Assembly: GCA_963782055.1 (NCBI GenBank)
Contig: CAWAIF010000003.1
Coordinates: 2,272,001-2,336,000 of the forward strand
Direction: 5' to 3'
DNA: 64,000 nucleotides
Origin: an uncultured delta proteobacterium
GTDB taxonomy: Bacteria > Myxococcota_A > Polyangia > Polyangiales > Polyangiaceae
Under the pieces are notes generated by a model. That model ran no database searches. It was given only the letters and a program-made list of their open reading frames with translations, and was not told the DNA's origin. Shown here piece after piece: positions 1 through 64,000 of this stretch (position 1 is the first letter of the stretch; the number at the start of each line of letters is the position of its first letter). Position numbers and translations under genes: made by a program.

Positions 1-29
1 CGCAGCTGTCCGCCTTCGGCGGCCAGGCG

Positions 30-290
30 ACAGGGGACCCGTCGCTGTCGACATGGACCCGCTCTCGCACCTCTTGCGCCTCTGCGCCGCCGTCCCCGCG
101 CCGCGCTTCCATACCGTCCGCTACGCCGACGTGCTCGCCTCCGCCAGCAAGCTCCGTCCCAAGATCGTCCGCCGTCCACCCGACCCGGCGACGGCCACGG
201 AGCAGGACGACGACAAGCCGAAGCGCTCGCGCTACTGGCCGTGGGCGGAGCTCATGGCACGCACCTTCGCGCTGGACGTCACCGCGCACA
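30..290 (+). pseudogene. IS91-family (Y2/HUH) transposase, C-terminal fragment
   Basis: MDPLSHLLRLCAAVPAPRFHTVRYADVLASASKLR...RYWPWAELMARTFALDV resembles the C-terminal region of myxobacterial IS91-type transposases; breaks off before the final CxxC. Confidence 0.8.
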
Positions 291-326
291 CGCTCGCGAG
301 GCTCCCGGCTCGCGAGCGAGCTTGAT

Positions 327-357
327 GCGGAGCCACGCTGCCGCGCAGCGGCTTCGT
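327..357 (+). other. Stem-loop immediately 5' of the intron insertion site
   Basis: GCGGAGCC-ac-GCTG-ccgcg-CAGC-GGCTTCGT folds (with G-T pairs) and ends 3 nt before the intron start; IIC introns insert downstream of hairpins. Confidence 0.6.
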
Positions 358-360
358 CCA

Positions 361-2252
361 GTGCGCCCAGCATGGGCATCAACCCGGAGGTGAAAGTCCT
401 TCCTGAAATTGGTCACAATGACAGAAGCGAACCACAAGGGCGGAACCGTGAGGGACCGTCTGGAGGAAGTGGGGAGCGAAGCCGCGGGCCGACGTACAGA
501 AATCGGATCGGAGGCGTGGCCGAGCAGGGCGAGCGGACTGGAACCCGCGAAGCTCTCGTGACCGAAGCTCGGCGGCGTATATCCGGCGGTCGTGCGGTGA
601 AGGTTGATGCTCTTACCTGGGGAGATCTCGCCTCGCGCCTGAAAGGGCGACGGCCGGCGACAACGTCGGACGGAGCGAGAAGTCAGCAGAGGCCGTAGTA
701 GCGGCGAAGGAGCCGGGCAGGGATCCCCCCGAACCCCGGAAGTCTCTATCGCTGCGAAGGGCCAAACGGAGAGGAGGGCGAAACGCCCATGGATCTCGAG
801 AACGCGCAGCCACAGAAGTCCAAGAGCGAGACGCCGACCGCCGCGGATGGTGAAGCCCCGAGCGACGACCGACGCGTGGAAGCGGATTCGGCGACCCATG
901 GAACCGAGCGCTCAGGAACGAGCGGGCTGATGGAGGCGGCGCTCACGCGCAAGAACCTTCAGGCCGCGCTGAAGCGAGTGAAGCGGAACAAGGGCAGTCC
1001 CGGCATCGACGGGATGACGGTGGAGGAGCTACCGGACCACCTTCGCGTGCACTGGCCGTCCCTCCGCGAGCAGCTGCTCGCGGGGACGTACCAGCCGCAG
1101 CCGGTGCGACGGCACGTGATTCCGAAGAGCGGCGGCGGCGAGCGACAGCTCGGCATCCCGACGGTGCTCGACCGACTCATCCAGCAGGCCCTCTTGCAGG
1201 TCCTGCAGCCTCGATTCGATCCGACCTTCTCGGAGCACAGCCACGGCTTCCGGCCGCGGCGCAGCGCGCACGACGCCGTGCGCGAGGCGAAGCGGTATGT
1301 GCAGCAAGGAAGACGATGGGTGGTCGACGTGGATCTCGAAGCTTTCTTCGACCGCGTCAACCACGACGTGCTCATGGGGAGACTGGCCAAACGAATCGAG
1401 GATCGGCGCGTGCTGGGACTCATCCGTCGCTACCTGAACGCCGGCATCATGGCGAACGGCGTCGTGATGGATCGCGACGAGGGAACGCCCCAGGGCGGTC
1501 CTCTCTCTCGCCAATGCTTGCGAACGTGCTCCTCGACGAAGTCGACAAGGAGCTGGAGAAGCGCGGACACGCCTTCGTGCGCTACGCCGATGACAGCAAC
1601 GTTTACGTGCGGTCACGGCGAGCGGGCGAGCGGGTCATGCAGGCGCTGCGGCGTCTCTACGCGAAGCTCCATCTCCAGATCAACGAGTCGAAGAGCGCGG
1701 TGGCACCCGTGCAAGACCGGAAGTTCCTCGGCTACACCTTTTGGTTGTCGTCGAAGAACGAGGTCCGCTGCACGATCGCGCGCAAGGCCCTCGACACGAT
1801 GAAGGACCGCGTGCGGCACATGACGAGCCGCATGCGCGGTCGGAGCCTGGCCCAGGTCTGCCGAGATCTGCGAGGGTACTTGCCAGGCTGGAAGAACTAC
1901 TTCCAGCTTGTCGAGCTCCGCACGCTCTTTCGCGAGCTGGACTCTTGGATCCGGCACCGACTCCGCGCACTGCAGTTGAAGCAGTGGGTGCGAGGAGTCA
2001 CCGTCTTCCGAGAACTGCGCCGACGGGGGATCCCTCCCGTCGACGCTCGCCGCGCGGCAGCAAATACGACGCGCTGGTGGCGAACCTCGGGAATGCGCGT
2101 CCTCAGCGTGGCTCTGCCGAACAAGCTCTTCGACGAGCTGGGGCTTCCCCGGCTCGACACGTGACCTCAACTCTCCGAACCGCCGGATGCGGACCCGCCT
2201 GTCCGGTGGTGTGGCAGGGGTCCCCGGGGAAACCCGGGGCCCCTATGCCGAT
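361..2252 (+). mobile_element. Group II intron, class IIC
   Basis: 5' end GTGCGCCCAGCATGGGC; short domain V GAACCGCCGGATGCGGACCCGCCTGTCCGGTGGTGT at 2177-2212 with CGC triad; domain VI ending CCCTATGCCGAT at 2252; RT ORF inside. Confidence 0.93.
789..2164 (+). pseudogene. ltrA: Group II intron reverse transcriptase/maturase, frameshifted at ~1501-1509, no endonuclease domain
   Basis: PGIDG, RQLGIPTVLDR, SHGFRP, GTPQGGPLS in one frame; PMLANVLLDEVDKEL...RYADD and FLGYTF in another. One extra CT in a CT run separates them. Confidence 0.9.
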
Positions 2253-2353
2253 ACCGTCGATTTCGCGACCGCGCACCCGCGCCACGCGACCGCCGCCGCG
2301 ACCCGGCGCGCTCACGCAATCGACTCTTACTTTATGCGAAGTGGGGCCGTCCG

Positions 2354-3187
2354 GTGTCACTGGAAGGACGGACCAGGGTGGTGATCCTGCCGGTCGACCA
2401 GGGCTTCGAGCACGGGCCCGCGCGCTCCTTCCAGCCCAACCCGGACGGCTACGATCCGGACTACCACCCGCAGCTCGCCGTCGACGCGGGCTGCAACGCG
2501 TACGCTGCGCCCCTCGGCTTCCTCGAGGCGGTGGCCGACCGGTACGCCGGCCAGCTCCCCCTCATCCTGAAGCTCAACAACTCCGACACCCTCGCCAAGG
2601 TCCCGCAGCCGTGCAGCGCGGTGACCGGCTCGGTGGAGGACGCCCTGCGCCTCGGCTGCGCGGCCATCGGCTACACGATCTATCCCGGCTCGGGCGATCG
2701 CAACATCATGTACGAGCACCTGCGCGAGCTCATCCTGGAGGCGAAGGCCCACGGCCTGCCGACCATCGTGTGGGCGTACCCGCGCGGCGCCGGCCTCTCC
2801 AAGGAGGGCGAGACCGCGGTGGACGTGTGCGGCTACGCCGCGCAGATCTCCGCGCAGCTCGGCGCCCACGTCATCAAGATCAAGCAGCCGAAGGATCACA
2901 TCGAGCAACCGGAGGCGAAGAAGGTCTTCGAGAAGTACTCCATCCCGACCAAGACCCTGTCCGACCGCGTGCGCCACTGCGTGCAGAGCGCATTCAACGG
3001 CAAGCGCATCCTCATCTTCTCCGGCGGCGAGTCGCGCGGCACCGACGAGCTGCTCGCCGACATCAAGGAGATCGCCAAGGGCGGCGCCTTCGGCTCCATC
3101 ATGGGCCGCAACGCCTTCCAGCGGCCGCGGAAGGAGGCCTTGAAGCTCCTCGCCGACGTGATCGCGATCTACAAGGCCGCTTCCTGA
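2354..3187 (+). CDS. fbaB: Class I fructose-bisphosphate aldolase (DhnA/FbaB type), apparently lacking its N-terminus
   Basis: VILPVDQGFEHGPARSF, LKLNNSD, WAYPRG, AHVIKIK, FSGG, GSIMGRNAFQR motifs. Confidence 0.85.
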   Translation: MSLEGRTRVVILPVDQGFEHGPARSFQPNPDGYDPDYHPQLAVDAGCNAYAAPLGFLEAVADRYAGQLPLILKLNNSDTLAKVPQPCSAVTGSVEDALRLGCAAIGYTIYPGSGDRNIMYEHLRELILEAKAHGLPTIVWAYPRGAGLSKEGETAVDVCGYAAQISAQLGAHVIKIKQPKDHIEQPEAKKVFEKYSIPTKTLSDRVRHCVQSAFNGKRILIFSGGESRGTDELLADIKEIAKGGAFGSIMGRNAFQRPRKEALKLLADVIAIYKAAS

Positions 3188-3337
3188 CGGACGCCGCGCC
3201 GCCACAGGCGCCCACAACGTGGGCGTTCACCCCCTACTCCCCAGGGAGTATCGACAAGCTCGCTGCATGGAGATGCACTGGACCGATGCGGGGCCATGCG
3301 CAGCGAACGCTGGCGCGGTGCCCCGGGGAGGACCATC

Positions 3338-5167
3338 ATGAAGCGAACGAGGGCTCTGGCGGTGTACGCGTTGACGTTGACCGGCGTCGTGGGGGGGGGG
3401 GTAGCCTGTAATGTTCAGGCTGTGGGCAATCCCGCCGTGCGCGTCGGTTTCGATGACCTGATCTTCGGCACCAACGATGTCGTCGGCGGACCTGGCGGCC
3501 CCGTCACCACGCAGACCGACAGGCTCGACCGGGCGATGACGACCCCGTTCTTCCACTGGGACTTCCGGAGCTGGCAGCTCGTCGGCAACCGGCTGAGTGG
3601 GGACCTTTCAGACTTCGGCCTCCCCACCTACTCGCTCTCGCTCGAGCCCTACGTCCGGTACGGATTGACCACAGCCTTCTGGCGGACCCTCTCGGCCGCC
3701 ACGATCGTGCCCGGCCAGACCGGCACCACGGATCTGTGGAACCAGCACGAGGTCCTTCTGTTCGCCCGCGATCCGGTCGAGATGAGCACCTACTTCCGGA
3801 ACTTCATGGCCGATCTCCTGAGGGCCCACAATCCGCAGAACGACGACCAGACCCAGCAGGATCTCGACACCTACTTCAACTCCGCGTGGCGCGATCTCTA
3901 TGCCGGGGCGCAGGTCCCGGCCGCTGCGACCCTCTGGTATCCTCCGCAGAAGGGGACGACCCCCGGGGCCCTGATCACCGCCAACATCACGAGCTCCAGC
4001 TTCTGGGGCGCGGACACGCCGGCGGGGCCGGGCGCCGACCCCAATCCCGATCTCTCCGGCTCGGTCAAGGCAGCGAAGGTCATCAACCACGGCATCTGTA
4101 GCCTGCTCGTGCCCTACGTGTCCGCGGCCCAGGACGGCTCCGGGCTGATGGAAAAGCTCGCGACCGACGGGCCGCTCGCGGTGGCGAAGCTGGTCTTCAG
4201 TCGCTACGGCGACTCCGCCGACGTGGAGAAGCGGTGGCTCAACGCCGCCCCCTTCCTCGACTTCACGGAAGAACAGGAGGACGCGCAGCTCGGCGGATTC
4301 TTCCTGAACTTCAACGTCCAGTTGAACGTGCCGGTCCTGGGTATCACCGTGGGTGGACCGAACCTCTACTACCACAACGCGCTGCGGTGGCGCCTGTACG
4401 ACGGTCGCCTCGCGGCGGACGGCGAGGTGCTGGACAAGTTCGGACGGGGGAGCGGCGCGTCCGACGCGATGGTGACGTTCGACGACGTCCTCACGCGCCA
4501 GCTCGACCACACGCCGCGCACCGGGGACGACCCAGCCTCGCTCGCCGAGGCGATCTTCCAGGAGGCGAACGCCCAGCAGGTCTACGAGGGAGACACTGGT
4601 ACGGTAACCTGCACGCAGATCGTGCCCGGCCAGGATTCGCTCGGCTACGATCCGGCCGAACCTTGTTACGACTTCATCAAGCAGATGAAGAGCGACGTGC
4701 ACGAGGCGCTGACCTACCTGTCGGCCCCGCTCGGCCTCACGCCGGAGCAGCAGCAGCAGGTCGAAGACTCGCTCGTGGCGACGGACTTCCCCGGTGGTTC
4801 ATTGAAGAACTTCCGCTGCGCGAAGTTCCCCGAGGACGCCGAAGGTCGTTGTCAGTTCGTCACCCGCGCGAAGCGCATCAACGTCCTTCCTGACGGGGTC
4901 GAGGCGGTCTTCGTCGACGACCTTCACGAGCTGTCCAATCCGGTCTACCCGCTCTGGCTTCATCTGCTGTTCGACGCCATCAAGGGCACGCCGCGCGCAT
5001 ACCAGAAGCTCTGCGGGGCTCCGGTCGCCCAGGTGCCCGGTTCCCTCGCCAATCGGACATTTCGAAGCGTCGGCACGGACTATGTGCACTACCGCTGCGA
5101 TTCGCCGACCAAGCAGCCCGACGGTCATTATACCTGCGGCAGCATCACGCAGGAGACGACGCCATGA
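3338..5167 (+). CDS. Large secreted protein/lipoprotein of unknown function
   Basis: GGAG RBS, MKRTR plus hydrophobic stretch and VAC lipobox; GC3-biased ORF with scattered Cys. Confidence 0.8.
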   Translation: MKRTRALAVYALTLTGVVGGGVACNVQAVGNPAVRVGFDDLIFGTNDVVGGPGGPVTTQTDRLDRAMTTPFFHWDFRSWQLVGNRLSGDLSDFGLPTYSLSLEPYVRYGLTTAFWRTLSAATIVPGQTGTTDLWNQHEVLLFARDPVEMSTYFRNFMADLLRAHNPQNDDQTQQDLDTYFNSAWRDLYAGAQVPAAATLWYPPQKGTTPGALITANITSSSFWGADTPAGPGADPNPDLSGSVKAAKVINHGICSLLVPYVSAAQDGSGLMEKLATDGPLAVAKLVFSRYGDSADVEKRWLNAAPFLDFTEEQEDAQLGGFFLNFNVQLNVPVLGITVGGPNLYYHNALRWRLYDGRLAADGEVLDKFGRGSGASDAMVTFDDVLTRQLDHTPRTGDDPASLAEAIFQEANAQQVYEGDTGTVTCTQIVPGQDSLGYDPAEPCYDFIKQMKSDVHEALTYLSAPLGLTPEQQQQVEDSLVATDFPGGSLKNFRCAKFPEDAEGRCQFVTRAKRINVLPDGVEAVFVDDLHELSNPVYPLWLHLLFDAIKGTPRAYQKLCGAPVAQVPGSLANRTFRSVGTDYVHYRCDSPTKQPDGHYTCGSITQETTP

Positions 5168-5985
5168 CGAGGCGACGAGCCATTCTCGGTCCGCTCCTCC
5201 TGCTGCTCGCGCTGGCCTCCGCGTGCGGCGGCATCGTGGAGGGCGGCGCGCAGGACGGCAGCGCAGAGGCCGGGGCGGGCTCCGATGCGGGCGACGAGCT
5301 CACTTCGGCCTGCCAGGCGCAGGGCGGGCTGATGCTCTGCGGCGGGCAGTGCGGGGCCACGTGTCCGGTCCAGCCCGACGGCAAGGGCTGCGCCAGCGAC
5401 CTCCAGAACCCGCAGCCCAGCAACCAGCTCGGGATCTGCGCAACCAAATCCAGTGAGCTCACGCTCGACTGCCAGGAGTGCAGCGACGGTCACGTGTGCG
5501 CGCTGGACTCCGAGCGCTGGCTCCAATCGACGCCGGAGGTGACATTCGGCTTCATGGGGTGTGGCCCCATCGGGTATGCGCAAATGTACGCGGCGAACGG
5601 CCGGTCCGACCTGGCTCGCTACGCCGATCGAAGCGCTTTCACCAGCGCGCCGCTGCCCGCACCCAGCACATGCCCGTCCGTGCCGGGTCTCACTCTGTGC
5701 GGTGGGGCGTGCGGCAGTTGCCCGACAGGTTACGTGTGCACGGGCCGGTCGCCGCTCCACCCCTACAGCCTCTGCGTGAACGAGTGGTCCATCGGCAACG
5801 GCGTGTGTCAACGCGCCAAGCCGGGCTGCATGGACGGCACGACAAAGTACCGCTGTCTCACCTTCAAGGTGGACGACCCGTCGCAGTCCGTCGCAGACCA
5901 GTACAGCATCTGCGTCGACCGCTCGATCTGCGAGGCTGCAGCGCAATCGTATCCCGGTGGCGCCTACTGCTCCGGTGGAGCCTGA
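5164..5985 (+). CDS. Cys-rich lipoprotein
   Basis: ATGA overlap with upstream stop; LASAC lipobox; repeated LCGGxCGxxCP. Confidence 0.85.
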   Translation: MTRRRAILGPLLLLLALASACGGIVEGGAQDGSAEAGAGSDAGDELTSACQAQGGLMLCGGQCGATCPVQPDGKGCASDLQNPQPSNQLGICATKSSELTLDCQECSDGHVCALDSERWLQSTPEVTFGFMGCGPIGYAQMYAANGRSDLARYADRSAFTSAPLPAPSTCPSVPGLTLCGGACGSCPTGYVCTGRSPLHPYSLCVNEWSIGNGVCQRAKPGCMDGTTKYRCLTFKVDDPSQSVADQYSICVDRSICEAAAQSYPGGAYCSGGA

Positions 5986-6305
5986 CCCAGCCTGACCCTC
6001 ATCGTCTGTCCTCACCGGAATACCGCCACGTACCGCCACGAAGTCGTCGTCCTGTACGCTGACGAGCAGCTTCGCGTCCGAGCGAGGCGCGGCCGAGGAA
6101 CATCCAGTCCTTGGCCGTCCTTGGTGTTGTCTCCCACGCTCTTCCACCGCCAGCGCCCCACGCTCCGTCGTGACGCCACCGGGCTGCGCTCTCGGTCTGC
6201 GTGATCGCTTCCCGCGGTGGGAGCCGTGGGACAAGAGCGAGACGCCGGGGCACCGCGGTACGAGCGCGAGCCCCCCGACGTCGTCGGTGACCGGTGCGGG
6301 TGGCT

Positions 6306-7103
6306 CTACGCGACCTCCTGCATCGCCGCCTGGACATGCTCGGTGGTGACGGACTTCGCCTTGGCGATGGCGGCGGCGAAGAGTGCGTGATGGGCGAGGC
6401 CGTTGGCCTTGCGCGGCAAGCCGCTCGACGCCTGGTAGATCGCCTCGACGGTCGGCGGCTCGAAGAGCGGGACGTCGGTGCCGGCGAGATGGAGGCGATG
6501 GGCGAGGTAGGGGCCCATCTCCTCGCGCGTGAGGCCGCGGACGTGGGCGCGCACGACGACGCGCTGCGCGAGGGCGTCGAGGGCTGCCATGCTCATGCGG
6601 CGGCGCAGCTCGGGATGGCCGACGAGCACGACGGTGAGGCGGTTCTCGGAGTCCATGGCGTAGTTGGTGAGCAGGCGCAGGTCCTCGAGCAGCTCGGTGC
6701 GCAGGTGGTGGGCCTCGTCGACGATGAGCACGGGGCGCAGGCGGTTTTCGGCGCAGAGGCGCGAGACCTCGCCGCGTATCTGCCGGAAGAGCGCAGCGCG
6801 ATTGCGCTCGGTCGGCAGGCCGAGCTCCCAGGCGATGGACTTGTAGAGGTCCATGACGTTGCCCGTGGTCATCGAGACGTAGAGCACGCGGTAGAGGCCG
6901 GTGTGCAGGCCGGCGACCAGGTGGCGGCACGTCGTCGTCTTGCCGGAGCCGCTGTCGCCGGTGACGAGGCCGATGCCGCGCATGTCGACGAGATGGCGCA
7001 GACGCGCGCCGAGCTCGGCGAGCGAGGCGGACTCGAAGAGGTCGTCGGCCGCGAGGTCTTTGTCGAAGGGGTGGCGCGTGAGCGCGAAGTGCTTGCGGTA
7101 CAT
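6306..7103 (-). CDS. ExeA-like AAA+ ATPase, transposition helper
   Basis: MYRKHFALTRHPF start, Walker A GDSGSGKTT, Walker B LIVDEAHHL, GLPR motif; coupled to transposase. Confidence 0.92.
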   Translation of the reverse strand: MYRKHFALTRHPFDKDLAADDLFESASLAELGARLRHLVDMRGIGLVTGDSGSGKTTTCRHLVAGLHTGLYRVLYVSMTTGNVMDLYKSIAWELGLPTERNRAALFRQIRGEVSRLCAENRLRPVLIVDEAHHLRTELLEDLRLLTNYAMDSENRLTVVLVGHPELRRRMSMAALDALAQRVVVRAHVRGLTREEMGPYLAHRLHLAGTDVPLFEPPTVEAIYQASSGLPRKANGLAHHALFAAAIAKAKSVTTEHVQAAMQEVA

Positions 7104-8482
7104 CAGAACAGCTCCTTGTCGGCGTCGTCGTCGACGAGCTCGCGCATGGCCAGGCCCTCGTGGAGCTCGACGCCAGCTCCGGTGGGGATCTCCAGGCTTC
7201 TGGTGGCGGAGTTGCGCTTGACGAAGCAGTTGGCGAGGACATCGACGCGGCGAGCGATCTCGATGCGGCGGCCCTCATGCCAGACCTCGACGTTGCGCTT
7301 GTCGGGCTTGCGCGCCGGGTCGAAGCGGAGCGTGACGCGCTCGCCGACGAGCGCGGCGTCGACCTCGAAGGCAACGCCGTCGAGGGTGACGGTGCGGTCC
7401 TTCTGCACCCTCCTCTTCTGCTCGGCGAGGAAGTGGTCGCCGAGGTCGGCGGCGGGCATTCGGACGCCGTCGCTGGTGCGGGCCCACTTGTCGGCGGGGG
7501 TCTCGTCGCCGAGGCCGCGGTGCGGCGCGTGGTGGTACTCGCCCTCGACCCACGCGGCGAGCGCGCGATTCATCGCGTCGAGGGAGACGAGCTGCGCGGA
7601 GTGGAGCAGCGGCAAGAGCTGCATGCGCGTGGTACGGAACCATCGCTCCATCTTCCCCTTGCCCTGGGGCTTGTACGGCTTGGCGTGGATGAGCGCGATG
7701 CCGAGCTTCGCGCACACGATCGCGAGCTGCTTGGAGCGGAACGCCGAGCCGTTGTCGACGTAGAGTCGCTTGGGGATGCCGCGGCGACGCACGGCCTGCT
7801 CGAGCACCGAGAGGTAGCTGATCGTCCCCTCGGAGAACGTGAAGGCCGCGTGAGGTACGATCCGTGTGGCGTCGTCGATGAACGCGATGAGGTAGGTCTG
7901 TCGCTGGCGGCCCGCATCGCGGATCTTCGGGCCGTACATCACGTCGCTCATCCAGAGGTCGCCGGCGCTCTCGTGCTCGAAGCGACGCCGGTCTTTGCTC
8001 GTCGGCTCCTCGGGCTGCTTCTTCATGAGCCCGCGGCGCGCGAGCACGCGGTGCACCGTCGACTCGGGGAGCGCGACCTCGTCGGTGACGACGTGGGCGT
8101 GGTCGGCGCGTGCGACCTTGATCAGCGCGGGGATCGAGAGCTCGGGCGAGTCCTCCTTCATCTGGCAGAGCAGGTCGACGACGTGCATCGGGATCGACCG
8201 CGTGCTGCCCTGGTCGGCTCGCACGCGCGGCGCCAGCGCATCGAAGCCACCTTGGCGGTAGGCACGGAGCCAGCCGCGCATCGTCTCCGGCGCGACGTGC
8301 CGGCGCAGCGAGCCGGGGATCGTGTAGTCGAGCTCGGCCTTCTTTGCGAGCAGCGCATAGAGGCCGCGGTGGTGCGGCTCGAGGTGCACGAGGTCGGCGA
8401 TGACGCCGTAGCGGAAGAGCGCGATCTCGCGCCGGCGCTCGTCGATCTCGGGTGTCGGTGTGTCGTGGGAATCGGTGTGCAT
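7103..8482 (-). CDS. DDE integrase/transposase (rve core, Mu-like C-terminus)
   Basis: LWMSD, AFIDDATR, LYVDNGSAF, GKGKMERWFRT, YHHAPHRGL. Confidence 0.92.
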   Translation of the reverse strand: MHTDSHDTPTPEIDERRREIALFRYGVIADLVHLEPHHRGLYALLAKKAELDYTIPGSLRRHVAPETMRGWLRAYRQGGFDALAPRVRADQGSTRSIPMHVVDLLCQMKEDSPELSIPALIKVARADHAHVVTDEVALPESTVHRVLARRGLMKKQPEEPTSKDRRRFEHESAGDLWMSDVMYGPKIRDAGRQRQTYLIAFIDDATRIVPHAAFTFSEGTISYLSVLEQAVRRRGIPKRLYVDNGSAFRSKQLAIVCAKLGIALIHAKPYKPQGKGKMERWFRTTRMQLLPLLHSAQLVSLDAMNRALAAWVEGEYHHAPHRGLGDETPADKWARTSDGVRMPAADLGDHFLAEQKRRVQKDRTVTLDGVAFEVDAALVGERVTLRFDPARKPDKRNVEVWHEGRRIEIARRVDVLANCFVKRNSATRSLEIPTGAGVELHEGLAMRELVDDDADKELF

Positions 8483-8600
8483 GGCGGATGCCTTCGGTGC
8501 GCTCGCCCGGACCCTTTCCGAGCGGCGTGCCGGCAAGCTCGGCGAGATCGCCGCCGGCAGCCGGCACCCTTTCGTGTGGGCCGGCCGCGGCGACCCCCGG

Positions 8601-9173
8601 TCACCCGGTCGCCCGCGTGCGCAATCCGAGAGGGACGGGCAACGCACCGAGGTGCCGCTCGCCGAGCTCGCGCAGCACGACGAGCACGCGATGGCACCCG
8701 AGCGCCTCGCGGAAGGCGGCGAGCGTCGGCCTGACGCCTGCGAACCGCTCGGGCATCAGCGTCGCGATCGCGAGCAGCGCGGCGCGCACCGCCGATGCCC
8801 GCCGACGGATCGACCTCAGCGCGCACACGAGCCCGACGGCGTCGTCGGCGTCCGGCGGGTGCACCGCGTCCACCGCCGCCGCGACACCGCCGGCGGCCTC
8901 CACCGCGGTGACGACGTCTTCGACCGCGGCGAGCGTGCCGGAGAGCCGCGCCGCGAGGAACGACGGCAAGAGGCTGATCGACGCCCGCTGCTTGGGGCAC
9001 CACCAGCGCGCGACGCGCACGCCTGCGGGCTCGACGCGGGGGTAGCTCCCGAGCTTCTCGAGGCCGCAACCGCCCTCCGGGTGGAACGGGCAGCTGTCGA
9101 GAATTGCGCTTTCCCACGCACGTTGAGTAACGTAGCCCTCGTCGGAGAGCGGGCATTTCCACGGAACTTGCAC
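8601..9173 (-). CDS. Transposon-associated hypothetical protein with Cys/His cluster
   Basis: CPFHPEGGC...RWWCP motif; first gene of the module; GTG start estimated. Confidence 0.7.
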   Translation of the reverse strand: MQVPWKCPLSDEGYVTQRAWESAILDSCPFHPEGGCGLEKLGSYPRVEPAGVRVARWWCPKQRASISLLPSFLAARLSGTLAAVEDVVTAVEAAGGVAAAVDAVHPPDADDAVGLVCALRSIRRRASAVRAALLAIATLMPERFAGVRPTLAAFREALGCHRVLVVLRELGERHLGALPVPLGLRTRATG

Positions 9174-9395
9174 GGCGCTGACACGAGCCCGCACGTGGTC
9201 CAGACGTGCGGGCTCACTCCTTTTGTCCGACGCATGCTCGCGCGCCGGCACGTCTCACCACGAATTCCTGGTGATCGCCGCCGGCCTGCGCCGCGTCTCA
9301 GGTGCCGGACTGCGCCAACGTCTCAGGAGATTGAACGGGCGCAGAGACCGGGAGAGACCAAGCGGGGGATCACGAGGGAAGGCGAGGCCCAACAA

Positions 9396-9434
9396 CCCCT
9401 CGCACTTCAGGTGCGCGAAGCCCCGGCAGAGAAG
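9396..9434 (-). pseudogene. IS91-family transposase micro-fragment (Zn-binding region)
   Basis: Translates LLCRGFAHLKCEG. Confidence 0.65.
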
Positions 9435-9439
9435 GCGCA

Positions 9440-9650
9440 GCCAGACGTTCTGCCCAGCCACGCGGCGCACCTACGCTCGCCCGGGAGCGAACGTCGTCTC
9501 GATGTCGGCAGGACCTGGGAGCACGCCTTCGCGTGACAGGTGCCTCACCGCCACGAACACGGCGCGGAAGGCGGGCGATCCCGCAACGATGCCCAGCCGG
9601 TCGAGGCTTCGCCGGAACGTCGCGCTCAGCCGCGTGAAGCGTGCGGCCAC
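9440..9650 (-). pseudogene. Putative RelE/ParE-like toxin, internal stop and 3' truncation
   Basis: VAARFTRLSATFRRSLDRLG...FAPGRA*VRRVAGQNVW; TAG at 9471-9473; overlaps a small acidic upstream gene. Confidence 0.5.
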
Positions 9651-9811
9651 GGTGACGCTCCCGTCCGGATGCAGCGCTCCAGCTCCTCGGCCGTGAGCTC
9701 GATGAAGTCGCCGTTCGCGAGGTCCTCGAGGGCGCTGCGGAGCTCGGTCTCCAGGTCGGGTGAGCCATCGGTCATCGCGGTTGCTGCGGAGGGGTTGCTC
9801 GGGATGGCCAT
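9626..9811 (-). CDS. Small acidic protein, putative antitoxin
   Basis: 61 aa, ELRSALEDLANGDFIELTAEELERCIRTG; toxin-antitoxin-like arrangement. Confidence 0.55.
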   Translation of the reverse strand: MAIPSNPSAATAMTDGSPDLETELRSALEDLANGDFIELTAEELERCIRTGASPWPHASRG

Positions 9812-9853
9812 GGGGTGAGATTCGCAGAGGCGCCTCGGGTTGTCACAAACGCG

Positions 9854-11014
9854 TCAGTCGCCGCTCGCGTCGCCTGCGCCCGCGTCCAGCGCCGGGAGAG
9901 TGCGAACAAGCCGGAAACCCATCAGCGGCGCCCGATAGCCGAAGTTGAAGTATGCCGATCGTGCGGCGGAGCGACAGGTGTTGGTGCGAAAATTGGCGAC
10001 TCCGCCACGTACGACGAGCCCGTAGCTGCCTAGGCTCCCCATGGGGTCTATCAACGGCCCGGGACCATAACCGGAACCCGAGTATTGCGTGGAGGTCCAC
10101 TCGAGAGCGTTGCCGCTGGTATCGTAGAGACCCCAGCCATTCGCCAGTTTCTGTTCGACCGGGTGCGTGAACCCATTCGAATTGAAGCAGTACCAGCCGA
10201 TCTCATCCATGTCGACGTCGTCCACGCAGGCCAACGAGTGCACGACGTCGCCGTTGTATAGCGGTGTCGTCGTCCCTGCACGAGCCGCGTATTCCCACTC
10301 CGCTTCGGTCGGAAGTCGGTAGCCCGTGCACTCATACGTCGTTGCGGTCGTGATGGAGCGCGCAGAGCACTTCATGCCCTGCCCCGGTGAGCCTGTGCAG
10401 CCCGAGAGAGTGTAGCACGGAGGCAAGGGCGGCTGGTGTTCCGTGGAGAGCTGGTTCGCGGCCGCCATCACGTCCTCGAGCGTCACATTCCCAACCGGAC
10501 ACTGCGGCCCCAGGCAGTCGCCGTAGACGGAGCCGCCATCTCCGGCGTCGAGGTGCTGCGTGCTTGGGTTCGGATTGCCGAGCGACGTCCATTCGGCCTG
10601 TGTCATCTCCGTCTGTTGGATCTCGAAGTCATGGGTGAGCGTGACCTGCACCTGATCCTCGTCATACAGGCCGCGACCATACTCGCACGGTGGAGAGCCC
10701 ATGACGAAACAGCCGCGCGAAACGCGGCACCATCCGCCGTCGCATGCCGGTACCACGGGGGGCAGCTTGCAGTCAGGCGAGGGGATTGCGGTCGGAGCGC
10801 AGGCGTCATTCTCGGCGCGAGCGTCGACAGTAGAGCTTTCGACTGGGGCCCCGGCGTCCCATGCGCCGTCGGGAGCCAGCGCGTCGCCGCCGGCGTCGCC
10901 GCCCTCACCAGGTTCACTGCACGCGGAGCACGCGGCGGCAGCGCCAAGCAGCGGCGTCCCGGCCGCGAGAGCGAAGGCGAGCAAGCGTGGGCATACCCTA
11001 TCGCGTGACGCCAT
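9854..11014 (-). CDS. Formylglycine-generating enzyme (SUMF1/FGE-sulfatase) domain lipoprotein
   Basis: FVMGSP, YRLPTEAEWEYAARAG, NGWGLYDTSGNALEW, GFRLVR; signal with Cys. Confidence 0.92.
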   Translation of the reverse strand: MASRDRVCPRLLAFALAAGTPLLGAAAACSACSEPGEGGDAGGDALAPDGAWDAGAPVESSTVDARAENDACAPTAIPSPDCKLPPVVPACDGGWCRVSRGCFVMGSPPCEYGRGLYDEDQVQVTLTHDFEIQQTEMTQAEWTSLGNPNPSTQHLDAGDGGSVYGDCLGPQCPVGNVTLEDVMAAANQLSTEHQPPLPPCYTLSGCTGSPGQGMKCSARSITTATTYECTGYRLPTEAEWEYAARAGTTTPLYNGDVVHSLACVDDVDMDEIGWYCFNSNGFTHPVEQKLANGWGLYDTSGNALEWTSTQYSGSGYGPGPLIDPMGSLGSYGLVVRGGVANFRTNTCRSAARSAYFNFGYRAPLMGFRLVRTLPALDAGAGDASGD

Positions 11015-11124
11015 ACACGGATCCGTCGTTGATGAAGGTCTGGATGCGTTGATCGCCAGGTGGGAAGACCTCTGTTACCGCGTTCGGGAGGTTCGAGCCA
11101 CCATGGTCGCTCCAGTAGACGGCC

Positions 11125-12569
11125 CATGGCCAGATCCTTTGGACATAACGTGGCGGAATGATGGAAATAAATCGGGCGCCTTTCTCGTTGTTCGGTTGCG
11201 ACACCAACAAGGAGAGGACGCCCGATGACGACGAGAGCTACCCGAGCCACGAGCAGCCGTCCAGACCCGAGCGAAGAGGCGAGCGCGGTGGAGGAGCAGC
11301 TGCAGCGGACCTTCACGCCGGCGGTCATCGACGAGCTTCGGGGCCGCACCGGCTACAACCCGCGGCAGCGGCGCGCCACCGCGTTCCGCCTGGTGCTCAC
11401 GGTCGTCGAGGGGTTCCTCGCGGGCCAGACGCTGTCGTTCGAGTCGCTGCGGGCGATCTTCGTGAGGCGCTTCGGCTTCATGCGCCCGTGCCCGTTCCAG
11501 AAGCGGTTCAAGCAGGAGTCGGCGGCGGCGTTCTTCCGCGCGGCGCTCGAGCACCTCGTGGCGTCGGTGACGAAGGCGGCGGGCCTGGAGCTGAGCGGGC
11601 CGCTCGCCCGCTTCGAGGACGTGCGGGTCTACGACGGTACGGGGCAGCGCGTGCCACCGCGCGGGCGCGAGCTGCTGCCGGGATGCACCAAGGGCAAGGC
11701 CGGCACCAAGTGGGTGATGGGCTACAGCATCAAGACCGGCCTGCTCGAGCACGGCGTCTCCGACGCGGAGACCGCGTCGGAGACGCCGCTGTGGCGGAAG
11801 CTGGTCCCGAGCTTCACGCGCGGGGTGCTCTACCTCTTCGACCTCGGCTTTTTCGAGCGCGCTCTGTTCACGCAGGCGAAGGCTGCCGGCGCGCACGTGC
11901 TGATGCGCCTCAAGACCACGGCGAAGGTACGCGTGACCGCGCACATCTCGGAGAACGGCCACACCCCGCTCCACAACTGGTCGCTTGGCTACTACCTGCA
12001 GAGCGTGTCGCGCAAGCGCGGGACGATCTTCGACCTCGACGTGACGTGGGGCAAGGGCAAGGACACCGTCGCATTGCGGCTCGTGGGACTCGCGCACAAG
12101 TCGACCGTCATCCGCTGGTACCTGACCACCGTGCCGCGCAGCGTGCTCTCGCCACGGCAGATCATCCAGACCTACCGACTCCGCTGGCTGATCGAGCTGC
12201 TCTTTCGCGAGCTGAAGCAGACCGCCGACCTCGGCCGCTCCTTCACCGCCGATCCCCACGCGATCAAGGCGCTCACCTACGGCGCGATGCTCGCCCACGC
12301 GCTCGTGCGCTCGGTCAGGATCCAGGCTGCACTCGCGCGCGACGTCCCTCTCGAGCAACTGCGCCCCCTGGCGACGTTGCACGTCGTGCGCGCCTACGCG
12401 CGGGACCTGGTCGACGCCCTCGTCTCCCTGAGCACCGCCGCGTGGACTGCCGTCGTGACCACCGTGGGCGCGGCACTCGTCGCTCTGGCACGCGAACGAC
12501 AACCTTCACGCTCCAGGAAACGAATCGCCCTCAAACTTGGGGCGATCGGTGCTTAAGAGATCGGGCATG
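11125..12569 (+). mobile_element. IS4-family insertion sequence
   Basis: Imperfect IRs CATGGCCAGATC / CATGCCCGATC; direct repeat GTAGACGGCC at 11115-11124 and 12570-12579. Confidence 0.93.
11225..12556 (+). CDS. IS4-family DDE transposase
   Basis: VYDGT, LFDLGF, YRLRWLIELLFRELKQ (YREK motif). Confidence 0.93.
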   Translation: MTTRATRATSSRPDPSEEASAVEEQLQRTFTPAVIDELRGRTGYNPRQRRATAFRLVLTVVEGFLAGQTLSFESLRAIFVRRFGFMRPCPFQKRFKQESAAAFFRAALEHLVASVTKAAGLELSGPLARFEDVRVYDGTGQRVPPRGRELLPGCTKGKAGTKWVMGYSIKTGLLEHGVSDAETASETPLWRKLVPSFTRGVLYLFDLGFFERALFTQAKAAGAHVLMRLKTTAKVRVTAHISENGHTPLHNWSLGYYLQSVSRKRGTIFDLDVTWGKGKDTVALRLVGLAHKSTVIRWYLTTVPRSVLSPRQIIQTYRLRWLIELLFRELKQTADLGRSFTADPHAIKALTYGAMLAHALVRSVRIQAALARDVPLEQLRPLATLHVVRAYARDLVDALVSLSTAAWTAVVTTVGAALVALARERQPSRSRKRIALKLGAIGA

Positions 12570-13035
12570 GTAGACGGCCTGCCCTGCGCAGCCCGAAGCA
12601 GATCCTTCGTCTTCGCATTGGCGCCTGTAGATATTCGCAAGGTCGGGTTGAAGCACCGGCGCGGTAGGGTCGCGCGAGATGCCCATGTAGAAGTCCATCC
12701 CGTCGTACTCCGAGGCGTGATCTGTCAGGACGCAGTGGCTCTCGGTCCACCGCACGGGATTGATGCACGAGACGGCATAACGGCATAAGGTGGTTTGTGC
12801 ACCTGGAGCTGGTCGTCCCGGAAGTACTTGTAGTACGCGAACGTGCACGTGCTGGCGCCGCTGTTCCAGAGGTTGCCGGCGGAGAACTGCGCGAACCCCT
12901 CGATCTGCGCCCCGCCCTGGTCCTCGGTCGACTGCAGGCAGTGGATGGTGTTCCCGGTCGGGTTCAAGAAGTGGAAGGAGAACAGGCGTCGGACGCCGTC
13001 AAGCATCGGCCGCCTTCCCGCCGTAGACTCGCCGC

Positions 13036-13359
13036 ATGAACGTCGCTCCTGCTGCGGAGAGCTTCCTCCGGCTCGTGTTGCCGGTTCCGGGATTCTTCCT
13101 CGCCGATACGCGGCTGCTCGTCTGGGTGGACGGCCGGTACGTCGTCGATGCCAGCTTCCTGCGCGGGTTCGACTGGTGGACGCCCGTCGCGCCGGGCGTC
13201 CACGTCGTCGCGACGCGACTTCAGGGGGTGGTGACTCGCGACCGGTCGTACCCGATCGAGGTGCGGGCGGGTCTCGTCACCGTCGCCGTGCTCGACTACA
13301 GCCGCATGTGGGGCAACCTCACCGCCAAGCCGAAGAGCGTGACCTTCGTCCCGCGCTGA
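13036..13359 (+). CDS. Hypothetical protein
   Basis: 107-aa ORF with coding-like bias; TAGACT 6 nt upstream of ATG. Confidence 0.7.
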   Translation: MNVAPAAESFLRLVLPVPGFFLADTRLLVWVDGRYVVDASFLRGFDWWTPVAPGVHVVATRLQGVVTRDRSYPIEVRAGLVTVAVLDYSRMWGNLTAKPKSVTFVPR

Positions 13360-13498
13360 ACCGCGCTCGCTCCGATCCCGGTTCGGGGATCCCGTCGAGG
13401 TGGCGTCCGGCCTCGTAGATGTGGCGCAAGGTGGTCGAGGCGTCGCCGGCGCCGCCGCTGGATGCGATGCGCTCACCTCGCCCGCGAGCGGCGGCGCG

Positions 13499-13616
13499 CT
13501 CGTGCAGGAGCCGCGCGGGATCAGGAGGCCCCTCGAGGGGCCCGGCGAGCCGCACGAGGTCCCGCGGCGCGCGCCGGCTCGCGCTCCTCCCTACCGCAGC
13601 GCCGTCATCCGCCGCA
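13499..13616 (+). repeat. IS91-transposase 3'-end relic, copy 1
   Basis: LVQEPRGIRRPLEGPGEPHEVPRRAPARAPPYRSAVIRR; shares a 34-nt identical block (13532-13565) with 56673-56706. Confidence 0.8.
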
Positions 13617-13744
13617 TCGCCGGCGCCATCGTCGCCGCCTGACCTCTGCCCGGGAGGGGAGCGGTCCGATCTACTTCGCACAGCCGATCGCCGCCCACCA
13701 CTTCTCGGAGCGCGCGCGTCTCGGGTACGCGCTAGGCTCTGGGC

Positions 13745-15010
13745 GTGTCCTCGACGCCCGACGCGCTGATTTCATTCGCCGCACGCCTCGCGCCCGGCAC
13801 GCAGCTCGACTGGGACGCGCTCCGGGCGAGCGTCGCCGACCCGGCGATGTACGCGCGCGCGAACGCCGAAGCCCTCGCCGGGCGCGGCATCCGCGACCGA
13901 TTGCCGGCGAACCTCCCGTGGCTGGCGCTCGTCGACGCGCTCATCGACGTGGGCCGGGCGTGGGAGATCGACTGGAAGGAGGACCCGAGCGAGGTGCGCG
14001 CCGCGATCGAGTCCATCGCGGCCCCGCCGCTCGAGGACGGCGCGTTCGATGCGCTCGATGACATCGACGAGGTCGATACCGAAGCGTTCCTGAAGAAATG
14101 CGACCGCGCGCTCCGTGGCGTCGGGCGTGCGCTCGTCCAGCTCGACATCGGCTCCGACTCGTATCCTCTGGTAGTCGTACAACGTGTTGCGCTCACCAAT
14201 CTCGTCCGCGACTCGACTGCGCTCGGTCTCGGTCGGCTTCGCCCGTTCTTGCCCGTTACGGCGAAGGTTGCGGCGCGCACGAAGGAGGCCCCGCGCCCGC
14301 TCAAGCCGAAGGTCGCTTCGCGATCCGCGGTGAAAGAGGCGTTCGAGGACATCCGTTACCGCCTCGCCTTGGCCGAGGACAAAGGCGGGTTGGCGCTGCT
14401 CACCGCGCCGTCCGCGCCGTCCCTGGCCCTCGCACTGGCGAGGGCGTACCTCACGCTGGACGACGATGCGCGGGCGCGCGACACGTTGAAGCGCGCCGCG
14501 GTCCTGCGCCTGCGCGCCATCGAGGAGCGCCAGCGCATGTACGGGCATCGCCCCGAGCACTCGCGCCTCCGCTACGACTACGGCACCCTCGAGGAGGACG
14601 CCGCCGCCTGCCTCACGGGCGCGTTCGAGCCGATCGGGGCGGAGTACGACCGCTGGGGCATCGAGGAGGCGAGAGCGCCCTACTCGCACCTCGGAGCGAT
14701 TGGGGCGCGTACCTCCGCGCTGTTCCGCGGGCAGCCCTTCCCACCGCCGTCCGAGCGCAACGTCAAGGACGCCAAGCGCTGGAAGTACAATCACGTGTTC
14801 GAAGCGCTCGCCGCGGCGTCTGCGCGCGACGCGGAGCGGCTCGCGAGCCCGCTCACACTCCACCTCCGGCGGTTCTTACGCGACTACGACGGCAAGCAAA
14901 CGGGGTGGACCTGCTTCTTCGCGACGGCGCTACTGCGCGTCGCCGGCGCCCATGGGGAGCTTCCTGAGGATGTTCGGCCGATGGTCCCGCCGTCGCTGCT
15001 CGCTGGATGA
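13745..15010 (+). CDS. Two-domain hypothetical protein (DUF6630-like N-terminus, helical C-terminus)
   Basis: WEIDWKE and LDIGSDSYPLVVV motifs; TAGGCT 6 nt upstream of GTG. Confidence 0.7.
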   Translation: MSSTPDALISFAARLAPGTQLDWDALRASVADPAMYARANAEALAGRGIRDRLPANLPWLALVDALIDVGRAWEIDWKEDPSEVRAAIESIAAPPLEDGAFDALDDIDEVDTEAFLKKCDRALRGVGRALVQLDIGSDSYPLVVVQRVALTNLVRDSTALGLGRLRPFLPVTAKVAARTKEAPRPLKPKVASRSAVKEAFEDIRYRLALAEDKGGLALLTAPSAPSLALALARAYLTLDDDARARDTLKRAAVLRLRAIEERQRMYGHRPEHSRLRYDYGTLEEDAAACLTGAFEPIGAEYDRWGIEEARAPYSHLGAIGARTSALFRGQPFPPPSERNVKDAKRWKYNHVFEALAAASARDAERLASPLTLHLRRFLRDYDGKQTGWTCFFATALLRVAGAHGELPEDVRPMVPPSLLAG

Positions 15011-15129
15011 GCATCGCGCACGCCACGCTCGCGAGCCCTGCGCGGCCCGCCTTCTCGCGCGGACCCGCGCGCGGCTCCGCTGGCGAAGACGGAGAGGAGA
15101 GCGCGGTGATGGTGCGTATTCCGGGCTGA

Positions 15130-15430
15130 CCCGGGCACCGGTCGACCAGGGCCAGCGGACCGAGCAGGTTTGGCGTCGCGGTCTCGACGGCTGCGCGGCC
15201 GGGGGCTCCCGCGCTCGGGCGAAGTGGGTTGTCGAAGTTCACGATCTGGAGCGGACCGAAGTCGTCGCCCGTCACGTTCAGGCATCCGCCGAGGGGGGCC
15301 TCGGTGTCGACCGCCGAGCTCGAGCGCGCGCAGAGCCCGCTGCATGGGCGTCATCGCCGCGATGCGCTCGCGCTCACGACGCGTCGTCGCATCGGCGCTC
15401 TTGCTCGGGCGTCCGTGCAGGCTCTCCATG
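15130..15430 (-). pseudogene. Remnants of a small two-gene, toxin-antitoxin-like module
   Basis: RERERIAAMTPMQRALRALELG followed by the fragment VTGDDFGPLQIVNFDNP. Confidence 0.4.
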
Positions 15431-15494
15431 CGCGTGGGGCCGTCCGGTCTCACTGCAAGGACGGATCAGGGTGAGCACGCGCGAGGCAGACTTG

Positions 15495-15527
15495 CGCCAG
15501 GAGCTGGAGGGCTACCTGGACTGCGGC
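15495..15527 (+). pseudogene. IS91-family transposase micro-fragment
   Basis: Translates RQELEGYLDCG. Confidence 0.65.
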
Positions 15528-15584
15528 AAAGAAAACGGCGCGCCGGGGAGAGGCCGGGCGCGCCGTCTTCTCAGCCGCGAACTT

Positions 15585-16799
15585 CTAGTTCCAGCAGTAG
15601 TTGACCCCGGTGCAGCCGCTGTGGTCGTGCACGTACGCCGAGTACGAGCAGCCGATGCTGCCGCAGTCGTAGTTCACGCTCTTGCTGTACGACTCCGACA
15701 CCGGGCTGGCAGTGCAGTGGCTGCTCTCGCCCCAGCCGTCCTCGTAGGCGAGGTGGTCCACCTTGTTGTTGGCCGTGGAGCAGGCGTACTGGCTCGCCGT
15801 GCCGCCGAAGAGCAAGGCGCACGCCTCCTGGCACGTGTAGGTCGGCGGATTGTTGCTCCACACCGGACCGTCGTGGACGGCGAAGCTCCCGGCGAGCGTG
15901 AAGCTCGCTTTGCAGACGCCGGCCACGCACGCCTCCTTCGGGCCGCACGCGTTGCCGCACGAGCCACAGTTGGCGCTGTCGGTCTGCGTGCTGGCGCAGT
16001 ACGGCGCGCCGCCGTCCGGCGAGCAGAGGGTCTGATTGCCGAGGCAGGTGCACTGACCGGCCGTGCATGTCTGGCCCGCGCTGCACACAATCCCGCAGCC
16101 GCCGCAGTTGGCGTTGTCGGTCTCGAGGTTCGCGCAGTACGGAGAGCCGAGGCTGCTGCCCGCGTCTCCCGCGTCTCCTGCGTCTCCTGCGTCGCCCGCG
16201 TCGGTCGCAGCATCGTTCGACGCGTCAACCGACGCGTCGCTCACGCCGCCGTCGTTCTGCGGGGCGCTGCACATCGTCAGCCCCTGCTGGCAAGACAGAG
16301 CGCACTGGCCGGCGCTGCAGATCTCGCCATCCTTGCACATGGTCCCACAGCCGCCGCAGTTGGTGCGATCCGTCTGGGTGTCGACGCACGACTGGCCGCA
16401 CTGCGTCTCGCTCGACGCGCACGTCGTGTTGCACTTGCCCTGCGAGCACACCTCGCCGCCGTTGCACTTGGTGCCGCACGCGCCGCAGTTCGCCGGATCG
16501 CTGTTGGTATCGGCGCAGCTGTTGCCGCAGTTCGTGGTGCCGCCGCCACAGGCGAGCGCGCAGGTGCCCTGCGAGCAGACCTCCCCCGTATTGCACTTGT
16601 TGCCGCAGGCGCCGCAGTTCTCGGGGTCGCGAGCGACCACCGTGCAACTCCCGCCGCACGTCTCGCTGCCGTCGCCGCAACCCGCGCCGGCGGGCGGAGT
16701 GCTGTCACCGCAAGCGCCAAGCATCGCGGCGAGGCAGAGTGCCGCGCCCAAGGCGGCAAGAGCGCCAGACCATGTGCGTCCGAGTCGCTTTCCGTTCAT
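15585..16799 (-). CDS. Myxobacterial Cys-rich repeat lipoprotein (MXAN_6577-like)
   Basis: MLGAC lipobox; five DxxNCGxCGxxC repeats; DAG linker. Confidence 0.9.
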   Translation of the reverse strand: MNGKRLGRTWSGALAALGAALCLAAMLGACGDSTPPAGAGCGDGSETCGGSCTVVARDPENCGACGNKCNTGEVCSQGTCALACGGGTTNCGNSCADTNSDPANCGACGTKCNGGEVCSQGKCNTTCASSETQCGQSCVDTQTDRTNCGGCGTMCKDGEICSAGQCALSCQQGLTMCSAPQNDGGVSDASVDASNDAATDAGDAGDAGDAGDAGSSLGSPYCANLETDNANCGGCGIVCSAGQTCTAGQCTCLGNQTLCSPDGGAPYCASTQTDSANCGSCGNACGPKEACVAGVCKASFTLAGSFAVHDGPVWSNNPPTYTCQEACALLFGGTASQYACSTANNKVDHLAYEDGWGESSHCTASPVSESYSKSVNYDCGSIGCSYSAYVHDHSGCTGVNYCWN

Positions 16800-16929
16800 C
16801 AGAAGTTGCAAGAGGTCCGACGCTGGGCGAAGGACGACAGGCTGCACTATCGGCCGCCTGGGCTCGCGACGTCAACCCGGAATCGCCTTCGCCGCCCTCG
16901 CGGCGGAGCACGCCCCGGGCGCGAGGCCT

Positions 16930-17099
16930 CCGACTTCTTCCCGGCGTTCTACAACGCCGGCAAGGCGATGTTCGCCGCCGAGTACACGAACGACGCCAAC
17001 TCGGCGACGTCCTTCTGTCCGGCGGCGATCGCCCACCGCACCAACGCCGCGCTCTTCGACGTGGCGCTGGACGGAGAGACGCGCACGCCCTGCGAGTGA
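16930..17099 (+). pseudogene. C-terminal fragment of a GH114-like polygalactosaminidase
   Basis: PAFYNAGKAMFAAEY...FCPAA...ALFDVALDGETRTPCE*; no 5' part. Confidence 0.6.
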
Positions 17100-17394
17100 G
17101 CGCGAGCTCACGCCGGAACGACGCAACGACACTCAACGCGCGCAGGCTCGCGCTGCAGGCCCATCCGGACCCAGGGAACCCCTAGGGTTCTGCCGGCAGC
17201 ACTTTGTGCGTCAGAGCGACTCCACTGCACTGTATCGCATCTCGCGCATGTGCAATGAACAGCTCCGCCTCTGGTGACAGACGGTACTTCGCGAGAATGC
17301 TAATCTTGATCGGTGTCCCGTTGTTCAGGGATGACGCGCGCCTGGTACCGGGGACGTAGGCGCGACGGCAGGCGCGTCAAGTCATTCGCTTGCG

Positions 17395-17715
17395 AAGTGG
17401 CCAGAGGCTGACCAGCGCGTAGACCGCCGGCGCGGTCCCGATGCACGTCGGCAGCGAGCATACGGCCTAGATCAGCGTGGAGGTGACGGCCCACTTGCGC
17501 CTGCGGAACAGGCCGTAGGCGTTGATCGGCGTCCAGATCACCCCGAGCGGCGCCCACCCGAGGAGGAAGAGGGCGGTGAGCCACACGGCCAGGACCATCG
17601 AGACGCCGTGCACCCCGGCGTCCGTCTTCGGCTGCGCGGGCGGCGAGCTGCTCACCGCGATCGCCCACGTGAAGAGCGTGGAGACCACGCCCGCGAAGTC
17701 CGAAGGCCGCGCCTC
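17395..17715 (-). pseudogene. Membrane protein fragment with internal TAG
   Basis: ...NAYGLFRRRKWAVTSTLI*AVCSLPTCIGT... hydrophobic frame continues past the stop at 17467. Confidence 0.5.
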
Positions 17716-17809
17716 CGTCAGTGCGAGAGGGTGGAGTCGACCGCGAGCATCTGGGTGCCGCCGTTGATGGTCCCCGTCAGCTTGCAGATCGGCTTGCCGG
17801 GCTTGCCCG

Positions 17810-18157
17810 TCAGTGTCGGTAGCTCTCGACGACGTTCTTCGGCGGTCGCTCGATGGCGCTGAGCGGCGACGTGATGATGGTGCGCTCTCGGTCGGCGTCG
17901 GCCGCGAAGAAGACCTGCTCGCCCGGCTTCGGGTCGCCGCTGGTGGCGGACGCGATGCTGCCCTGTTCGTCGAAGCGCAGGCCGCCGCTGAGGTGCTTGC
18001 CGAGCGCGGGATGCTCGGGGACGAAGCGACCCGTGCGCAGGTCGCGAACCGCGACGCATACGCGGTCTCGGCAGTGGTACTCGCTGTTGAGGGTCACGAG
18101 AACGCGATGATGGCGCCGTTCGGGCCCGCGATAGGTGGTGTGCTCGGCCGTGTCCAT
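17810..18157 (-). CDS. Small myxobacterial-type hypothetical protein
   Basis: YRGPERRHHRVLVTLNSEYHCRDRVCVAVRD motif. Confidence 0.8.
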   Translation of the reverse strand: MDTAEHTTYRGPERRHHRVLVTLNSEYHCRDRVCVAVRDLRTGRFVPEHPALGKHLSGGLRFDEQGSIASATSGDPKPGEQVFFAADADRERTIITSPLSAIERPPKNVVESYRH

Positions 18158-18433
18158 GATGTGCCTCTAATTCAGGGCAGGTGATGCATGTGTCGGGCCA
18201 CGACAGCTCAGCGGTGATGGGAGACGCGGGGGCGGGCATCGCTTCACGCCTCGGCATTACGAGGAGTGGCCGAGCGACGGTGGCGCCAGCTCGGTCCGTC
18301 CTTGCTTGGAGGACTACCGCCGCGCGCGGCGAGCGCGTCTCGCGAGACTCGCTTGCGAGCTCGTGTTCGCGCGGATGCCGAGCGTGAGAAACCGCACCCC
18401 CCTGCTCGGCCAGGTGTGCTAGCGAACGTCACC

Positions 18434-20662
18434 ATGTCGAAAGCTTGCATCCTCTTGCTCGTGGCGGCCGTCGCGTGCGGAGGTGCCGAGGCCCCCGAGG
18501 GGACGGGACCCGCGGTGGCGCCCACCGTGACGGCGACGGCCCGCGCCTCGACGTCCGCCTCCGCCGCGTCGTCGAGCGCGGCCGCTCCGCAGGTTGCCGG
18601 GACCGCTCCGTTCGCTCTCGCCGCGGACCATCCGCTCCCGTCGAACGCGCCGAAGCCCGACAGCCCCGCGGTCCTCGCGAAGAAGTACGGCGGCGCCACC
18701 GTCCCCCTCGCGTCACGCCTGCGCGCCCTCGGGGACTTCGCCGCCAAGTGGAAGACCCTCGCGTCGATGCCGCGCGCCGCGAAGGAGCGCGCCGCGGTGG
18801 CGTGGCTCAGCGCCCGCCCGGAGATCGAGGCCGCGGGCGTCGGGCATAGCAGCGTCTGGGCGCGCTTCAAGGACGGCAAGATGATCATCGTGCCGACCTA
18901 CGAGTGGAGCGCTCCCGCGCCGGCGCACGCGGCGGCCTGGCGCGAGCCTTCGTCGCGGAACGCGAAGACCGAGATCCCGGAGAGCAAGGCGCGCGTAACG
19001 CCCGCCGCGTTTGCGTACGCCACCAACGGCATCATCCGGGGCTGGCTCGGCGCACACGGCTACGAGGACACGAACGCGACGCCCTCGATCCCTTCGCTGC
19101 GCACGAAGGTGAAGAACGCCGGTCTCTTCTACATCAACACACACGGTGGCGACGGCCTCGAGCGCGACGTGAAGGTCGTCCGGGAGTTCTCGGACGATCA
19201 CCTGTACGCCCTCTGGACCTCGACGCCGGTCCTGGACGCGGACGGCAAACCGTTCACCGGCAAGGGCGTCGTGGCCCACGATCTGACGAACCTGCGCGCA
19301 AAGGCGGGTCACAATTCGCAGATCGACGACGAGCTCGCGCACGGCGAGCTCGTCTACATGTACGCGAAGATCGCGACCGGGTGGGTCTGGCACTACGCAT
19401 TCACGCACCGCTTCGTGAAGAAGTTCTTCACGTTCTCGAGCCACTCGCTCGTGTACCTCAACGCGTGCGAGAGCCAGGGCGAGTCGTCGTGGGCGATGAC
19501 CGTCGCCTTCTTGAACGCGGGAGCGGACCTCGTCGTCGGCTGGACGAAGGAGGTCAAGGACGAGTCGGCGATGCGCGCCGCCGAGTTCGTATTCGATCGC
19601 ATGCTCGGCGCGAACCAGATGAACGAGTACAAGCTCCACCCCGACAAGCCGTTCCAGCGCCCGTGGAACTTCGCCAACACCTACGGTGACCTCGTCCACA
19701 ATCACTACGACTGGGGAACCAACAGGAAGGGCGAGCCCACGGAGCTCGTCTACACCGGCAACACCGAGGTCGCGCTCATCCCGATCATCGACAAGATGGA
19801 GTCGGACGACGTCCAGCACGTGCTCACGCTTCACGGGACGTTCGGCGACGATCCGGGCGCCGCCAACCGGAAGGTGACGATCGCCGGCGCCGTGTGCCCG
19901 GTGAAGAACTGGTCCCCAACCCAGATCACCTGCGCGCTCGGAAACGACTTCAAACACGGCGACGTCATCGTCGAGAAGCTCGGGCGGACGAGCAACCCGT
20001 CGCCGCTCACCGGGTGGGTCGTCCCCGAATCGTTCGAGATCAGCGCAATCGGGGCAGGCCACTTCGGCTGGGGCCTCGGCTTCGAGGCGCACGTGCGCGG
20101 CGACGTGCACGCGGTGCGAGCGACGCCCGAGTCCACGCCGACGCCCCGCGATCCGGTGTCGTTCTACGCGGCGCCCGACTCGAAGTGCGGAGCCTCGGGC
20201 GACAAGGGTCTCTACGTGGGTCCGCACGGCGGCAAGGGGTGGATGACCGCTGCCTACGGCAGCCTCCACCTGCTCGAGGGGCCGCCGATGGGCACCGACT
20301 GGTGCGTGCTCTACGGGAAGATCAATCCGCAGAATCACAAGCTCAAGCTGGTGATTTTCGGGGTCACCGCGAAGAACGCGGGGTCGTTCCACGCCCAGGG
20401 GGGAGGCCGCACCTACACCACCGGGTTCGGCGCGGGCGTCATCCCCGTCCCGGGGCTCTTCGACGGCAGCGTCGCCGCCCCGCCGGGGATGCGGGGTCCC
20501 GCGATGCCGACGGCGATGTTCCTGCCTATGGACGACGAGGGCCAGATCACCGCCAACCACAAGGGCCCGGTCAGCTTCCCGGGAACGAACCGAGCGAACG
20601 TGACGGTGCGCTGGGGCGAGGCGAAGCCGGACGACTACCCGACGGACCAGACGCCCCAGTAG
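18434..20662 (+). CDS. Lipoprotein with putative clan CD protease-like domain and IPT/TIG domain
   Basis: AVAC lipobox; FYINTHGG and VYLNACES; LTLHGTFG...VKNWSPTQITC...GRTSN Ig-like segment. Confidence 0.8.
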   Translation: MSKACILLLVAAVACGGAEAPEGTGPAVAPTVTATARASTSASAASSSAAAPQVAGTAPFALAADHPLPSNAPKPDSPAVLAKKYGGATVPLASRLRALGDFAAKWKTLASMPRAAKERAAVAWLSARPEIEAAGVGHSSVWARFKDGKMIIVPTYEWSAPAPAHAAAWREPSSRNAKTEIPESKARVTPAAFAYATNGIIRGWLGAHGYEDTNATPSIPSLRTKVKNAGLFYINTHGGDGLERDVKVVREFSDDHLYALWTSTPVLDADGKPFTGKGVVAHDLTNLRAKAGHNSQIDDELAHGELVYMYAKIATGWVWHYAFTHRFVKKFFTFSSHSLVYLNACESQGESSWAMTVAFLNAGADLVVGWTKEVKDESAMRAAEFVFDRMLGANQMNEYKLHPDKPFQRPWNFANTYGDLVHNHYDWGTNRKGEPTELVYTGNTEVALIPIIDKMESDDVQHVLTLHGTFGDDPGAANRKVTIAGAVCPVKNWSPTQITCALGNDFKHGDVIVEKLGRTSNPSPLTGWVVPESFEISAIGAGHFGWGLGFEAHVRGDVHAVRATPESTPTPRDPVSFYAAPDSKCGASGDKGLYVGPHGGKGWMTAAYGSLHLLEGPPMGTDWCVLYGKINPQNHKLKLVIFGVTAKNAGSFHAQGGGRTYTTGFGAGVIPVPGLFDGSVAAPPGMRGPAMPTAMFLPMDDEGQITANHKGPVSFPGTNRANVTVRWGEAKPDDYPTDQTPQ

Positions 20663-20941
20663 CATGATGGCGTCCTGACGCCGTTCGAGATCGCGGCGAC
20701 GGTGACCACGTTGCGGCTCGCGCGCACCGAGCGTGCGCGGCATGCCGAGGCTGCTGGTCTTCAAGGGCGGTGAGCCAACGGCGGTCGCACCTGGGCGTCG
20801 CCACGCGCGAGAGGCTCCTCCAGGAGCAAGACGCGTCGAGCCGGGCGAGCGCAATCGCCTGAGTCGTTGCTGTCCCAACCATCTGGACGGGGCATGCCAT
20901 ATAGCAGGTCCGCGGCCCGCGAATCGCGGTAGTGTGCGTCG

Positions 20942-23440
20942 ATGGGCTCTGTGCAGTTCAAGCGCTCCCCCGCGCACGTTTCACGCGCCGTCGTGGTGCT
21001 TCTTTCGTTCGTCGCCGCGCTGTGCGGTGCGCTCGTCCTCGGGGCGTGCAGCGGCGGCACCGGAAGCGTCCCCGGCCACGACGCCGGCGCCGGCCCGGCT
21101 CCGGGTGTGCTGCGCGTGCTGATCACCGGCCTGCCGGAGCGACAGAGCGCGTTCGTCGTGATCTCGGCGCCGGGCGTGGAGAGAAAGCTGACGACGAGCG
21201 CCGACGTGCCGCTCGCGCCCGGCGACTACACCGTCTTCGCCGCCGCGGTGACCGACGCGGACAAGACCGACGGCACGGGCTTCGCCCCGGACGAGGAGAG
21301 CCAGCCGGTCACGGTCACCGCCGACGCGGGCGCGACGGTCGACATCCCGTACGCGCTGGTGACCCCGCAGATCGCCCCGGAGACGCACGTCGCCGGGCCG
21401 GAGACCGCCGCCTCACTGGCGAGCTTGACGCGCGACGCCGAGGACGGCGCGACGCTGGTCTTCGCTCACCCGACCGCCGAGACCACCGGGTGGAAGGTGG
21501 GCGACCTCGTCGTCTTCGGCGACACGCCGACCACTCCGGACGGGTTCTTCGGTCGCGTCGCCACCACCGACGGGACCACCGTCACGACCACCGCCGCCTC
21601 GCTCCAGGAGATGATCCAGCAAGGCGTCATCGACTACACGAAGAGCTTCTCGCCCTCCGACATCGTCAAGGTCACCGCGCTCGACTCCGGGCTGGCCGGC
21701 GACGTGCGCATCTGCAACTCGCTCACCGCGTCGCTGCCCGCGAAGAAGGGCGCCACCAGCGTGGCGCTGACCGTCGGCGGCGACATCTGCTTCACGCCGA
21801 CGATCAAACTGAAGGCGCACTTCTCCCTCACCCACCTGCCCGACATCTACTTCGACGTGGGCGCGGGCATGACCGGCTCGCTCGACGTGACCGGCGCCGC
21901 CACCATCGCCATCGACGACGCGGTGCCCATCCTGGATGTCTCCCTCGCCACCTTCGACATCCAGCTGGGCCCCATCCCCCTCGTCATCAAGCCGGAGATC
22001 TCCATCAGCGTCGGCGCGAGCGGCGAGGTGACCGCGAGCGTCACCGCCGGCATCACCAGCGCCGTCGACGCCTACGGAGGTTTCTCCTTCAACGGCAAGC
22101 ACAAGCGCTTCGACGCCTTCAGCGGGCACAGTGAGTCGTTCGGCTTCCAGCAGCCCACGCCGCAGGCCACCGCCACGCTCCGAGGCTACGGCGGCCCGCA
22201 GCTCACCCTGCTCATCTACGGTCTCGCCGGTCCCTTCATCAACCTGGAGGGCTACACCCAGCTCGACGTGGACCTCCTGAACAGCCCGCTCCACGGCGGC
22301 TTCGACCTGAACGCGGGCATCAGCTCGACCAAGCTTCTGAAGCTGGAGTACTCGGTGCAGCTCTTCGAGTACGACAAGGTCCTCGCAACGGCACCGGACC
22401 CGCCGCCATTCGGATCGCGCGTCGCGCTGGTCACCTCTTCGCCCTCCGCCACCAACCTCGCCGTCGACCCGAGCGATACCCTCTACGTCGCCACCGGCGA
22501 TGACGTTCGCGCGCTCACGCCCGAGGGCGCCACCGCCTGGACGTACACCGGCACGGGCGTGATGGAGCACGTCGCCCGCGCCGCCGACGGCACGCTGTTC
22601 GCGGCCGACTTCAACGGCGGCGTCTACGCGCTCACCTCCGCGGGCACGGAGAAGTGGACCACCACGCTGACACCGCAGGTGCGCGGCATCGCGACGCCTG
22701 CGGCGAACCTGCTCTACGTGTCGACCGGCAACGCGGTGGCCTCGATGAACACCGCCAACGGTAACGTCGTGTGGAGCACCGACCTCGGCGACGCGCCGCT
22801 CTCCATCTCGGTGGGCAAGGACGGCACCATCTACGCGCCCACCGGGTCCGGCCTGGTGGCGCTCGCGCCGAGCGGGAGCGTGAAGTGGACCGCTGCGTCT
22901 GCCCAGGCGGAGGAAGGCGGCGCGGCCATCGCCGACGACGGCACCATCTACACCCAGGTCAACGACGGCGCGCTCGCCGCGGTGCGCCCGGATGGCTCGC
23001 TGAAGTGGAAGCGGACGGTGCTCACCAGCGATCAGCCATCCGGGCCGGTCGTGGGAGCCGACGGGAGCATCTACCTCTGCGGCACCGACCCGGGCGCAGC
23101 CCTCGTCGCGCTCGAGCCGACGAGCGGCGACACGAAGTGGCGGTATGCCCTGAGCGATTCGTGCAAGGGGCCGCCGGCAATGGGCGCCGACGGAAACCTC
23201 TACCTCGCGACAGCCGACAACCTGCGGGTCCTCCGAGCGTCGGACGGAAAGCTGCTCTGGCACGCCTCCATTCCGGGCGGCGTCGGCGCGCCGACTGGAT
23301 CGCCGCTCTTTCTGTCGAGCAAGAACGTGGTCGCGGTCAACACCGGCGGCCTGGGGATCTATTACGCCGGGACCACGCTGGCGACCAACGGCTGGCCGCG
23401 TGACGGTTACGACGGCGCGGCGGCGGGAGCGAAGAAGTGA
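20942..23440 (+). CDS. Lipoprotein with C-terminal PQQ-like beta-propeller
   Basis: VLGAC lipobox; repeated DGTIY...ALxPxGxxKW. Confidence 0.88.
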   Translation: MGSVQFKRSPAHVSRAVVVLLSFVAALCGALVLGACSGGTGSVPGHDAGAGPAPGVLRVLITGLPERQSAFVVISAPGVERKLTTSADVPLAPGDYTVFAAAVTDADKTDGTGFAPDEESQPVTVTADAGATVDIPYALVTPQIAPETHVAGPETAASLASLTRDAEDGATLVFAHPTAETTGWKVGDLVVFGDTPTTPDGFFGRVATTDGTTVTTTAASLQEMIQQGVIDYTKSFSPSDIVKVTALDSGLAGDVRICNSLTASLPAKKGATSVALTVGGDICFTPTIKLKAHFSLTHLPDIYFDVGAGMTGSLDVTGAATIAIDDAVPILDVSLATFDIQLGPIPLVIKPEISISVGASGEVTASVTAGITSAVDAYGGFSFNGKHKRFDAFSGHSESFGFQQPTPQATATLRGYGGPQLTLLIYGLAGPFINLEGYTQLDVDLLNSPLHGGFDLNAGISSTKLLKLEYSVQLFEYDKVLATAPDPPPFGSRVALVTSSPSATNLAVDPSDTLYVATGDDVRALTPEGATAWTYTGTGVMEHVARAADGTLFAADFNGGVYALTSAGTEKWTTTLTPQVRGIATPAANLLYVSTGNAVASMNTANGNVVWSTDLGDAPLSISVGKDGTIYAPTGSGLVALAPSGSVKWTAASAQAEEGGAAIADDGTIYTQVNDGALAAVRPDGSLKWKRTVLTSDQPSGPVVGADGSIYLCGTDPGAALVALEPTSGDTKWRYALSDSCKGPPAMGADGNLYLATADNLRVLRASDGKLLWHASIPGGVGAPTGSPLFLSSKNVVAVNTGGLGIYYAGTTLATNGWPRDGYDGAAAGAKK

Positions 23441-24009
23441 AGCTGGCGCACGCCCTCCGCCCGGTCGCGATCGCCGCCGCCGCGCTCGCCCTCGCGATGG
23501 CGGCGTGCGAGGAGACCACGCCGGACACCTTCGACGCCGGCGGTCCTATCCCCGTGTTCGATTCAGGGGTCGAGGCGGGCCCGGTCACCTGCGACACACC
23601 GGATTGCCAGCCGGCGGATTTTCGGGCCGTCGCCACCCTGCCTGCCTGCTGCACCGTGGACGGTGCTTGCGGCCTGCAGCTCGCGCCGGCGTCGCCCTAC
23701 CTCCCCACGCCGGCCGGCTGCACCGCGGTCTCCAACCCGGGCGTGTCCGACGACCAGTGTCCGAGCTACGCCGCGCCCAGCTCGCTGTACAAGGAGGATC
23801 TGCAGGGCTGCTGTCGCGGCGACCACACGTGCGGGATCTTCGTGGCGCTCGCTGACACGCTGGACCTCGGATGCGTGCCGGCGAGGGGGTTCCTCGACGA
23901 CGCGGGCGTCGGCGCGCCGTGCGGACTGGACGACGGAGGCGCGGGCGACGCGGCGTCGGATGATGGAGGTGACGCGCAGGACGCCGACCCCGACGTCACC
24001 GGAGACTGA
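23437..24009 (+). CDS. Cys-rich lipoprotein
   Basis: GTGA overlap; MAAC lipobox; CC...CG motifs; DAG-rich tail. Confidence 0.85.
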   Translation: MKLAHALRPVAIAAAALALAMAACEETTPDTFDAGGPIPVFDSGVEAGPVTCDTPDCQPADFRAVATLPACCTVDGACGLQLAPASPYLPTPAGCTAVSNPGVSDDQCPSYAAPSSLYKEDLQGCCRGDHTCGIFVALADTLDLGCVPARGFLDDAGVGAPCGLDDGGAGDAASDDGGDAQDADPDVTGD

Positions 24010-24300
24010 CCGACCCGATCCACGCAAGCTCGCCGGTTTCCTCGTGCGCGCGCGGTGACGCGGGATGGGCGACTCTCGCCCCTGGTTCGTCGTTCCAGTG
24101 GGACCGGTCGCCACCCTTTCGCACAAGAGGGATTGCCGGCATTCACGTGCTTCTGCGCCCCTGCGGTCGCCTAGAACAATGGTATGAACGGTCGTGGCGT
24201 CCTGGGGAGATGGAGTGAGCCATCCTGGTCCGTCACCCCAGCCGGACCGCACGCGGTCCGTCTGGATGCGGGCGACGGCTCGCCTCGGGGAGGCTTCATC

Positions 24301-24666
24301 ATGACCACCCACCCTCGCGTCAATCTCGCCTCCGGTTGGTGCCTCGTCGCCGCGTGCCTCGCAATCGGCGTCGTCGGCTGTCGGGGCCACGACCATCGCC
24401 CCCACGCCAATCTCGCTACCACCCGAGGGAGCGTCGCGACGACGGGCGGCGGCACCGGCACGCCTTGCCACCGCGATTCTGATTGCAGGCTCGTCGACTG
24501 CGCGGGCTGCACCTGCGGGGGCGTTCACGTGAAGGACCCCGACGGGTGCGAGCGGTCGCGCTGCGTGGCCTGGCCATGCGCCGGCTACGTCGCCGTGTGC
24601 GATGCGACGACCCACCGCTGTCGCTCCGAGAAGTCGAGCGGACCCGACGCGAGCCGCACGCCCTGA
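24301..24666 (+). CDS. Small Cys-rich lipoprotein
   Basis: GGAGG RBS; VVGC lipobox; CHRDSDC...C cluster. Confidence 0.7.
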   Translation: MTTHPRVNLASGWCLVAACLAIGVVGCRGHDHRPHANLATTRGSVATTGGGTGTPCHRDSDCRLVDCAGCTCGGVHVKDPDGCERSRCVAWPCAGYVAVCDATTHRCRSEKSSGPDASRTP

Positions 24667-24693
24667 CCGGGCTCGACGAATCCTGGCGCGCCC

Positions 24694-25147
24694 TCAGCGG
24701 GCGGCGCCGCTCGTCGCGGGCGGCGGCCCCGGAGGACCGCAGGGGAAGCGTCGCGCGCACGTGTGCGGCGCGGTCAGCGTGCAGCGGGGCTTCTCAACGC
24801 CGCAGGTCGCGTCGTCGAGCGTCTCGCAGCGCGAGATGCACCCGACGGTGGGGCAGTTCGACGCAAAGCACCGGGCGTCCGTGACGCACGCGGCGACCGA
24901 CTCGCCGCGGTAGCCCATCCCTTCGCAGCGCGGATTCTGCCTCGCACGACCCGACGTCGTGGTGCGCCCCGCAGGGATCGCCCGCCGGCGCCGCGCACCA
25001 GTCGGTCGTGCGGAAACCGCAGTCCGGGCTCGCGCTCCGCGTCGGCGTCGCCGTCGGCGCGCTCCGGTGGGCCTTCTTCGGCGTCGTGCACGACACGAGC
25101 ACCAAGACCGAAGTCGCGAGCACGAGCGAAGAAGCGGCATGGAGCAT
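24694..25147 (-). pseudogene. Small Cys-rich lipoprotein, frameshift near 24935
   Basis: LVLVSC lipobox frame continues in another frame as PRCEGMGYRGESVAAC. Confidence 0.6.
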
Positions 25148-25286
25148 CGCCGGCGATGATCGTCGAGCTCTCCCGCCCGGCGCAAGTCGCGTGGCCCTAT
25201 CAGCTCGTCGTCGTCTCGCTTCGTCGATGGTCATGCGGTCGAGTCCGGCGGCACGAACCGGCGGGGCGCAGGTGCTGCCCGCCGGG

Positions 25287-26141
25287 CTAGGCCAGCGCGG
25301 TGGGCTCCAGGTTCTCCGGCTTCTGCGCGAGCTCCCCGGCCGTCAGCCGCGCGTAGATCTCGACGAGGGTGCCGTCGGGGTCTTCGAGCCAGAGCTCGTG
25401 GAGCGGCGTGCCGCGCCAGGTGGTGCGCGGCGGCTTGGTGACGGTCCAACCGGCATCCCTCGCCAGCGCGTACGCGCGCACGACGGCCGCCTTGTCGCCG
25501 ACCGCGACGCCGAGGTGATAGAGCGTGTCGTGGTGCAGCTCCTTGCCGTCGGACACCACGACCACGAAGTTGGTGTGTAGCCGCGGGTGGACGAAGGTCG
25601 AGTAGCGGTGCGTCCACTCCTTCGGCTGCACGCCCAGCAACCAGGCATAGAAGCGGGTGCTCCTCGCGAGGTTGGTCACGCGAACGCTCGCGTGGAACTC
25701 GTCGGGCTCGGGGCCCGCGGGGACCTCGAGGAGCGCCTCGAGGACCTCGAGGCGTCCCTGGATCTGGTCGCGCGCCGCTCGAAACCGGGCGAGCGCCTCT
25801 TCGCGCGGGACCGACGCGTCCTTGGTGGCCGGATTGGAGATCGGCCAGTGGAGCCTGCGGGCCTCGCCGAGGAAGACCGGGCAGACCTCCTCTGCGCACA
25901 GCGTGATGACGGTCCCGACCGTGGCCGGATCGATCGTCTGGACCGACTTCGAATGGTGCGTCGTGAGGTCCACGCCGACCTCGCGCATGACCTCGATCGC
26001 GTAGGGGTTGACCTGCGAGGGCTCGCTTCCGGCGCTCTGGACCGCCACGCGCTCGCCGAAGAGCTTTCGCGCGAGGCCCTCGGCCATCTGGCTGCGCGCG
26101 GAGTTCGCGACGCAGAGAAAGAGGATGCTCAGGCTCGGCAT
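25287..26141 (-). CDS. arsC: ArsC/LMW-PTP arsenate reductase fused to a VOC (ArsI/CadI-like) domain
   Basis: [26 protein letters not shown]; then FHASVRV...YHLGV...[14 protein letters not shown]. Confidence 0.85.
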
Positions 26142-26383
26142 GGGTGTCCGTTTCCTCCCGGCTCGCGCGGGCCGAGAACTCGTTCGCGGCGTCTGGCTCG
26201 CAGTCTACGTCCACCGTCCCGTTCGCGCTCGAAGTCAGCGTCCCCTCCGGCGCCCAGGGCCAGGTCGTGCGGAGGACCCCCCGGAGCGGCGCGCTCGTGT
26301 CGGCCTTTGCGGCCGGCCGCCCACCCAGCTTGGCGGAAGCGGGCCGCCGGTGATCTACAGTGGAGCCGGCGGGAAGGGGGCGA

Positions 26384-27052
26384 TCATTGCTCCGATCTTC
26401 GCCGAAGGGGAGGGTGCAGGGCAGTCTTTGCCGGGCGACGTCCGCGCGAGCGAACGAGTGTGCCTGCGCGCGCTCCGGCGACGACGGTGCGGACCGCGAT
26501 CTCGAGCAGCTCGTCCTTGAGCCGGCCTGACGCGCTCGCGTTCCATGCGTCGACGACGGCCGAAAGCATGTGCAGCAACAGCTGCGGATCGGTGCCGTCG
26601 GGGAGCTCGCCCCGCGCCATGGCTCGCGTGACCATCGCGCGCCATTCGGCGCTGCGCTCCTTCACGGGTTCGTCGATCACTGCGCTCACCTCGGGGTCGT
26701 GCTTCTCTGCGAGGAGCCGCGCCCATGCCCTTCCTTCCACGCGGTCCTTGAAGGTCACCCTGCGGCGGAAGGCCTTGGCGAGGTCCTGCTCGAGCGAGCC
26801 GGTGTCGGGCAGCGGCACGTCGTGCACGGACCGGCGCATCCACTGGACGGCGGCGGCGACGAGCAGCCGCTTGCTGGGCCAGCGCCGGTAGATGGTGGTC
26901 TTGTTCACCTTGGCGGTCGCGCTCACCGCGTCCATGCGGAACGCCCGGTAGCCGGACTCCGCCAGCTCGGCGACGGAGGCAGCGAGCACCTGCTGCACGA
27001 CGCGCGCACTGCGCCCGCCGAGCACTCCTCTCGTTCGACGCGTCTTCACCAC
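26384..27052 (-). CDS. TetR/AcrR family transcriptional regulator
   Basis: LAESGYRAFRMDAVSATAKVNKTTIYRRWPSK HTH; PDTGSLEQDL. Confidence 0.9.
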   Translation of the reverse strand: MVKTRRTRGVLGGRSARVVQQVLAASVAELAESGYRAFRMDAVSATAKVNKTTIYRRWPSKRLLVAAAVQWMRRSVHDVPLPDTGSLEQDLAKAFRRRVTFKDRVEGRAWARLLAEKHDPEVSAVIDEPVKERSAEWRAMVTRAMARGELPDGTDPQLLLHMLSAVVDAWNASASGRLKDELLEIAVRTVVAGARAGTLVRSRGRRPAKTALHPPLRRRSEQ

Positions 27053-27082
27053 GCTCTCGACGATACAGCGGCGCTCGGCGAC

Positions 27083-27149
27083 ATGGCAAGCGCAAGTTGC
27101 CATCGTCCGGTCCGAGAGGTACGCTCCAAGTTGGCAAGACAGCGTTGCC
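27083..27149. promoter_or_regulatory. Two palindromic operators between divergent genes
   Basis: ATGGCAA-N7-TTGCCAT (27083-27103) and GGCAA-N7-TTGCC (27133-27149). Confidence 0.7.
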
Positions 27150-27162
27150 TTGTGGAGGTTGC

Positions 27163-27480
27163 ATGCTCTGGTACCAGTTTCCCGCGTACTTCTTCGGGGG
27201 CGCCTTCTTCGCGAACTTCGTCCCCCACTTCGTCTCGGGGATCCTGGGGCGCACCTTCCCGACTCCGTTCGCCACACCCCCGTTTCGCGGACAGTCGTCG
27301 TCGCGCACGAACGTGCTCTACGGGGTGGGCAACCTCGCGGTCGCCTACGCGCTGCTCTCGCGCGGCGGGGACTTCGGACCGCGGAGCGCGCTGCACGCGG
27401 GTCTCTTCGGGCTCGGCCTCACGCTGTGGTCGCTGATGATCGTGCGCTCGCTGGCGCGCACTCAGCAAGGTGCCGGCTGA
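27163..27480 (+). CDS. Small membrane protein
   Basis: GGAGG RBS; FFGGAFFANFVPHFVSG...FPTPFATPP; three hydrophobic segments. Confidence 0.85.
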   Translation: MLWYQFPAYFFGGAFFANFVPHFVSGILGRTFPTPFATPPFRGQSSSRTNVLYGVGNLAVAYALLSRGGDFGPRSALHAGLFGLGLTLWSLMIVRSLARTQQGAG

Positions 27481-27580
27481 GCGCGTTCGCGCACGACAGC
27501 CGCGGGCTCGCCGAGACGTACGATCGGGTCAGCGAGGTGCCGTTCGAGGAAGGCAAGCGGCTCGTCGAGCGGCTCGGGAC
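27478..27580 (+). pseudogene. N-terminal fragment of a SAM-methyltransferase-like gene
   Basis: HDSRGLAETYDRVSEVPFEEGKRLVERLG, cut before the SAM-binding motif. Confidence 0.4.
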
Positions 27581-27595
27581 GAGTATGCTGCGCGC

Positions 27596-28654
27596 ATGCA
27601 GCCGTTCACCTCGCTCGCTCGGTTCGCCGGCCTCGCCGTCGTGTTCGCGTCGGTGCCGGCCGGCGCGACGCCTCCGCTCGCCGTCCGGGGCACGCCCCGC
27701 ACGAGCGCGGCCGCCGTCTCCGCCGCCTCCGCGCGGCTCGAGCGCATGCTCGCGACGGCGCCGCGCATCGCGGAGAACATGCGGGCCGATGGCGACGAGG
27801 TGCACGTCTTCGGCACGGATGAGGCCGTCACCGACCTCCCCGAGCTGCGGCATCGCCGCGGGCTGCGCGCGGGGACGCAGCGGTGGGAGCAGCGCTACCG
27901 AGGCGGCGAGGCGCTCGGTCGCTTCGCCGAATGCGGCGCGCACAACCTGCTCGCGCTCCCGCGCGATCCATACCCTGCAGGCTACGACGTCTGCTCGCAC
28001 GAGATCGCGCACGTCGTATTCGACGTGGGGCTCGACGCGCGTCTGCGCGCCAGAGTCGTCGCGCGATACCACGCGGCGCTGCGCGCCGGCCTCTGGCGCG
28101 GCATGTACGCGGCGAAGAGCGTCGACGAGTTCTTCGCCGAGACGTCGATGCGCTACTTCGACCTGTCACACGACACGCGCCCGCGCGCCCCGTCGCTTCA
28201 CCTCGGCGCGGCGGCGCTCCGCGCCTACGACCCCGAGACGTTCTCGTTGCTCGACGACATTTACCGCGGCCGGCTGGTGCCCGCGCGCACGAGTCGCCGC
28301 GTGCTCGCGCCGCTGGGACGTGTCGCCGCGCGAGCTGCGCGCTCCCACGCCGGCGTCGTGCCGAGCACGCTGTGGCTCGAGAACGCCTCGTCCGCCACGC
28401 TGCGATGGGCGCGCGTGGACGCGGGCGGCGGGATCCTGGTCGCGCCGCACGCGACGCCGGCCGGCACGATTGACACGCCTGGCGGTGCCATCGGTGACGT
28501 CATCACGGTGATCGACGAGGCCTCTCGCGCGCGCGTGGCGACGGTCGTCCTCGCCGACGTGCCGGGCTCGCTGCGCATCACCGACCGGATGGTGCGCGCC
28601 GCCGCAAAAGACACCGACGGCGTCCCGCGCGTGCACGTGCCCCTTCCGTTCTGA
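27596..28654 (+). CDS. Secreted zinc metalloprotease-like protein
   Basis: Signal peptide; HEIAH and downstream EFFAE; LRAYDPETF. Confidence 0.75.
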   Translation: MQPFTSLARFAGLAVVFASVPAGATPPLAVRGTPRTSAAAVSAASARLERMLATAPRIAENMRADGDEVHVFGTDEAVTDLPELRHRRGLRAGTQRWEQRYRGGEALGRFAECGAHNLLALPRDPYPAGYDVCSHEIAHVVFDVGLDARLRARVVARYHAALRAGLWRGMYAAKSVDEFFAETSMRYFDLSHDTRPRAPSLHLGAAALRAYDPETFSLLDDIYRGRLVPARTSRRVLAPLGRVAARAARSHAGVVPSTLWLENASSATLRWARVDAGGGILVAPHATPAGTIDTPGGAIGDVITVIDEASRARVATVVLADVPGSLRITDRMVRAAAKDTDGVPRVHVPLPF

Positions 28655-28774
28655 CGGAAGTTGCGCGCGCCTCGGCTCGGGACACGTCGCGCGATCCAGG
28701 AACATCGCGCGCCCACCAGCAGCCACGCGCCCAGCGCCAACGACGTCGTGCTCCGCGGCGTCGCGGATCGTGCA

Positions 28775-29278
28775 TCACCCGCGGTGGGCCTCCTCCAGGG
28801 TCGCCAGGTCGATCTTGACCATCTTCATGAGGGCGTCGCTGACGCGCCGGGACCGCGTGCGATCGGGGTCGCTCATGAGCTCCCCCAGCTTCGCCGGGAT
28901 GATCTGCCAGCGCACGCCGAACCGGTCGATCAGCCAGCCGCACGCCTGCGCCTTGCCGCCGCCCTCGAGGAGGCCATCCCAGTAGCGGTCGAGCTCTGCC
29001 TGGTCCGCGCACGTGACGACGAGGGAGATGGCGTCGTTGAAGTCGTGGTGTGGCCCCGCGGACATCGCCTGGAAGCGCTGCCCGAAGAGGGTGAAGTCGA
29101 CGACCTTCACCGAGCCGCCGGGGCCGCTCGGCGAGTCGCTGAGCATGGCGCTCACGTGGTCGACGTGCGAGTCGGGGAAGAGCGACGCGTAGAGGCGCGC
29201 CGCCTCCTCTGCGTCCTTCGTGTACCAGAGAAACGGAAAAATCCTCGGCTTGCTCATGCTTGCCTCCACATCACTCAT
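28775..29278 (-). CDS. VOC/PhnB-like (3-demethylubiquinone-9 3-methyltransferase family) protein
   Basis: PFLWY...AEEAA, CGWLIDRFGVRWQI, MKMVKID. Confidence 0.9.
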   Translation of the reverse strand: MSDVEASMSKPRIFPFLWYTKDAEEAARLYASLFPDSHVDHVSAMLSDSPSGPGGSVKVVDFTLFGQRFQAMSAGPHHDFNDAISLVVTCADQAELDRYWDGLLEGGGKAQACGWLIDRFGVRWQIIPAKLGELMSDPDRTRSRRVSDALMKMVKIDLATLEEAHRG

Positions 29279-29441
29279 GGGGCATCGCCGGCTCCCCGGC
29301 GTTCATGGGGACGACGATCGCCCCGCACCAGGATCGACACCGGACGGGAAGTTTTGTGGCGGGACGGCCAGCGGACGTGATCGAGTGGCCGACACGCGCC
29401 TTTTGCCTGCTCGCCCGTGTAGTGACCATCTCGAACGGCGT

Positions 29442-31007
29442 CTACCCGTCGGCTTGACGGTGATGCGGGAACGCGAGCGCGGCGATCATCGACTCGACGA
29501 GCCGGCTCCGCGTCTCGCCGTGGGGTTCGCCGAGCTCCGAGGGGACCGGCCGCGCCGCGCGCACGTCGCGCAGGAGCGCGGCGACGGCCTCGGCGCGCGC
29601 GACGTCGATCGCGGCGTTCTCCTCGGCGTCGAGGCGCGCGCGGCACCACGCGTCCACGTCGCGCGCGAGCTCGGCGTGGCGCGTCTCGTCGATCGCGATG
29701 CCGTTCATCGTCCGGCGGAGTCGCGCGCTCGCCGCGTGAAGGGCCTGGTGGGTCGCGACGAGGGCGGCCCAGGTCTCGAGGAGGCAGCCTTCGACCGCGT
29801 TCTCCAAGGCCACGGCGAAGAGCGGGCGCACGGGCAGATCGCCGACCGTCGGCCCCACGAGCGCGGCGTCGTCGCTGCCCGCGCGGCGGGCGAGCGCCCG
29901 CATCGTCGCGGCGTGGCGCACCTCGTCGCGGCGCGCCCGCTCGGCCCGCGCGACGAGCGTGCGGTCCGCGCCATGGTGCAGAAGCTCGCGCGCGAGGCGA
30001 TCGAACGCCGGCACGGAGACCGCTTCGAGCTTGGCGGCGCGTGCGAAGTAAGCGGCCGGCGTGGACGCCTCGCCGGCGACCGTCACGCCTTCGGGGCGGC
30101 GGCCGAGCGGCATCATCCGCTCGCACTGCGTCGGCGTCGTGGTGACCACGGTCCGGCCGGTCTCGGCGAAGACGCCCTTGCGCGAGAGGTGGACGAGTCG
30201 GCGAACCGTCTGCGCCGTCCCGCTCCCGAACTGGCCGTGGCAGTCGTCGCCCGTGGTCGTGACGACGAAGGAGAACCCGTCGGCGTCGGTGTCGAACGTC
30301 GCCCCGGCGAGATCGTAGCCCGCGAGCCACAGCGCGATGGCGGCGAGCTGCCCGGTCGTGATGTTGCCACCGACGGCGTCGGCGAAGTCCTTCGACCACG
30401 GCTGATCGGTGGTGTACTGCGGCGGCGAGTCGACGACCTTGCCTGCGCGCACCTGGATGAAGCGCCGCCCGTTCGCGAAGCGCGTGAGGGCGGTGTGGAG
30501 CTCGGCGCTCGCGTCGCGCCGGCCGACCGACGCGAGCACGAGACCGTCGACGCGCGGTCCCCTGGCGCCGCCGAACGACGCTTCCCTGTCGCCGGCGGCG
30601 CGCAGCGCGGCGAACGTCGCGCCCGGCGGAAGACGCGTGAGGACCGGTGTGCCGTTTGCCTGGAGCGCCACCCGATGGCGGAGCGCGAGCGGCGCCTGGG
30701 GGAGGGTGACCGGAGCGGGCGTCGCGCCGGCGTCCACGACGCGCACGGTTGCGGTCGCGCTTGCGGTCGCGCTCGCGCTCGCGGTCGCGGTCGGGGCGGG
30801 GGCGGCCGAGGCCTCGCCCGGAGCTCCCGCGTCGACGGAGGGCGCCGCGGAGACTTCCGGCGGTGGCGCGACCGCGCCGCCTGGAGGCGTGCGGACCTCG
30901 GCCTCGTTCTGTCCGGCGCCGCACGCCGCGTCGACGACCAAGAGGACAAAGAGCGCTCGAAGCCGTGCGGATCGCATGCGCGTTCGACGAGTGAGGGCAC
31001 CACCCAT
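29442..31007 (-). CDS. Lipoprotein with C-terminal ferritin-like domain
   Basis: DAAC lipobox-like; GRRPEG; LEAVSVPAF, DEVRH, NAVEGC, DETRH. Confidence 0.85.
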   Translation of the reverse strand: MGGALTRRTRMRSARLRALFVLLVVDAACGAGQNEAEVRTPPGGAVAPPPEVSAAPSVDAGAPGEASAAPAPTATASASATASATATVRVVDAGATPAPVTLPQAPLALRHRVALQANGTPVLTRLPPGATFAALRAAGDREASFGGARGPRVDGLVLASVGRRDASAELHTALTRFANGRRFIQVRAGKVVDSPPQYTTDQPWSKDFADAVGGNITTGQLAAIALWLAGYDLAGATFDTDADGFSFVVTTTGDDCHGQFGSGTAQTVRRLVHLSRKGVFAETGRTVVTTTPTQCERMMPLGRRPEGVTVAGEASTPAAYFARAAKLEAVSVPAFDRLARELLHHGADRTLVARAERARRDEVRHAATMRALARRAGSDDAALVGPTVGDLPVRPLFAVALENAVEGCLLETWAALVATHQALHAASARLRRTMNGIAIDETRHAELARDVDAWCRARLDAEENAAIDVARAEAVAALLRDVRAARPVPSELGEPHGETRSRLVESMIAALAFPHHRQADG

Positions 31008-31217
31008 TCACGGGACTCTACGCGCGAAAGGCTCGTCCCGCGGCTGAAACGGCGGCGAGCTACGCGTCGGACGCGTGGGCTCTCGGGTGCGTGAAGCGCC
31101 CGGCTCCAATCCCGTCTCCGTGATCAGACTATCGTCGATGCCTCGCAGTCCGATCGATCGAATGAGATTCGGTGAACCTGCCCCGGCGATCGCGATATGG
31201 TTTCCCCAACTCCCCAC

Positions 31218-31994
31218 ATGGACCGCTCCGAAAGATCTCGCCTTCCGCTCGTACGGACCGGCGCCGGGCGCCTCGGCGTGTTCCGGGTGGTCGCGGTCGT
31301 CGCGCTGTGCGGCGCGTGTGACAAGAAGCTCCCGCCACCGCCGGAGCTGAGTCACCCGGACGCGTCGTCGGCGTCCGCCGTCTCCGAGACGACGCCGAAG
31401 TTCGCGCTCTACGGGGAGTTCGCCGCCACCGCACGCGCGACGGATCCCGAGGCGCTCCCGGCCGGCGACGTCGCCCGCGCGAAGGGCCGGCGCGTGGCGC
31501 CCATCGAGCGGCGCGTCCAGCAGACGTGGTCGGCCGCGGACCAGGCGCGCATCGACAACGGATCGCCGCAGGTCCGCGCGCTCGTGGGCGCGCTCACGAA
31601 GCCTCGGGCGCCGTTCTGCGCGACGGGCGGGTGGAGCGCGTGCGTCGGGAAGCCGTGGTACGCGGACAACCCGAGCGACGCGGGCATCGTGCTCTACGTC
31701 GACCGCAAGAGCGCCCCCGCGGGGACGTACCACTTCGCCGGATCGAGCGCGCGTCTGGCGACCGGATACGAGACCGTCCTCCAGTTCACCGCGGTCCTCG
31801 TCCCCGAGAACGTGCGCGTCGCGCGCTGGGCGCGCTACTGCCCGCCGCCGTTGGAGACCTCCGCGATCGGCGGCAGAGCGCTCATGCAGGTCGGCGCGCT
31901 CACCCAGTCGGCGTCGGACGCGGACATGGCCGCGCTCACGTCGGGCGAGGCGCCGAAGGGCGACTTCCCGCTGAGCGCACCAGATGCGGGGTGA
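31218..31994 (+). CDS. Putative lipoprotein
   Basis: ALCGAC lipobox, Pro-rich linker; start uncertain. Confidence 0.7.
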   Translation: MDRSERSRLPLVRTGAGRLGVFRVVAVVALCGACDKKLPPPPELSHPDASSASAVSETTPKFALYGEFAATARATDPEALPAGDVARAKGRRVAPIERRVQQTWSAADQARIDNGSPQVRALVGALTKPRAPFCATGGWSACVGKPWYADNPSDAGIVLYVDRKSAPAGTYHFAGSSARLATGYETVLQFTAVLVPENVRVARWARYCPPPLETSAIGGRALMQVGALTQSASDADMAALTSGEAPKGDFPLSAPDAG

Positions 31995-32107
31995 CGTGTC
32001 GTGCGCTCGATCACGCGCGACGACATCGCCACTCGGCTCGTCGCCCGCGGGGTGCGTGCAATCGTTCGTCCTGCGGGGCTACTATTTCCCGGGTGCGGTC
32101 GGGCAGG

Positions 32108-32566
32108 ATGGATCAACCTGACGAGGTGATGGTCCGCGTCGGTCGGGCGATGGAGCTGGCGCACACGGGTGAGCGCGGCGCGGCTCGCGCCCTGTTCGTC
32201 GAGCTCTGGGCCGAGCTCGAACCCGACGGAGATCCCTTTCACCGGTGCGCCGTCGCCCATGCCATGGCGGACCTGCAAGAGGACCCGAACGACGCGTTGA
32301 CCTGGGACCTGCGAGCGCTTCGGGCCGCCGACCTCCTCACCGACGAGCGCGTCGCGGCCGGAGGCGTCGCAGGTTCCGTCCGGGGCTTCTACCCATCGCT
32401 TCATCTCAACCTGGCCGACCTGTACCTGAGACTCGGCGATCGTCTCCGGGCGCGACACCACGTCGCCGCCGGGAGGGAGGCGCTCGGCGCGCTCGGCGAC
32501 GACGGCTACAAACAGATGATCGTCGACGCGCTCGAGCGCATCGACAGGGAGCTCGGCCACGCTTGA
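32108..32566 (+). CDS. TPR-like helical hypothetical protein
   Basis: GDPFHRCAVAHAMADLQ...FYPSLHLNLADLY. Confidence 0.8.
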   Translation: MDQPDEVMVRVGRAMELAHTGERGAARALFVELWAELEPDGDPFHRCAVAHAMADLQEDPNDALTWDLRALRAADLLTDERVAAGGVAGSVRGFYPSLHLNLADLYLRLGDRLRARHHVAAGREALGALGDDGYKQMIVDALERIDRELGHA

Positions 32567-32752
32567 TGCCGGGACCTGCCGCACGCACGGCTCCGCGTCC
32601 ACCGGCACAGTGACCGGCCAGACCGTCGGCGGCGTGGCCGCGCGGCATGGTCGTGCGAGCGAGCTCGCCCGTACGGCGTCCCGTCGATTGGCCTGCGTCC
32701 GGCACGGCAGCCCGGCCTGGCGCGGGTCGTGGTGGAGCGCAAGGACAGCGGG

Positions 32753-33562
32753 TTACGAGCAGCCGATGCGCGACGTGGCGACGGCGATGTCGTCGAACCA
32801 CACGTCGTACGCCGCAGGCCCTTTGTCGGTGCCGAAGAGCGAGATGCCGAAGTCGTGCGACTGGAACGAGTCCTTTCCCCAGCTTCCCTCGTGCAGGTCC
32901 GCCAACGGCGTGCCGTCGAGCCAGTAGTCGGCGGTGCCTGCGGCCGGGTTGAAATTCCACTCCATGCACGCCCAGTGGCCGATCGGAACGCCGGTCGTGG
33001 AGTGACTCGCCGTCTCGTTCGACGAGAAGTACGCGAGCGACATGAGCGTGCCGTCCTGCGACGCGAAGGTGTAGGTCGCCTTCGGGCCGCTCGCCCAGAA
33101 GTAGGCGACGTGAGCGATCGGCGCCGATGGTTCGAAGTAGATCCACGCGCGCCCGAAGAGGTTCGCCCCGGTTTGCGGGAACGTCCTCGTCTCGGTGACG
33201 TGCGCGTCGGCGCCGGCGTTCGGGGGTACGTGCGCGTGCAGGGACTGGGCTCCGCTGTGGGCGTGCGTCGTGGAGAGGTCGAGTTGCCCACCGTTGTTGG
33301 TGAAGCTCGTCCATGTCGACGTGTCGATGCCGCTCGCTTCGAAGTCGTCGCACAGCAGCAGGCCTGGCGCGTCGCAGCCCGAGGTGGATGCGGGCGCGTC
33401 CGGAGCTTCCGCGTCGGCTGGGCTGGAGTCCTGCGAGGCATCGAGCTCCTGGGAGGCGTCGAAGGTCGGGGCGGCCTCGGGGGCGGTGGCGTCGCGCGCC
33501 TCGCTGCTCGGGGGTGTCGCGGAGCAGGCGGTCAGGAGGACGATGGCGATGCGCGGGATCAT
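32753..33562 (-). CDS. Lipoprotein with beta-sandwich (Cip1/polysaccharide-lyase-like) domain
   Basis: LTAC lipobox; LCDDFE, AHSGAQSL, WACMEW, WFDDIAVATSRIGC. Confidence 0.8.
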   Translation of the reverse strand: MIPRIAIVLLTACSATPPSSEARDATAPEAAPTFDASQELDASQDSSPADAEAPDAPASTSGCDAPGLLLCDDFEASGIDTSTWTSFTNNGGQLDLSTTHAHSGAQSLHAHVPPNAGADAHVTETRTFPQTGANLFGRAWIYFEPSAPIAHVAYFWASGPKATYTFASQDGTLMSLAYFSSNETASHSTTGVPIGHWACMEWNFNPAAGTADYWLDGTPLADLHEGSWGKDSFQSHDFGISLFGTDKGPAAYDVWFDDIAVATSRIGCS

Positions 33563-33793
33563 GCACCGGCAGGCATGCAGGAACCGAACCACCTCCACGG
33601 AGCAGGTCTCCGCGCCGGCCTGGGCCGTGCTTCGAGGGCGAGCGGACGAAGCGTCTCTGCGCGAGGGGGACGATGTCCCCTGTCCCGTCCGGCCGCGCTA
33701 CTATCCGGCGACGCGCCACCGCCGGTCCGCGGCGACGCTACCTCGACGGCGAGAACTTGAACGTGGTCGACCCGCTGGCGTTCGCGCGAAACG

Positions 33794-35704
33794 ATGGGCA
33801 CTGACAAGAAGGTCGTCGCAGCATGGTCGCGCATCGAGGCGTGGCTCTCGGACCATGCTCGCGTGGTCCGCGACGCGCTCGCGAAGCCCGCCACCGAGAA
33901 GAAGCTCCGTGGTGCCGAGAAGGCGATGGGCCTCGCGTTGCCCCAGGAGCTGCGACAGCTCTACCTGCTTCACGACGGCACCGCGCGTGGCACCCTCGGC
34001 CTGTTCGACGGGTGGAGGTGGATCGCCATCGACGAGGTCGTGGCGGAGTGGCGGGATTGGAAGGCTCTCCTCGAGGAGCACGGCGACGCCTGGGCGGCCG
34101 AGCCCCCCGACGCCGACCGTGGAGTACGTGCCGAGAACTGGAACGCGAAGTGGATTCCGATCACCAGCAGCGGGTCGGGCGATCATCACTGCGTCGACCT
34201 GGCTCCGGCGAGGGGCGGCGTGCCGGGCCAGGTCATTCGCATGTGGCACGACGAGCCGCTGCGCCAGTTGAAGGCGAGGAGCGTGTCCGAATGGCTCGAG
34301 CACCTCGCCGACGGTCTCGAATCTGGCCGGCTCACCTGGTCCGCCGAGGACGAGCGCATCGACGAAGGAGGCAGTGCTCCCGTGACGCCGACGCCGCCAC
34401 GGCGCTTCACGATGACCGGGGGCGGCTCGAACAAGTTCTGGGAGATCCGGGTCGAGGGCGCGAGCACCACGGTGCGTCACGGCCGTGTGGGCCAAGCAGG
34501 GCGGGAGCAGACCAAGTCCCATGCGAGCGCTGCGGCGGCCTCGAGGGCGGCGGGAGAGCTGATCGCCCAGAAGACGAGGAAGGGGTACGTCGAGGCGCGC
34601 GCCCCCGAGCGGGCGAGCCGCACCCCGGGACGAGAGTCCTCTTCGGAGCACGGGGTCCCGACGTGGGCGATGCCAGGCCACGACGCCCAGCGCACCGGTT
34701 TCAGTGGCTACCGCGGGCCACAGTCGGCGACATGCAGGGTGCTCTTCACCGCCAGCGAAGATGCGGAGCTCACGGCGCCTGCGGTGGCCACCGACGGCAC
34801 CATCCACTTTGCCTGCGACAACAAGGTGTATGCGGTCACGCCGCAAGGCAAGAAGAAGTGGGTCTTCTCCACCCGTAGCCCCAATGTGGTGTGTGGCCCG
34901 GTCGTCGGCGGCGACGGCACCATCTACGTCGGCCACGACGACTACCTGGTCGCCGTCAGCCCTGACGGCAAGAAGAAGTGGGCCTTCCGGAGCGAGTATT
35001 TCGTCAACGACGTGGCGATCGATCGCGACGGCACGGTCTACCTCGTGACCGAGTCCAGCATGGTCTACGCGGTGACCGCCGGGGGAAAGCAGTGGGTGTT
35101 CCGTCCCGAGGGAATTGGCTCCCTCGCCCCGCCCGCGATCGGCCACGACAAGACCGTCTATCTTGGCTCCAGAAGATCGACGCTGGAGCGAGGGAAGTGG
35201 TCGCACCGCGACGCGCTGGTCGCCCTCGGCCCCGAAGGTACCCAGAAGTGGGCGTTCTCCACGGGTGACGCGATCGTCTGCTCGCCCGTCGTCGGCAACG
35301 ACGGGACGATCTACGTGGGGTCGAACGACCAGCACCTGTACGCGATCACGCCTCAGGGCACGAAGAAGTGGGCCTTTCGAGCGCCGGCCGAACCCTCGTC
35401 GCCGGCCCTCGCCAAGGACGGCACCATCTACCTCGGTTGCGCAGGTAAGCTGCTCGCGATCGGCGCCGAGGGCCGGAAGAAGTGGGCGCTTCCAGTCGCC
35501 GTGAGCTCGCCGCCCATCGTCGGCAATGACGGGCTGGTCTATCTCGGGACGCGGGAAGGCCTCTGCGCCGTCACCCCGGCAGGAAAGAGGATGTGGGTCT
35601 CGCCGGTGGAGGACGGAGTGAGCACGCCGCTCGCCATGACCCAGCGGGGCACGTTGTATTTCTCGAGCGGCGTTCCGGGGAAACTGTACGCGATCGGGCC
35701 TTGA
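33794..35704 (+). CDS. SMI1/KNR4 + WGR + PQQ-like beta-propeller fusion protein
   Basis: AEKAMGLALPQELRQLYLLHDG...WIPI...GQVI; NKFWEI...HGRVGQAG...KTRKGY; about eight DGTIY...KKW repeats. Confidence 0.9.
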   Translation: MGTDKKVVAAWSRIEAWLSDHARVVRDALAKPATEKKLRGAEKAMGLALPQELRQLYLLHDGTARGTLGLFDGWRWIAIDEVVAEWRDWKALLEEHGDAWAAEPPDADRGVRAENWNAKWIPITSSGSGDHHCVDLAPARGGVPGQVIRMWHDEPLRQLKARSVSEWLEHLADGLESGRLTWSAEDERIDEGGSAPVTPTPPRRFTMTGGGSNKFWEIRVEGASTTVRHGRVGQAGREQTKSHASAAAASRAAGELIAQKTRKGYVEARAPERASRTPGRESSSEHGVPTWAMPGHDAQRTGFSGYRGPQSATCRVLFTASEDAELTAPAVATDGTIHFACDNKVYAVTPQGKKKWVFSTRSPNVVCGPVVGGDGTIYVGHDDYLVAVSPDGKKKWAFRSEYFVNDVAIDRDGTVYLVTESSMVYAVTAGGKQWVFRPEGIGSLAPPAIGHDKTVYLGSRRSTLERGKWSHRDALVALGPEGTQKWAFSTGDAIVCSPVVGNDGTIYVGSNDQHLYAITPQGTKKWAFRAPAEPSSPALAKDGTIYLGCAGKLLAIGAEGRKKWALPVAVSSPPIVGNDGLVYLGTREGLCAVTPAGKRMWVSPVEDGVSTPLAMTQRGTLYFSSGVPGKLYAIGP

Positions 35705-35742
35705 CGGTCTCGGAGCCGGCCACGGAGTCACCGGTTCGGATC

Positions 35743-36126
35743 TCAGAAGAGAACACGCCAGCGGACGTCCGGCCCACCGGCGAAGCCGCTGTAATGGTGG
35801 GCGGACACCTGGGATCTCGACTGCGCCTCGGTCGCGGTGCCGTCGCAGCTGGCCGTGCCCCCGCTCGGCAGGTCGCCGTAGACGTGCGCGCGCCCCTCGC
35901 CGTTCGCCTGGAAGTACCAGCCGGCGAACGGCTGGGTCGTCGTGTACGCCTGGCACGTGCCCTGGTCGGCGTCGCTCAAGGTGATCATGTCCCCCACGTA
36001 CGACGGATCGCAGTGCTCGGTGATCTCCCACACGCCGCGGGTGTCGAAGCACCCCGGCCCGCTGCAGCCGAGCACCGTCACCGCGGTCGCCGCCGCGACC
36101 GTACACGCGAACACCGTCTTCTTCAC
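35743..36126 (-). CDS. Small lipoprotein
   Basis: VKKTVFAC...VLGC lipobox. Confidence 0.7.
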   Translation of the reverse strand: MKKTVFACTVAAATAVTVLGCSGPGCFDTRGVWEITEHCDPSYVGDMITLSDADQGTCQAYTTTQPFAGWYFQANGEGRAHVYGDLPSGGTASCDGTATEAQSRSQVSAHHYSGFAGGPDVRWRVLF

Positions 36127-36194
36127 GTCGCCGTCTTCCTCGCCCCAGGTGTTTGAGTTCGCGCCGAGCAGGGGCGCGGGTCGTCGGGTGGCCC

Positions 36195-36680
36195 TCAGTA
36201 GCAGCCGCTGCCCACGCAGGAGCCGAAGTCGCAGTAGCAGTTGGCGCCGTCGCAGAAGTGCGACGAGGTCCACGTGCCGTTGGCGCAGATCGCCGTGTGG
36301 TAGACGTCTTGCAGCCCTTCTCGCCGTCGGAGTACGTGATCTGATCCACGCTGCTGTGGCAGGTCCCTCCTCCCCCCGCACCATCGTTGCCCGCGTCGGC
36401 GCCGGCGCCGGACGGGCAAGTGACAGGATGATCGGCGCAGTTTTGGTACTGGCCGTCCGGGTTCGCGAGGCTGTCGTACCGCTTCGCGTCGCTCAGGCTC
36501 CGGAACTGGTAGTTGTCGAGGTCGCGCTCGTGGCCAAGCCGCGACGGACGTCGTGCTTCGAGGGTCGACGGGCGCCTCCGCGCCACCATGACGGGTATCC
36601 GATGTTGCGCGCTTCATCGTCGACGGGGACGGTAGCGTCGGGCCGCGCGGCGCCTCCATGGTCATTTTGCTGGACGTGAT
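36195..36680 (-). pseudogene. 3' fragment of a Cys-rich protein with frameshifts
   Basis: DLDNYQFRSLSDAKRYD...TYSDGEKGC shifts into QDVYHTAICANG...GSGCY*; no clear start. Confidence 0.55.
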
Positions 36681-36958
36681 CGAGCGCGGCTCGCGTGATA
36701 GAAGAGAGGTCGGGCGGGTGAGTGCCATGCGGGCGTGGCGGCCCCAGCCCTCCGGGGATCATGGGACGACAAGGGAGACTCAGGCGGCAGCTCGCGCTGT
36801 GCGATCTCGCTCGACGCTCCTAGGCTCTGGAGCGTGACCCGATCGAGACGGTCCCGTGGACGGCCAGTCTGCCGTTTGGCGATCCGAATCATGAGTACGA
36901 AGAAGCTATCCGCCATCTTCGTCCCCGCGCCACGACGGCGAGACGGTAGAATCAGCCC

Positions 36959-37711
36959 ATGACCTGCCAGTACTGCGGTGCGCCGATCGAGCGGTCCACC
37001 ACCGGCCCCACGACCTGTAACTTCTGTCAGCGCGTCAACGATCCGCTTCCGAAACAGGTGGAGGTGCCCGTCCCGGTGCAGATCGTCCAGAACGTGGTGC
37101 AGGTGGTGGGCGAGGCCCCCGCCGAGACGCGCGAGCTCCGCTGCCCGCAGTGCCGCAAGCGGCTCGTCACCGCGAAGGTCAAGGACGTGGAGCTGAGCGG
37201 CTGTGTCGGGTGCGGCGGCATCTGGATCGAGAACGCGAGCGCGCGCCGCGTGCTCTCCGATCCCGAGCCCCTCTTCGCGGAGATGGCCACGCGCGCCGGC
37301 AACAACGCGCGCAATCGCGCGACGCATGCCGATCAGCGCACCTGCCCCGCGTGCCCGGCCATCCTGGATCGCGTCCGCTCGCACGGCATCGAGCTCGACG
37401 TGTGCACCGATCACGGCACCTGGTTCGATGCCTTCGAGCTGGCGACGCTCATGCGCATCCTTCGTGGCGAGCAGCCCGCTGCCGGCGGCCGAACCATCCT
37501 CTGCTCTGGCTGCCAACGCCCGATCCTCGCCGACCACGCCAACATCACCGATCGCGGCTTGCAATGCGACGCGTGCTGGCGCGGCGAGCAGCAAGAGGAG
37601 ATCGCGCGGTTCGAGCAGAGCGTGCAGGGTGGCGGGAGCGCGGCGGGCGTCGCCGTGGGCGGAGTGATGCTCGGCGTCGCGGCGGCGATGCTCGGCGCCT
37701 CCAGCAGGTGA
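36959..37711 (+). CDS. Multi-zinc-ribbon protein (zf-TFIIB-like)
   Basis: Multiple CxxC pairs; CVGCGGIW, CTDHGTWFD; hydrophobic C-terminus. Confidence 0.85.
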   Translation: MTCQYCGAPIERSTTGPTTCNFCQRVNDPLPKQVEVPVPVQIVQNVVQVVGEAPAETRELRCPQCRKRLVTAKVKDVELSGCVGCGGIWIENASARRVLSDPEPLFAEMATRAGNNARNRATHADQRTCPACPAILDRVRSHGIELDVCTDHGTWFDAFELATLMRILRGEQPAAGGRTILCSGCQRPILADHANITDRGLQCDACWRGEQQEEIARFEQSVQGGGSAAGVAVGGVMLGVAAAMLGASSR

Positions 37712-37926
37712 CGCGCCTCGCGCGCTCTCGGACTCGGGGAAGCGGCGGGCACATCCCGCCCCGCCTATGGTTGCGCTCGCAAGGGGGCTGAAGAACGAGC
37801 GCATCAGGATGCGGGGGTGTTCTCCAACCCGGACCGCGACTTCGATTGGTCTCGGTCGTCCGGCGCGGGTCAGCGTGCGCTTTTCTGGTTTCCACGCCCC
37901 CGCAGCGAGGCTAATTTACGGCTGTC

Positions 37927-38394
37927 ATGAAGAAAACCGCCCTCCTCCTGCTGGTGCTCCTCTTCGTCACCGCGTGCAAGTTCGGCCTCAACACCAAGAA
38001 GCTGGAAGGCCTCATCACGAGCTCCTGCAAGGCGAAGGGGCTCGAGCTCACGTCGGTGCAGTGCCCCAAGCGCTCCGAGAAGAAGGGGGACACCTTCGAC
38101 TGCACGGGCACGACGGCCGACGGGCAGGCGCTCGTCTTTCACGTCACGCAGACAGACAGCAAGGGCAACGTGGACTGGAAGCTCGATGGGGCCATCGTGG
38201 ACGCCAAGAAGGTGGGCGACAGCATCAAGGGGAAGATCGGCGCGCAGGCGGACGTGAAGTGCCCCTCCAAGGTGACGGTGCTCACCAAGGGCAAGGTCCT
38301 CAACTGCGCGGCCACGATCAACAACAAGGATCACATGGTCCAGGTCACCGCCAATGAAGACGCCAGCGACGTGAACTGGAAGATCATGAACTGA
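37927..38394 (+). CDS. DUF4333-like lipoprotein
   Basis: VTAC lipobox; two VxCP...G.TFxC repeats. Confidence 0.85.
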   Translation: MKKTALLLLVLLFVTACKFGLNTKKLEGLITSSCKAKGLELTSVQCPKRSEKKGDTFDCTGTTADGQALVFHVTQTDSKGNVDWKLDGAIVDAKKVGDSIKGKIGAQADVKCPSKVTVLTKGKVLNCAATINNKDHMVQVTANEDASDVNWKIMN

Positions 38395-38591
38395 CCGGCG
38401 ACGGCCGCGCGACGGCCTCCAGCGGCGCGAGGCGGACGTTGACCTCCGCCTCGCGGCCGAGGATCCGCAGCGAGTCGCCCAGGCACGACCACGCAACCGC
38501 GTGACGAGGTCGCCAGACGTCCCTTCACCTGGGGACGCGCCGCGCTCTCCGACACGCAAGCGGCGCCGTGCTACGGTGTCGCGTACTTCTC

Positions 38592-38969
38592 ATGCGCCAA
38601 GTGCACTGGACCTTCATCGAGGAGTTCCCGCCAGAACACCGGCGGCGCGGTTGCCCGAGCTCCAGGATATGGGAGGCCGACTTCGTCGCCATGCGGCTGA
38701 CGATCCGGCTGGGGGACCAAGAGTCAGAGAGCGAGCTGCGCCGCATCGATAGCGCGAGGTGGGAGCACCGGTTGCCTCCGGCGTCTCGACAGGCGGAGGT
38801 GGATCGCTCTCGCACAGGGGTTTTGGGGACGCTGCCGACCTCGCTCGAGGAGCACCCCGAGCCTCTCGCCAACGCGGAGCGTCTCCTTGACGATTCCGTG
38901 GAGTGGAGGCCGCTCTCCCCAGGGCTCGCACTCTCCATCGAGGTGGCCCATCAACGGTTCGCCGGCTGA
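38592..38969 (+). CDS. Hypothetical protein
   Basis: Plausible ORF, no motif recognised. Confidence 0.5.
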   Translation: MRQVHWTFIEEFPPEHRRRGCPSSRIWEADFVAMRLTIRLGDQESESELRRIDSARWEHRLPPASRQAEVDRSRTGVLGTLPTSLEEHPEPLANAERLLDDSVEWRPLSPGLALSIEVAHQRFAG

Positions 38970-39129
38970 TGGTCGAGCGAGGCGGGGTGGATGTGAGTCT
39001 TCCAGGGTCCCCCGGGTGGGGCGCATCGCGTTGATGGGGGTTGGCCAGCTTCGCGCCGCGAACGGGATGGCAGCTGGCGCGCGCGGGTCGCCCCCTGGGT
39101 GCCGTGGTCGGGACGTTCGCATTGGCAGC

Positions 39130-39400
39130 CGCGTGGTGTGGACGCACGTCTCGACGATGTTCTCGATCTTGGGAGCCGTGTGAAGCCACCCCTCGTCCGC
39201 GCGGGCTCGAGGCGCTTCACAGCAAGGTCGCCAGCGCGCGCTCCAGGGACTCCGAGGGGCCCTGCCACGCCTGCCGCACGAGCGCGGCGCGCTGCTGCAC
39301 GGTGCGGCGGAGATCCTCGAACCATCAGCGTCCTCACGAAGCGGCTCGAGGAGCGAGCGCCGGTTCATCCAGCCGAGGTCCAGGAGGCCCGCGCCGACGG
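39130..39400 (-). pseudogene. Degraded central fragment of IS91-family transposase
   Basis: RFVRTL...RRARAAGV...GVPGARAG...GFTRLPR across broken frames. Confidence 0.45.
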
Positions 39401-39453
39401 CACTCTCCGCTGCAAACGGGATGGCGTTGTTCGTCACCCGTCGATGGACCAGG

Positions 39454-39771
39454 TCATGGGCTGTGTTCGATCGTCACCTTGGTTTTGGGCGAGCGCTTCG
39501 CGAACACGAGCACCCCGTACACCGCCAGCATGCCCAGCGCGAGGCGCAGCGCGAGCGCGTGGCGGTCGACGTGAACGTCGTACGCGGGCGCGCAGAACCC
39601 GTCGGTGTGGGTCGGTCCGCGCGCCGAGGGCCTCAACGTGCGTGTCTCGACCTGCGTGAACAAGAACGACGCGACCAGGGGCAGGACGAGGAACAACCCC
39701 CACACGCGACGCCTCGCGCGAACCACGGTCCGTGTCGTGACCTGCGGCTCGCGGTCTCGGTATGGCAGCAT
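39454..39771 (-). CDS. Small two-TM membrane protein, possibly truncated
   Basis: MLPYR start, two hydrophobic segments; TACCAT 6 nt upstream. Confidence 0.6.
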   Translation of the reverse strand: MLPYRDREPQVTTRTVVRARRRVWGLFLVLPLVASFLFTQVETRTLRPSARGPTHTDGFCAPAYDVHVDRHALALRLALGMLAVYGVLVFAKRSPKTKVTIEHSP

Positions 39772-39932
39772 CGGCCGATGGTAACGTAAAGGACATGCGA
39801 GCGAGCGTCCGTACCGCCTTCGTGCAGGACACCTCCGCCGCGATCGGCCTGGAGGCCCCTCCAGACTCCGCCCGCCGGGAAGATGGCTGATCGAGCGCGG
39901 TCGGGCGCCGTGCTTTGCTGTAGATTTCCTGC

Positions 39933-41162
39933 ATGCGCAAGAGTCCCCGGGAGCCCGCACGCACGCGTCGGTCCGCGACGCGCGGTCTCGTCGCCGCCGT
40001 GACCGTGGGCGCCGCGGCCGTCCTCCTGTACGCGGTGGGTTGCGGCGGCGACGACGTCGAGCAGGCGGTCGACGCGGGTCCGGAGGGCTCCTTCGACGCG
40101 CAGGGTTTGGACGTCGCGGTCGACGCGCCGGTGGACGGCGAGGACGCCGGCGCGGTGGACGCCGGTCCGGGGGACGCCTCGGACGCCTCGGACGGCGCGG
40201 CCTCGCCGCCTGCGAGCTGCACGCCTGGCGGCCCCGGAATGACCAACTGCGGCGCGGGCGGCGACGGCGGCGGCAACGAGAGCTGCTGCGCGAGCCTGCC
40301 GGTGACGGGCGGCACGTTCGACCGCACGTACACGAACGACGGCAGCGGCGCGACGGGCAAGGGTGACCCGGCGACGGTGTCGAGCTTCCGGCTGGACAAG
40401 TACGACGTGACCGTCGGCCGCTTCCGCCAGTTCGTGGCGGCGTGGGACGGCGGAAGTGGCTGGCTGCCGCCGGCCGGCTCGGGCAAGCACACACACCTGA
40501 ACGGCGGGAAGGGTCTCGAGAACGGCGCCGTGTCCGGCACCTACGAGGCTGGCTGGGACGTCGCCGACGACGCCAAGGTGCAACCCACGACGAACAACCT
40601 CTCGTGCGACTCGAAGTACCCGGTGTGGACCGACACGCCCGGTGCCAACGAGAACCTCCCGATGACGTGCATGAACTGGTACGAGGCGTACGCCTTCTGC
40701 ATCTGGGACGGCGGCTTCTTGCCGAGCGCGACGGAGTGGGAGTACGCCGCCGCCGGCGGCAGCGATCTCCGGCAGTACCCGTGGGGAAACGCCGCGCTCG
40801 GCACGACGTGTCCGGGCGCGGGCTGCTCGTACGCCATCTACGGTTGCTACTACCCGAACGGGTCGGGCGCGTGCACGAGCGCGGCCAACATCGCGAACGT
40901 CGGCACGGCCGCGCAGGGCGCGGGAGCCTGGGGGCAGCTCGACCTCGCCGGCAACGTGTGGGAGTGGAACCTGGACTGGTACGCCACCTCGTACCAGAAC
41001 CCTTGCACGGACTGCGCGGACCTCACCCCCGACATCTACCGCGCCGCCCGCGGCGGCTACTTCGGCGGCGGCGTGTCCTACCTGTTGCCGACCAATCTCA
41101 GCGGCGATGACCCGACCGGGCGCGGCGACGGGGTCGGCCTGCGTTGCGCGAGGGCGCCGTAA
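39933..41162 (+). CDS. FGE-sulfatase domain lipoprotein
   Basis: AVGC lipobox; FRLDKYDVT, LPSATEWEYAAAGG, DLAGNVWEW, GLRCAR. Confidence 0.92.
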   Translation: MRKSPREPARTRRSATRGLVAAVTVGAAAVLLYAVGCGGDDVEQAVDAGPEGSFDAQGLDVAVDAPVDGEDAGAVDAGPGDASDASDGAASPPASCTPGGPGMTNCGAGGDGGGNESCCASLPVTGGTFDRTYTNDGSGATGKGDPATVSSFRLDKYDVTVGRFRQFVAAWDGGSGWLPPAGSGKHTHLNGGKGLENGAVSGTYEAGWDVADDAKVQPTTNNLSCDSKYPVWTDTPGANENLPMTCMNWYEAYAFCIWDGGFLPSATEWEYAAAGGSDLRQYPWGNAALGTTCPGAGCSYAIYGCYYPNGSGACTSAANIANVGTAAQGAGAWGQLDLAGNVWEWNLDWYATSYQNPCTDCADLTPDIYRAARGGYFGGGVSYLLPTNLSGDDPTGRGDGVGLRCARAP

Positions 41163-41189
41163 AAGGAACCGAATCCCCCCGTCCTCCAC

Positions 41190-41519
41190 GTGAAAGACCA
41201 AGCCGCGGCGGCGAAGTTCTACGGCGGTCTCTTCGGGTGGACCGGCAAGGTCGGCGAAGGCGACCCGATGAAGTACTGGCACTGGATGAACGCCGGCAAG
41301 GACATCGGCGGAATGCTCACCCTCGAGCAGCCAAACGTGCCGTCGTACTGGCTCGGTTACGTCGGCGCGTCGGACGTCGAAGGCTCGACGAAGAAGACGG
41401 TGGAGCTCGGCGGCAAGGTCCTCATGGACACGATGGACATTCCGAAGGTCGGCAAGTTCTCGATCGTCCAGGACCCGACCGGGGCCGTGTTCGCGCTGTT
41501 CCGCTCGGCGAATCTCTGA
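41190..41519 (+). CDS. VOC/glyoxalase family protein, probably 5'-truncated
   Basis: AAKFYGGLFGW, WLGYV, QDPTGAVFAL; first beta strand appears missing. Confidence 0.75.
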   Translation: MKDQAAAAKFYGGLFGWTGKVGEGDPMKYWHWMNAGKDIGGMLTLEQPNVPSYWLGYVGASDVEGSTKKTVELGGKVLMDTMDIPKVGKFSIVQDPTGAVFALFRSANL

Positions 41520-41751
41520 CGCGAAGAGCCCGCCGGCACTCGCCGCTGGACCAACGCACCAGGCCGACGGAAGTGTCCTCGCCACCGCCTGGTTCGGCTG
41601 CCTGCTGGCGCGACCATGGCGGCTCAGGCGCGGTCACGCCGCCAGCGGCGCCCCGGGGGCAGGCGTCGCGTGGAAGGCCGCGCTCGAGTGACGTACGCTC
41701 TCGTCGCAGGGGTAGGAGCCGAGACGCTTCCTCCCCAGGGTGGAGAGTGAC

Positions 41752-42480
41752 ATGGCATGGGCAGTCAACGAGGTGCTGGAGTCATTCGACCGAGCAACTC
41801 GCAACCTCGGAGCGGACTTCTCTGCCGACCTCGCCCCAGCGCGCGAGAAGCTGGCCAGGCTGCTCCGCTCCTCGTCCCTCGGACCGGCCGAGCTGCTGGG
41901 ACACTTCGTGGAAGAGGATCCCAATTCGCTGCTGCTCGCGTCGTTGACGCTCGCCGATTGCCTTCCCCACGACGGAAAGGTGTGGCGGAGCGAGCTCATC
42001 GAGCTGCTCGCGGGCGATCTCGTCACGCGAGAGGACGTGGATTGCACCTCTCGACATCTCTGTGTTCTCGGGGACCTGCACACCTCGGGAAAGATCGAGG
42101 TGGGAGGCATGGATCCCCTGGGTTCTCTGGCCGTCGCCGGATCGGTCCGTGCCTCGTCTCTCTTCAGCGATGGCGTGATCGTCGTGAGAGGAGACGTGTC
42201 GGCCAAGTTCATCCAGCTCGAACACAACGATGGGACGCTTCGAACGCTCCGGGTGCTCGACGCCGATCTCCTGATCGCGACGCATGAACACTACTTCTAT
42301 GCCTCGGAGGAGAGCGTTCGTCACAGCTTCGACTCCGACGCCATGCAGGAAGAGGCGGCGCGCGGCTATCCAGCCCTGACCGCCCTTCTCGTGGACGAAT
42401 GTCAATCGGCCAAAGGCCCGGACCTGCAGGCCATCCATCGTCATTGCCGGGCGAACCTGCCGTTTCTGCGGGACACCTGA
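41752..42480 (+). CDS. Hypothetical protein with bactofilin-like beta-helix repeats
   Basis: LCVLGDL, LAVAGSVRA, IVVRGDVSA repeats. Confidence 0.65.
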   Translation: MAWAVNEVLESFDRATRNLGADFSADLAPAREKLARLLRSSSLGPAELLGHFVEEDPNSLLLASLTLADCLPHDGKVWRSELIELLAGDLVTREDVDCTSRHLCVLGDLHTSGKIEVGGMDPLGSLAVAGSVRASSLFSDGVIVVRGDVSAKFIQLEHNDGTLRTLRVLDADLLIATHEHYFYASEESVRHSFDSDAMQEEAARGYPALTALLVDECQSAKGPDLQAIHRHCRANLPFLRDT

Positions 42481-42565
42481 GCGCGCCGGTCAGGCGTCGG
42501 GAGGTCAGCACCCGCGGCGTCGCGAGCGAGCTCACCAGGTCCGCGCGAGCGTCGGCTGTCGCGAC

Positions 42566-43057
42566 TCAGCGCGGGGGGACGGCGGTTCCGGCGCGACCCG
42601 GCGCGAGCACCCGGATCGTGACGCGTAGCTGCCCGTCGACGACCGAGCAATTCGTCCCGAACGCGAAGCATGCGCAGCTCGGGTGGGCGCAGGCAGGGAG
42701 CTTCCTGCAGGAGTGCCGGGCGAACCCCGAGGGCCCTGTCGCGCGCTGCACGCCGCCGCTGTGTTCGACAATCTCGCAGTACTCGTCGGCGCGACACCGC
42801 CCGCACGGCCCCTTGCGCGCGACGGCGGCGTCCGCGACGGCGCCCGCGTCGGCATCGCCCCCGGCGTCGGCGGCGGCGTCGGGGGCGACGTCGGCGGCGG
42901 ACGCGTCCATCTTCGCGTCAGCGGCGGCGTCGCTCGCCGTCTCGCTGGCGGTCGGTGCGGCGTCGGGGACCCCCGAAGCCCGATGGCACCCGCCGGCGAG
43001 AAGGAGCGCAGCCGCCACCGACCCTCGAAGCACGCGGCGTGAATGGCTCGTCTCCAT
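42566..43057 (-). CDS. Cys-rich lipoprotein
   Basis: LAGGC lipobox; DA-rich linker; Cys cluster. Confidence 0.8.
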   Translation of the reverse strand: METSHSRRVLRGSVAAALLLAGGCHRASGVPDAAPTASETASDAAADAKMDASAADVAPDAAADAGGDADAGAVADAAVARKGPCGRCRADEYCEIVEHSGGVQRATGPSGFARHSCRKLPACAHPSCACFAFGTNCSVVDGQLRVTIRVLAPGRAGTAVPPR

Positions 43058-43165
43058 GGCGCCGGAGCGTACCCGAACGCCCCGCCGACGGAAACGCGCT
43101 CGCCGACGCGCCCCGCGCTGCGCGCGAGGTGTGCGGCCGCTCCTGCAGGGCGTCGGGCCTTGACG

Positions 43166-44566
43166 ATGTCATCACGCTCGTCGAGGCTGCGCAGCCCTCC
43201 CGTGGTTTCCCTGCTCACACGACGAGACGGCGTGGCGTGGGCCGCGCTGGGTGCGGCGCCGTGGCTGCTCGTGACACGCGGGCCGTACCAGTTCGACGAC
43301 CTCGTCACGCCAGTAAGCGATCCCGCGAGCCAGTCGCTCGGCGCGTGGGGGCACCACCTCGGGCACACGCTGCGTCCCCTGGCGAAGCTCACGTTCGCGA
43401 TCGAGGCGAGCGCAGGGCTCGGCGGGATGCCGTGGGCGCGCCGCGTCGTGTCCATCGCGCTGCTCGCGGTCGGCGCCTGGCTTCTGGCGCGGCTGCTCGC
43501 GCGGCTCGGTGCGCGACTGGACGTCGCGATCGTTCTCGCCTGGATCTGGGCGGCCCACCCGGTGCAAGCCGAGTGCGTGCTCGCCCTCGCGGGCCGGCCG
43601 CTGCTCCTCGCGAACGTGTTGGGGCTAGGCGCGCTCCTCGCAGCGGCGAACCGGCGCGCGCGGCGCGCAGGCGTCCTGCTCGCGCTCGCGACGCTCTCGC
43701 GCGAGACGTCGGTCGCGCTCGCGCTTCCCGTCGGCGCGCTCCTCCTCGACTCGCCGGCCCCGCTCGGCGGGCGCGTTCGTGCGGCGCTCCGGACGCTCGA
43801 GCCTGTCGCGAGCGTGGTCGTCGTGACGATCGCGTGGCTCCTGGTCCAGCCGCGCTACCGTGAGCTCGCCGATTACTCCTTTCACGGGCGCCCGTGGGGT
43901 ACGAGCGTGATCGCGCAGATCGCCGCGTTGCCGATCGGACAGACGCTCTACATCCGACCGTGGGCGCTCACGGTGGACCACGGTGAAGCCCTTCCGAGCG
44001 CGCCCGATGCGCTCTTTGCGTGCGGGCTCGGTCTCTACGTCGCGGCGGCGATCGTCTTCGTCGTCGCCTGGCGCGCGCGACGGCGCGCACTCGCCGCGGG
44101 CGCGGCGACGTGGCTCGCCGCGCTGGCTCCGACGCAGAGCATCGTGCCGAAGCTCGATGCCCTCACCGAGAGGCCGCTCTCACTCGCGCTCGCCGCGCTG
44201 CTCGTCGTCGCGGTCGGCGCGCGGCCCTTGCGGCGCGCGTGGGGCGTGTCTCGAGGGCGACGCGGGGGTAGCGCGCCTGTCTTCGCCATGGTCGTCGTCG
44301 CGCTGCTCGCGAGCGCCGCGACGTACGAGCGCGGCAGCCTCTACTCGTCCGAGGAGGCGCTCTGGCGCGACGCCGCCTCGAAGTCGGTCGCGAACGCGCG
44401 CCCGCACTACAATCTCGCAAAGGTGCTGGAGGAGCAGGGGCGCTACGCCGCGGCGCTCGTGGAGGCGCGCGCCGCGGCGCGCATCGACCCGTACGACGGC
44501 CACGCCGCCGCGCTCGCCGAAATCCTTCGCGCTCGCGAACATCCGGACCTACAGTCGCCGCGATGA
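43166..44566 (+). CDS. TMTC-like GT-C membrane glycosyltransferase with C-terminal TPR
   Basis: QFDD, RPL, AAHPVQAECV..LAGR, ERPL, ALWRD, ARPHYNLA; many TM segments. Confidence 0.75.
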   Translation: MSSRSSRLRSPPVVSLLTRRDGVAWAALGAAPWLLVTRGPYQFDDLVTPVSDPASQSLGAWGHHLGHTLRPLAKLTFAIEASAGLGGMPWARRVVSIALLAVGAWLLARLLARLGARLDVAIVLAWIWAAHPVQAECVLALAGRPLLLANVLGLGALLAAANRRARRAGVLLALATLSRETSVALALPVGALLLDSPAPLGGRVRAALRTLEPVASVVVVTIAWLLVQPRYRELADYSFHGRPWGTSVIAQIAALPIGQTLYIRPWALTVDHGEALPSAPDALFACGLGLYVAAAIVFVVAWRARRRALAAGAATWLAALAPTQSIVPKLDALTERPLSLALAALLVVAVGARPLRRAWGVSRGRRGGSAPVFAMVVVALLASAATYERGSLYSSEEALWRDAASKSVANARPHYNLAKVLEEQGRYAAALVEARAAARIDPYDGHAAALAEILRAREHPDLQSPR

Positions 44567-45312
44567 CCTCATCGCTCGTTCAGCGGCTCGTGGTCGCGGT
44601 CGTTGCGGGCGCGTCGATCCTCACGGCACCGACCTTCGGGCGTACGACGCCGCAGGAGATCGCGAACGAGAAGCCCTGCCTTCCGCCGCCCAACTGCCAG
44701 ACCCCGAAGCAGTGCTGCGCCTTCAAGCACGACAGCCTCCTCCGCTTCGAGATGGCCAACGCGCGCGCGATGCGCGACTGGTTCGGCGATCAGTGCAACG
44801 GGGTGAAGTACCCGACCGGCCACGACCTCTCGGTGGCTGCGGACGCAGCCGCGAAGGCGACGACGGCGGCGATGGCGCTCGCGACGGGCGTGACAGCCGC
44901 CGATCAGGCGATGCACAACAAAGCCGTGAACGACTTGAAGCATCGAGACCCGACGACTGACCCGGAGTGGTGCGACACGAAATTCCCGCCCGGCTTCGAC
45001 CGTCTGGACGTCTGCAAGGAGATCCTCGACGCCGAGAGAGTGCACGAGAGCGAGCACCGAGACTTCTGCGAGGCGATGAGGACGCCTGCCATGAGGTCGG
45101 CGTATGGCTCGGTGTTCAGCACCCAGGCGCAGGCCGAGGACGAACGGCGCGGTCACGCCATCCAGTATCTGAACCTGGTCCAGAAGTACGAGAAGGCGCG
45201 GCGCCGCTGTCTGTCGAGCAAGCAGCTGCTCACGCCGGAGCTGGAGAGGAAATCGAAGCAGTCGGTCCGGCGGGCGTACCACTCGTATTTGCACGGGAGC
45301 CGCTGCGAGTGA
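44563..45312 (+). CDS. Secreted Cys-containing protein with HExxH motif
   Basis: ATGA overlap; signal peptide; HESEH and a downstream Glu. Confidence 0.75.
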   Translation: MTSSLVQRLVVAVVAGASILTAPTFGRTTPQEIANEKPCLPPPNCQTPKQCCAFKHDSLLRFEMANARAMRDWFGDQCNGVKYPTGHDLSVAADAAAKATTAAMALATGVTAADQAMHNKAVNDLKHRDPTTDPEWCDTKFPPGFDRLDVCKEILDAERVHESEHRDFCEAMRTPAMRSAYGSVFSTQAQAEDERRGHAIQYLNLVQKYEKARRRCLSSKQLLTPELERKSKQSVRRAYHSYLHGSRCE

Positions 45313-46466
45313 GGCGCGCGCTCCTGCGCGTGGTGGCGCGGCCGTTCTCCTGGTCGCTCTTCGCGCTCGGCGCGGCGGTGATGCACGTCGCGTGCGGCGG
45401 GGGAGCCGGTGCGACGTCCAGCACCCCGAGAGTGCCGACGATGGCGCCCCCCGGCGCGACCGCTGTCACGCCCGGCGCGGACGCGAGCGCCGCCCCCGCG
45501 GCCCCGCGCGCGACGGACGACGACGCCGCATGGACGGCTGCCTTCGACCAGGTGTCGTGTCACGGGAGCGACCTCCAGCAGTGCGGGGCGCACGCCGTCG
45601 ATGTCGTCGACGCCTACGGCTCGCTCGTCACCGTCGAGGACACCCGCGATCGGCGCTCTGTCCCGATCGGGATCGAGGCGATCCACGGCGACGACGCCGA
45701 GCTCGTCGTCGAGGGCCTCCGCATCGTCGGGGCCTTTCCCCGCGAGCCCGGGGTGTACGAAGCCGTCCTCCCTCGCCTCGACGACCCGCGCCCGGTCGTG
45801 CAGCGCCTCGCGGCCAGCATCCTTTCGGACACCGAGCGGGGTGCGGAGCTCGCCAGGCAGTACCAGAAGGGCCACGAAGGGTCGCTCGATGGCGTGACCC
45901 CCGACACCCACGACCCGGTCCGTTCGCCGGCGACGTGGGGGTTTCCCGTGCTCACGCACGCGACGCCATACCCGCCGGGCGATGGTCCCACGTCGCTCGG
46001 CTACGCAACGACGGCGACCGTGGAGCAGGTCGCGTCGTTCTACGCGCAGCAGCCCGGCGCCAAGCGGATGACCCCGACGGATTACGAGCATCTGCGCTCG
46101 CAGGCCGTCAGCGCCGCGGCGCAACCGCCGGAGATGGCAGAGCTCAAGAAGCTCGAGAAGCAGCTCACCCAGACCGTTCAGGCCGGCCACCCCCCCGATC
46201 CGGCGGTTATCGAGAAGATGCGAGAGCTCTCCGCGAAGGCAACTCAGCGAGTGATGACGGAGAAGGACGTGACGCCCTACCCCGGCGACTCCGTCCTCGC
46301 GGCCGGGCAGTTCGTCGTCCTCACGATGGATCAGAACGTCCCCCGCCGCTGGGTGGCCGTGTACCAGGAGCCCGCGTACCATCGGACGATCGCGATCCTC
46401 GCGTGGTCGAGGGCGATCAGCCCCGCGCCGATGCCCGGACCGATCGTGCTCCACGGCTGGGACTGA
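45309..46466 (+). CDS. Lipoprotein with HEAT-like segment
   Basis: GTGA overlap; HVAC lipobox; LDDPRPVVQRLAA. Confidence 0.75.
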   Translation: MRRALLRVVARPFSWSLFALGAAVMHVACGGGAGATSSTPRVPTMAPPGATAVTPGADASAAPAAPRATDDDAAWTAAFDQVSCHGSDLQQCGAHAVDVVDAYGSLVTVEDTRDRRSVPIGIEAIHGDDAELVVEGLRIVGAFPREPGVYEAVLPRLDDPRPVVQRLAASILSDTERGAELARQYQKGHEGSLDGVTPDTHDPVRSPATWGFPVLTHATPYPPGDGPTSLGYATTATVEQVASFYAQQPGAKRMTPTDYEHLRSQAVSAAAQPPEMAELKKLEKQLTQTVQAGHPPDPAVIEKMRELSAKATQRVMTEKDVTPYPGDSVLAAGQFVVLTMDQNVPRRWVAVYQEPAYHRTIAILAWSRAISPAPMPGPIVLHGWD

Positions 46467-46560
46467 TGAGCGACACCGCCAGCCGCAGTGCACGGCCTCT
46501 CCGTGCGTCCGGGCGATCCTGACCCGGATGCCCCCCTCGAGGTTGGGTCTGGTGGGGCGC

Positions 46561-47106
46561 TCATGGGTCGAGCAGCGACTCGAACCGCCGGAACTCGTCG
46601 CGCATCGCCGCGCCCAGCTCGGAGATGCGCTTCCACCTGGGGCTCTCCCGCAGCTCGGCGCGGAGCTCCAGACACACGTAGCGGACGCAGATGTTCGGCC
46701 TCTGCTCGGGCGAGAGTGAGCACCCGGTCGCGCCTCGGAAGGCGCACCCCGCGTGGTCGTCACGCGGGGGTCGCAGATCGCGCGGGGCGACGCCCGCGAG
46801 CTTGAGCGACGCCACCTCGGTTTGCGTGAACAGATCGAGCGTGCGGCTCCCGCAGCACGCGCCGCCCTCCCAGTGGCCCTGCGGCTCCGGACGGCGCCGG
46901 CCACAGCCCCGGCACGCCTCGACGTCGGAGAACGCCTGCGACATCGCGACGCGCAGCTCACGGAGGCGCGCCGCGCTCGCCACGGCTTCGGCCCCCGCCG
47001 CGCGCGCGCCCGGCTGTCCGCGAAACCGCGCGCGGAGTGTCGAGAGCTCGGCAGCTCGCGAGCCCGGCGGGGCCCGGCGGAGGAGGCGCTCGATCGGCAG
47101 GAGCAT
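46561..47106 (-). CDS. YkgJ-like cysteine-cluster protein
   Basis: CRGC...CC...CAF...GCSL...RPNICVRYVC. Confidence 0.75.
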   Translation of the reverse strand: MLLPIERLLRRAPPGSRAAELSTLRARFRGQPGARAAGAEAVASAARLRELRVAMSQAFSDVEACRGCGRRRPEPQGHWEGGACCGSRTLDLFTQTEVASLKLAGVAPRDLRPPRDDHAGCAFRGATGCSLSPEQRPNICVRYVCLELRAELRESPRWKRISELGAAMRDEFRRFESLLDP

Positions 47107-47215
47107 GCCCGGATTGTCGCGCGAGGGGGCGCCGCACGCAATCGTCCACGCCCAGGCCAGACCGCTCCCGCCCCCGATGCGCACCGGCGTCGAGCTCCGC
47201 ATGAGCCGCCTCCGC

Positions 47216-48016
47216 TCAGGTCTCCTCGCGCAACAGGACGCCGCAGATCCGCGCCACGATCGCGAAGGCGAAGACGGACACGATCTGGCCGAGCGCCGCG
47301 GCGGCGACGCCGTCGCCCAGGATGCCGCGGGCGACGAAGGACGAACCGAGCCACAGCGCCGCCGCTGGCGTGAGACAGAGGACGGCCGTCAAGTATGGCA
47401 CCGGGATCGCGAGGATGACGCGGTAGGCGAGCAGCGGGTCGAGGATCGTCGCCCCCGACTGGGACGCGGCGATCAGCCCTGCGGGGAAGTAAAGGTATGC
47501 GAGCAGCAGCGCGCCCAGCGACACCTCCGCCGGCCAGCCGAGCGCCCACGCGACGACGGCCGGTGCGAGGCAGAACCCGACGAGGAAGAGGTACCGGACG
47601 ACGACCGCCGCCGCTTCCCCGCGATCGGCGATGGACGAGTCGACGCTGATCTCGTCCTCGCCCGCGGCGGTCGATCGCACGATGGCGAACATGATCGCGA
47701 AGAGCGTCCCGTACGACACGAGCACCGCCAGGACCGCATAGACGACGCCGAGAAACCCCGAGACCAGTGCCAGCACGACGGCGATCGGGAGGAGCAGCGC
47801 GAGCGACCGCGGGTGGAGCGGAAAGCCGTACGCGAGCAGCATCTCGAGGGCGAGCGGCCGCGACACGCGCGACTGCGCCATGCTCGTCTCCTTACGCACC
47901 GGATCGCCGCACGCGGCGCAGGTCTGCATGCCGCCCGTCGCGCCGACCTGGAGGCGCTTCGTCTCCGCCCAGGCCAAGGACCGGTTGCAGCGCGGGCAGT
48001 AGTAGGTGTCTTCCAC
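47216..48016 (-). CDS. Zinc-ribbon membrane protein
   Basis: CPRC...CAAC then multiple TM segments. Confidence 0.8.
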   Translation of the reverse strand: MEDTYYCPRCNRSLAWAETKRLQVGATGGMQTCAACGDPVRKETSMAQSRVSRPLALEMLLAYGFPLHPRSLALLLPIAVVLALVSGFLGVVYAVLAVLVSYGTLFAIMFAIVRSTAAGEDEISVDSSIADRGEAAAVVVRYLFLVGFCLAPAVVAWALGWPAEVSLGALLLAYLYFPAGLIAASQSGATILDPLLAYRVILAIPVPYLTAVLCLTPAAALWLGSSFVARGILGDGVAAAALGQIVSVFAFAIVARICGVLLREET

Positions 48017-48052
48017 GGCAGTCCGTCTCGATGGAACGGGGCCCCCAGGCGC

Positions 48053-48799
48053 CTATTCGCGGTGTGAGGCCACGAATCCGTACTTCTCGACGAGAAGGCG
48101 CGTGTAGCCCTGCACGTGCGCGCGCCCCATCACGACGACCGCGGCGCCTTCGCGTCGATGATCGGCGAGCATCTGCACGGTGCCGGCGGCCATGAGCTCG
48201 TCCCGAAGCGTGAGGATGCCCATCAGGGGGTGGATCATCCAGCTCCACGAGAACCGGCGAAGGAGGATCGCCGGCACGAGCAAGATCAGGTGCGCCTGAA
48301 GGGCGAGGACCGCCATCGTGATGATGGCGGCGAGAGCGGGTGACACCGGCGCGATCAGCGGCAAGAAGAGGCCGAGGAACGCGACGATGAAGAAGATGGT
48401 CATGTAGAGCGACGTCACGTGCAGGCCGAAGGGCACCTGCCGGGTTCGCTCCAGCTCCACCGTGTAGCCCGACGGGAGCTGCTTCGCCTCCGTGATCGTA
48501 CTGTCCTTGATCGCCCCGAGCGAGACGAAGCGCAGGAGGAGCCGTGGCGCGTGGACGAGGACGCCGAGCGTCCGGCCGAGGAAGATCTGCTTGCGCTGGA
48601 ACGTCTCGACGCCGCGCAGCTCGAAGGCCGCGACGACGGCGCGTCCGATCTCCGCCGCCTCCGCGAGCTTGAGGTGCGCCTCGCCGAGGATCGCGACGGT
48701 GCGTCCATCAGGGGCGCGCACGAGACGGACCGCGTAGCTGAGGTTCTTCTCGCGGGCGCGCTGGAGCGCCTCACGCGCGCGATCGGGCAGGTCGTCCAC
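48053..48799 (-). CDS. Membrane protein with TraB/GumN-like motifs
   Basis: ILGEAH, RDELMA, VVVMGRAHVQG with an inserted TM hairpin. Confidence 0.65.
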   Translation of the reverse strand: MDDLPDRAREALQRAREKNLSYAVRLVRAPDGRTVAILGEAHLKLAEAAEIGRAVVAAFELRGVETFQRKQIFLGRTLGVLVHAPRLLLRFVSLGAIKDSTITEAKQLPSGYTVELERTRQVPFGLHVTSLYMTIFFIVAFLGLFLPLIAPVSPALAAIITMAVLALQAHLILLVPAILLRRFSWSWMIHPLMGILTLRDELMAAGTVQMLADHRREGAAVVVMGRAHVQGYTRLLVEKYGFVASHRE

Positions 48800-48902
48800 G
48801 CCGGGCAGCCTAGCAGTCGCGAGCCGGGGCGCTACAGCCCCCGTGTCCCTTCGGGCCGGAGCGGGACGGTCGGTGATCCCGCGGAGCGACGAGCACGCCG
48901 AC

Positions 48903-49532
48903 TCAGCCCCCGTCGCACATGGGGAAGACGAACTTCCAGAGACCGTCCTTGCACTGCTCCTCGATGTTGTTCACGCCCTTGCCGCACGACGCGTAGTCGC
49001 AGACCTGGCCGTCCTGCGCGCAGGGGACGCCGAGGTGAGGGCGCGGGGAGGGGCAGCCGGAGGGAGGGTCGTCGCAGGTCCAGACCGGGCCGCCGTCGGC
49101 GGTCGTACCGCCCTTGGTGTTGCACGAGCACGTGGCATCGGAGAAGAAGCAGTTCAGCGGCGACGAACAGGCGCCGCCGTGGGGGATGTCCGCGCTCGTC
49201 TGGGGGCACGACGTGTTGTTCGGCGCGCAGACATTGCTGACGGGTGGCGCGACGCTCCATCCCTGCGTGGTGCAGGTCGCCGTGCTGTTGCAATAGGTCC
49301 AGTCAAAGTCGCCGTACTCGCACTGAAGGGCCAAGGAAGTGCAGGGCGTCCCATCGCCGGGCATGGTGGTCGGACAGCCCGCGGACGCGTCCTGACCGGC
49401 TTCGGTCGGTCCACCGCCGTCGGAGTCGGCGTGGCCCGCGTCGGCGGAGGGCGAGGGGCCTTCGTCGCCGCAGCCCGCGGCGATGAAGGACGCGCACGAA
49501 AGCGCGACCAAGAGAAGGGGACGTGAGAGCAT
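48903..49532 (-). CDS. Cys-rich repeat lipoprotein
   Basis: AAGC lipobox; three CP...GxxC...C repeats. Confidence 0.88.
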   Translation of the reverse strand: MLSRPLLLVALSCASFIAAGCGDEGPSPSADAGHADSDGGGPTEAGQDASAGCPTTMPGDGTPCTSLALQCEYGDFDWTYCNSTATCTTQGWSVAPPVSNVCAPNNTSCPQTSADIPHGGACSSPLNCFFSDATCSCNTKGGTTADGGPVWTCDDPPSGCPSPRPHLGVPCAQDGQVCDYASCGKGVNNIEEQCKDGLWKFVFPMCDGG

Positions 49533-49559
49533 CCCATGAGTCTATCCCATTCGGGATAC

Positions 49560-49750
49560 GCCACAACCGGTGGCCGCCAGCCCCTTCGTGCGCTGGTGCG
49601 CGGTGAACGCGACTGTCCTTGCCAGGCAAAGGGAGCGCGCCGCAACCGATGGCCACGCAGCCCTTCGGGAGTACGGCAACGACCGCACGCAGCTCGCGTT
49701 CGCCCAGGGCGACGTCGTCGATCGCGACGCGGTGATCAAGCAACGATGCA
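49560..49750 (-). pseudogene. Possible degraded IS91-transposase fragment
   Basis: LLDHRV...DVAL / RSLPYSRR...AHQRTK across broken frames. Confidence 0.35.
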
Positions 49751-49816
49751 CCGGCGTCCGCGGCGCTCGCGCTCGACGCGGGCGCGGAACGCGAGCCCGA
49801 GCTCGTTCCCGGCCTC

Positions 49817-50740
49817 TCAATATCCGCGACCACGAGGGAGGAGGGTGGCCGGCGCCTCGCCGCGCTCCACCCGCGCCACGTTCTCGAGCGTGAGGCGCGC
49901 CAGACGCTCCGCGTAGTCGTGGGAGAAGCCGGCGACGTGCGGGGTGATCAGGAGACGCGGCGTCGTCCACAGCGGGCTGGAGTCGGGCAGCGGCTCCCGG
50001 GCGAAGACGTCCAGCGCCGCGCCGCGCAGGGCGTTCGACCGGAGCGCGGCGACAAGGGCCTCCTCGTCCACCACGCCCCCGCGCGACATGTGCACGAGCA
50101 CCGCGCCGGGCTTCATCGCGGCGAGCGCGCGCGCGTCGATCAGGCCCCGCGTACGGGGCGTCAGCGGCAAGGTGACGACCACGTAATCGGCCTCGGCGAG
50201 GAGCGCGTGGAGATCGTACGGCGCGCTCGCGCGGGCGGAGGTGACGCGCATGCCGAGCGCCGCGCACGCCTGCGCAACCGCACGGCCCGCTTCCCCGAGA
50301 CCCAGCACGCAGACCGTCTTGCCCTGCACCGATCCGACCGGCACATGGCGATAGACACGCGCGCGCTGGTCCTCGCCGAACTGCAGCAGCTCGCGCTCGA
50401 AGGCGAGGATCATGGCCAGGGCGTGATCGCGCATCTCCGGCACGTGGAGGCCGCGCGCGTTGGCGATCTGGACGCGATCGGGGAGGCCCTCCAGCGCGGC
50501 GAAGGACTCGCTGCCCGACCCGAGCACCTGCACGAGGACCAGCCGCGCGGCCCGCGCCCAGTCGACGCGCGGCGCGACGCCTGCGAGCAGCACCTCCACC
50601 CCTGCGATGCCCTCGCCGAGCTCGCGGTCGTCCACGAAGACGATGGATCGGCCCGCACGCTCGACGACGTCGCGCATGGTGTCGCGCGTCTCGCCGGGGC
50701 CGAGCCACGCGTGGATCGTGCCGAGGCGGTGTGACATCAT
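49817..50740 (-). CDS. D-isomer-specific 2-hydroxyacid dehydrogenase, NAD-binding
   Basis: GLGEAG, LPLTPRTRGLI, SRGGVVDE, LDVFAREPL, ITPHVAG. Confidence 0.92.
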   Translation of the reverse strand: MMSHRLGTIHAWLGPGETRDTMRDVVERAGRSIVFVDDRELGEGIAGVEVLLAGVAPRVDWARAARLVLVQVLGSGSESFAALEGLPDRVQIANARGLHVPEMRDHALAMILAFERELLQFGEDQRARVYRHVPVGSVQGKTVCVLGLGEAGRAVAQACAALGMRVTSARASAPYDLHALLAEADYVVVTLPLTPRTRGLIDARALAAMKPGAVLVHMSRGGVVDEEALVAALRSNALRGAALDVFAREPLPDSSPLWTTPRLLITPHVAGFSHDYAERLARLTLENVARVERGEAPATLLPRGRGY

Positions 50741-50747
50741 CGCCGCA

Positions 50748-51911
50748 ATGTACCAGGCAGACGCACTCCCGCGGCGCGCGCTGCTCGGTCTGCAGGTGGG
50801 CGCCGAGGCGCGCGTGGAGCGCGTGGTCGACGGCGGCGCGGCGCGCGCGGCGGGCGTGCTCCAGGGCGATCGCATCCTGACGGTCGACGGCGCGGCGGTG
50901 CACGACGCGCGGCAGCTCACCGCGGCAGCGCGCGGCGTCCGCGCCGGGGCTAGCGTCGCCTTTCGCGTGGAGCGGGACGGTGCGGCTCGCGCGCTCTCCG
51001 GGATCGCGCCTCCGTACCCGGTCGAGGAGGGCGTGCTCCTCGGCCACGTCACCTCACGCGGGGCCCGGCTGCGAACCTTCTACGCCATCCCGCGCGACGG
51101 GGAGAAGCTCCCGGCGGTGCTCTACCTGCAGGGCGTCCGGACGGAGTCGGTGGAGTCGCCGTTCGATCCGGCGAGCCCCACGCGCGCCCTGGTGTCTGCG
51201 CTGGTGGCGGCGGGCTTCGTCGTCATGCGCGTGGAGCGAAGCGGCGTGGGCGACAGCGAGGGACCGACCCCGCGCGAGACCGGCCTCGCCGCGGAGATGG
51301 ACGCCTACCGCGCCGCGCTCGCGGATCTGCGCGCCTTCGACGAGGTGGATCCCGACCGCATCCTGCTCTTCGGTCACAGCTTCGGTGGCATGGTCGCGCC
51401 GCTGCTGGCGCGCGAGACGGCCGTCGCCGGGATCGCCGTGTTCGGCACCTCCGCGCGGCGCTGGCACGACGCCATGCTGGGCACCACCCGTCGCCAGCGC
51501 GAGCGCGGCGAGGAGGAGATGGCGCGGTGGGAGGAGCTCTTCGACCGCGTGCATCGCGACGGGCTCACGCCAGCTCGCGCCTTCGAGCTTCACCCGCACC
51601 TGCGCGTCTTGCGCTCGCGCGACTGCGAGGGCGAGACCATGTACGGGCGGCACGTCTCCCTGTTCCAGGAGCTGGACGGCGCGGACCTGCAGGACGCGTG
51701 GCGCGGCGTGAAGACGCCTGTGGTCGCGATGCACGGCGAGCACGACTGGATCTGCACCGCGGAGGACGCCGGTGCGGTGGCCGCGCTCTCCGGCGGTCGC
51801 CACGTGGAGCTGGACGGCACCTCGCACGATCTCACGCGCGACGGCGCGTTCGACCCGCGGATCGCTCAGACGACGACGGCGCTGCAGCCACCGGGGAACA
51901 CGCAGCCGTAA
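50748..51911 (+). CDS. PDZ domain + alpha/beta hydrolase
   Basis: AARAGVLQGDRILTVDG; GVGDSEG, GHSFGG, HGEHD. Confidence 0.88.
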   Translation: MYQADALPRRALLGLQVGAEARVERVVDGGAARAAGVLQGDRILTVDGAAVHDARQLTAAARGVRAGASVAFRVERDGAARALSGIAPPYPVEEGVLLGHVTSRGARLRTFYAIPRDGEKLPAVLYLQGVRTESVESPFDPASPTRALVSALVAAGFVVMRVERSGVGDSEGPTPRETGLAAEMDAYRAALADLRAFDEVDPDRILLFGHSFGGMVAPLLARETAVAGIAVFGTSARRWHDAMLGTTRRQRERGEEEMARWEELFDRVHRDGLTPARAFELHPHLRVLRSRDCEGETMYGRHVSLFQELDGADLQDAWRGVKTPVVAMHGEHDWICTAEDAGAVAALSGGRHVELDGTSHDLTRDGAFDPRIAQTTTALQPPGNTQP

Positions 51912-52306
51912 GGCGGCGGCGGCGGACCCCAGCCGTCGTCCTCCACCACGTCGGCGGAGGCGTCGCTGCCTCCGGCGTCGGCGGTCGCGTCGCTCGCGGC
52001 GTCCGCCTGGGCCATGCCGTCATCGGCGGCGTCCTTGGCCGCGCCGTCCCTGGCGTTGCCGTCGGTGGAGCTGCCGTCGGTCGAGGCGTCGGTGCCGGTC
52101 GTCGTGTCGCCGCCGCAGGCGACGGCCACGCCCATCGTCGTGGCGAGGGCCGCGGCGTGGAGGGCATACAGCTTCGCGCGGGAGAGACCGCGGGGGGCAC
52201 GGGGGGCCGGCTTCGCGGCGGGCGCGGCGGCGGCGCAGAAGGGGCAGCGCGCTTCGCCCGGGCGGAAGTGACGCTCGCAGGCGGCACAAAGCAGGAGGTC
52301 AGTCAT
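51866..52306 (-). CDS. Putative radical-SAM substrate: Zn-ribbon + lipoprotein signal + acidic linker + PYG motif
   Basis: CAACERH...CPFC, AVAC, Asp/Ala linker, PPPPPYGC; start overlaps the rSAM stop. Confidence 0.85.
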   Translation of the reverse strand: MTDLLLCAACERHFRPGEARCPFCAAAAPAAKPAPRAPRGLSRAKLYALHAAALATTMGVAVACGGDTTTGTDASTDGSSTDGNARDGAAKDAADDGMAQADAASDATADAGGSDASADVVEDDGWGPPPPPYGCVFPGGCSAVVV

Positions 52307-53585
52307 CGGCAGAGTCTACCTCGACCACGAGCTCCCATCGAGCGCGATCGAAGGGCAAACCGGGCGCCTCCTCCACCCGCGCCACCCGCTCGCGCTTGCC
52401 CTCGCGCTTCATCTCCAGGGCGCGGTGGTGGCAGTACGGGTTGTTGCCCGGCTTGCCAAAGAGCGCGGTGGTCATCCAGGTGCACCCCGCGCGGCACTCC
52501 TCCGCGTAGTAGCACCCGGCGCAGAAGCCCCAGAGCTCGCGGGTGGTGCGATCGCGCATGTGGCGCAGGGGCGCGCTGCGCTCCCAGATCGCGCGCAGGG
52601 TGTGCTCGCGCACGTTGCCGCCCACCCACGAGTCGGTCGGGAGCGAGGGGCAGCCCTTGACGTCGCCGTTGGACTCGATGCCCAGCGTGGTGAGCCCCGC
52701 CGCGCACGAGCGCCGGTAGCCGCTGCGGCAGTAGCTGCGCAGCACGTGCTCGTACGGACCGAAGTAGCCCACGTTGTTGCCCGCGAGCATGGTGACGGAC
52801 CGCGCGTCGCAGCGCTTCTTCAGCTCGGCGAGCAGCGGAAAGAGGTCGAGCAGATCGTACGGCTGCAGGATGACGTCCGGCTCGTCCGCGGCGCGGCCGA
52901 CCGGCACGGTGAGCTGGATCTGCCAGCCGTGGCACCCCTCGCGCGAGAGCACGTCGAAGACGTGATTCAGGTGCGGCGCGCTCAGGCGGTTGACCTGCGT
53001 GTTGACCGCGATCGCGATGCCCGCCTCGCGGCAGTGCCGGAGCGCGGCCACGGCGGCGGCGTACGAGCCGGGCGAGGCGCGCAGCCTGTCGTGCGTCGCC
53101 TCGTCGCCGTCGATGGAGACCGCGACGCTCTGCACGCCTGCGGCCGCGGCGGCCTCCGCGCGCGCCCGCGTGAGGCCGCGCCCCCCGGTCACCATGGTGC
53201 TGGTCATCCCCAGCCTGCGGATCTCGGCGATGACGTCCAGCCACCCGTCGTGAAGGTAGGCCTCGCCGCCGATGAGGGTGATCTCCTGCACGCCCAGCTC
53301 GTGCATCTGCCGCACCAGGTCGACGGCCTCGTCGGTGGTGAGCTCGTCCGGCCGCGCGCGTCCGGCCCGCGATCCACAGTGCCGGCACGAGAGGTCGCAG
53401 GCGAGCGTCAGCTCCCACACCGCGTAGTTGGGCCGCGCCGCGCGATCGATCGCGCGTGTCTCGCCGGCGAGGGGCAACCGCACCTGCGTGCGCGCCTCCT
53501 CCAGCACCGGCAGGGCGCGCCGCGGACGCGGGGCGCGCATGAGCGCTTCGCGCGCGCGCTCGTCCAGGGGCTCTGCGCGCGGCAT
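52299..53585 (-). CDS. Radical SAM/SPASM peptide maturase (PlpX-splicease-like)
   Basis: VWELTLACDLSCRHCGSRAG; CAAG, GCPSL, FCAGCYYAEECRAGCTW, NPYCHHR. Confidence 0.92.
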   Translation of the reverse strand: MPRAEPLDERAREALMRAPRPRRALPVLEEARTQVRLPLAGETRAIDRAARPNYAVWELTLACDLSCRHCGSRAGRARPDELTTDEAVDLVRQMHELGVQEITLIGGEAYLHDGWLDVIAEIRRLGMTSTMVTGGRGLTRARAEAAAAAGVQSVAVSIDGDEATHDRLRASPGSYAAAVAALRHCREAGIAIAVNTQVNRLSAPHLNHVFDVLSREGCHGWQIQLTVPVGRAADEPDVILQPYDLLDLFPLLAELKKRCDARSVTMLAGNNVGYFGPYEHVLRSYCRSGYRRSCAAGLTTLGIESNGDVKGCPSLPTDSWVGGNVREHTLRAIWERSAPLRHMRDRTTRELWGFCAGCYYAEECRAGCTWMTTALFGKPGNNPYCHHRALEMKREGKRERVARVEEAPGLPFDRARWELVVEVDSADD

Positions 53586-53701
53586 TCGCGGAGTATACCA
53601 GCGCCGGGCGGTGCGCGCGGGACTGCGACGTTCTGCCGCGGCGTCGCGCACCTGGAGTGCGAGGCGGCGATTGTCCCGCCGGATTGTCGTACTCTCCGCG
53701 C

Positions 53702-54238
53702 ATGAGACGAGGGTTTCTCTTCGGTGTCGGCGCCACCATCCTGGCTCTGATCGTCGGCGCGTGGGTCACGGTGGCGTTCGGGCTCATGCCGGCCAACGCC
53801 GACGCGAAGCCCCCCGGCCTGGAGGCGTGGGCGGCGAAGAAGTCGCTCCACGCCACCATCGCCCGCGAAGCACCGAAGGGGGACAACAAGGTCCCTCTCA
53901 CCGACGCGAACCTCATGGCCGGGGAGAAGCTGTACATGCAGAACTGCGCCGTCTGCCACGGCGGCTCCGACGGATCGCCCTCCGTCATCGCGCGCGGGCT
54001 CTACCAGGAGGCGCCGCAGCTCGCGAAGGACGGCGTGGAGGACGATCCGGCGGGCGTGACGTACTGGAAGATCGCCCACGGCATCCGCTTCACCGCGATG
54101 CCCAGCTTCGGCCGCGCGCTGACCGACGAGCAGGTGTGGCAGCTCACGCTCTTCGTCTCGCACATGGACAAGCTGCCGCCGGCGGTGGACACGGTGTGGC
54201 GGCAGGCGCCGGGCACGCCGGCCGCGCCCGCGCCCTGA
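53702..54238 (+). CDS. Cytochrome c
   Basis: N-terminal TM; CAVCHG; GIRFTAMPSF. Confidence 0.9.
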   Translation: MRRGFLFGVGATILALIVGAWVTVAFGLMPANADAKPPGLEAWAAKKSLHATIAREAPKGDNKVPLTDANLMAGEKLYMQNCAVCHGGSDGSPSVIARGLYQEAPQLAKDGVEDDPAGVTYWKIAHGIRFTAMPSFGRALTDEQVWQLTLFVSHMDKLPPAVDTVWRQAPGTPAAPAP

Positions 54239-54361
54239 CCGGTTGCGTGCGAAGGGCCAGAGCTGCGGCACGCCATCGCTTGTAACCCCATGTAATGCGC
54301 GTCCCGGCCGCGGCCGCGTACAATCGTGCTGGGTTCACCTTTCTTGCGCGAGGAGATCCGC

Positions 54362-55492
54362 ATGAAGCTGCGCTGGCTGGTCGGGATCGTCGGGCCGCTG
54401 CTGCCCCTCTTGTACGTGGCGTGCAGCACTCATGACGCCAGCTTCGACGGCGGGACGGCATCGCCGGATGCCGGTGACGACGTGGACTACCCCGACGTGT
54501 CGCAGGTGCTCCCGGACGCCGGCCCTCCCGACAGCTCGACGGACGACGGCCCCTACTGTCCTCCGGCACCGCAGGGCGACGGCGGGCTGGGCGTGCTCCT
54601 CGCGGCCCCCTTCCAGAAGGACTACGCGCTCTACGATCTCGGGGCGCCTCCGGGAGTTCCGGACCCGCTCGGGGGCTGCACCATCGACTGGAAGGACGAC
54701 AACACCCTCCTCATCGTCGGTCACTCCGAGGACCCTGCCACCGCCATCTACTCCATCAAGATCAAGCGGGACGCGTGCGGTCACATCATCGGCTGGGACG
54801 GCACGGCGACGCAGGTCGCCACCGCGCCCTACGCCGACGCCAACCTCGTCTATCTGGGGTCGGCGGTGGACGGCGGCTCGTCGGGCAACCTGCTGGTCTA
54901 CTCGGAGTGGCCCAACGCCGGGATGGGCCAGCTCCTGCCGGGTGGCACGTCACCGGCGCGTGAGACCGACCTCTCCGCGCTCGGCCTGATCGCGCAGGGA
55001 TCGCTGGGCGGCCTGGGCGTCGTGCCGGCGGGCTTCACGGGGGCGGGTCAGCTGCGCGGCCTCACTTATCCCGTCTACGGGAGCGTCAGCGAGTGGCACC
55101 ACATCCAGATCGGCGCCGACGGTCAGCTGGTGAAGGTGGGGACGGTCACGCCGACGCTGAAGCTCTGCGACGGGTGCGGGTCCGGCGGCTTCGCCTACGT
55201 GCCGGCGGGCTCGCCGGACTTCCCCAAGGAGAGCGTGCTCGTCGCGGAGTGGGACTACGCCAACCTGACGCGCGTCTCCGGCTACAATGTCGACACCAAC
55301 GGCGATCCCGTGGTCGCCACCCGCTTCGACTTCCTCACGCAGTTCAAGAGCCCCTACGGCGCGTACTTCGACCGGGTGAGCGGCGACTACGTCTTCGTCC
55401 AGTGGCAGTTCACCTCCGAGAACCTGGCCGACCACGTGCTCGTCGTGCGCGGGTTCAACAAGCCGCCGCCGCCTCCGCCGCCGCCGAACTGA
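54362..55492 (+). CDS. Lipoprotein, beta-rich, poly-Pro C-terminus
   Basis: GAGGAG RBS; YVAC lipobox; TACAAT upstream. Confidence 0.85.
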   Translation: MKLRWLVGIVGPLLPLLYVACSTHDASFDGGTASPDAGDDVDYPDVSQVLPDAGPPDSSTDDGPYCPPAPQGDGGLGVLLAAPFQKDYALYDLGAPPGVPDPLGGCTIDWKDDNTLLIVGHSEDPATAIYSIKIKRDACGHIIGWDGTATQVATAPYADANLVYLGSAVDGGSSGNLLVYSEWPNAGMGQLLPGGTSPARETDLSALGLIAQGSLGGLGVVPAGFTGAGQLRGLTYPVYGSVSEWHHIQIGADGQLVKVGTVTPTLKLCDGCGSGGFAYVPAGSPDFPKESVLVAEWDYANLTRVSGYNVDTNGDPVVATRFDFLTQFKSPYGAYFDRVSGDYVFVQWQFTSENLADHVLVVRGFNKPPPPPPPPN

Positions 55493-55609
55493 ACACCGTC
55501 GCGCCGCCAGGGGCGCCCCGGAAGGCTCGCGGCTCGCGGAAAAGCGCGCTTGAATCGCGCACTCACCGTGCGTTGCTATTCACGCCTGCATATGTATCCT
55601 GGCTGCAGC

Positions 55610-56569
55610 ATGCTGCACGTTCTTCGGATCACGCTCGCGGCACTGCTCCTGGGGGGGTGCGTCGGGGATACGCCCAACGGCGACGACGCTTCGACCAATG
55701 GCAATGTCGCTGCCGAAGCGGCCGTGGACGCGTCGGACGACGTCGCGTTCGACGCCGCACCGGAGATCGGGGACGCGGCGTCGTGTACGCCGGACGCGAA
55801 TTTCTGCATCGGCGATCTGCTCCAGAAGTGCAACGCGCAGGGAACGGCGTCGTCCCTCGTGACCGATTGCACGACGCTCGGCGAGAAGTGCGTGAACGCC
55901 GAGTGCGAACTCGACGGCCTCGTGGCGCACTGGAAATTCGACGAAGGCACGGGCACCGTGGCGAAGGACTCGTCCTCGACGCACGCCGACGCGACGGTGA
56001 TCGGCGCGACCTGGACGGTCGGCAAGTACGGCGGCGCGCTCTCGTTCTCCGGCAGCGGTACCTACGTCGACGCGGGCGATGTGCTCAACAATCTGACCCT
56101 TCCCATCACAGCGATGATGTGGGTCAACATGCCCGACAACGGCAACGGCGGATTCGGGCTGTTTTCGTCGGACGACGGCAGCACCAACACTGCGGGGTGG
56201 TCCGTTCAGACCGCGTTCGGGCCCGCCGATGGAGGGCTGGCCAACGGGCTCGTGTTCGCCAGGTACGGCGACGACACGTGCAACTGTCTCGCGGGCCGCC
56301 GCGTGGGAGCCGGACCGATACTCGGCACGGGCAAGTGGCAGCACCTGGCGTTCGTCATCCAGGGCCCGAGCAACATGACCTTCTACCGCGACGGCGTTGG
56401 CCTCTCGGCCACCTCGTACAGCGGCACGGGCGGCACGATGAAGTCCAACGCCAGCCCCTTTCGGATCGGCGTCGACGGCGCCGGGTACTTCGTCGGCTCG
56501 ATCGACGACGTGCGCGTCTACAGCCGCGCCCTGTCGCAGACCGAGATCCAGACCGCGATGGCGAACTGA
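55610..56569 (+). CDS. LamG/ConA-like domain lipoprotein
   Basis: LGGC lipobox; LVAHWKFDEG, WQHLA, GSIDDVRVYSRALS. Confidence 0.9.
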   Translation: MLHVLRITLAALLLGGCVGDTPNGDDASTNGNVAAEAAVDASDDVAFDAAPEIGDAASCTPDANFCIGDLLQKCNAQGTASSLVTDCTTLGEKCVNAECELDGLVAHWKFDEGTGTVAKDSSSTHADATVIGATWTVGKYGGALSFSGSGTYVDAGDVLNNLTLPITAMMWVNMPDNGNGGFGLFSSDDGSTNTAGWSVQTAFGPADGGLANGLVFARYGDDTCNCLAGRRVGAGPILGTGKWQHLAFVIQGPSNMTFYRDGVGLSATSYSGTGGTMKSNASPFRIGVDGAGYFVGSIDDVRVYSRALSQTEIQTAMAN

Positions 56570-56576
56570 CGCTCCT

Positions 56577-56758
56577 CGCACCTTCGCGGTGGACGCGCAG
56601 AAGTGCCGGTGTGCGAGGGACGCATGAAGCGCGCCGGGATGGTGCAGGAGCCGCGCGGCATCCAAGAGGGTTCTCGAGGGGCCCGGCGAGCCGCACGAGG
56701 TCCCGCCGCCCGGGGCCCGCGCTCCGCCCCACGATCGGCAAGCGCCGTCATCCGCCGC
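56577..56758 (+). repeat. IS91-transposase 3'-end relic, copy 2
   Basis: RTFAVDAQKC/PVCEGRMKRAGMVQEPRGI/LEGPGEPHEVP...SAVIRR; DNA identity blocks with 13499-13616. Confidence 0.8.
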
Positions 56759-56864
56759 ACACGAATCGGCGGAACGACGAGGCGAGACGCGCCCGGTGGG
56801 GGGGGTGCGTCTCTGGGCGCGCTGCTTGCAATCCCCGCCCGCGCCGACCACTCTCCCGCTCGCG

Positions 56865-57623
56865 ATGAAGTCGCCTACCCTCGCTCTCGCCGCCAGACAC
56901 GTCCGCGCGGGTTGCGGCGTGCTGCTCATGGTCGGGTGCGGTGGTGGGAGCGGCCCTCCACCTGCGTCGCCTGCGGCCACAGAGGTGCGCCTGCCCGTCG
57001 CGCCTGCACCTTCGGCCTCGTCCGCGAAGCCGGCCGTCGCCGCGTGCCCGGCCCCCGCCGGCGCCGTCTCCGGGACGGAGCCGGACGATGCCTGCGGCGA
57101 CGCGCAGGCGTGCGAGCGCGCCTGTGACGCGGGCGGCGCCCCGGCGTGCGTGACCGCAGGCAACATGGACGCGGTGACAGACCACCCGGACCGTGGCAAG
57201 GAGCTGCGGCTCTACGAGCGCGCGTGTCGTCTGGGCAACGTGCTCGGGTGCACCAACTATGGTGCGACGGTGCGCCTGCAGCGCCACGACCCGTCGAGCC
57301 TCGCGTGCGCCGCCAGGCTCTTCGGGCTCGCATGCGCCGCCAGCGAGGCGGAGGGTTGCGCCATGGCCGGTGCGGCGTATGCCCGGGGCGAAGGCGTCCC
57401 GCAAGATCGCTCCAGGGCGCTGGAGGCGCTCCTCAGAGGCTGCGACAGCGCGCTCGACCAACCCGACGGCGTGGCGACGGCGTGCGAGTACCTGGTGGGC
57501 GTCCTGCAGACCGTGCCGTCGAATCCGCTCGTGTCGCAGGCCATCGACCGAGCGACCCGCATCGGGTGCCGCGCCGGCTCCGCGAAGCTGTGCGCCGCGC
57601 CGGGAAGCAGCGCGCCGCCGTGA
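56865..57623 (+). CDS. Sel1-like repeat lipoprotein
   Basis: MVGC lipobox; YERACRLG, GEGVPQD repeats. Confidence 0.85.
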   Translation: MKSPTLALAARHVRAGCGVLLMVGCGGGSGPPPASPAATEVRLPVAPAPSASSAKPAVAACPAPAGAVSGTEPDDACGDAQACERACDAGGAPACVTAGNMDAVTDHPDRGKELRLYERACRLGNVLGCTNYGATVRLQRHDPSSLACAARLFGLACAASEAEGCAMAGAAYARGEGVPQDRSRALEALLRGCDSALDQPDGVATACEYLVGVLQTVPSNPLVSQAIDRATRIGCRAGSAKLCAAPGSSAPP

Positions 57624-57641
57624 CGTGTGGTCGTGGCCGTG

Positions 57642-59327
57642 TCAGAGGTTCATCCAGAAGGTGAATTGCTGCGCCTCGTCGCTCGACGAGCATGTCGCGA
57701 CGTCGAGCGCGGCGCCATCGCGGGAGAGACAGCGGCTCTGGTCGAAGTGCTGGACGCGACCGCGCAGGGCCCACATCTGCTCCACCGTGTCGTCGCAGTT
57801 GCCGACCACGACGCTCGCGCTGGCCCCCGCGTCGGCGCCGCCGTCGAGCGACAGACAGCGCGGCGTCGCCGTCGCCACCGCGCTCACGAAGCCCCCGCGC
57901 CCGTCGTCCCAGCGCTGGCCCGCGCTGCCGTCGCACACCTGGAGCGTCACCTTCGTGCCCTTCGCCGCGCTCCCGGCGTCGACGCACCAGCCGTCGACGC
58001 GGAGCTCGCCCGTCCGCGGCCTGTAGTCGAACCGCTGATTCGCCGCGCCGTGACATGGCCACTGGATCAGGTGCTTGCCCGCGCCGTAGTCCGCGGCGGG
58101 GACATCGAGGCAGTAGCCGGTGTTCCCGTTGACGACCTCCTCGTTGCGAAAGCGCCAGATCTGATCGCTGCCATCGCACGACTGCTGTCTCACCGCCGCC
58201 CCCGACTCCGTCGCGTCCGGTTGGACGCACTCGTCACTGCCGTAGTTCTCGAGGTAGCGGTCCTTCGTCATGAACCAGTTCTGTCTCGCGTTGGTCTTGC
58301 TGCAGGTCGCCATCTGCAGGGCGACGCCGTCGACGTTCGACGGGGGCTCGGCGCAGCGGCCGCCGTTCTGCAGCGTGCCGGTCCACCACCACTTCGCGTA
58401 CGGCCCCGACGCGGCACCCTTGCACGCGCCGGCGTCGCACGTCGCTCCGGCGCCGCAGCCACCGCAGCTCAGCGCCTTGCCGCAGTTGTCGCTCGCGCTC
58501 ACCGGGCCGCACGCGAGGCCGAGCTGCGCGCACGTCTTGGGGGAGCAGCTCTTCACCTGACACGTCGACCACTGATGGTTCGACTGGCACGTCTTCGTGG
58601 CCCCGCCGCCGCAGCCGGCCGTGGTCTTCTCTCCGATGTCGGAGCAGACGTTCTTGGCGCGAATCAAGCAGTGGAAACCGAGCCCGTAGCGGCCTTCGAT
58701 GGTCCCGTTCGCGTACCTGGTGTGGTCCTCGACGAGCAGCTCGGTGCGATCGGTCCAGATGGCGTTCTGCTGGTAGAACCACACCTTCGACGTGGCGCTG
58801 TCGTAGGAGGAGACCACGACCGTGTGACCGTGGAAGACGATCACGTCGCCCGACTCCGGCTCCGGGACGTGCGAGCCCTGCGTGTACACGTCGAAGTTGG
58901 GGTTGCCGCCGTACTGGTTCGCCCCGCACATCGTGCCCGTGTAGATGTGGTTGCCGATGTCGTACTTCGCGCCCATCGCGCGGAAGTGTCGCATCACCAG
59001 ATCGGTGCACTCGAAGGCGCGCCCGGTGGTGGCCTTGGCGCCGTTGCAGGTGTCGCCGTTCGAGCAGCAAGCGTGCCCGGTCGAGTTCTTCGGGCCGTTG
59101 GACAGCACCTCGGTGCCCCAGAACGCGTGACCGGTGTCGGTCCCGCACTTGCCGACGCCCTTGCAGACGACGGCCCCCTTGTACGTGCCGCTGGTGGGGG
59201 TGAAGCATCCGCTCGCCTTCAGGGGCGAGCCGGATTGCCCGGGACTCGGGTCGCTCTCCACGGCACACCCCGCCATGACGATGGCGAAACCCAGGACCAC
59301 GGAGGCGATCTTCTTCGAGGAGGACAT
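57642..59327 (-). CDS. CHAP-like amidase + ricin-B lectin lipoprotein
   Basis: MAGC lipobox; FECTDLV, GDVIVF.GHTVVV, YQQN; repeated CLD...QxW. Confidence 0.85.
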   Translation of the reverse strand: MSSSKKIASVVLGFAIVMAGCAVESDPSPGQSGSPLKASGCFTPTSGTYKGAVVCKGVGKCGTDTGHAFWGTEVLSNGPKNSTGHACCSNGDTCNGAKATTGRAFECTDLVMRHFRAMGAKYDIGNHIYTGTMCGANQYGGNPNFDVYTQGSHVPEPESGDVIVFHGHTVVVSSYDSATSKVWFYQQNAIWTDRTELLVEDHTRYANGTIEGRYGLGFHCLIRAKNVCSDIGEKTTAGCGGGATKTCQSNHQWSTCQVKSCSPKTCAQLGLACGPVSASDNCGKALSCGGCGAGATCDAGACKGAASGPYAKWWWTGTLQNGGRCAEPPSNVDGVALQMATCSKTNARQNWFMTKDRYLENYGSDECVQPDATESGAAVRQQSCDGSDQIWRFRNEEVVNGNTGYCLDVPAADYGAGKHLIQWPCHGAANQRFDYRPRTGELRVDGWCVDAGSAAKGTKVTLQVCDGSAGQRWDDGRGGFVSAVATATPRCLSLDGGADAGASASVVVGNCDDTVEQMWALRGRVQHFDQSRCLSRDGAALDVATCSSSDEAQQFTFWMNL

Positions 59328-59400
59328 GAGCGGACCCTACACGCCGCGGACCCGACGGTCCTTGCCCGGGGGCGCCAATCTCTTGCCCGTGGACGCGCGA

Positions 59401-60417
59401 TCACGTCTTTGGCGGGCGCGCGCGCCGGAACTCGGTCGGCGAGACTCCGCGCCAGCGCTTGAACGCCCGCGTGAACGCCGCCGGCCCGTTGAAGCCCACC
59501 GAGAAGGCGATCTCCTGCATCGAGAGCGCCCCCGCTTCGAGCTCGCGGACGGCGTGCTCCTCGCGCATCCGGTCGATGAGACGCTGGTAGGTCAGTCCTT
59601 GCTCGCCGAGCGCGCGCTGCAACGTCCGTTCACCGACGCCCAGTCGCGTCGCGAGCGTCGCGAGCGAGAGGCTGGAGTCGGAGAGGAGGTCCGGGATCAG
59701 CCGGCGCGCCCGGTCGAGCAAGTCGCGCTCCGACGGGACACGCGCGAGCAGATCGTCCGCGTGACGCCGCACAAGCCGGTGCAGCGCGAAGTTCGCCGAC
59801 ACGAGCGGGAGCGACAGCAGCTCCGCGCCGAAGACGAACTCGCCGACGGGTTGGGCGAACTCGACCGGGCACCCGAAGAGCGCCTCGTGCTCGCGCGCGT
59901 CGCTCGGCGCGCTCCGCATCAGGCGAACGACGCGAGGGTGGAAGTCCCCGGTCGTGGCGGCGCGGAAGCGCTTGAACGCTCCGGAGAAGAAGTAGTCCCA
60001 CGCGTGGACGAGCGGCTCGACCCAGCTCGGGGCGATCCAGTGCTGGAAGCGCGCGACGCCGCCGTCCACGACCAGCCCGATGCGCCAGATGTCGGTGATG
60101 ACGCGGTAGTACCGTTCGACGGCGCGACAGCCGTCACCCAGCGTCGGCGCGGTGAGAAAGAGGTAGTCGAGCACGTCGTAGCTCCCGAGCTCCGCGTGCT
60201 GCCCCGCGTGGAGGCCGAAGAAGGGATCGCCGCTCATCTCCGGCGCGAGGCCCCACGCCTGGGCGAGCACGACGGTGGGAATCGACGTGTCGATCTCGAG
60301 CTGGGCGGACGTCACCCCGACGCGTGAGCAGAGCTCGCCGGGGGCGACCCCCAGGGCCTTCGCGGAGCGCGTGAGCGCACGCAGCAGAACCATCGCGCTC
60401 GAGCCGGGTGCACGCAT
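59401..60417 (-). CDS. AraC family transcriptional regulator
   Basis: LGVGERTLQRAL, EIAFSVGF...AFTRAFKRWRGVSP. Confidence 0.93.
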   Translation of the reverse strand: MRAPGSSAMVLLRALTRSAKALGVAPGELCSRVGVTSAQLEIDTSIPTVVLAQAWGLAPEMSGDPFFGLHAGQHAELGSYDVLDYLFLTAPTLGDGCRAVERYYRVITDIWRIGLVVDGGVARFQHWIAPSWVEPLVHAWDYFFSGAFKRFRAATTGDFHPRVVRLMRSAPSDAREHEALFGCPVEFAQPVGEFVFGAELLSLPLVSANFALHRLVRRHADDLLARVPSERDLLDRARRLIPDLLSDSSLSLATLATRLGVGERTLQRALGEQGLTYQRLIDRMREEHAVRELEAGALSMQEIAFSVGFNGPAAFTRAFKRWRGVSPTEFRRARPPKT

Positions 60418-60740
60418 GGGGCTACGTGGAGAATCCTACCGCCTTTGGCCCCCGGTGTGGACACACCTCTTCTTCCCCCGTACGCGCGCCGCCGCAACGC
60501 CCACGGACCGTCGCGGGGCGCGACTGGTCGAGGAGCGCGCGACCATTGTGCGGGTAGCTGGCGCCTGCCGCGCGAACGGGTCCGCGGTGGTGGGTCACGA
60601 GGTTTGTCGGTCTCCGCCTGCTCGGGAAAGCCGTGGAGGCTCAGGAGAGGTTGGGCCCGCGAAGCAGACCACCCGCTGGTCACGGTGGAACGCGTTCGAC
60701 CTCCGGTTCCCGCAGCGGCGCCGACGTCCACCACCAAAAA

Positions 60741-62143
60741 TCACGACCCGGGGGCGTCGAACCTCGGGTCCGACCGCGCGGACAGGGGCCGGCGCGACGA
60801 GGGCCCGCCGAGGACGCGCGAGCGCAGCGAGTCGTAGATCGGAGCGCTACCCATCCACTGCGCCACCGTCATCGCGGCGAAGCTGGCGGCCAGCATCGGC
60901 AGCAAGCTGGTGAAGGCGGCTGTCATCTCGATCACCAGAACGATGCCGGTGACCGGCGCACGCACCACGCCGACGAAGAACGCCGCCATGCCGACCACCG
61001 CGAACGCCGCCGGGTCGATGCCGAGCCCGGGGAGGGCAGCGCGGGCGACGACGCCACACAACAGTCCCATCTGCGCGCCCAGCAGCAACAGCGGCGCGAA
61101 CAGTCCCCCGGGGGTGAAGGCGGAATGCGAGGCCGCCCCGAGCGCGTAGCGCACCGCGAAGTACGCCGGGATCGCGGCCGCAGTGAGCGACCCCGCGAGC
61201 AGGCGCACCGTCATGTCGGAGCCGCTCCCCACGAGCGCAGGGGAGACCCATGCCACGACGCCGACGACGGCGCCCATCCACGCCGCGTGGCCCACACCGC
61301 GACGCGACCGAGCCGCTCCGACGCGTCGGCGATGGCGAGGATCAGGCGGTTGTAGAGCGCCGCCACCGCCCCCACGAACGCGCCGAGCGCGATGTCGATC
61401 GGCCAGGTGGCCGCCGCGGCGTAGGAGAGCGGACCTGCTCCAGACAACGCGTGCGGCGAGACGACCACGTGCAGCACCGGGGCCGTCGCCGAGCATCAGC
61501 CGCGAGACGATGATGGCGGCCGACGAGGCGCCGATCGCGGCGACCGCGGTGCGATGCTCGAAGCGTCGCTCCAGCTCCTCGAGCACGAACACCGCACCCG
61601 CGATCGGCGCGTTGAACGCCGCCGCCAGCCCGGCGCCCGCACCGGCGGCGATCAGCGCTCGAACGTCGCGCCACGGCCGGCGCATCCTGTCGCCGAGGAT
61701 GCGCGCACCCGCCGCGCCCATCTGGACGCTCGGTCCCTCCGGGCCCAGGGCTAGCCCCGAGCCGATCGCGAGGACGCCACCCACGAACTTCACCAGGATG
61801 AGGCGCGCCAGCGGCACGAGCCGCATCTCGCGGCGAAGCGCCGCTTCGACCTGGGGGATGCGCTACCGGACGCCAGCGGCGAGTAGCGACGCACCAGCCA
61901 CGCCGCCGCGCTCACGCAAGCGCATGCGCCCCCCGCGACAAGCAGCAGCCCGAGGGGGCCGGGCAGCGCGTGCGAGGCCGCGACGAGGCGTCCACGCCAG
62001 CGGTCGGCGAGGCGCAGCGCGAGTCGGAACAAGGCCACGACCAGGCCGGCCCACGCGCCGGCGAGGACGGCCGCCGCCGCGAGCGCAACCACACCGGTCC
62101 GCTCTTCGGCAGCGTCGCCTTCGGGGGCCTTCTCCTCCCCCAT
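60741..62143 (-). pseudogene. clcA: ClC-family H+/Cl- transporter with several frameshifts
   Basis: GSGIP motif broken near 61860; GPEGPSVQMG, AAFNAP, GGLFAP, EMT, PIY; further shifts near 61480 and 61310. Confidence 0.85.
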
Positions 62144-63156
62144 CACGACCTGCGGCGCATCGCCGGCCCTCGCGCGCCGCGCGCGGTGTCCCAGAAGTGG
62201 CTGCCCTCCCCGAGATCCTGCAGCATCAGCAGCGGCACCGTGCCGTGAGCCAGCAGGTACTCCGTGACGCCGCCGAAGGAGCGTGCGGTGTCGCACGTCG
62301 AGCCGTGCGCCGACAGGACGATCAGGTCGGCACGCGCGTCGCGGGCGGCGTCGAGGAGCCCGCGCCCGCCGCTCGAATGGCGCGACACGACGCATCGAAC
62401 CAATCGCGCGACCGGCGCCAGCCCGCCTCGAGCGCGTGCGAGATACCGCTCCGCGCCGCTCTCCATTCGCTCGGCGAGTCTTCGCGCGAGCGCGACGTCC
62501 TCGTCCGCGGGGAGCAGGCCGACCGGAAGGCGGACGACGTGCGCCAGGATGATCTCCGCGCCGTGCGCGTTCGCCATCCGCGCCGCGGCCGGCAGGGCGG
62601 CCTCGGCCCTCGGTGACCCATCCAGCGGGACGAGGATGCGCCGCGTCCCGGCCCTGGCCTCGGCTCCAGGGCACCCGCGTCCCACGAACACGGAGCAACG
62701 CGCGCGTGCCAGCACGTGGCGCGAGGTGCGGCCGAGCGCCGCGCCGTCGCCCCCGCTGCCCCGCCCGAGCACGGTGACATCTGCGTGGAGCTCCCTGGCC
62801 AGATCGGCGATCCGCTCCGCCGCGCATCCCTGCTCGACCCGGGTGCCGACCGGTTCCCCCAGGACGCGCTCCAGCTTTCCCTGCAGCCACCCGACGTAGG
62901 CGCGCGACTCGCGAGTCTTGACGTCCCATTGCGGCACGTCGCCCGCGTGCGGCGCCCGGCGCTCGGGCCGGCGCTCCAGCACGTGCAGCAGGGAGACGCG
63001 CGCCGCGAAGGCGCGGGCGAGACCCGCGGCCTGCTTCACACACCAGAGGGAGAACCGGGACCGGTCGACGCAGGCGAGAACGTGGCGCCGGCGAGCGGGC
63101 TCGGCGAATGACAGGGAACCAGGTGTCGCTGCCAACATGGACGCCCTCGTGAGCAA
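62143..63156 (-). CDS. Universal stress protein, tandem USP domains
   Basis: VLACVDRS, ILVPLDGS, ADLIVLSAHG, FGGVTEYLL. Confidence 0.88.
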   Translation of the reverse strand: MLTRASMLAATPGSLSFAEPARRRHVLACVDRSRFSLWCVKQAAGLARAFAARVSLLHVLERRPERRAPHAGDVPQWDVKTRESRAYVGWLQGKLERVLGEPVGTRVEQGCAAERIADLARELHADVTVLGRGSGGDGAALGRTSRHVLARARCSVFVGRGCPGAEARAGTRRILVPLDGSPRAEAALPAAARMANAHGAEIILAHVVRLPVGLLPADEDVALARRLAERMESGAERYLARARGGLAPVARLVRCVVSRHSSGGRGLLDAARDARADLIVLSAHGSTCDTARSFGGVTEYLLAHGTVPLLMLQDLGEGSHFWDTARGARGPAMRRRS

Positions 63157-63284
63157 GGGCCATGCCGCCCGCGAGCGTCGCGGTTGTCCCGCGTTCAGAG
63201 GAGCGCGGTGCTCGACTGGCAGACCGCCGGCTCACGCTGTGGCCGCGCTGGCTCACCGGCTTCCACTCCAATGGGCGCCTGCTG

Positions 63285-64000
63285 CTACAACGCCAGCGAC
63301 TCGAGCGACAGCGTCGCGATCACGTCGAGCAGCGCATCGCACAGCGAGTCGAGCCGCGCCACCAGCGCGTCGCTGCTCTCGCTGTCGTCCCGCATCGCCG
63401 CGTCCTCCAGCGCCGCGGCGACACCGGCCGTGACCGTCGAGAACGCACCCACCGTTCCCACGAGTTGATGCGCCGCTTCGCGCAGCTCCTCCAGATCGCC
63501 GCTCGCCAGCGCCGCGTGAACGCGCGCCATCTGCACCGGCAGGGTGCGCCGGAACACGCCGCGCAACTTCTCGAAGACCGACGCCTGCTTCCCACAGGCG
63601 CGGAGAATCGCCCTCGCGTCGAGCAGGCCCGGCTCGATCGTCCGTGGCGCTCTCGCGTCGATCGGCCAGTCGGCGACCAGTCGATCCATGACCGCCCACA
63701 GGGCCGCGGCCTCGATGGGCTTCGCCAGGAACTCGTCCATGCCGGCGGCGAGGCAGCGCTCGCGATCGCGCGCCGACGAACGCGCGGTCAGCGCGACGAT
63801 GCGTAGGTGCTCGTGCGTTCCGCGCTCGTGCTCGCGGATCGCTTCGACGACCTCGAATCCGTCGAGCTCCGGCATGTGAAGGTCGAGCAGCATCAGATCG
63901 AACTCACCCTGCAATGCGAGCTCGAGCGCTGCACGACCGTCGCTCGCGAACTGCGCGACGTGCCGGTGCTGCCTCAGGAGCTCCCTCAAGAGCGTGACGT
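63285..64000 (-). CDS. Receiver + Hpt domains, probably C-terminus of a hybrid histidine kinase (partial)
   Basis: LLDLHMPELDG, ALTA, MDEFLAKP, AHQLVG; runs off the window end. Confidence 0.88.
   Translation of the reverse strand, partial: VTLLRELLRQHRHVAQFASDGRAALELALQGEFDLMLLDLHMPELDGFEVVEAIREHERGTHEHLRIVALTARSSARDRERCLAAGMDEFLAKPIEAAALWAVMDRLVADWPIDARAPRTIEPGLLDARAILRACGKQASVFEKLRGVFRRTLPVQMARVHAALASGDLEELREAAHQLVGTVGAFSTVTAGVAAALEDAAMRDDSESSDALVARLDSLCDALLDVIATLSLESLAL

Follow-up and report, generated by a model that had tools for sequence, protein, structure and literature searches.

Relics of a putative ISCR-like IS91-family element in a variable zone of a myxobacterial chromosome

The DNA analysed here is a 64,000-nucleotide stretch (the window) of contig CAWAIF010000003.1 from an uncultured member of the Polyangiaceae (assembly GCA_963782055.1, positions 2,272,001 to 2,336,000). 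It holds seven short pieces of a mobile element with a 473-aa IS91-family transposase, which lie in 7 of its ~60 spacers and of which six are on the plus strand (Table 1). The relics are old: identity to the intact copy is 77-92%, apart from one 35-bp piece at 100%, and relics that overlap agree with each other at 81%. Probably they descend from 2 to 7 old insertions that have been eroded and shuffled in a variable zone, which spans at least 120 kb around the window. Two is the lower limit for the number of original copies, because pieces overlap in transposase coordinates, and seven is the upper limit. Nowhere else in the genome is this element so dense (7 pieces per 64 kb here, 0.18 on average), and the first-pass annotation, made from the sequence alone, was right to expect a relic density well above the genome background. 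A 38-fold excess also means that decay alone is insufficient, and that local hopping, a tolerant zone or accretion is needed. The same annotation had suggested that each gene unit may have arrived with, or inserted into, an IS91 element; traces in just 7 of ~60 spacers do not give that picture.

Source element and its relics

All relics in the window match one element type by tblastn and blastn. An intact copy of its transposase gene lies at C3:2732850-2734271, 460 kb away from the window (the prefix W marks positions in the window, and C2, a contig, and C3 mark other genomic coordinates), and the genome also holds near-identical miniature derivatives and many fragments. The intact transposase scores 62.2 bits against Zn_Tnp_IS91 and 76.7 bits against Y2_Tnp, both above the cut-offs. 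Both histidines of the HUH motif are invariant in all five aligned sequences, a part of the protein that the relics in the window do not span. In the same alignment the first Y2 tyrosine is invariant, and the second is replaced by proline in the 473-aa type, the 601-aa type and two relatives, being kept only in the 388-aa type of this genome. To our knowledge, ISCR transposases possess one tyrosine only. Against the NCBIfam equivalog NF033538 the 388-aa type passes the 125-bit cut-off (389.7 bits) and the 473-aa type stays below it (106.9 bits). The top NCBIfam family of the latter is NF052416 (ISCR clade Ia), at 237.1 bits (E 3e-70) and a cut-off of 925. By its profile scores and single tyrosine, the 473-aa transposase belongs to the ISCR-like branch of the IS91 family, as a distant relative of clade Ia rather than a member. 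The ISCR-like branch is known for adjoining variable genes.

The left end of the 473-aa element comprises 60 bp with a G+C-rich hairpin (6-bp stem, GGGG loop). When aligned, the right end runs to a common terminus in eight of nine copies, and in seven of nine GCTC followed by C or T stands at this terminus before the flanks diverge, bases that could be the target's or the element's. Folded as single-stranded DNA, the right ends do no better than shuffles (z +0.51 and +0.66), and all ends together span z -0.96 to +0.66; structural support is therefore absent.

As whole-genome Pfam profiles gave a single hit in the window, we moved to the genome's own copies and a clade profile HMM. The first-pass annotation had listed 12 spacer sites as relics; each of these, with 30 bp added on either side, was searched by tblastn, the queries being the three IS91 subtypes of this genome, and 200 dinucleotide shuffles of the same site served as its null. 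Five sites are true relics (30-290, 9396-9434, 13499-13616, 15495-15527 and 56577-56758), since none of the 200 shuffles attains the score at any of them, and all five come from the 473-aa transposase, which agrees with the single protein type proposed. The remaining seven, listed as weaker (17203-17241, 20705-20800, 26280-26350, 39130-39400, 46480-46510, 49560-49750 and 60470-60640), are noise: the observed scores were attained by 67, 163, 62, 76, 180, 7 and 123 of 200 shuffles, and at the site with 7 the match is confined to a proline-rich low-complexity tail. Chance resemblance from translating spacers of 70% G+C holds for these seven. For the five clear sites it is refuted by the shuffles and by DNA identities of 84-100% to an intact element of this genome, which leaves it extremely improbable as an account of the locus.

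With sensitivity set to the maximum and all six reading frames of the window covered, the clade HMM recovers four of the five clear sites, with 123.8 bits at 1-279, 43.1 bits at 13496-13668, 15.7 bits at 56577 and 7.0 bits at 9395. Outside the clear sites nothing anywhere in the window exceeds 4.2 bits, and the 11-aa piece at 15493-15527 is missing from the hits. Maxima were 2.7-8.7 bits in 20 control windows and 3.4-7.0 bits in five shuffles, which places the piece at 9395 inside the profile noise. Support for this piece and for the one at 15493 is their near-exact DNA identity to the intact copy, over 50 and 35 bp, respectively. Only the few strongest of the proposed fragments score, in the shuffle test, the clade HMM and the controls alike, and this tells against the wider array of relics that had been suggested. 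No mobile-element domains were found in the flagged spacers, and the Pfam profile search bore out the statement that no intact copy lies within the window.

The relic at the left edge extends 311 bp upstream of the window, to aa 230, such that W-311..279 corresponds to element positions 2190-2732 at 85.4% identity to the intact copy (blastn). Within the window it is 92.8% identical to a copy at C3:6775680-6775958, and its part at 1-145 matches Y2_Tnp positions 87-179 with 29.8 bits (cut-off 20.9). At the minus-strand site 9396-9434, tblastn gives 31.2 bits, with 12 of 12 residues identical over aa 67-78. The relic at 13496..13668 lacks the last 150 bp of the right end, the relic at 56577..56757 lacks the terminal right end, and the left (terIS) end was found nowhere in the window. 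The relics had been described as lying on both strands and as not collinear. One minus-strand piece does exist, but the plus strand carries four of the five clear sites; and the pieces at 1-279 and 13496-13668 share a strand and are in fact collinear, with a gap of 40 bp between them in transposase coordinates. Two solo right ends, at 41634..41710 and 55499..55562, were absent from the earlier list.

Table 1 Pieces of the 473-aa element and other mobile or duplicated features in the window (0/200, shuffles attaining the observed score; percentages are nucleotide identities)
Feature	Position	Strand	Evidence
Relic, aa 322-411 of the 473-aa transposase	1..279	+	tblastn 155 bits; 0/200
84 bp of the 388-aa IS91 type, left-end-proximal, inverted	277..360	-	95-100% to 11 genomic copies
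Group II intron remnant	361..2253	+	Rfam, Pfam; 99.4-100% to copies at C3:5.21 and 6.19 Mb
Last 129 bp of the right end, 388-aa IS91 type	2253..2381	+	95-99% to right ends of ~12 copies
DeoC/LacD aldolase gene, segmental duplicate	2379..3400	+	PF01791; 93.9% to C3:83564-84585
Recent duplicate, gene of unknown family	3424..4857	+	98.1% to C3:6203555-6204995
IS21-like element, rve transposase and AAA_22 helper	6125..9394	-	Pfam rve, Mu-transpos_C, AAA_22
Relic, aa 63-79, zinc-finger region	9395..9444	-	92.3% over 52 bp; 0/200
IS4-like element (DDE_Tnp_1)	11124..12570	+	PF01609; 11 full-length copies elsewhere, 99.2-100%
Relic, aa 425-473 and 27 bp downstream	13496..13668	+	88.1%; 81.6 bits; 0/200
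Diverged 50-bp right-end unit, 388-aa IS91 type	15434..15473	+	92.5-95% to ~25 copies
Relic, aa 55-66	15493..15527	+	35/35 bp identical to intact copy; 30.0 bits; 0/200
Solo terminal right end (oriIS-type)	41634..41710	+	77-79%; alignment to shared terminus
Solo terminal right end	55499..55562	+	84.4%; alignment
Frameshifted relic, aa 405-465 (399-465 by tblastn)	56577..56757	+	84.3%; 50.8 bits; 0/200

Later elements and rearrangement

In the leftmost 13.7 kb, a large part of the mosaic was made by other, recent elements. Here the IS4-like and IS21-like elements, the intron and the pieces of the 388-aa IS91 type are 95-100% identical to other copies, or 94-100% with the segmental duplicates counted in, and they overlie the older relics. 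The inverted 84-bp piece of the 388-aa type, whose counterpart in 11 copies sits ~940 bp upstream of tnpA and just inside the 52-bp left end, truncates the first relic at position 279. The intron remnant retains D1-D4 RNA at 442-762 (RF02001, 114.3 bits; RF01998, 43.4 bits), and these two group II intron matches are the only Rfam matches in the window above the gathering score. Its RT/maturase is frameshifted (789-1802 and 1514-2164), with RVT_1 halves in two frames and GIIM. The right-end piece at 2253..2381, of which the last 50 bp are identical to ~20 further copies, adjoins the deoC duplicate, and this duplicate begins exactly where the right end terminates. A homologue of the aldolase is present at 82-87% in all six same-genus genomes; the counterpart of the second duplicated gene adjoins an IS4-like end. 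The IS21-like element is chimeric, with halves 100% and 99.8% identical to two different loci; it adjoins the relic at 9395, and no target duplication was found in its flanks. The IS4-like element is a simple recent insertion, flanked by a 10-bp direct target repeat with the same 10 bases at both ends. We also considered the 50-bp unit of the 388-aa type as a bare solo end or insertion target and rejected this, given that the solo copies carry the 52-bp left end as their second half.

The small pieces at 9395 and 15493 overlap by 12 bp in transposase coordinates. W9397-9435 is 97.4% identical to C2:3065-3103, the start of a longer fragment that shares the breakpoint: the C2 fragment begins where W15493-15527 stops, at element position ~1698, and W9444 begins 11 bp earlier. 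Three fragments with a common breakpoint point to duplication and rearrangement of a few copies. A single inversion was tried by hand for the pieces at 9395 and 15493, and un-inverting them gives no collinear element; the breakpoint common with C2 is a better fit to duplication of one disrupted copy.

On the preferred explanation, an ISCR-like IS91-family element, which encodes the 473-aa HUH transposase with its one conserved tyrosine and is bounded by a hairpin-bearing left end and a defined right end, would have inserted here several times, long ago, and the transposase genes of the inserted copies would have been lost through deletion. We infer that later events then cut and moved the decayed copies, as the three fragments with one breakpoint suggest; one relic would have been cut by the IS21-like element and another by the second IS91 type carrying the group II intron, with seven short pieces left behind. 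The neighbouring genes were probably not carried in by the element, and no cargo-plus-end unit recurs in the genome. A comparable judgement appears in an IS801 study, where most genomic fragments near accessory genes were attributed to reorganisation and not to one-ended transposition (PMC3189936).

Gene order, orientation and gene gathering

The window was compared with six same-genus genomes, relatives that are at most 87% identical, and with 20 same-genus neighbourhoods, and its gene order is kept in none of them, as the first-pass annotation had anticipated for a gene mosaic. A search for a tRNA anchor of an island found none. Gene order kept in 0 of 20 neighbourhoods therefore leaves room for delivery of units from outside. 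In the known, ISCR form of the earlier idea, the window is a fossil ISCR-type array, in which accessory units were delivered by one-ended rolling-circle transposition or beside an earlier oriIS end, a co-oriented chain was built and the transposase genes decayed afterwards. We consider this unlikely. The ISCR-like nature of the relics' transposase, the genome-wide peak in density, the six of seven pieces that point the same way and the lack of synteny with relatives are in its favour, as is the gene at 55610-56569, flanked by a right end and a right-end module. In two derivatives just upstream of the window, a DUF559 gene replaces the transposase between left and right end, and 260 bp past the left end are common to both; elsewhere in the genome the other IS91 type forms tandem mini-elements, right end to left end, with zero spacer. 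However, most spacers hold no trace, the left end is absent from the window and the cargo adjoining the relics is never repeated in the genome. The flank that these derivatives share beyond the left end occurs a third time, at C3:2224185-2224609, where it lacks a right end; this copy cannot be a one-ended transposition product and so indicates ordinary segmental duplication. For the solo right ends, left boundaries are unequal (about 115, 70 and 50 bp) and have no common tetranucleotide. In the window we found no signature of one-ended transposition, either as a boundary at a left-end-like tetranucleotide or as the same flank at a second site. According to one passage of PMC6218425, no ISCR element had been experimentally shown to transpose as of 2018.

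The shared direction of the pieces is also a genome-wide feature. Below 3.5 Mb, 12 pieces of the 473-aa element are on the plus strand and 2 on the minus strand, and above 3.5 Mb the counts are 1 and 5; co-orientation in the window follows this bias. We examined a replichore cause, which fits the counts, but cumulative GC skew (minimum at 1.5 Mb, maximum at 3.5 Mb) gives no clean origin or terminus.

A more far-reaching reading, which we regard as improbable, takes the window as an old, worn part of a rolling-circle gene shuffling that is still running, with blocks added head-to-tail at ori ends by ISCR-like and IS91 elements and their miniature derivatives. The process would now be active at C3:4.41-4.45 and 5.2-5.27 Mb, where near-identical 102-bp mini-elements, each a left plus a right end, would form its front, possibly aided by the integron-integrase-like recombinase of the 388-aa type. 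If true, myxobacteria would have a chromosomal counterpart of ISCR gene gathering that does not involve resistance genes.

The same recombinase bears on integron-like accretion, in which a recombinase adds cassettes at short repeats and the IS91 pieces are bystanders or sites. Upstream of tnpA in the 388-aa type lies a tyrosine recombinase whose best NCBIfam match is the integron-integrase subfamily (198.9 bits, below the cut-off of 265), and the mini-elements of this type form a co-oriented array at C3:4.41-4.45 Mb. Yet no Phage_integrase domain occurs in the 80 window proteins scanned, and the window has two traces of the 388-aa type, neither a complete mini-element. The repeats have no GTTRRRY-like core at the end, attC-like sites were recognised neither by eye nor among the Rfam matches above the gathering score, and the ends fold no better than shuffles. 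Integron-like accretion is hence very improbable here.

Known systems and neighbouring genes

Like the ISCR elements (for example ISCR1 of complex class 1 integrons), the 473-aa element has an HUH transposase with Zn_Tnp_IS91 and Y2_Tnp and a single conserved tyrosine. ISCR-like elements are best known from gamma-proteobacterial resistance plasmids. The right (oriIS-side) end of ISCR1 is described in PMC6218425, in the passage on this element, as lying just upstream of unrelated genes, and the window element shares right ends close upstream of unrelated genes. Unlike ISCR1 it is chromosomal, myxobacterial, old and decayed, with no integron 3'-conserved segment and a clade Ia score far under the cut-off (237 versus 925), and no resistance genes were recognised among the window's Pfam hits. 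For IS801 of Pseudomonas syringae, a section of PMC3189936 reports partial copies, many keeping the right end, that cluster near accessory genes; the window likewise has partial IS91-family copies, some of which keep the right end. The diagnostic of those authors is an intact right end with a left boundary at a left-end-like tetranucleotide (PMC3189936), which the pieces in the window cannot show, as their boundaries are blurred at 77-84% identity and vary from copy to copy. For IS91 itself, PMC13181058 describes two ends that differ in function, bear subterminal hairpins and lack terminal inverted repeats, and failed termination that mobilises DNA past terIS. The 473-aa element may resemble it in having distinct ends, and its left end has a G+C-rich hairpin, but, unlike in one-ended transposition of IS91, the window has no left end and no recurring co-mobilised flank. 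Integron cassette arrays also have short repeats between unrelated genes, mostly in one orientation; the window differs in having no integrase and in having its repeats in only some spacers, not at each junction.

Plus-strand genes begin 30-77 bp after three right-end pieces, an arrangement that resembles ISCR1 contexts (PMC6218425) and tells against the preferred explanation. The right end at 41634..41710 stops 30 bp upstream of such a gene, and that at 55499..55562 lies 7 bp past the stop of one gene and 47 bp ahead of the start of the next, a Laminin_G_3 gene (55610-56569). The relic at 56577..56757 begins ~10 bp or less from the stop of this gene, which is thereby tightly bracketed by a solo right end on one side and a 5'-truncated right-end module on the other, a second point against that explanation. 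A promoter scan of the two solo right ends returned 0 sigma-70-like outward sites, as did shuffles, and is uninformative because 70% G+C DNA suits such a scan poorly.

An ISCR-like family hence litters a myxobacterial chromosome here, likewise leaving right ends before unrelated genes, and the genome, with its intact copy, could offer a natural test case for whether ISCR-type elements are mobile at all. If the plain reading of old, eroded insertions holds, decayed ISCR/IS91 debris marks the seams of a variable chromosomal zone. For annotation, the relic spacers would be dead transposon ends, neither regulatory elements nor small genes, and the short ORFs 53-325 and 13502-13642 would be transposase stumps. 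A terminator-like hairpin at 55556-55572 overlaps the solo right end at 55499..55562.

IS91 relics in the window

Twelve IS91 relic sites had been claimed in the spacers of the window by the first-pass annotation, five as clear and seven as weaker. Each was searched with the three IS91 subtypes found in the genome (388, 473 and 601 aa) and scored against 200 dinucleotide shuffles. The five clear sites are real (155, 31.2, 81.6, 50.8 and 30.0 bits, reached by 0 of 200 shuffles), and the seven weaker sites fail, given that their observed scores were reached by 67, 163, 62, 76, 180, 7 and 123 of 200 shuffles. Scores beyond the reach of the shuffles are confined to the strongest few fragments (5 of 12 sites), an outcome that the annotation itself had counted against its proposal of a gene-capture array. 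The motifs that it quoted are all present in the only intact 473-aa copy, located at C3:2732850-2734271 (C3 and C2 are contigs of this genome). The Pfam profiles Y2_Tnp and Zn_Tnp_IS91 match 21 and 25 places over the whole genome, of which a single one reaches into the window, at the 5' edge.

A clade profile HMM was made from six sequences, of which this genome supplied two and myxobacterial MAG contigs the other four, and the window was scanned with it in all six frames at maximum sensitivity. Four of the five clear sites score 123.8, 43.1, 15.7 and 7.0 bits, and the score is at most 4.2 bits everywhere outside the clear sites. The noise ceiling is 2.7-8.7 bits (maxima of 20 control windows from the same genome) or 3.4-7.0 bits (five shuffled windows). 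The piece at W9395 (W, window position), with 7.0 bits, is inside this profile noise and the 11-aa piece at W15495 is absent from the HMM matches; both rest on DNA identity to the intact copy (48/52 bp and 35/35 bp, respectively).

The 473-aa transposase is ISCR-like. It has the domains of the IS91 family and the HUH histidines, with one conserved tyrosine in place of two, and scores under the NCBIfam equivalog cut-off; its best NCBIfam match is ISCR clade Ia, at a score far under the cut-off for that clade. The right (oriIS-side) end of the element was defined by alignments of all right-end copies and by a DNA search in which the intact element plus its flanking sequence served as query. Two extra solo right ends (right-end pieces without transposase), invisible by translation, are at W41634-41710 and W55499-55562. 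The left (terIS-side) end is 60 bp long and contains a G+C-rich hairpin; the same DNA search found no copy of it in the window and three within 48 kb upstream. Seven pieces of the element occupy 7 of the approximately 60 window spacers, six of them on the plus strand. Relics are 77-92% identical to the intact copy, except for the identical 35-bp piece, and two overlapping right-end modules in the window are only 81% identical to each other.

Because the pieces overlap in transposase coordinates, they stem from no fewer than two and no more than seven copies of the element. W-311..279 and W13496-13668 share a strand and are collinear, with a gap of 40 bp between them on the element, and they may be the two parts of a single copy into which 13.2 kb of material later came. 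In element coordinates, W15493-15527 and W9395-9444 come together at positions 1687-1698, and a fragment on C2, 97% identical to the W9395 piece, begins at position 1698. A breakpoint common to three fragments points to a single disrupted copy that would have been duplicated and rearranged later, rather than to independent decay.

Gene content and recent elements

The genome comprises 7.58 Mb in three contigs, with the window at C3:2272001-2336000. Raw ORF lists are uninformative at the G+C content of 66-75% seen across the whole window, so genes were called with a simple purpose-built caller whose codon-usage model had been trained on this genome. A Pfam scan of the 61 called genes gives mixed functions (aldolase, FGE-sulfatase-like, PQQ propellers, SUKH/WGR, Stig1 repeats, TetR, AraC, radical SAM, lectins, CLC channel and many unknowns), and the description of the window as a mosaic of unrelated genes is fair. 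Among 20 further ORFs from flagged and long spacers, no mobile-element domain was found except the second half of the group II intron reverse transcriptase. The Stig1-domain gene (W15585-16640, minus strand) belongs to a large repeat-protein family and not to a mobile element; its cysteine-rich repeats (W15925-16690) have dozens of matches at 68-84% identity, both in this genome and in relatives.

Recent elements crowd the leftmost 13.7 kb of the window; besides the deoC duplicate listed below, they include a duplicate of another gene at 98% identity. Compared with the relics, the overprinting elements are far closer to their other copies (94-100% identity); on these identities, the relics are judged old and the overprint recent.

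Recent elements and pieces of the 388-aa IS91 type in the window
Feature	Position	Length	Identity	Remarks
388-aa IS91 type, piece	W277-360	84 bp		Inverted
Group II intron remnant	W361-2253		99-100% to two other copies	Rfam D1-D4 matches
388-aa IS91 type, right-end terminus	W2253-2381	129 bp
deoC gene duplicate	W2379-3400		94%	Starts exactly at IS91 right-end terminus
IS21-like element	W6125-9394		Halves 100% and 99.8% to two different loci	Without target duplication
IS4-like element	W11124-12570		99.2-100% to 11 full-length copies elsewhere	10-bp target repeat
388-aa IS91 type, diverged end unit	W15434-15473	50-bp unit

The deoC duplicate derives from a core deoC-type aldolase gene, whose other copy is at C3:83564-84585. 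The left half of the IS21-like element corresponds to that of one partial copy and its right half to that of a second (C3:2506511-2508008 and C3:2520737-2522513). These two copies are 12.7 kb from each other and oppositely oriented, which suggests that an IS21-mediated inversion took place at their locus.

Density, synteny and the origin of the relics

The genome holds 22 pieces of the 473-aa element (at least 75% identity), seven of them in the window and two just upstream. This zone has the highest 64-kb counts in the genome, 6-7 pieces per window against a mean of 0.18 (the frame matching the window exactly counts 6, given that the edge piece starts 311 bp upstream), and 90% of 64-kb windows contain none. 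Relic density is thus above the genome background. Piece orientation tracks genome position: below 3.5 Mb, 12 pieces are on the plus strand and 2 on the minus strand, whereas above it 5 are minus and 1 is plus. Single-strand transposons are expected to show this pattern regardless of events at any one site.

Six same-genus genomes searched at the DNA level gave scattered single-gene matches only and no conserved window order, and of 20 fetched 20-kb neighbourhoods from the same genus 17 had one window gene, two had two and one had none. Synteny is detectable at that divergence, because all six genomes retain a four-gene block from outside the window. Gene order is therefore not conserved in these relatives, which are species representatives of at most 87% DNA identity, so that missing synteny gives no date for any gene's arrival. 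The 70 kb upstream are as repeat-rich as the window, which extends the variable zone to at least 120 kb.

The nearest known systems are ISCR elements, the right-end fragments of IS801 and the one-ended transposition of IS91 (PMC13181058), and the decayed ISCR-type ends in the window are a layout of an already known kind. Probably, a few old insertions of the 473-aa element would have decayed and then been shuffled in a tolerant zone. The gene-capture array proposed earlier, taken as a true fossil ISCR-type array, is unlikely. Its ISCR-like relics and the missing synteny stand. In its favour are the local density of the relics, the co-oriented pieces, the gene at W55610-56569 with a solo right end on one side and a right-end module on the other, and two derivatives just upstream with left end, right end, a DUF559 gene replacing the transposase and 260 bp in common beyond the left end. 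In addition, plus-strand genes begin 30-77 bp past three right-end pieces, as around ISCR1 (PMC6218425). However, relics occur in only 7 of the approximately 60 spacers, the window has no left end, relic-adjacent genes are never repeated in the genome and orientation follows genome position. A further copy of that common left flank, at C3:2224185-2224609, has no right end, which one-ended transposition could not produce. The left boundaries of the solo right ends are fuzzy and differ between copies, so they fail the diagnostic for IS801 fragments (PMC3189936), and the authors of that study attribute most genomic IS801 fragments to reorganisation. An integron-like site-specific mechanism is very improbable, as is chance resemblance.

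Related elements elsewhere in the genome

At C3:4431122-4431652, a right-end fragment of 530 bp from the 473-aa element, its terminus intact, is 98% identical to the matching part (C3:6775319-6775849) of a frameshifted near-full-length copy, so this family or its surrounding DNA was duplicated recently somewhere in the genome. The two DUF559 derivatives upstream are 94.7% identical and lie 4-12 kb from the left edge of the window (C3:2259727-2260395 and C3:2267xxx), each with the left end, a 390-bp right-end module and the DUF559 gene. DNA matching this gene is found at more than 40 other places (73-90%), and in the intact element only the terminal hairpin of its family remains between the left end and tnpA.

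The 388-aa type has approximately 20 near-identical (96-100%) mini-elements of approximately 102 bp at C3:4411489-4450608 and at 5.20-5.27 Mb, each a 52-bp left end joined directly to a 50-bp right end, which look like natural, recently active mini-IS91 elements. The 40 kb at C3:4411489-4450608 contain 14 right-end units, 13 in the same orientation and approximately 11 joined directly to a left end, separating groups of 1-5 genes, most of them unique; two of the mini-elements form a direct tandem in which the right end of one touches the left end of the next. Their sole window relatives are W2332-2381 and W15434-15473. The left-end side of one mini-element adjoins the four-gene block at C3:4412989-4419266, which has an 81% identical copy approximately 10 kb right of the window (C3:2345728-2350348); either may be the orthologue of the block conserved in all six same-genus genomes. 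Some IS91 members carry a tyrosine recombinase gene, and in the 388-aa type a 281-aa tyrosine recombinase lies directly upstream of tnpA (C3:2729129-2729974 and other full-length copies), with the integron-integrase subfamily as best NCBIfam match (198.9 bits in two stretches, cut-off 265).
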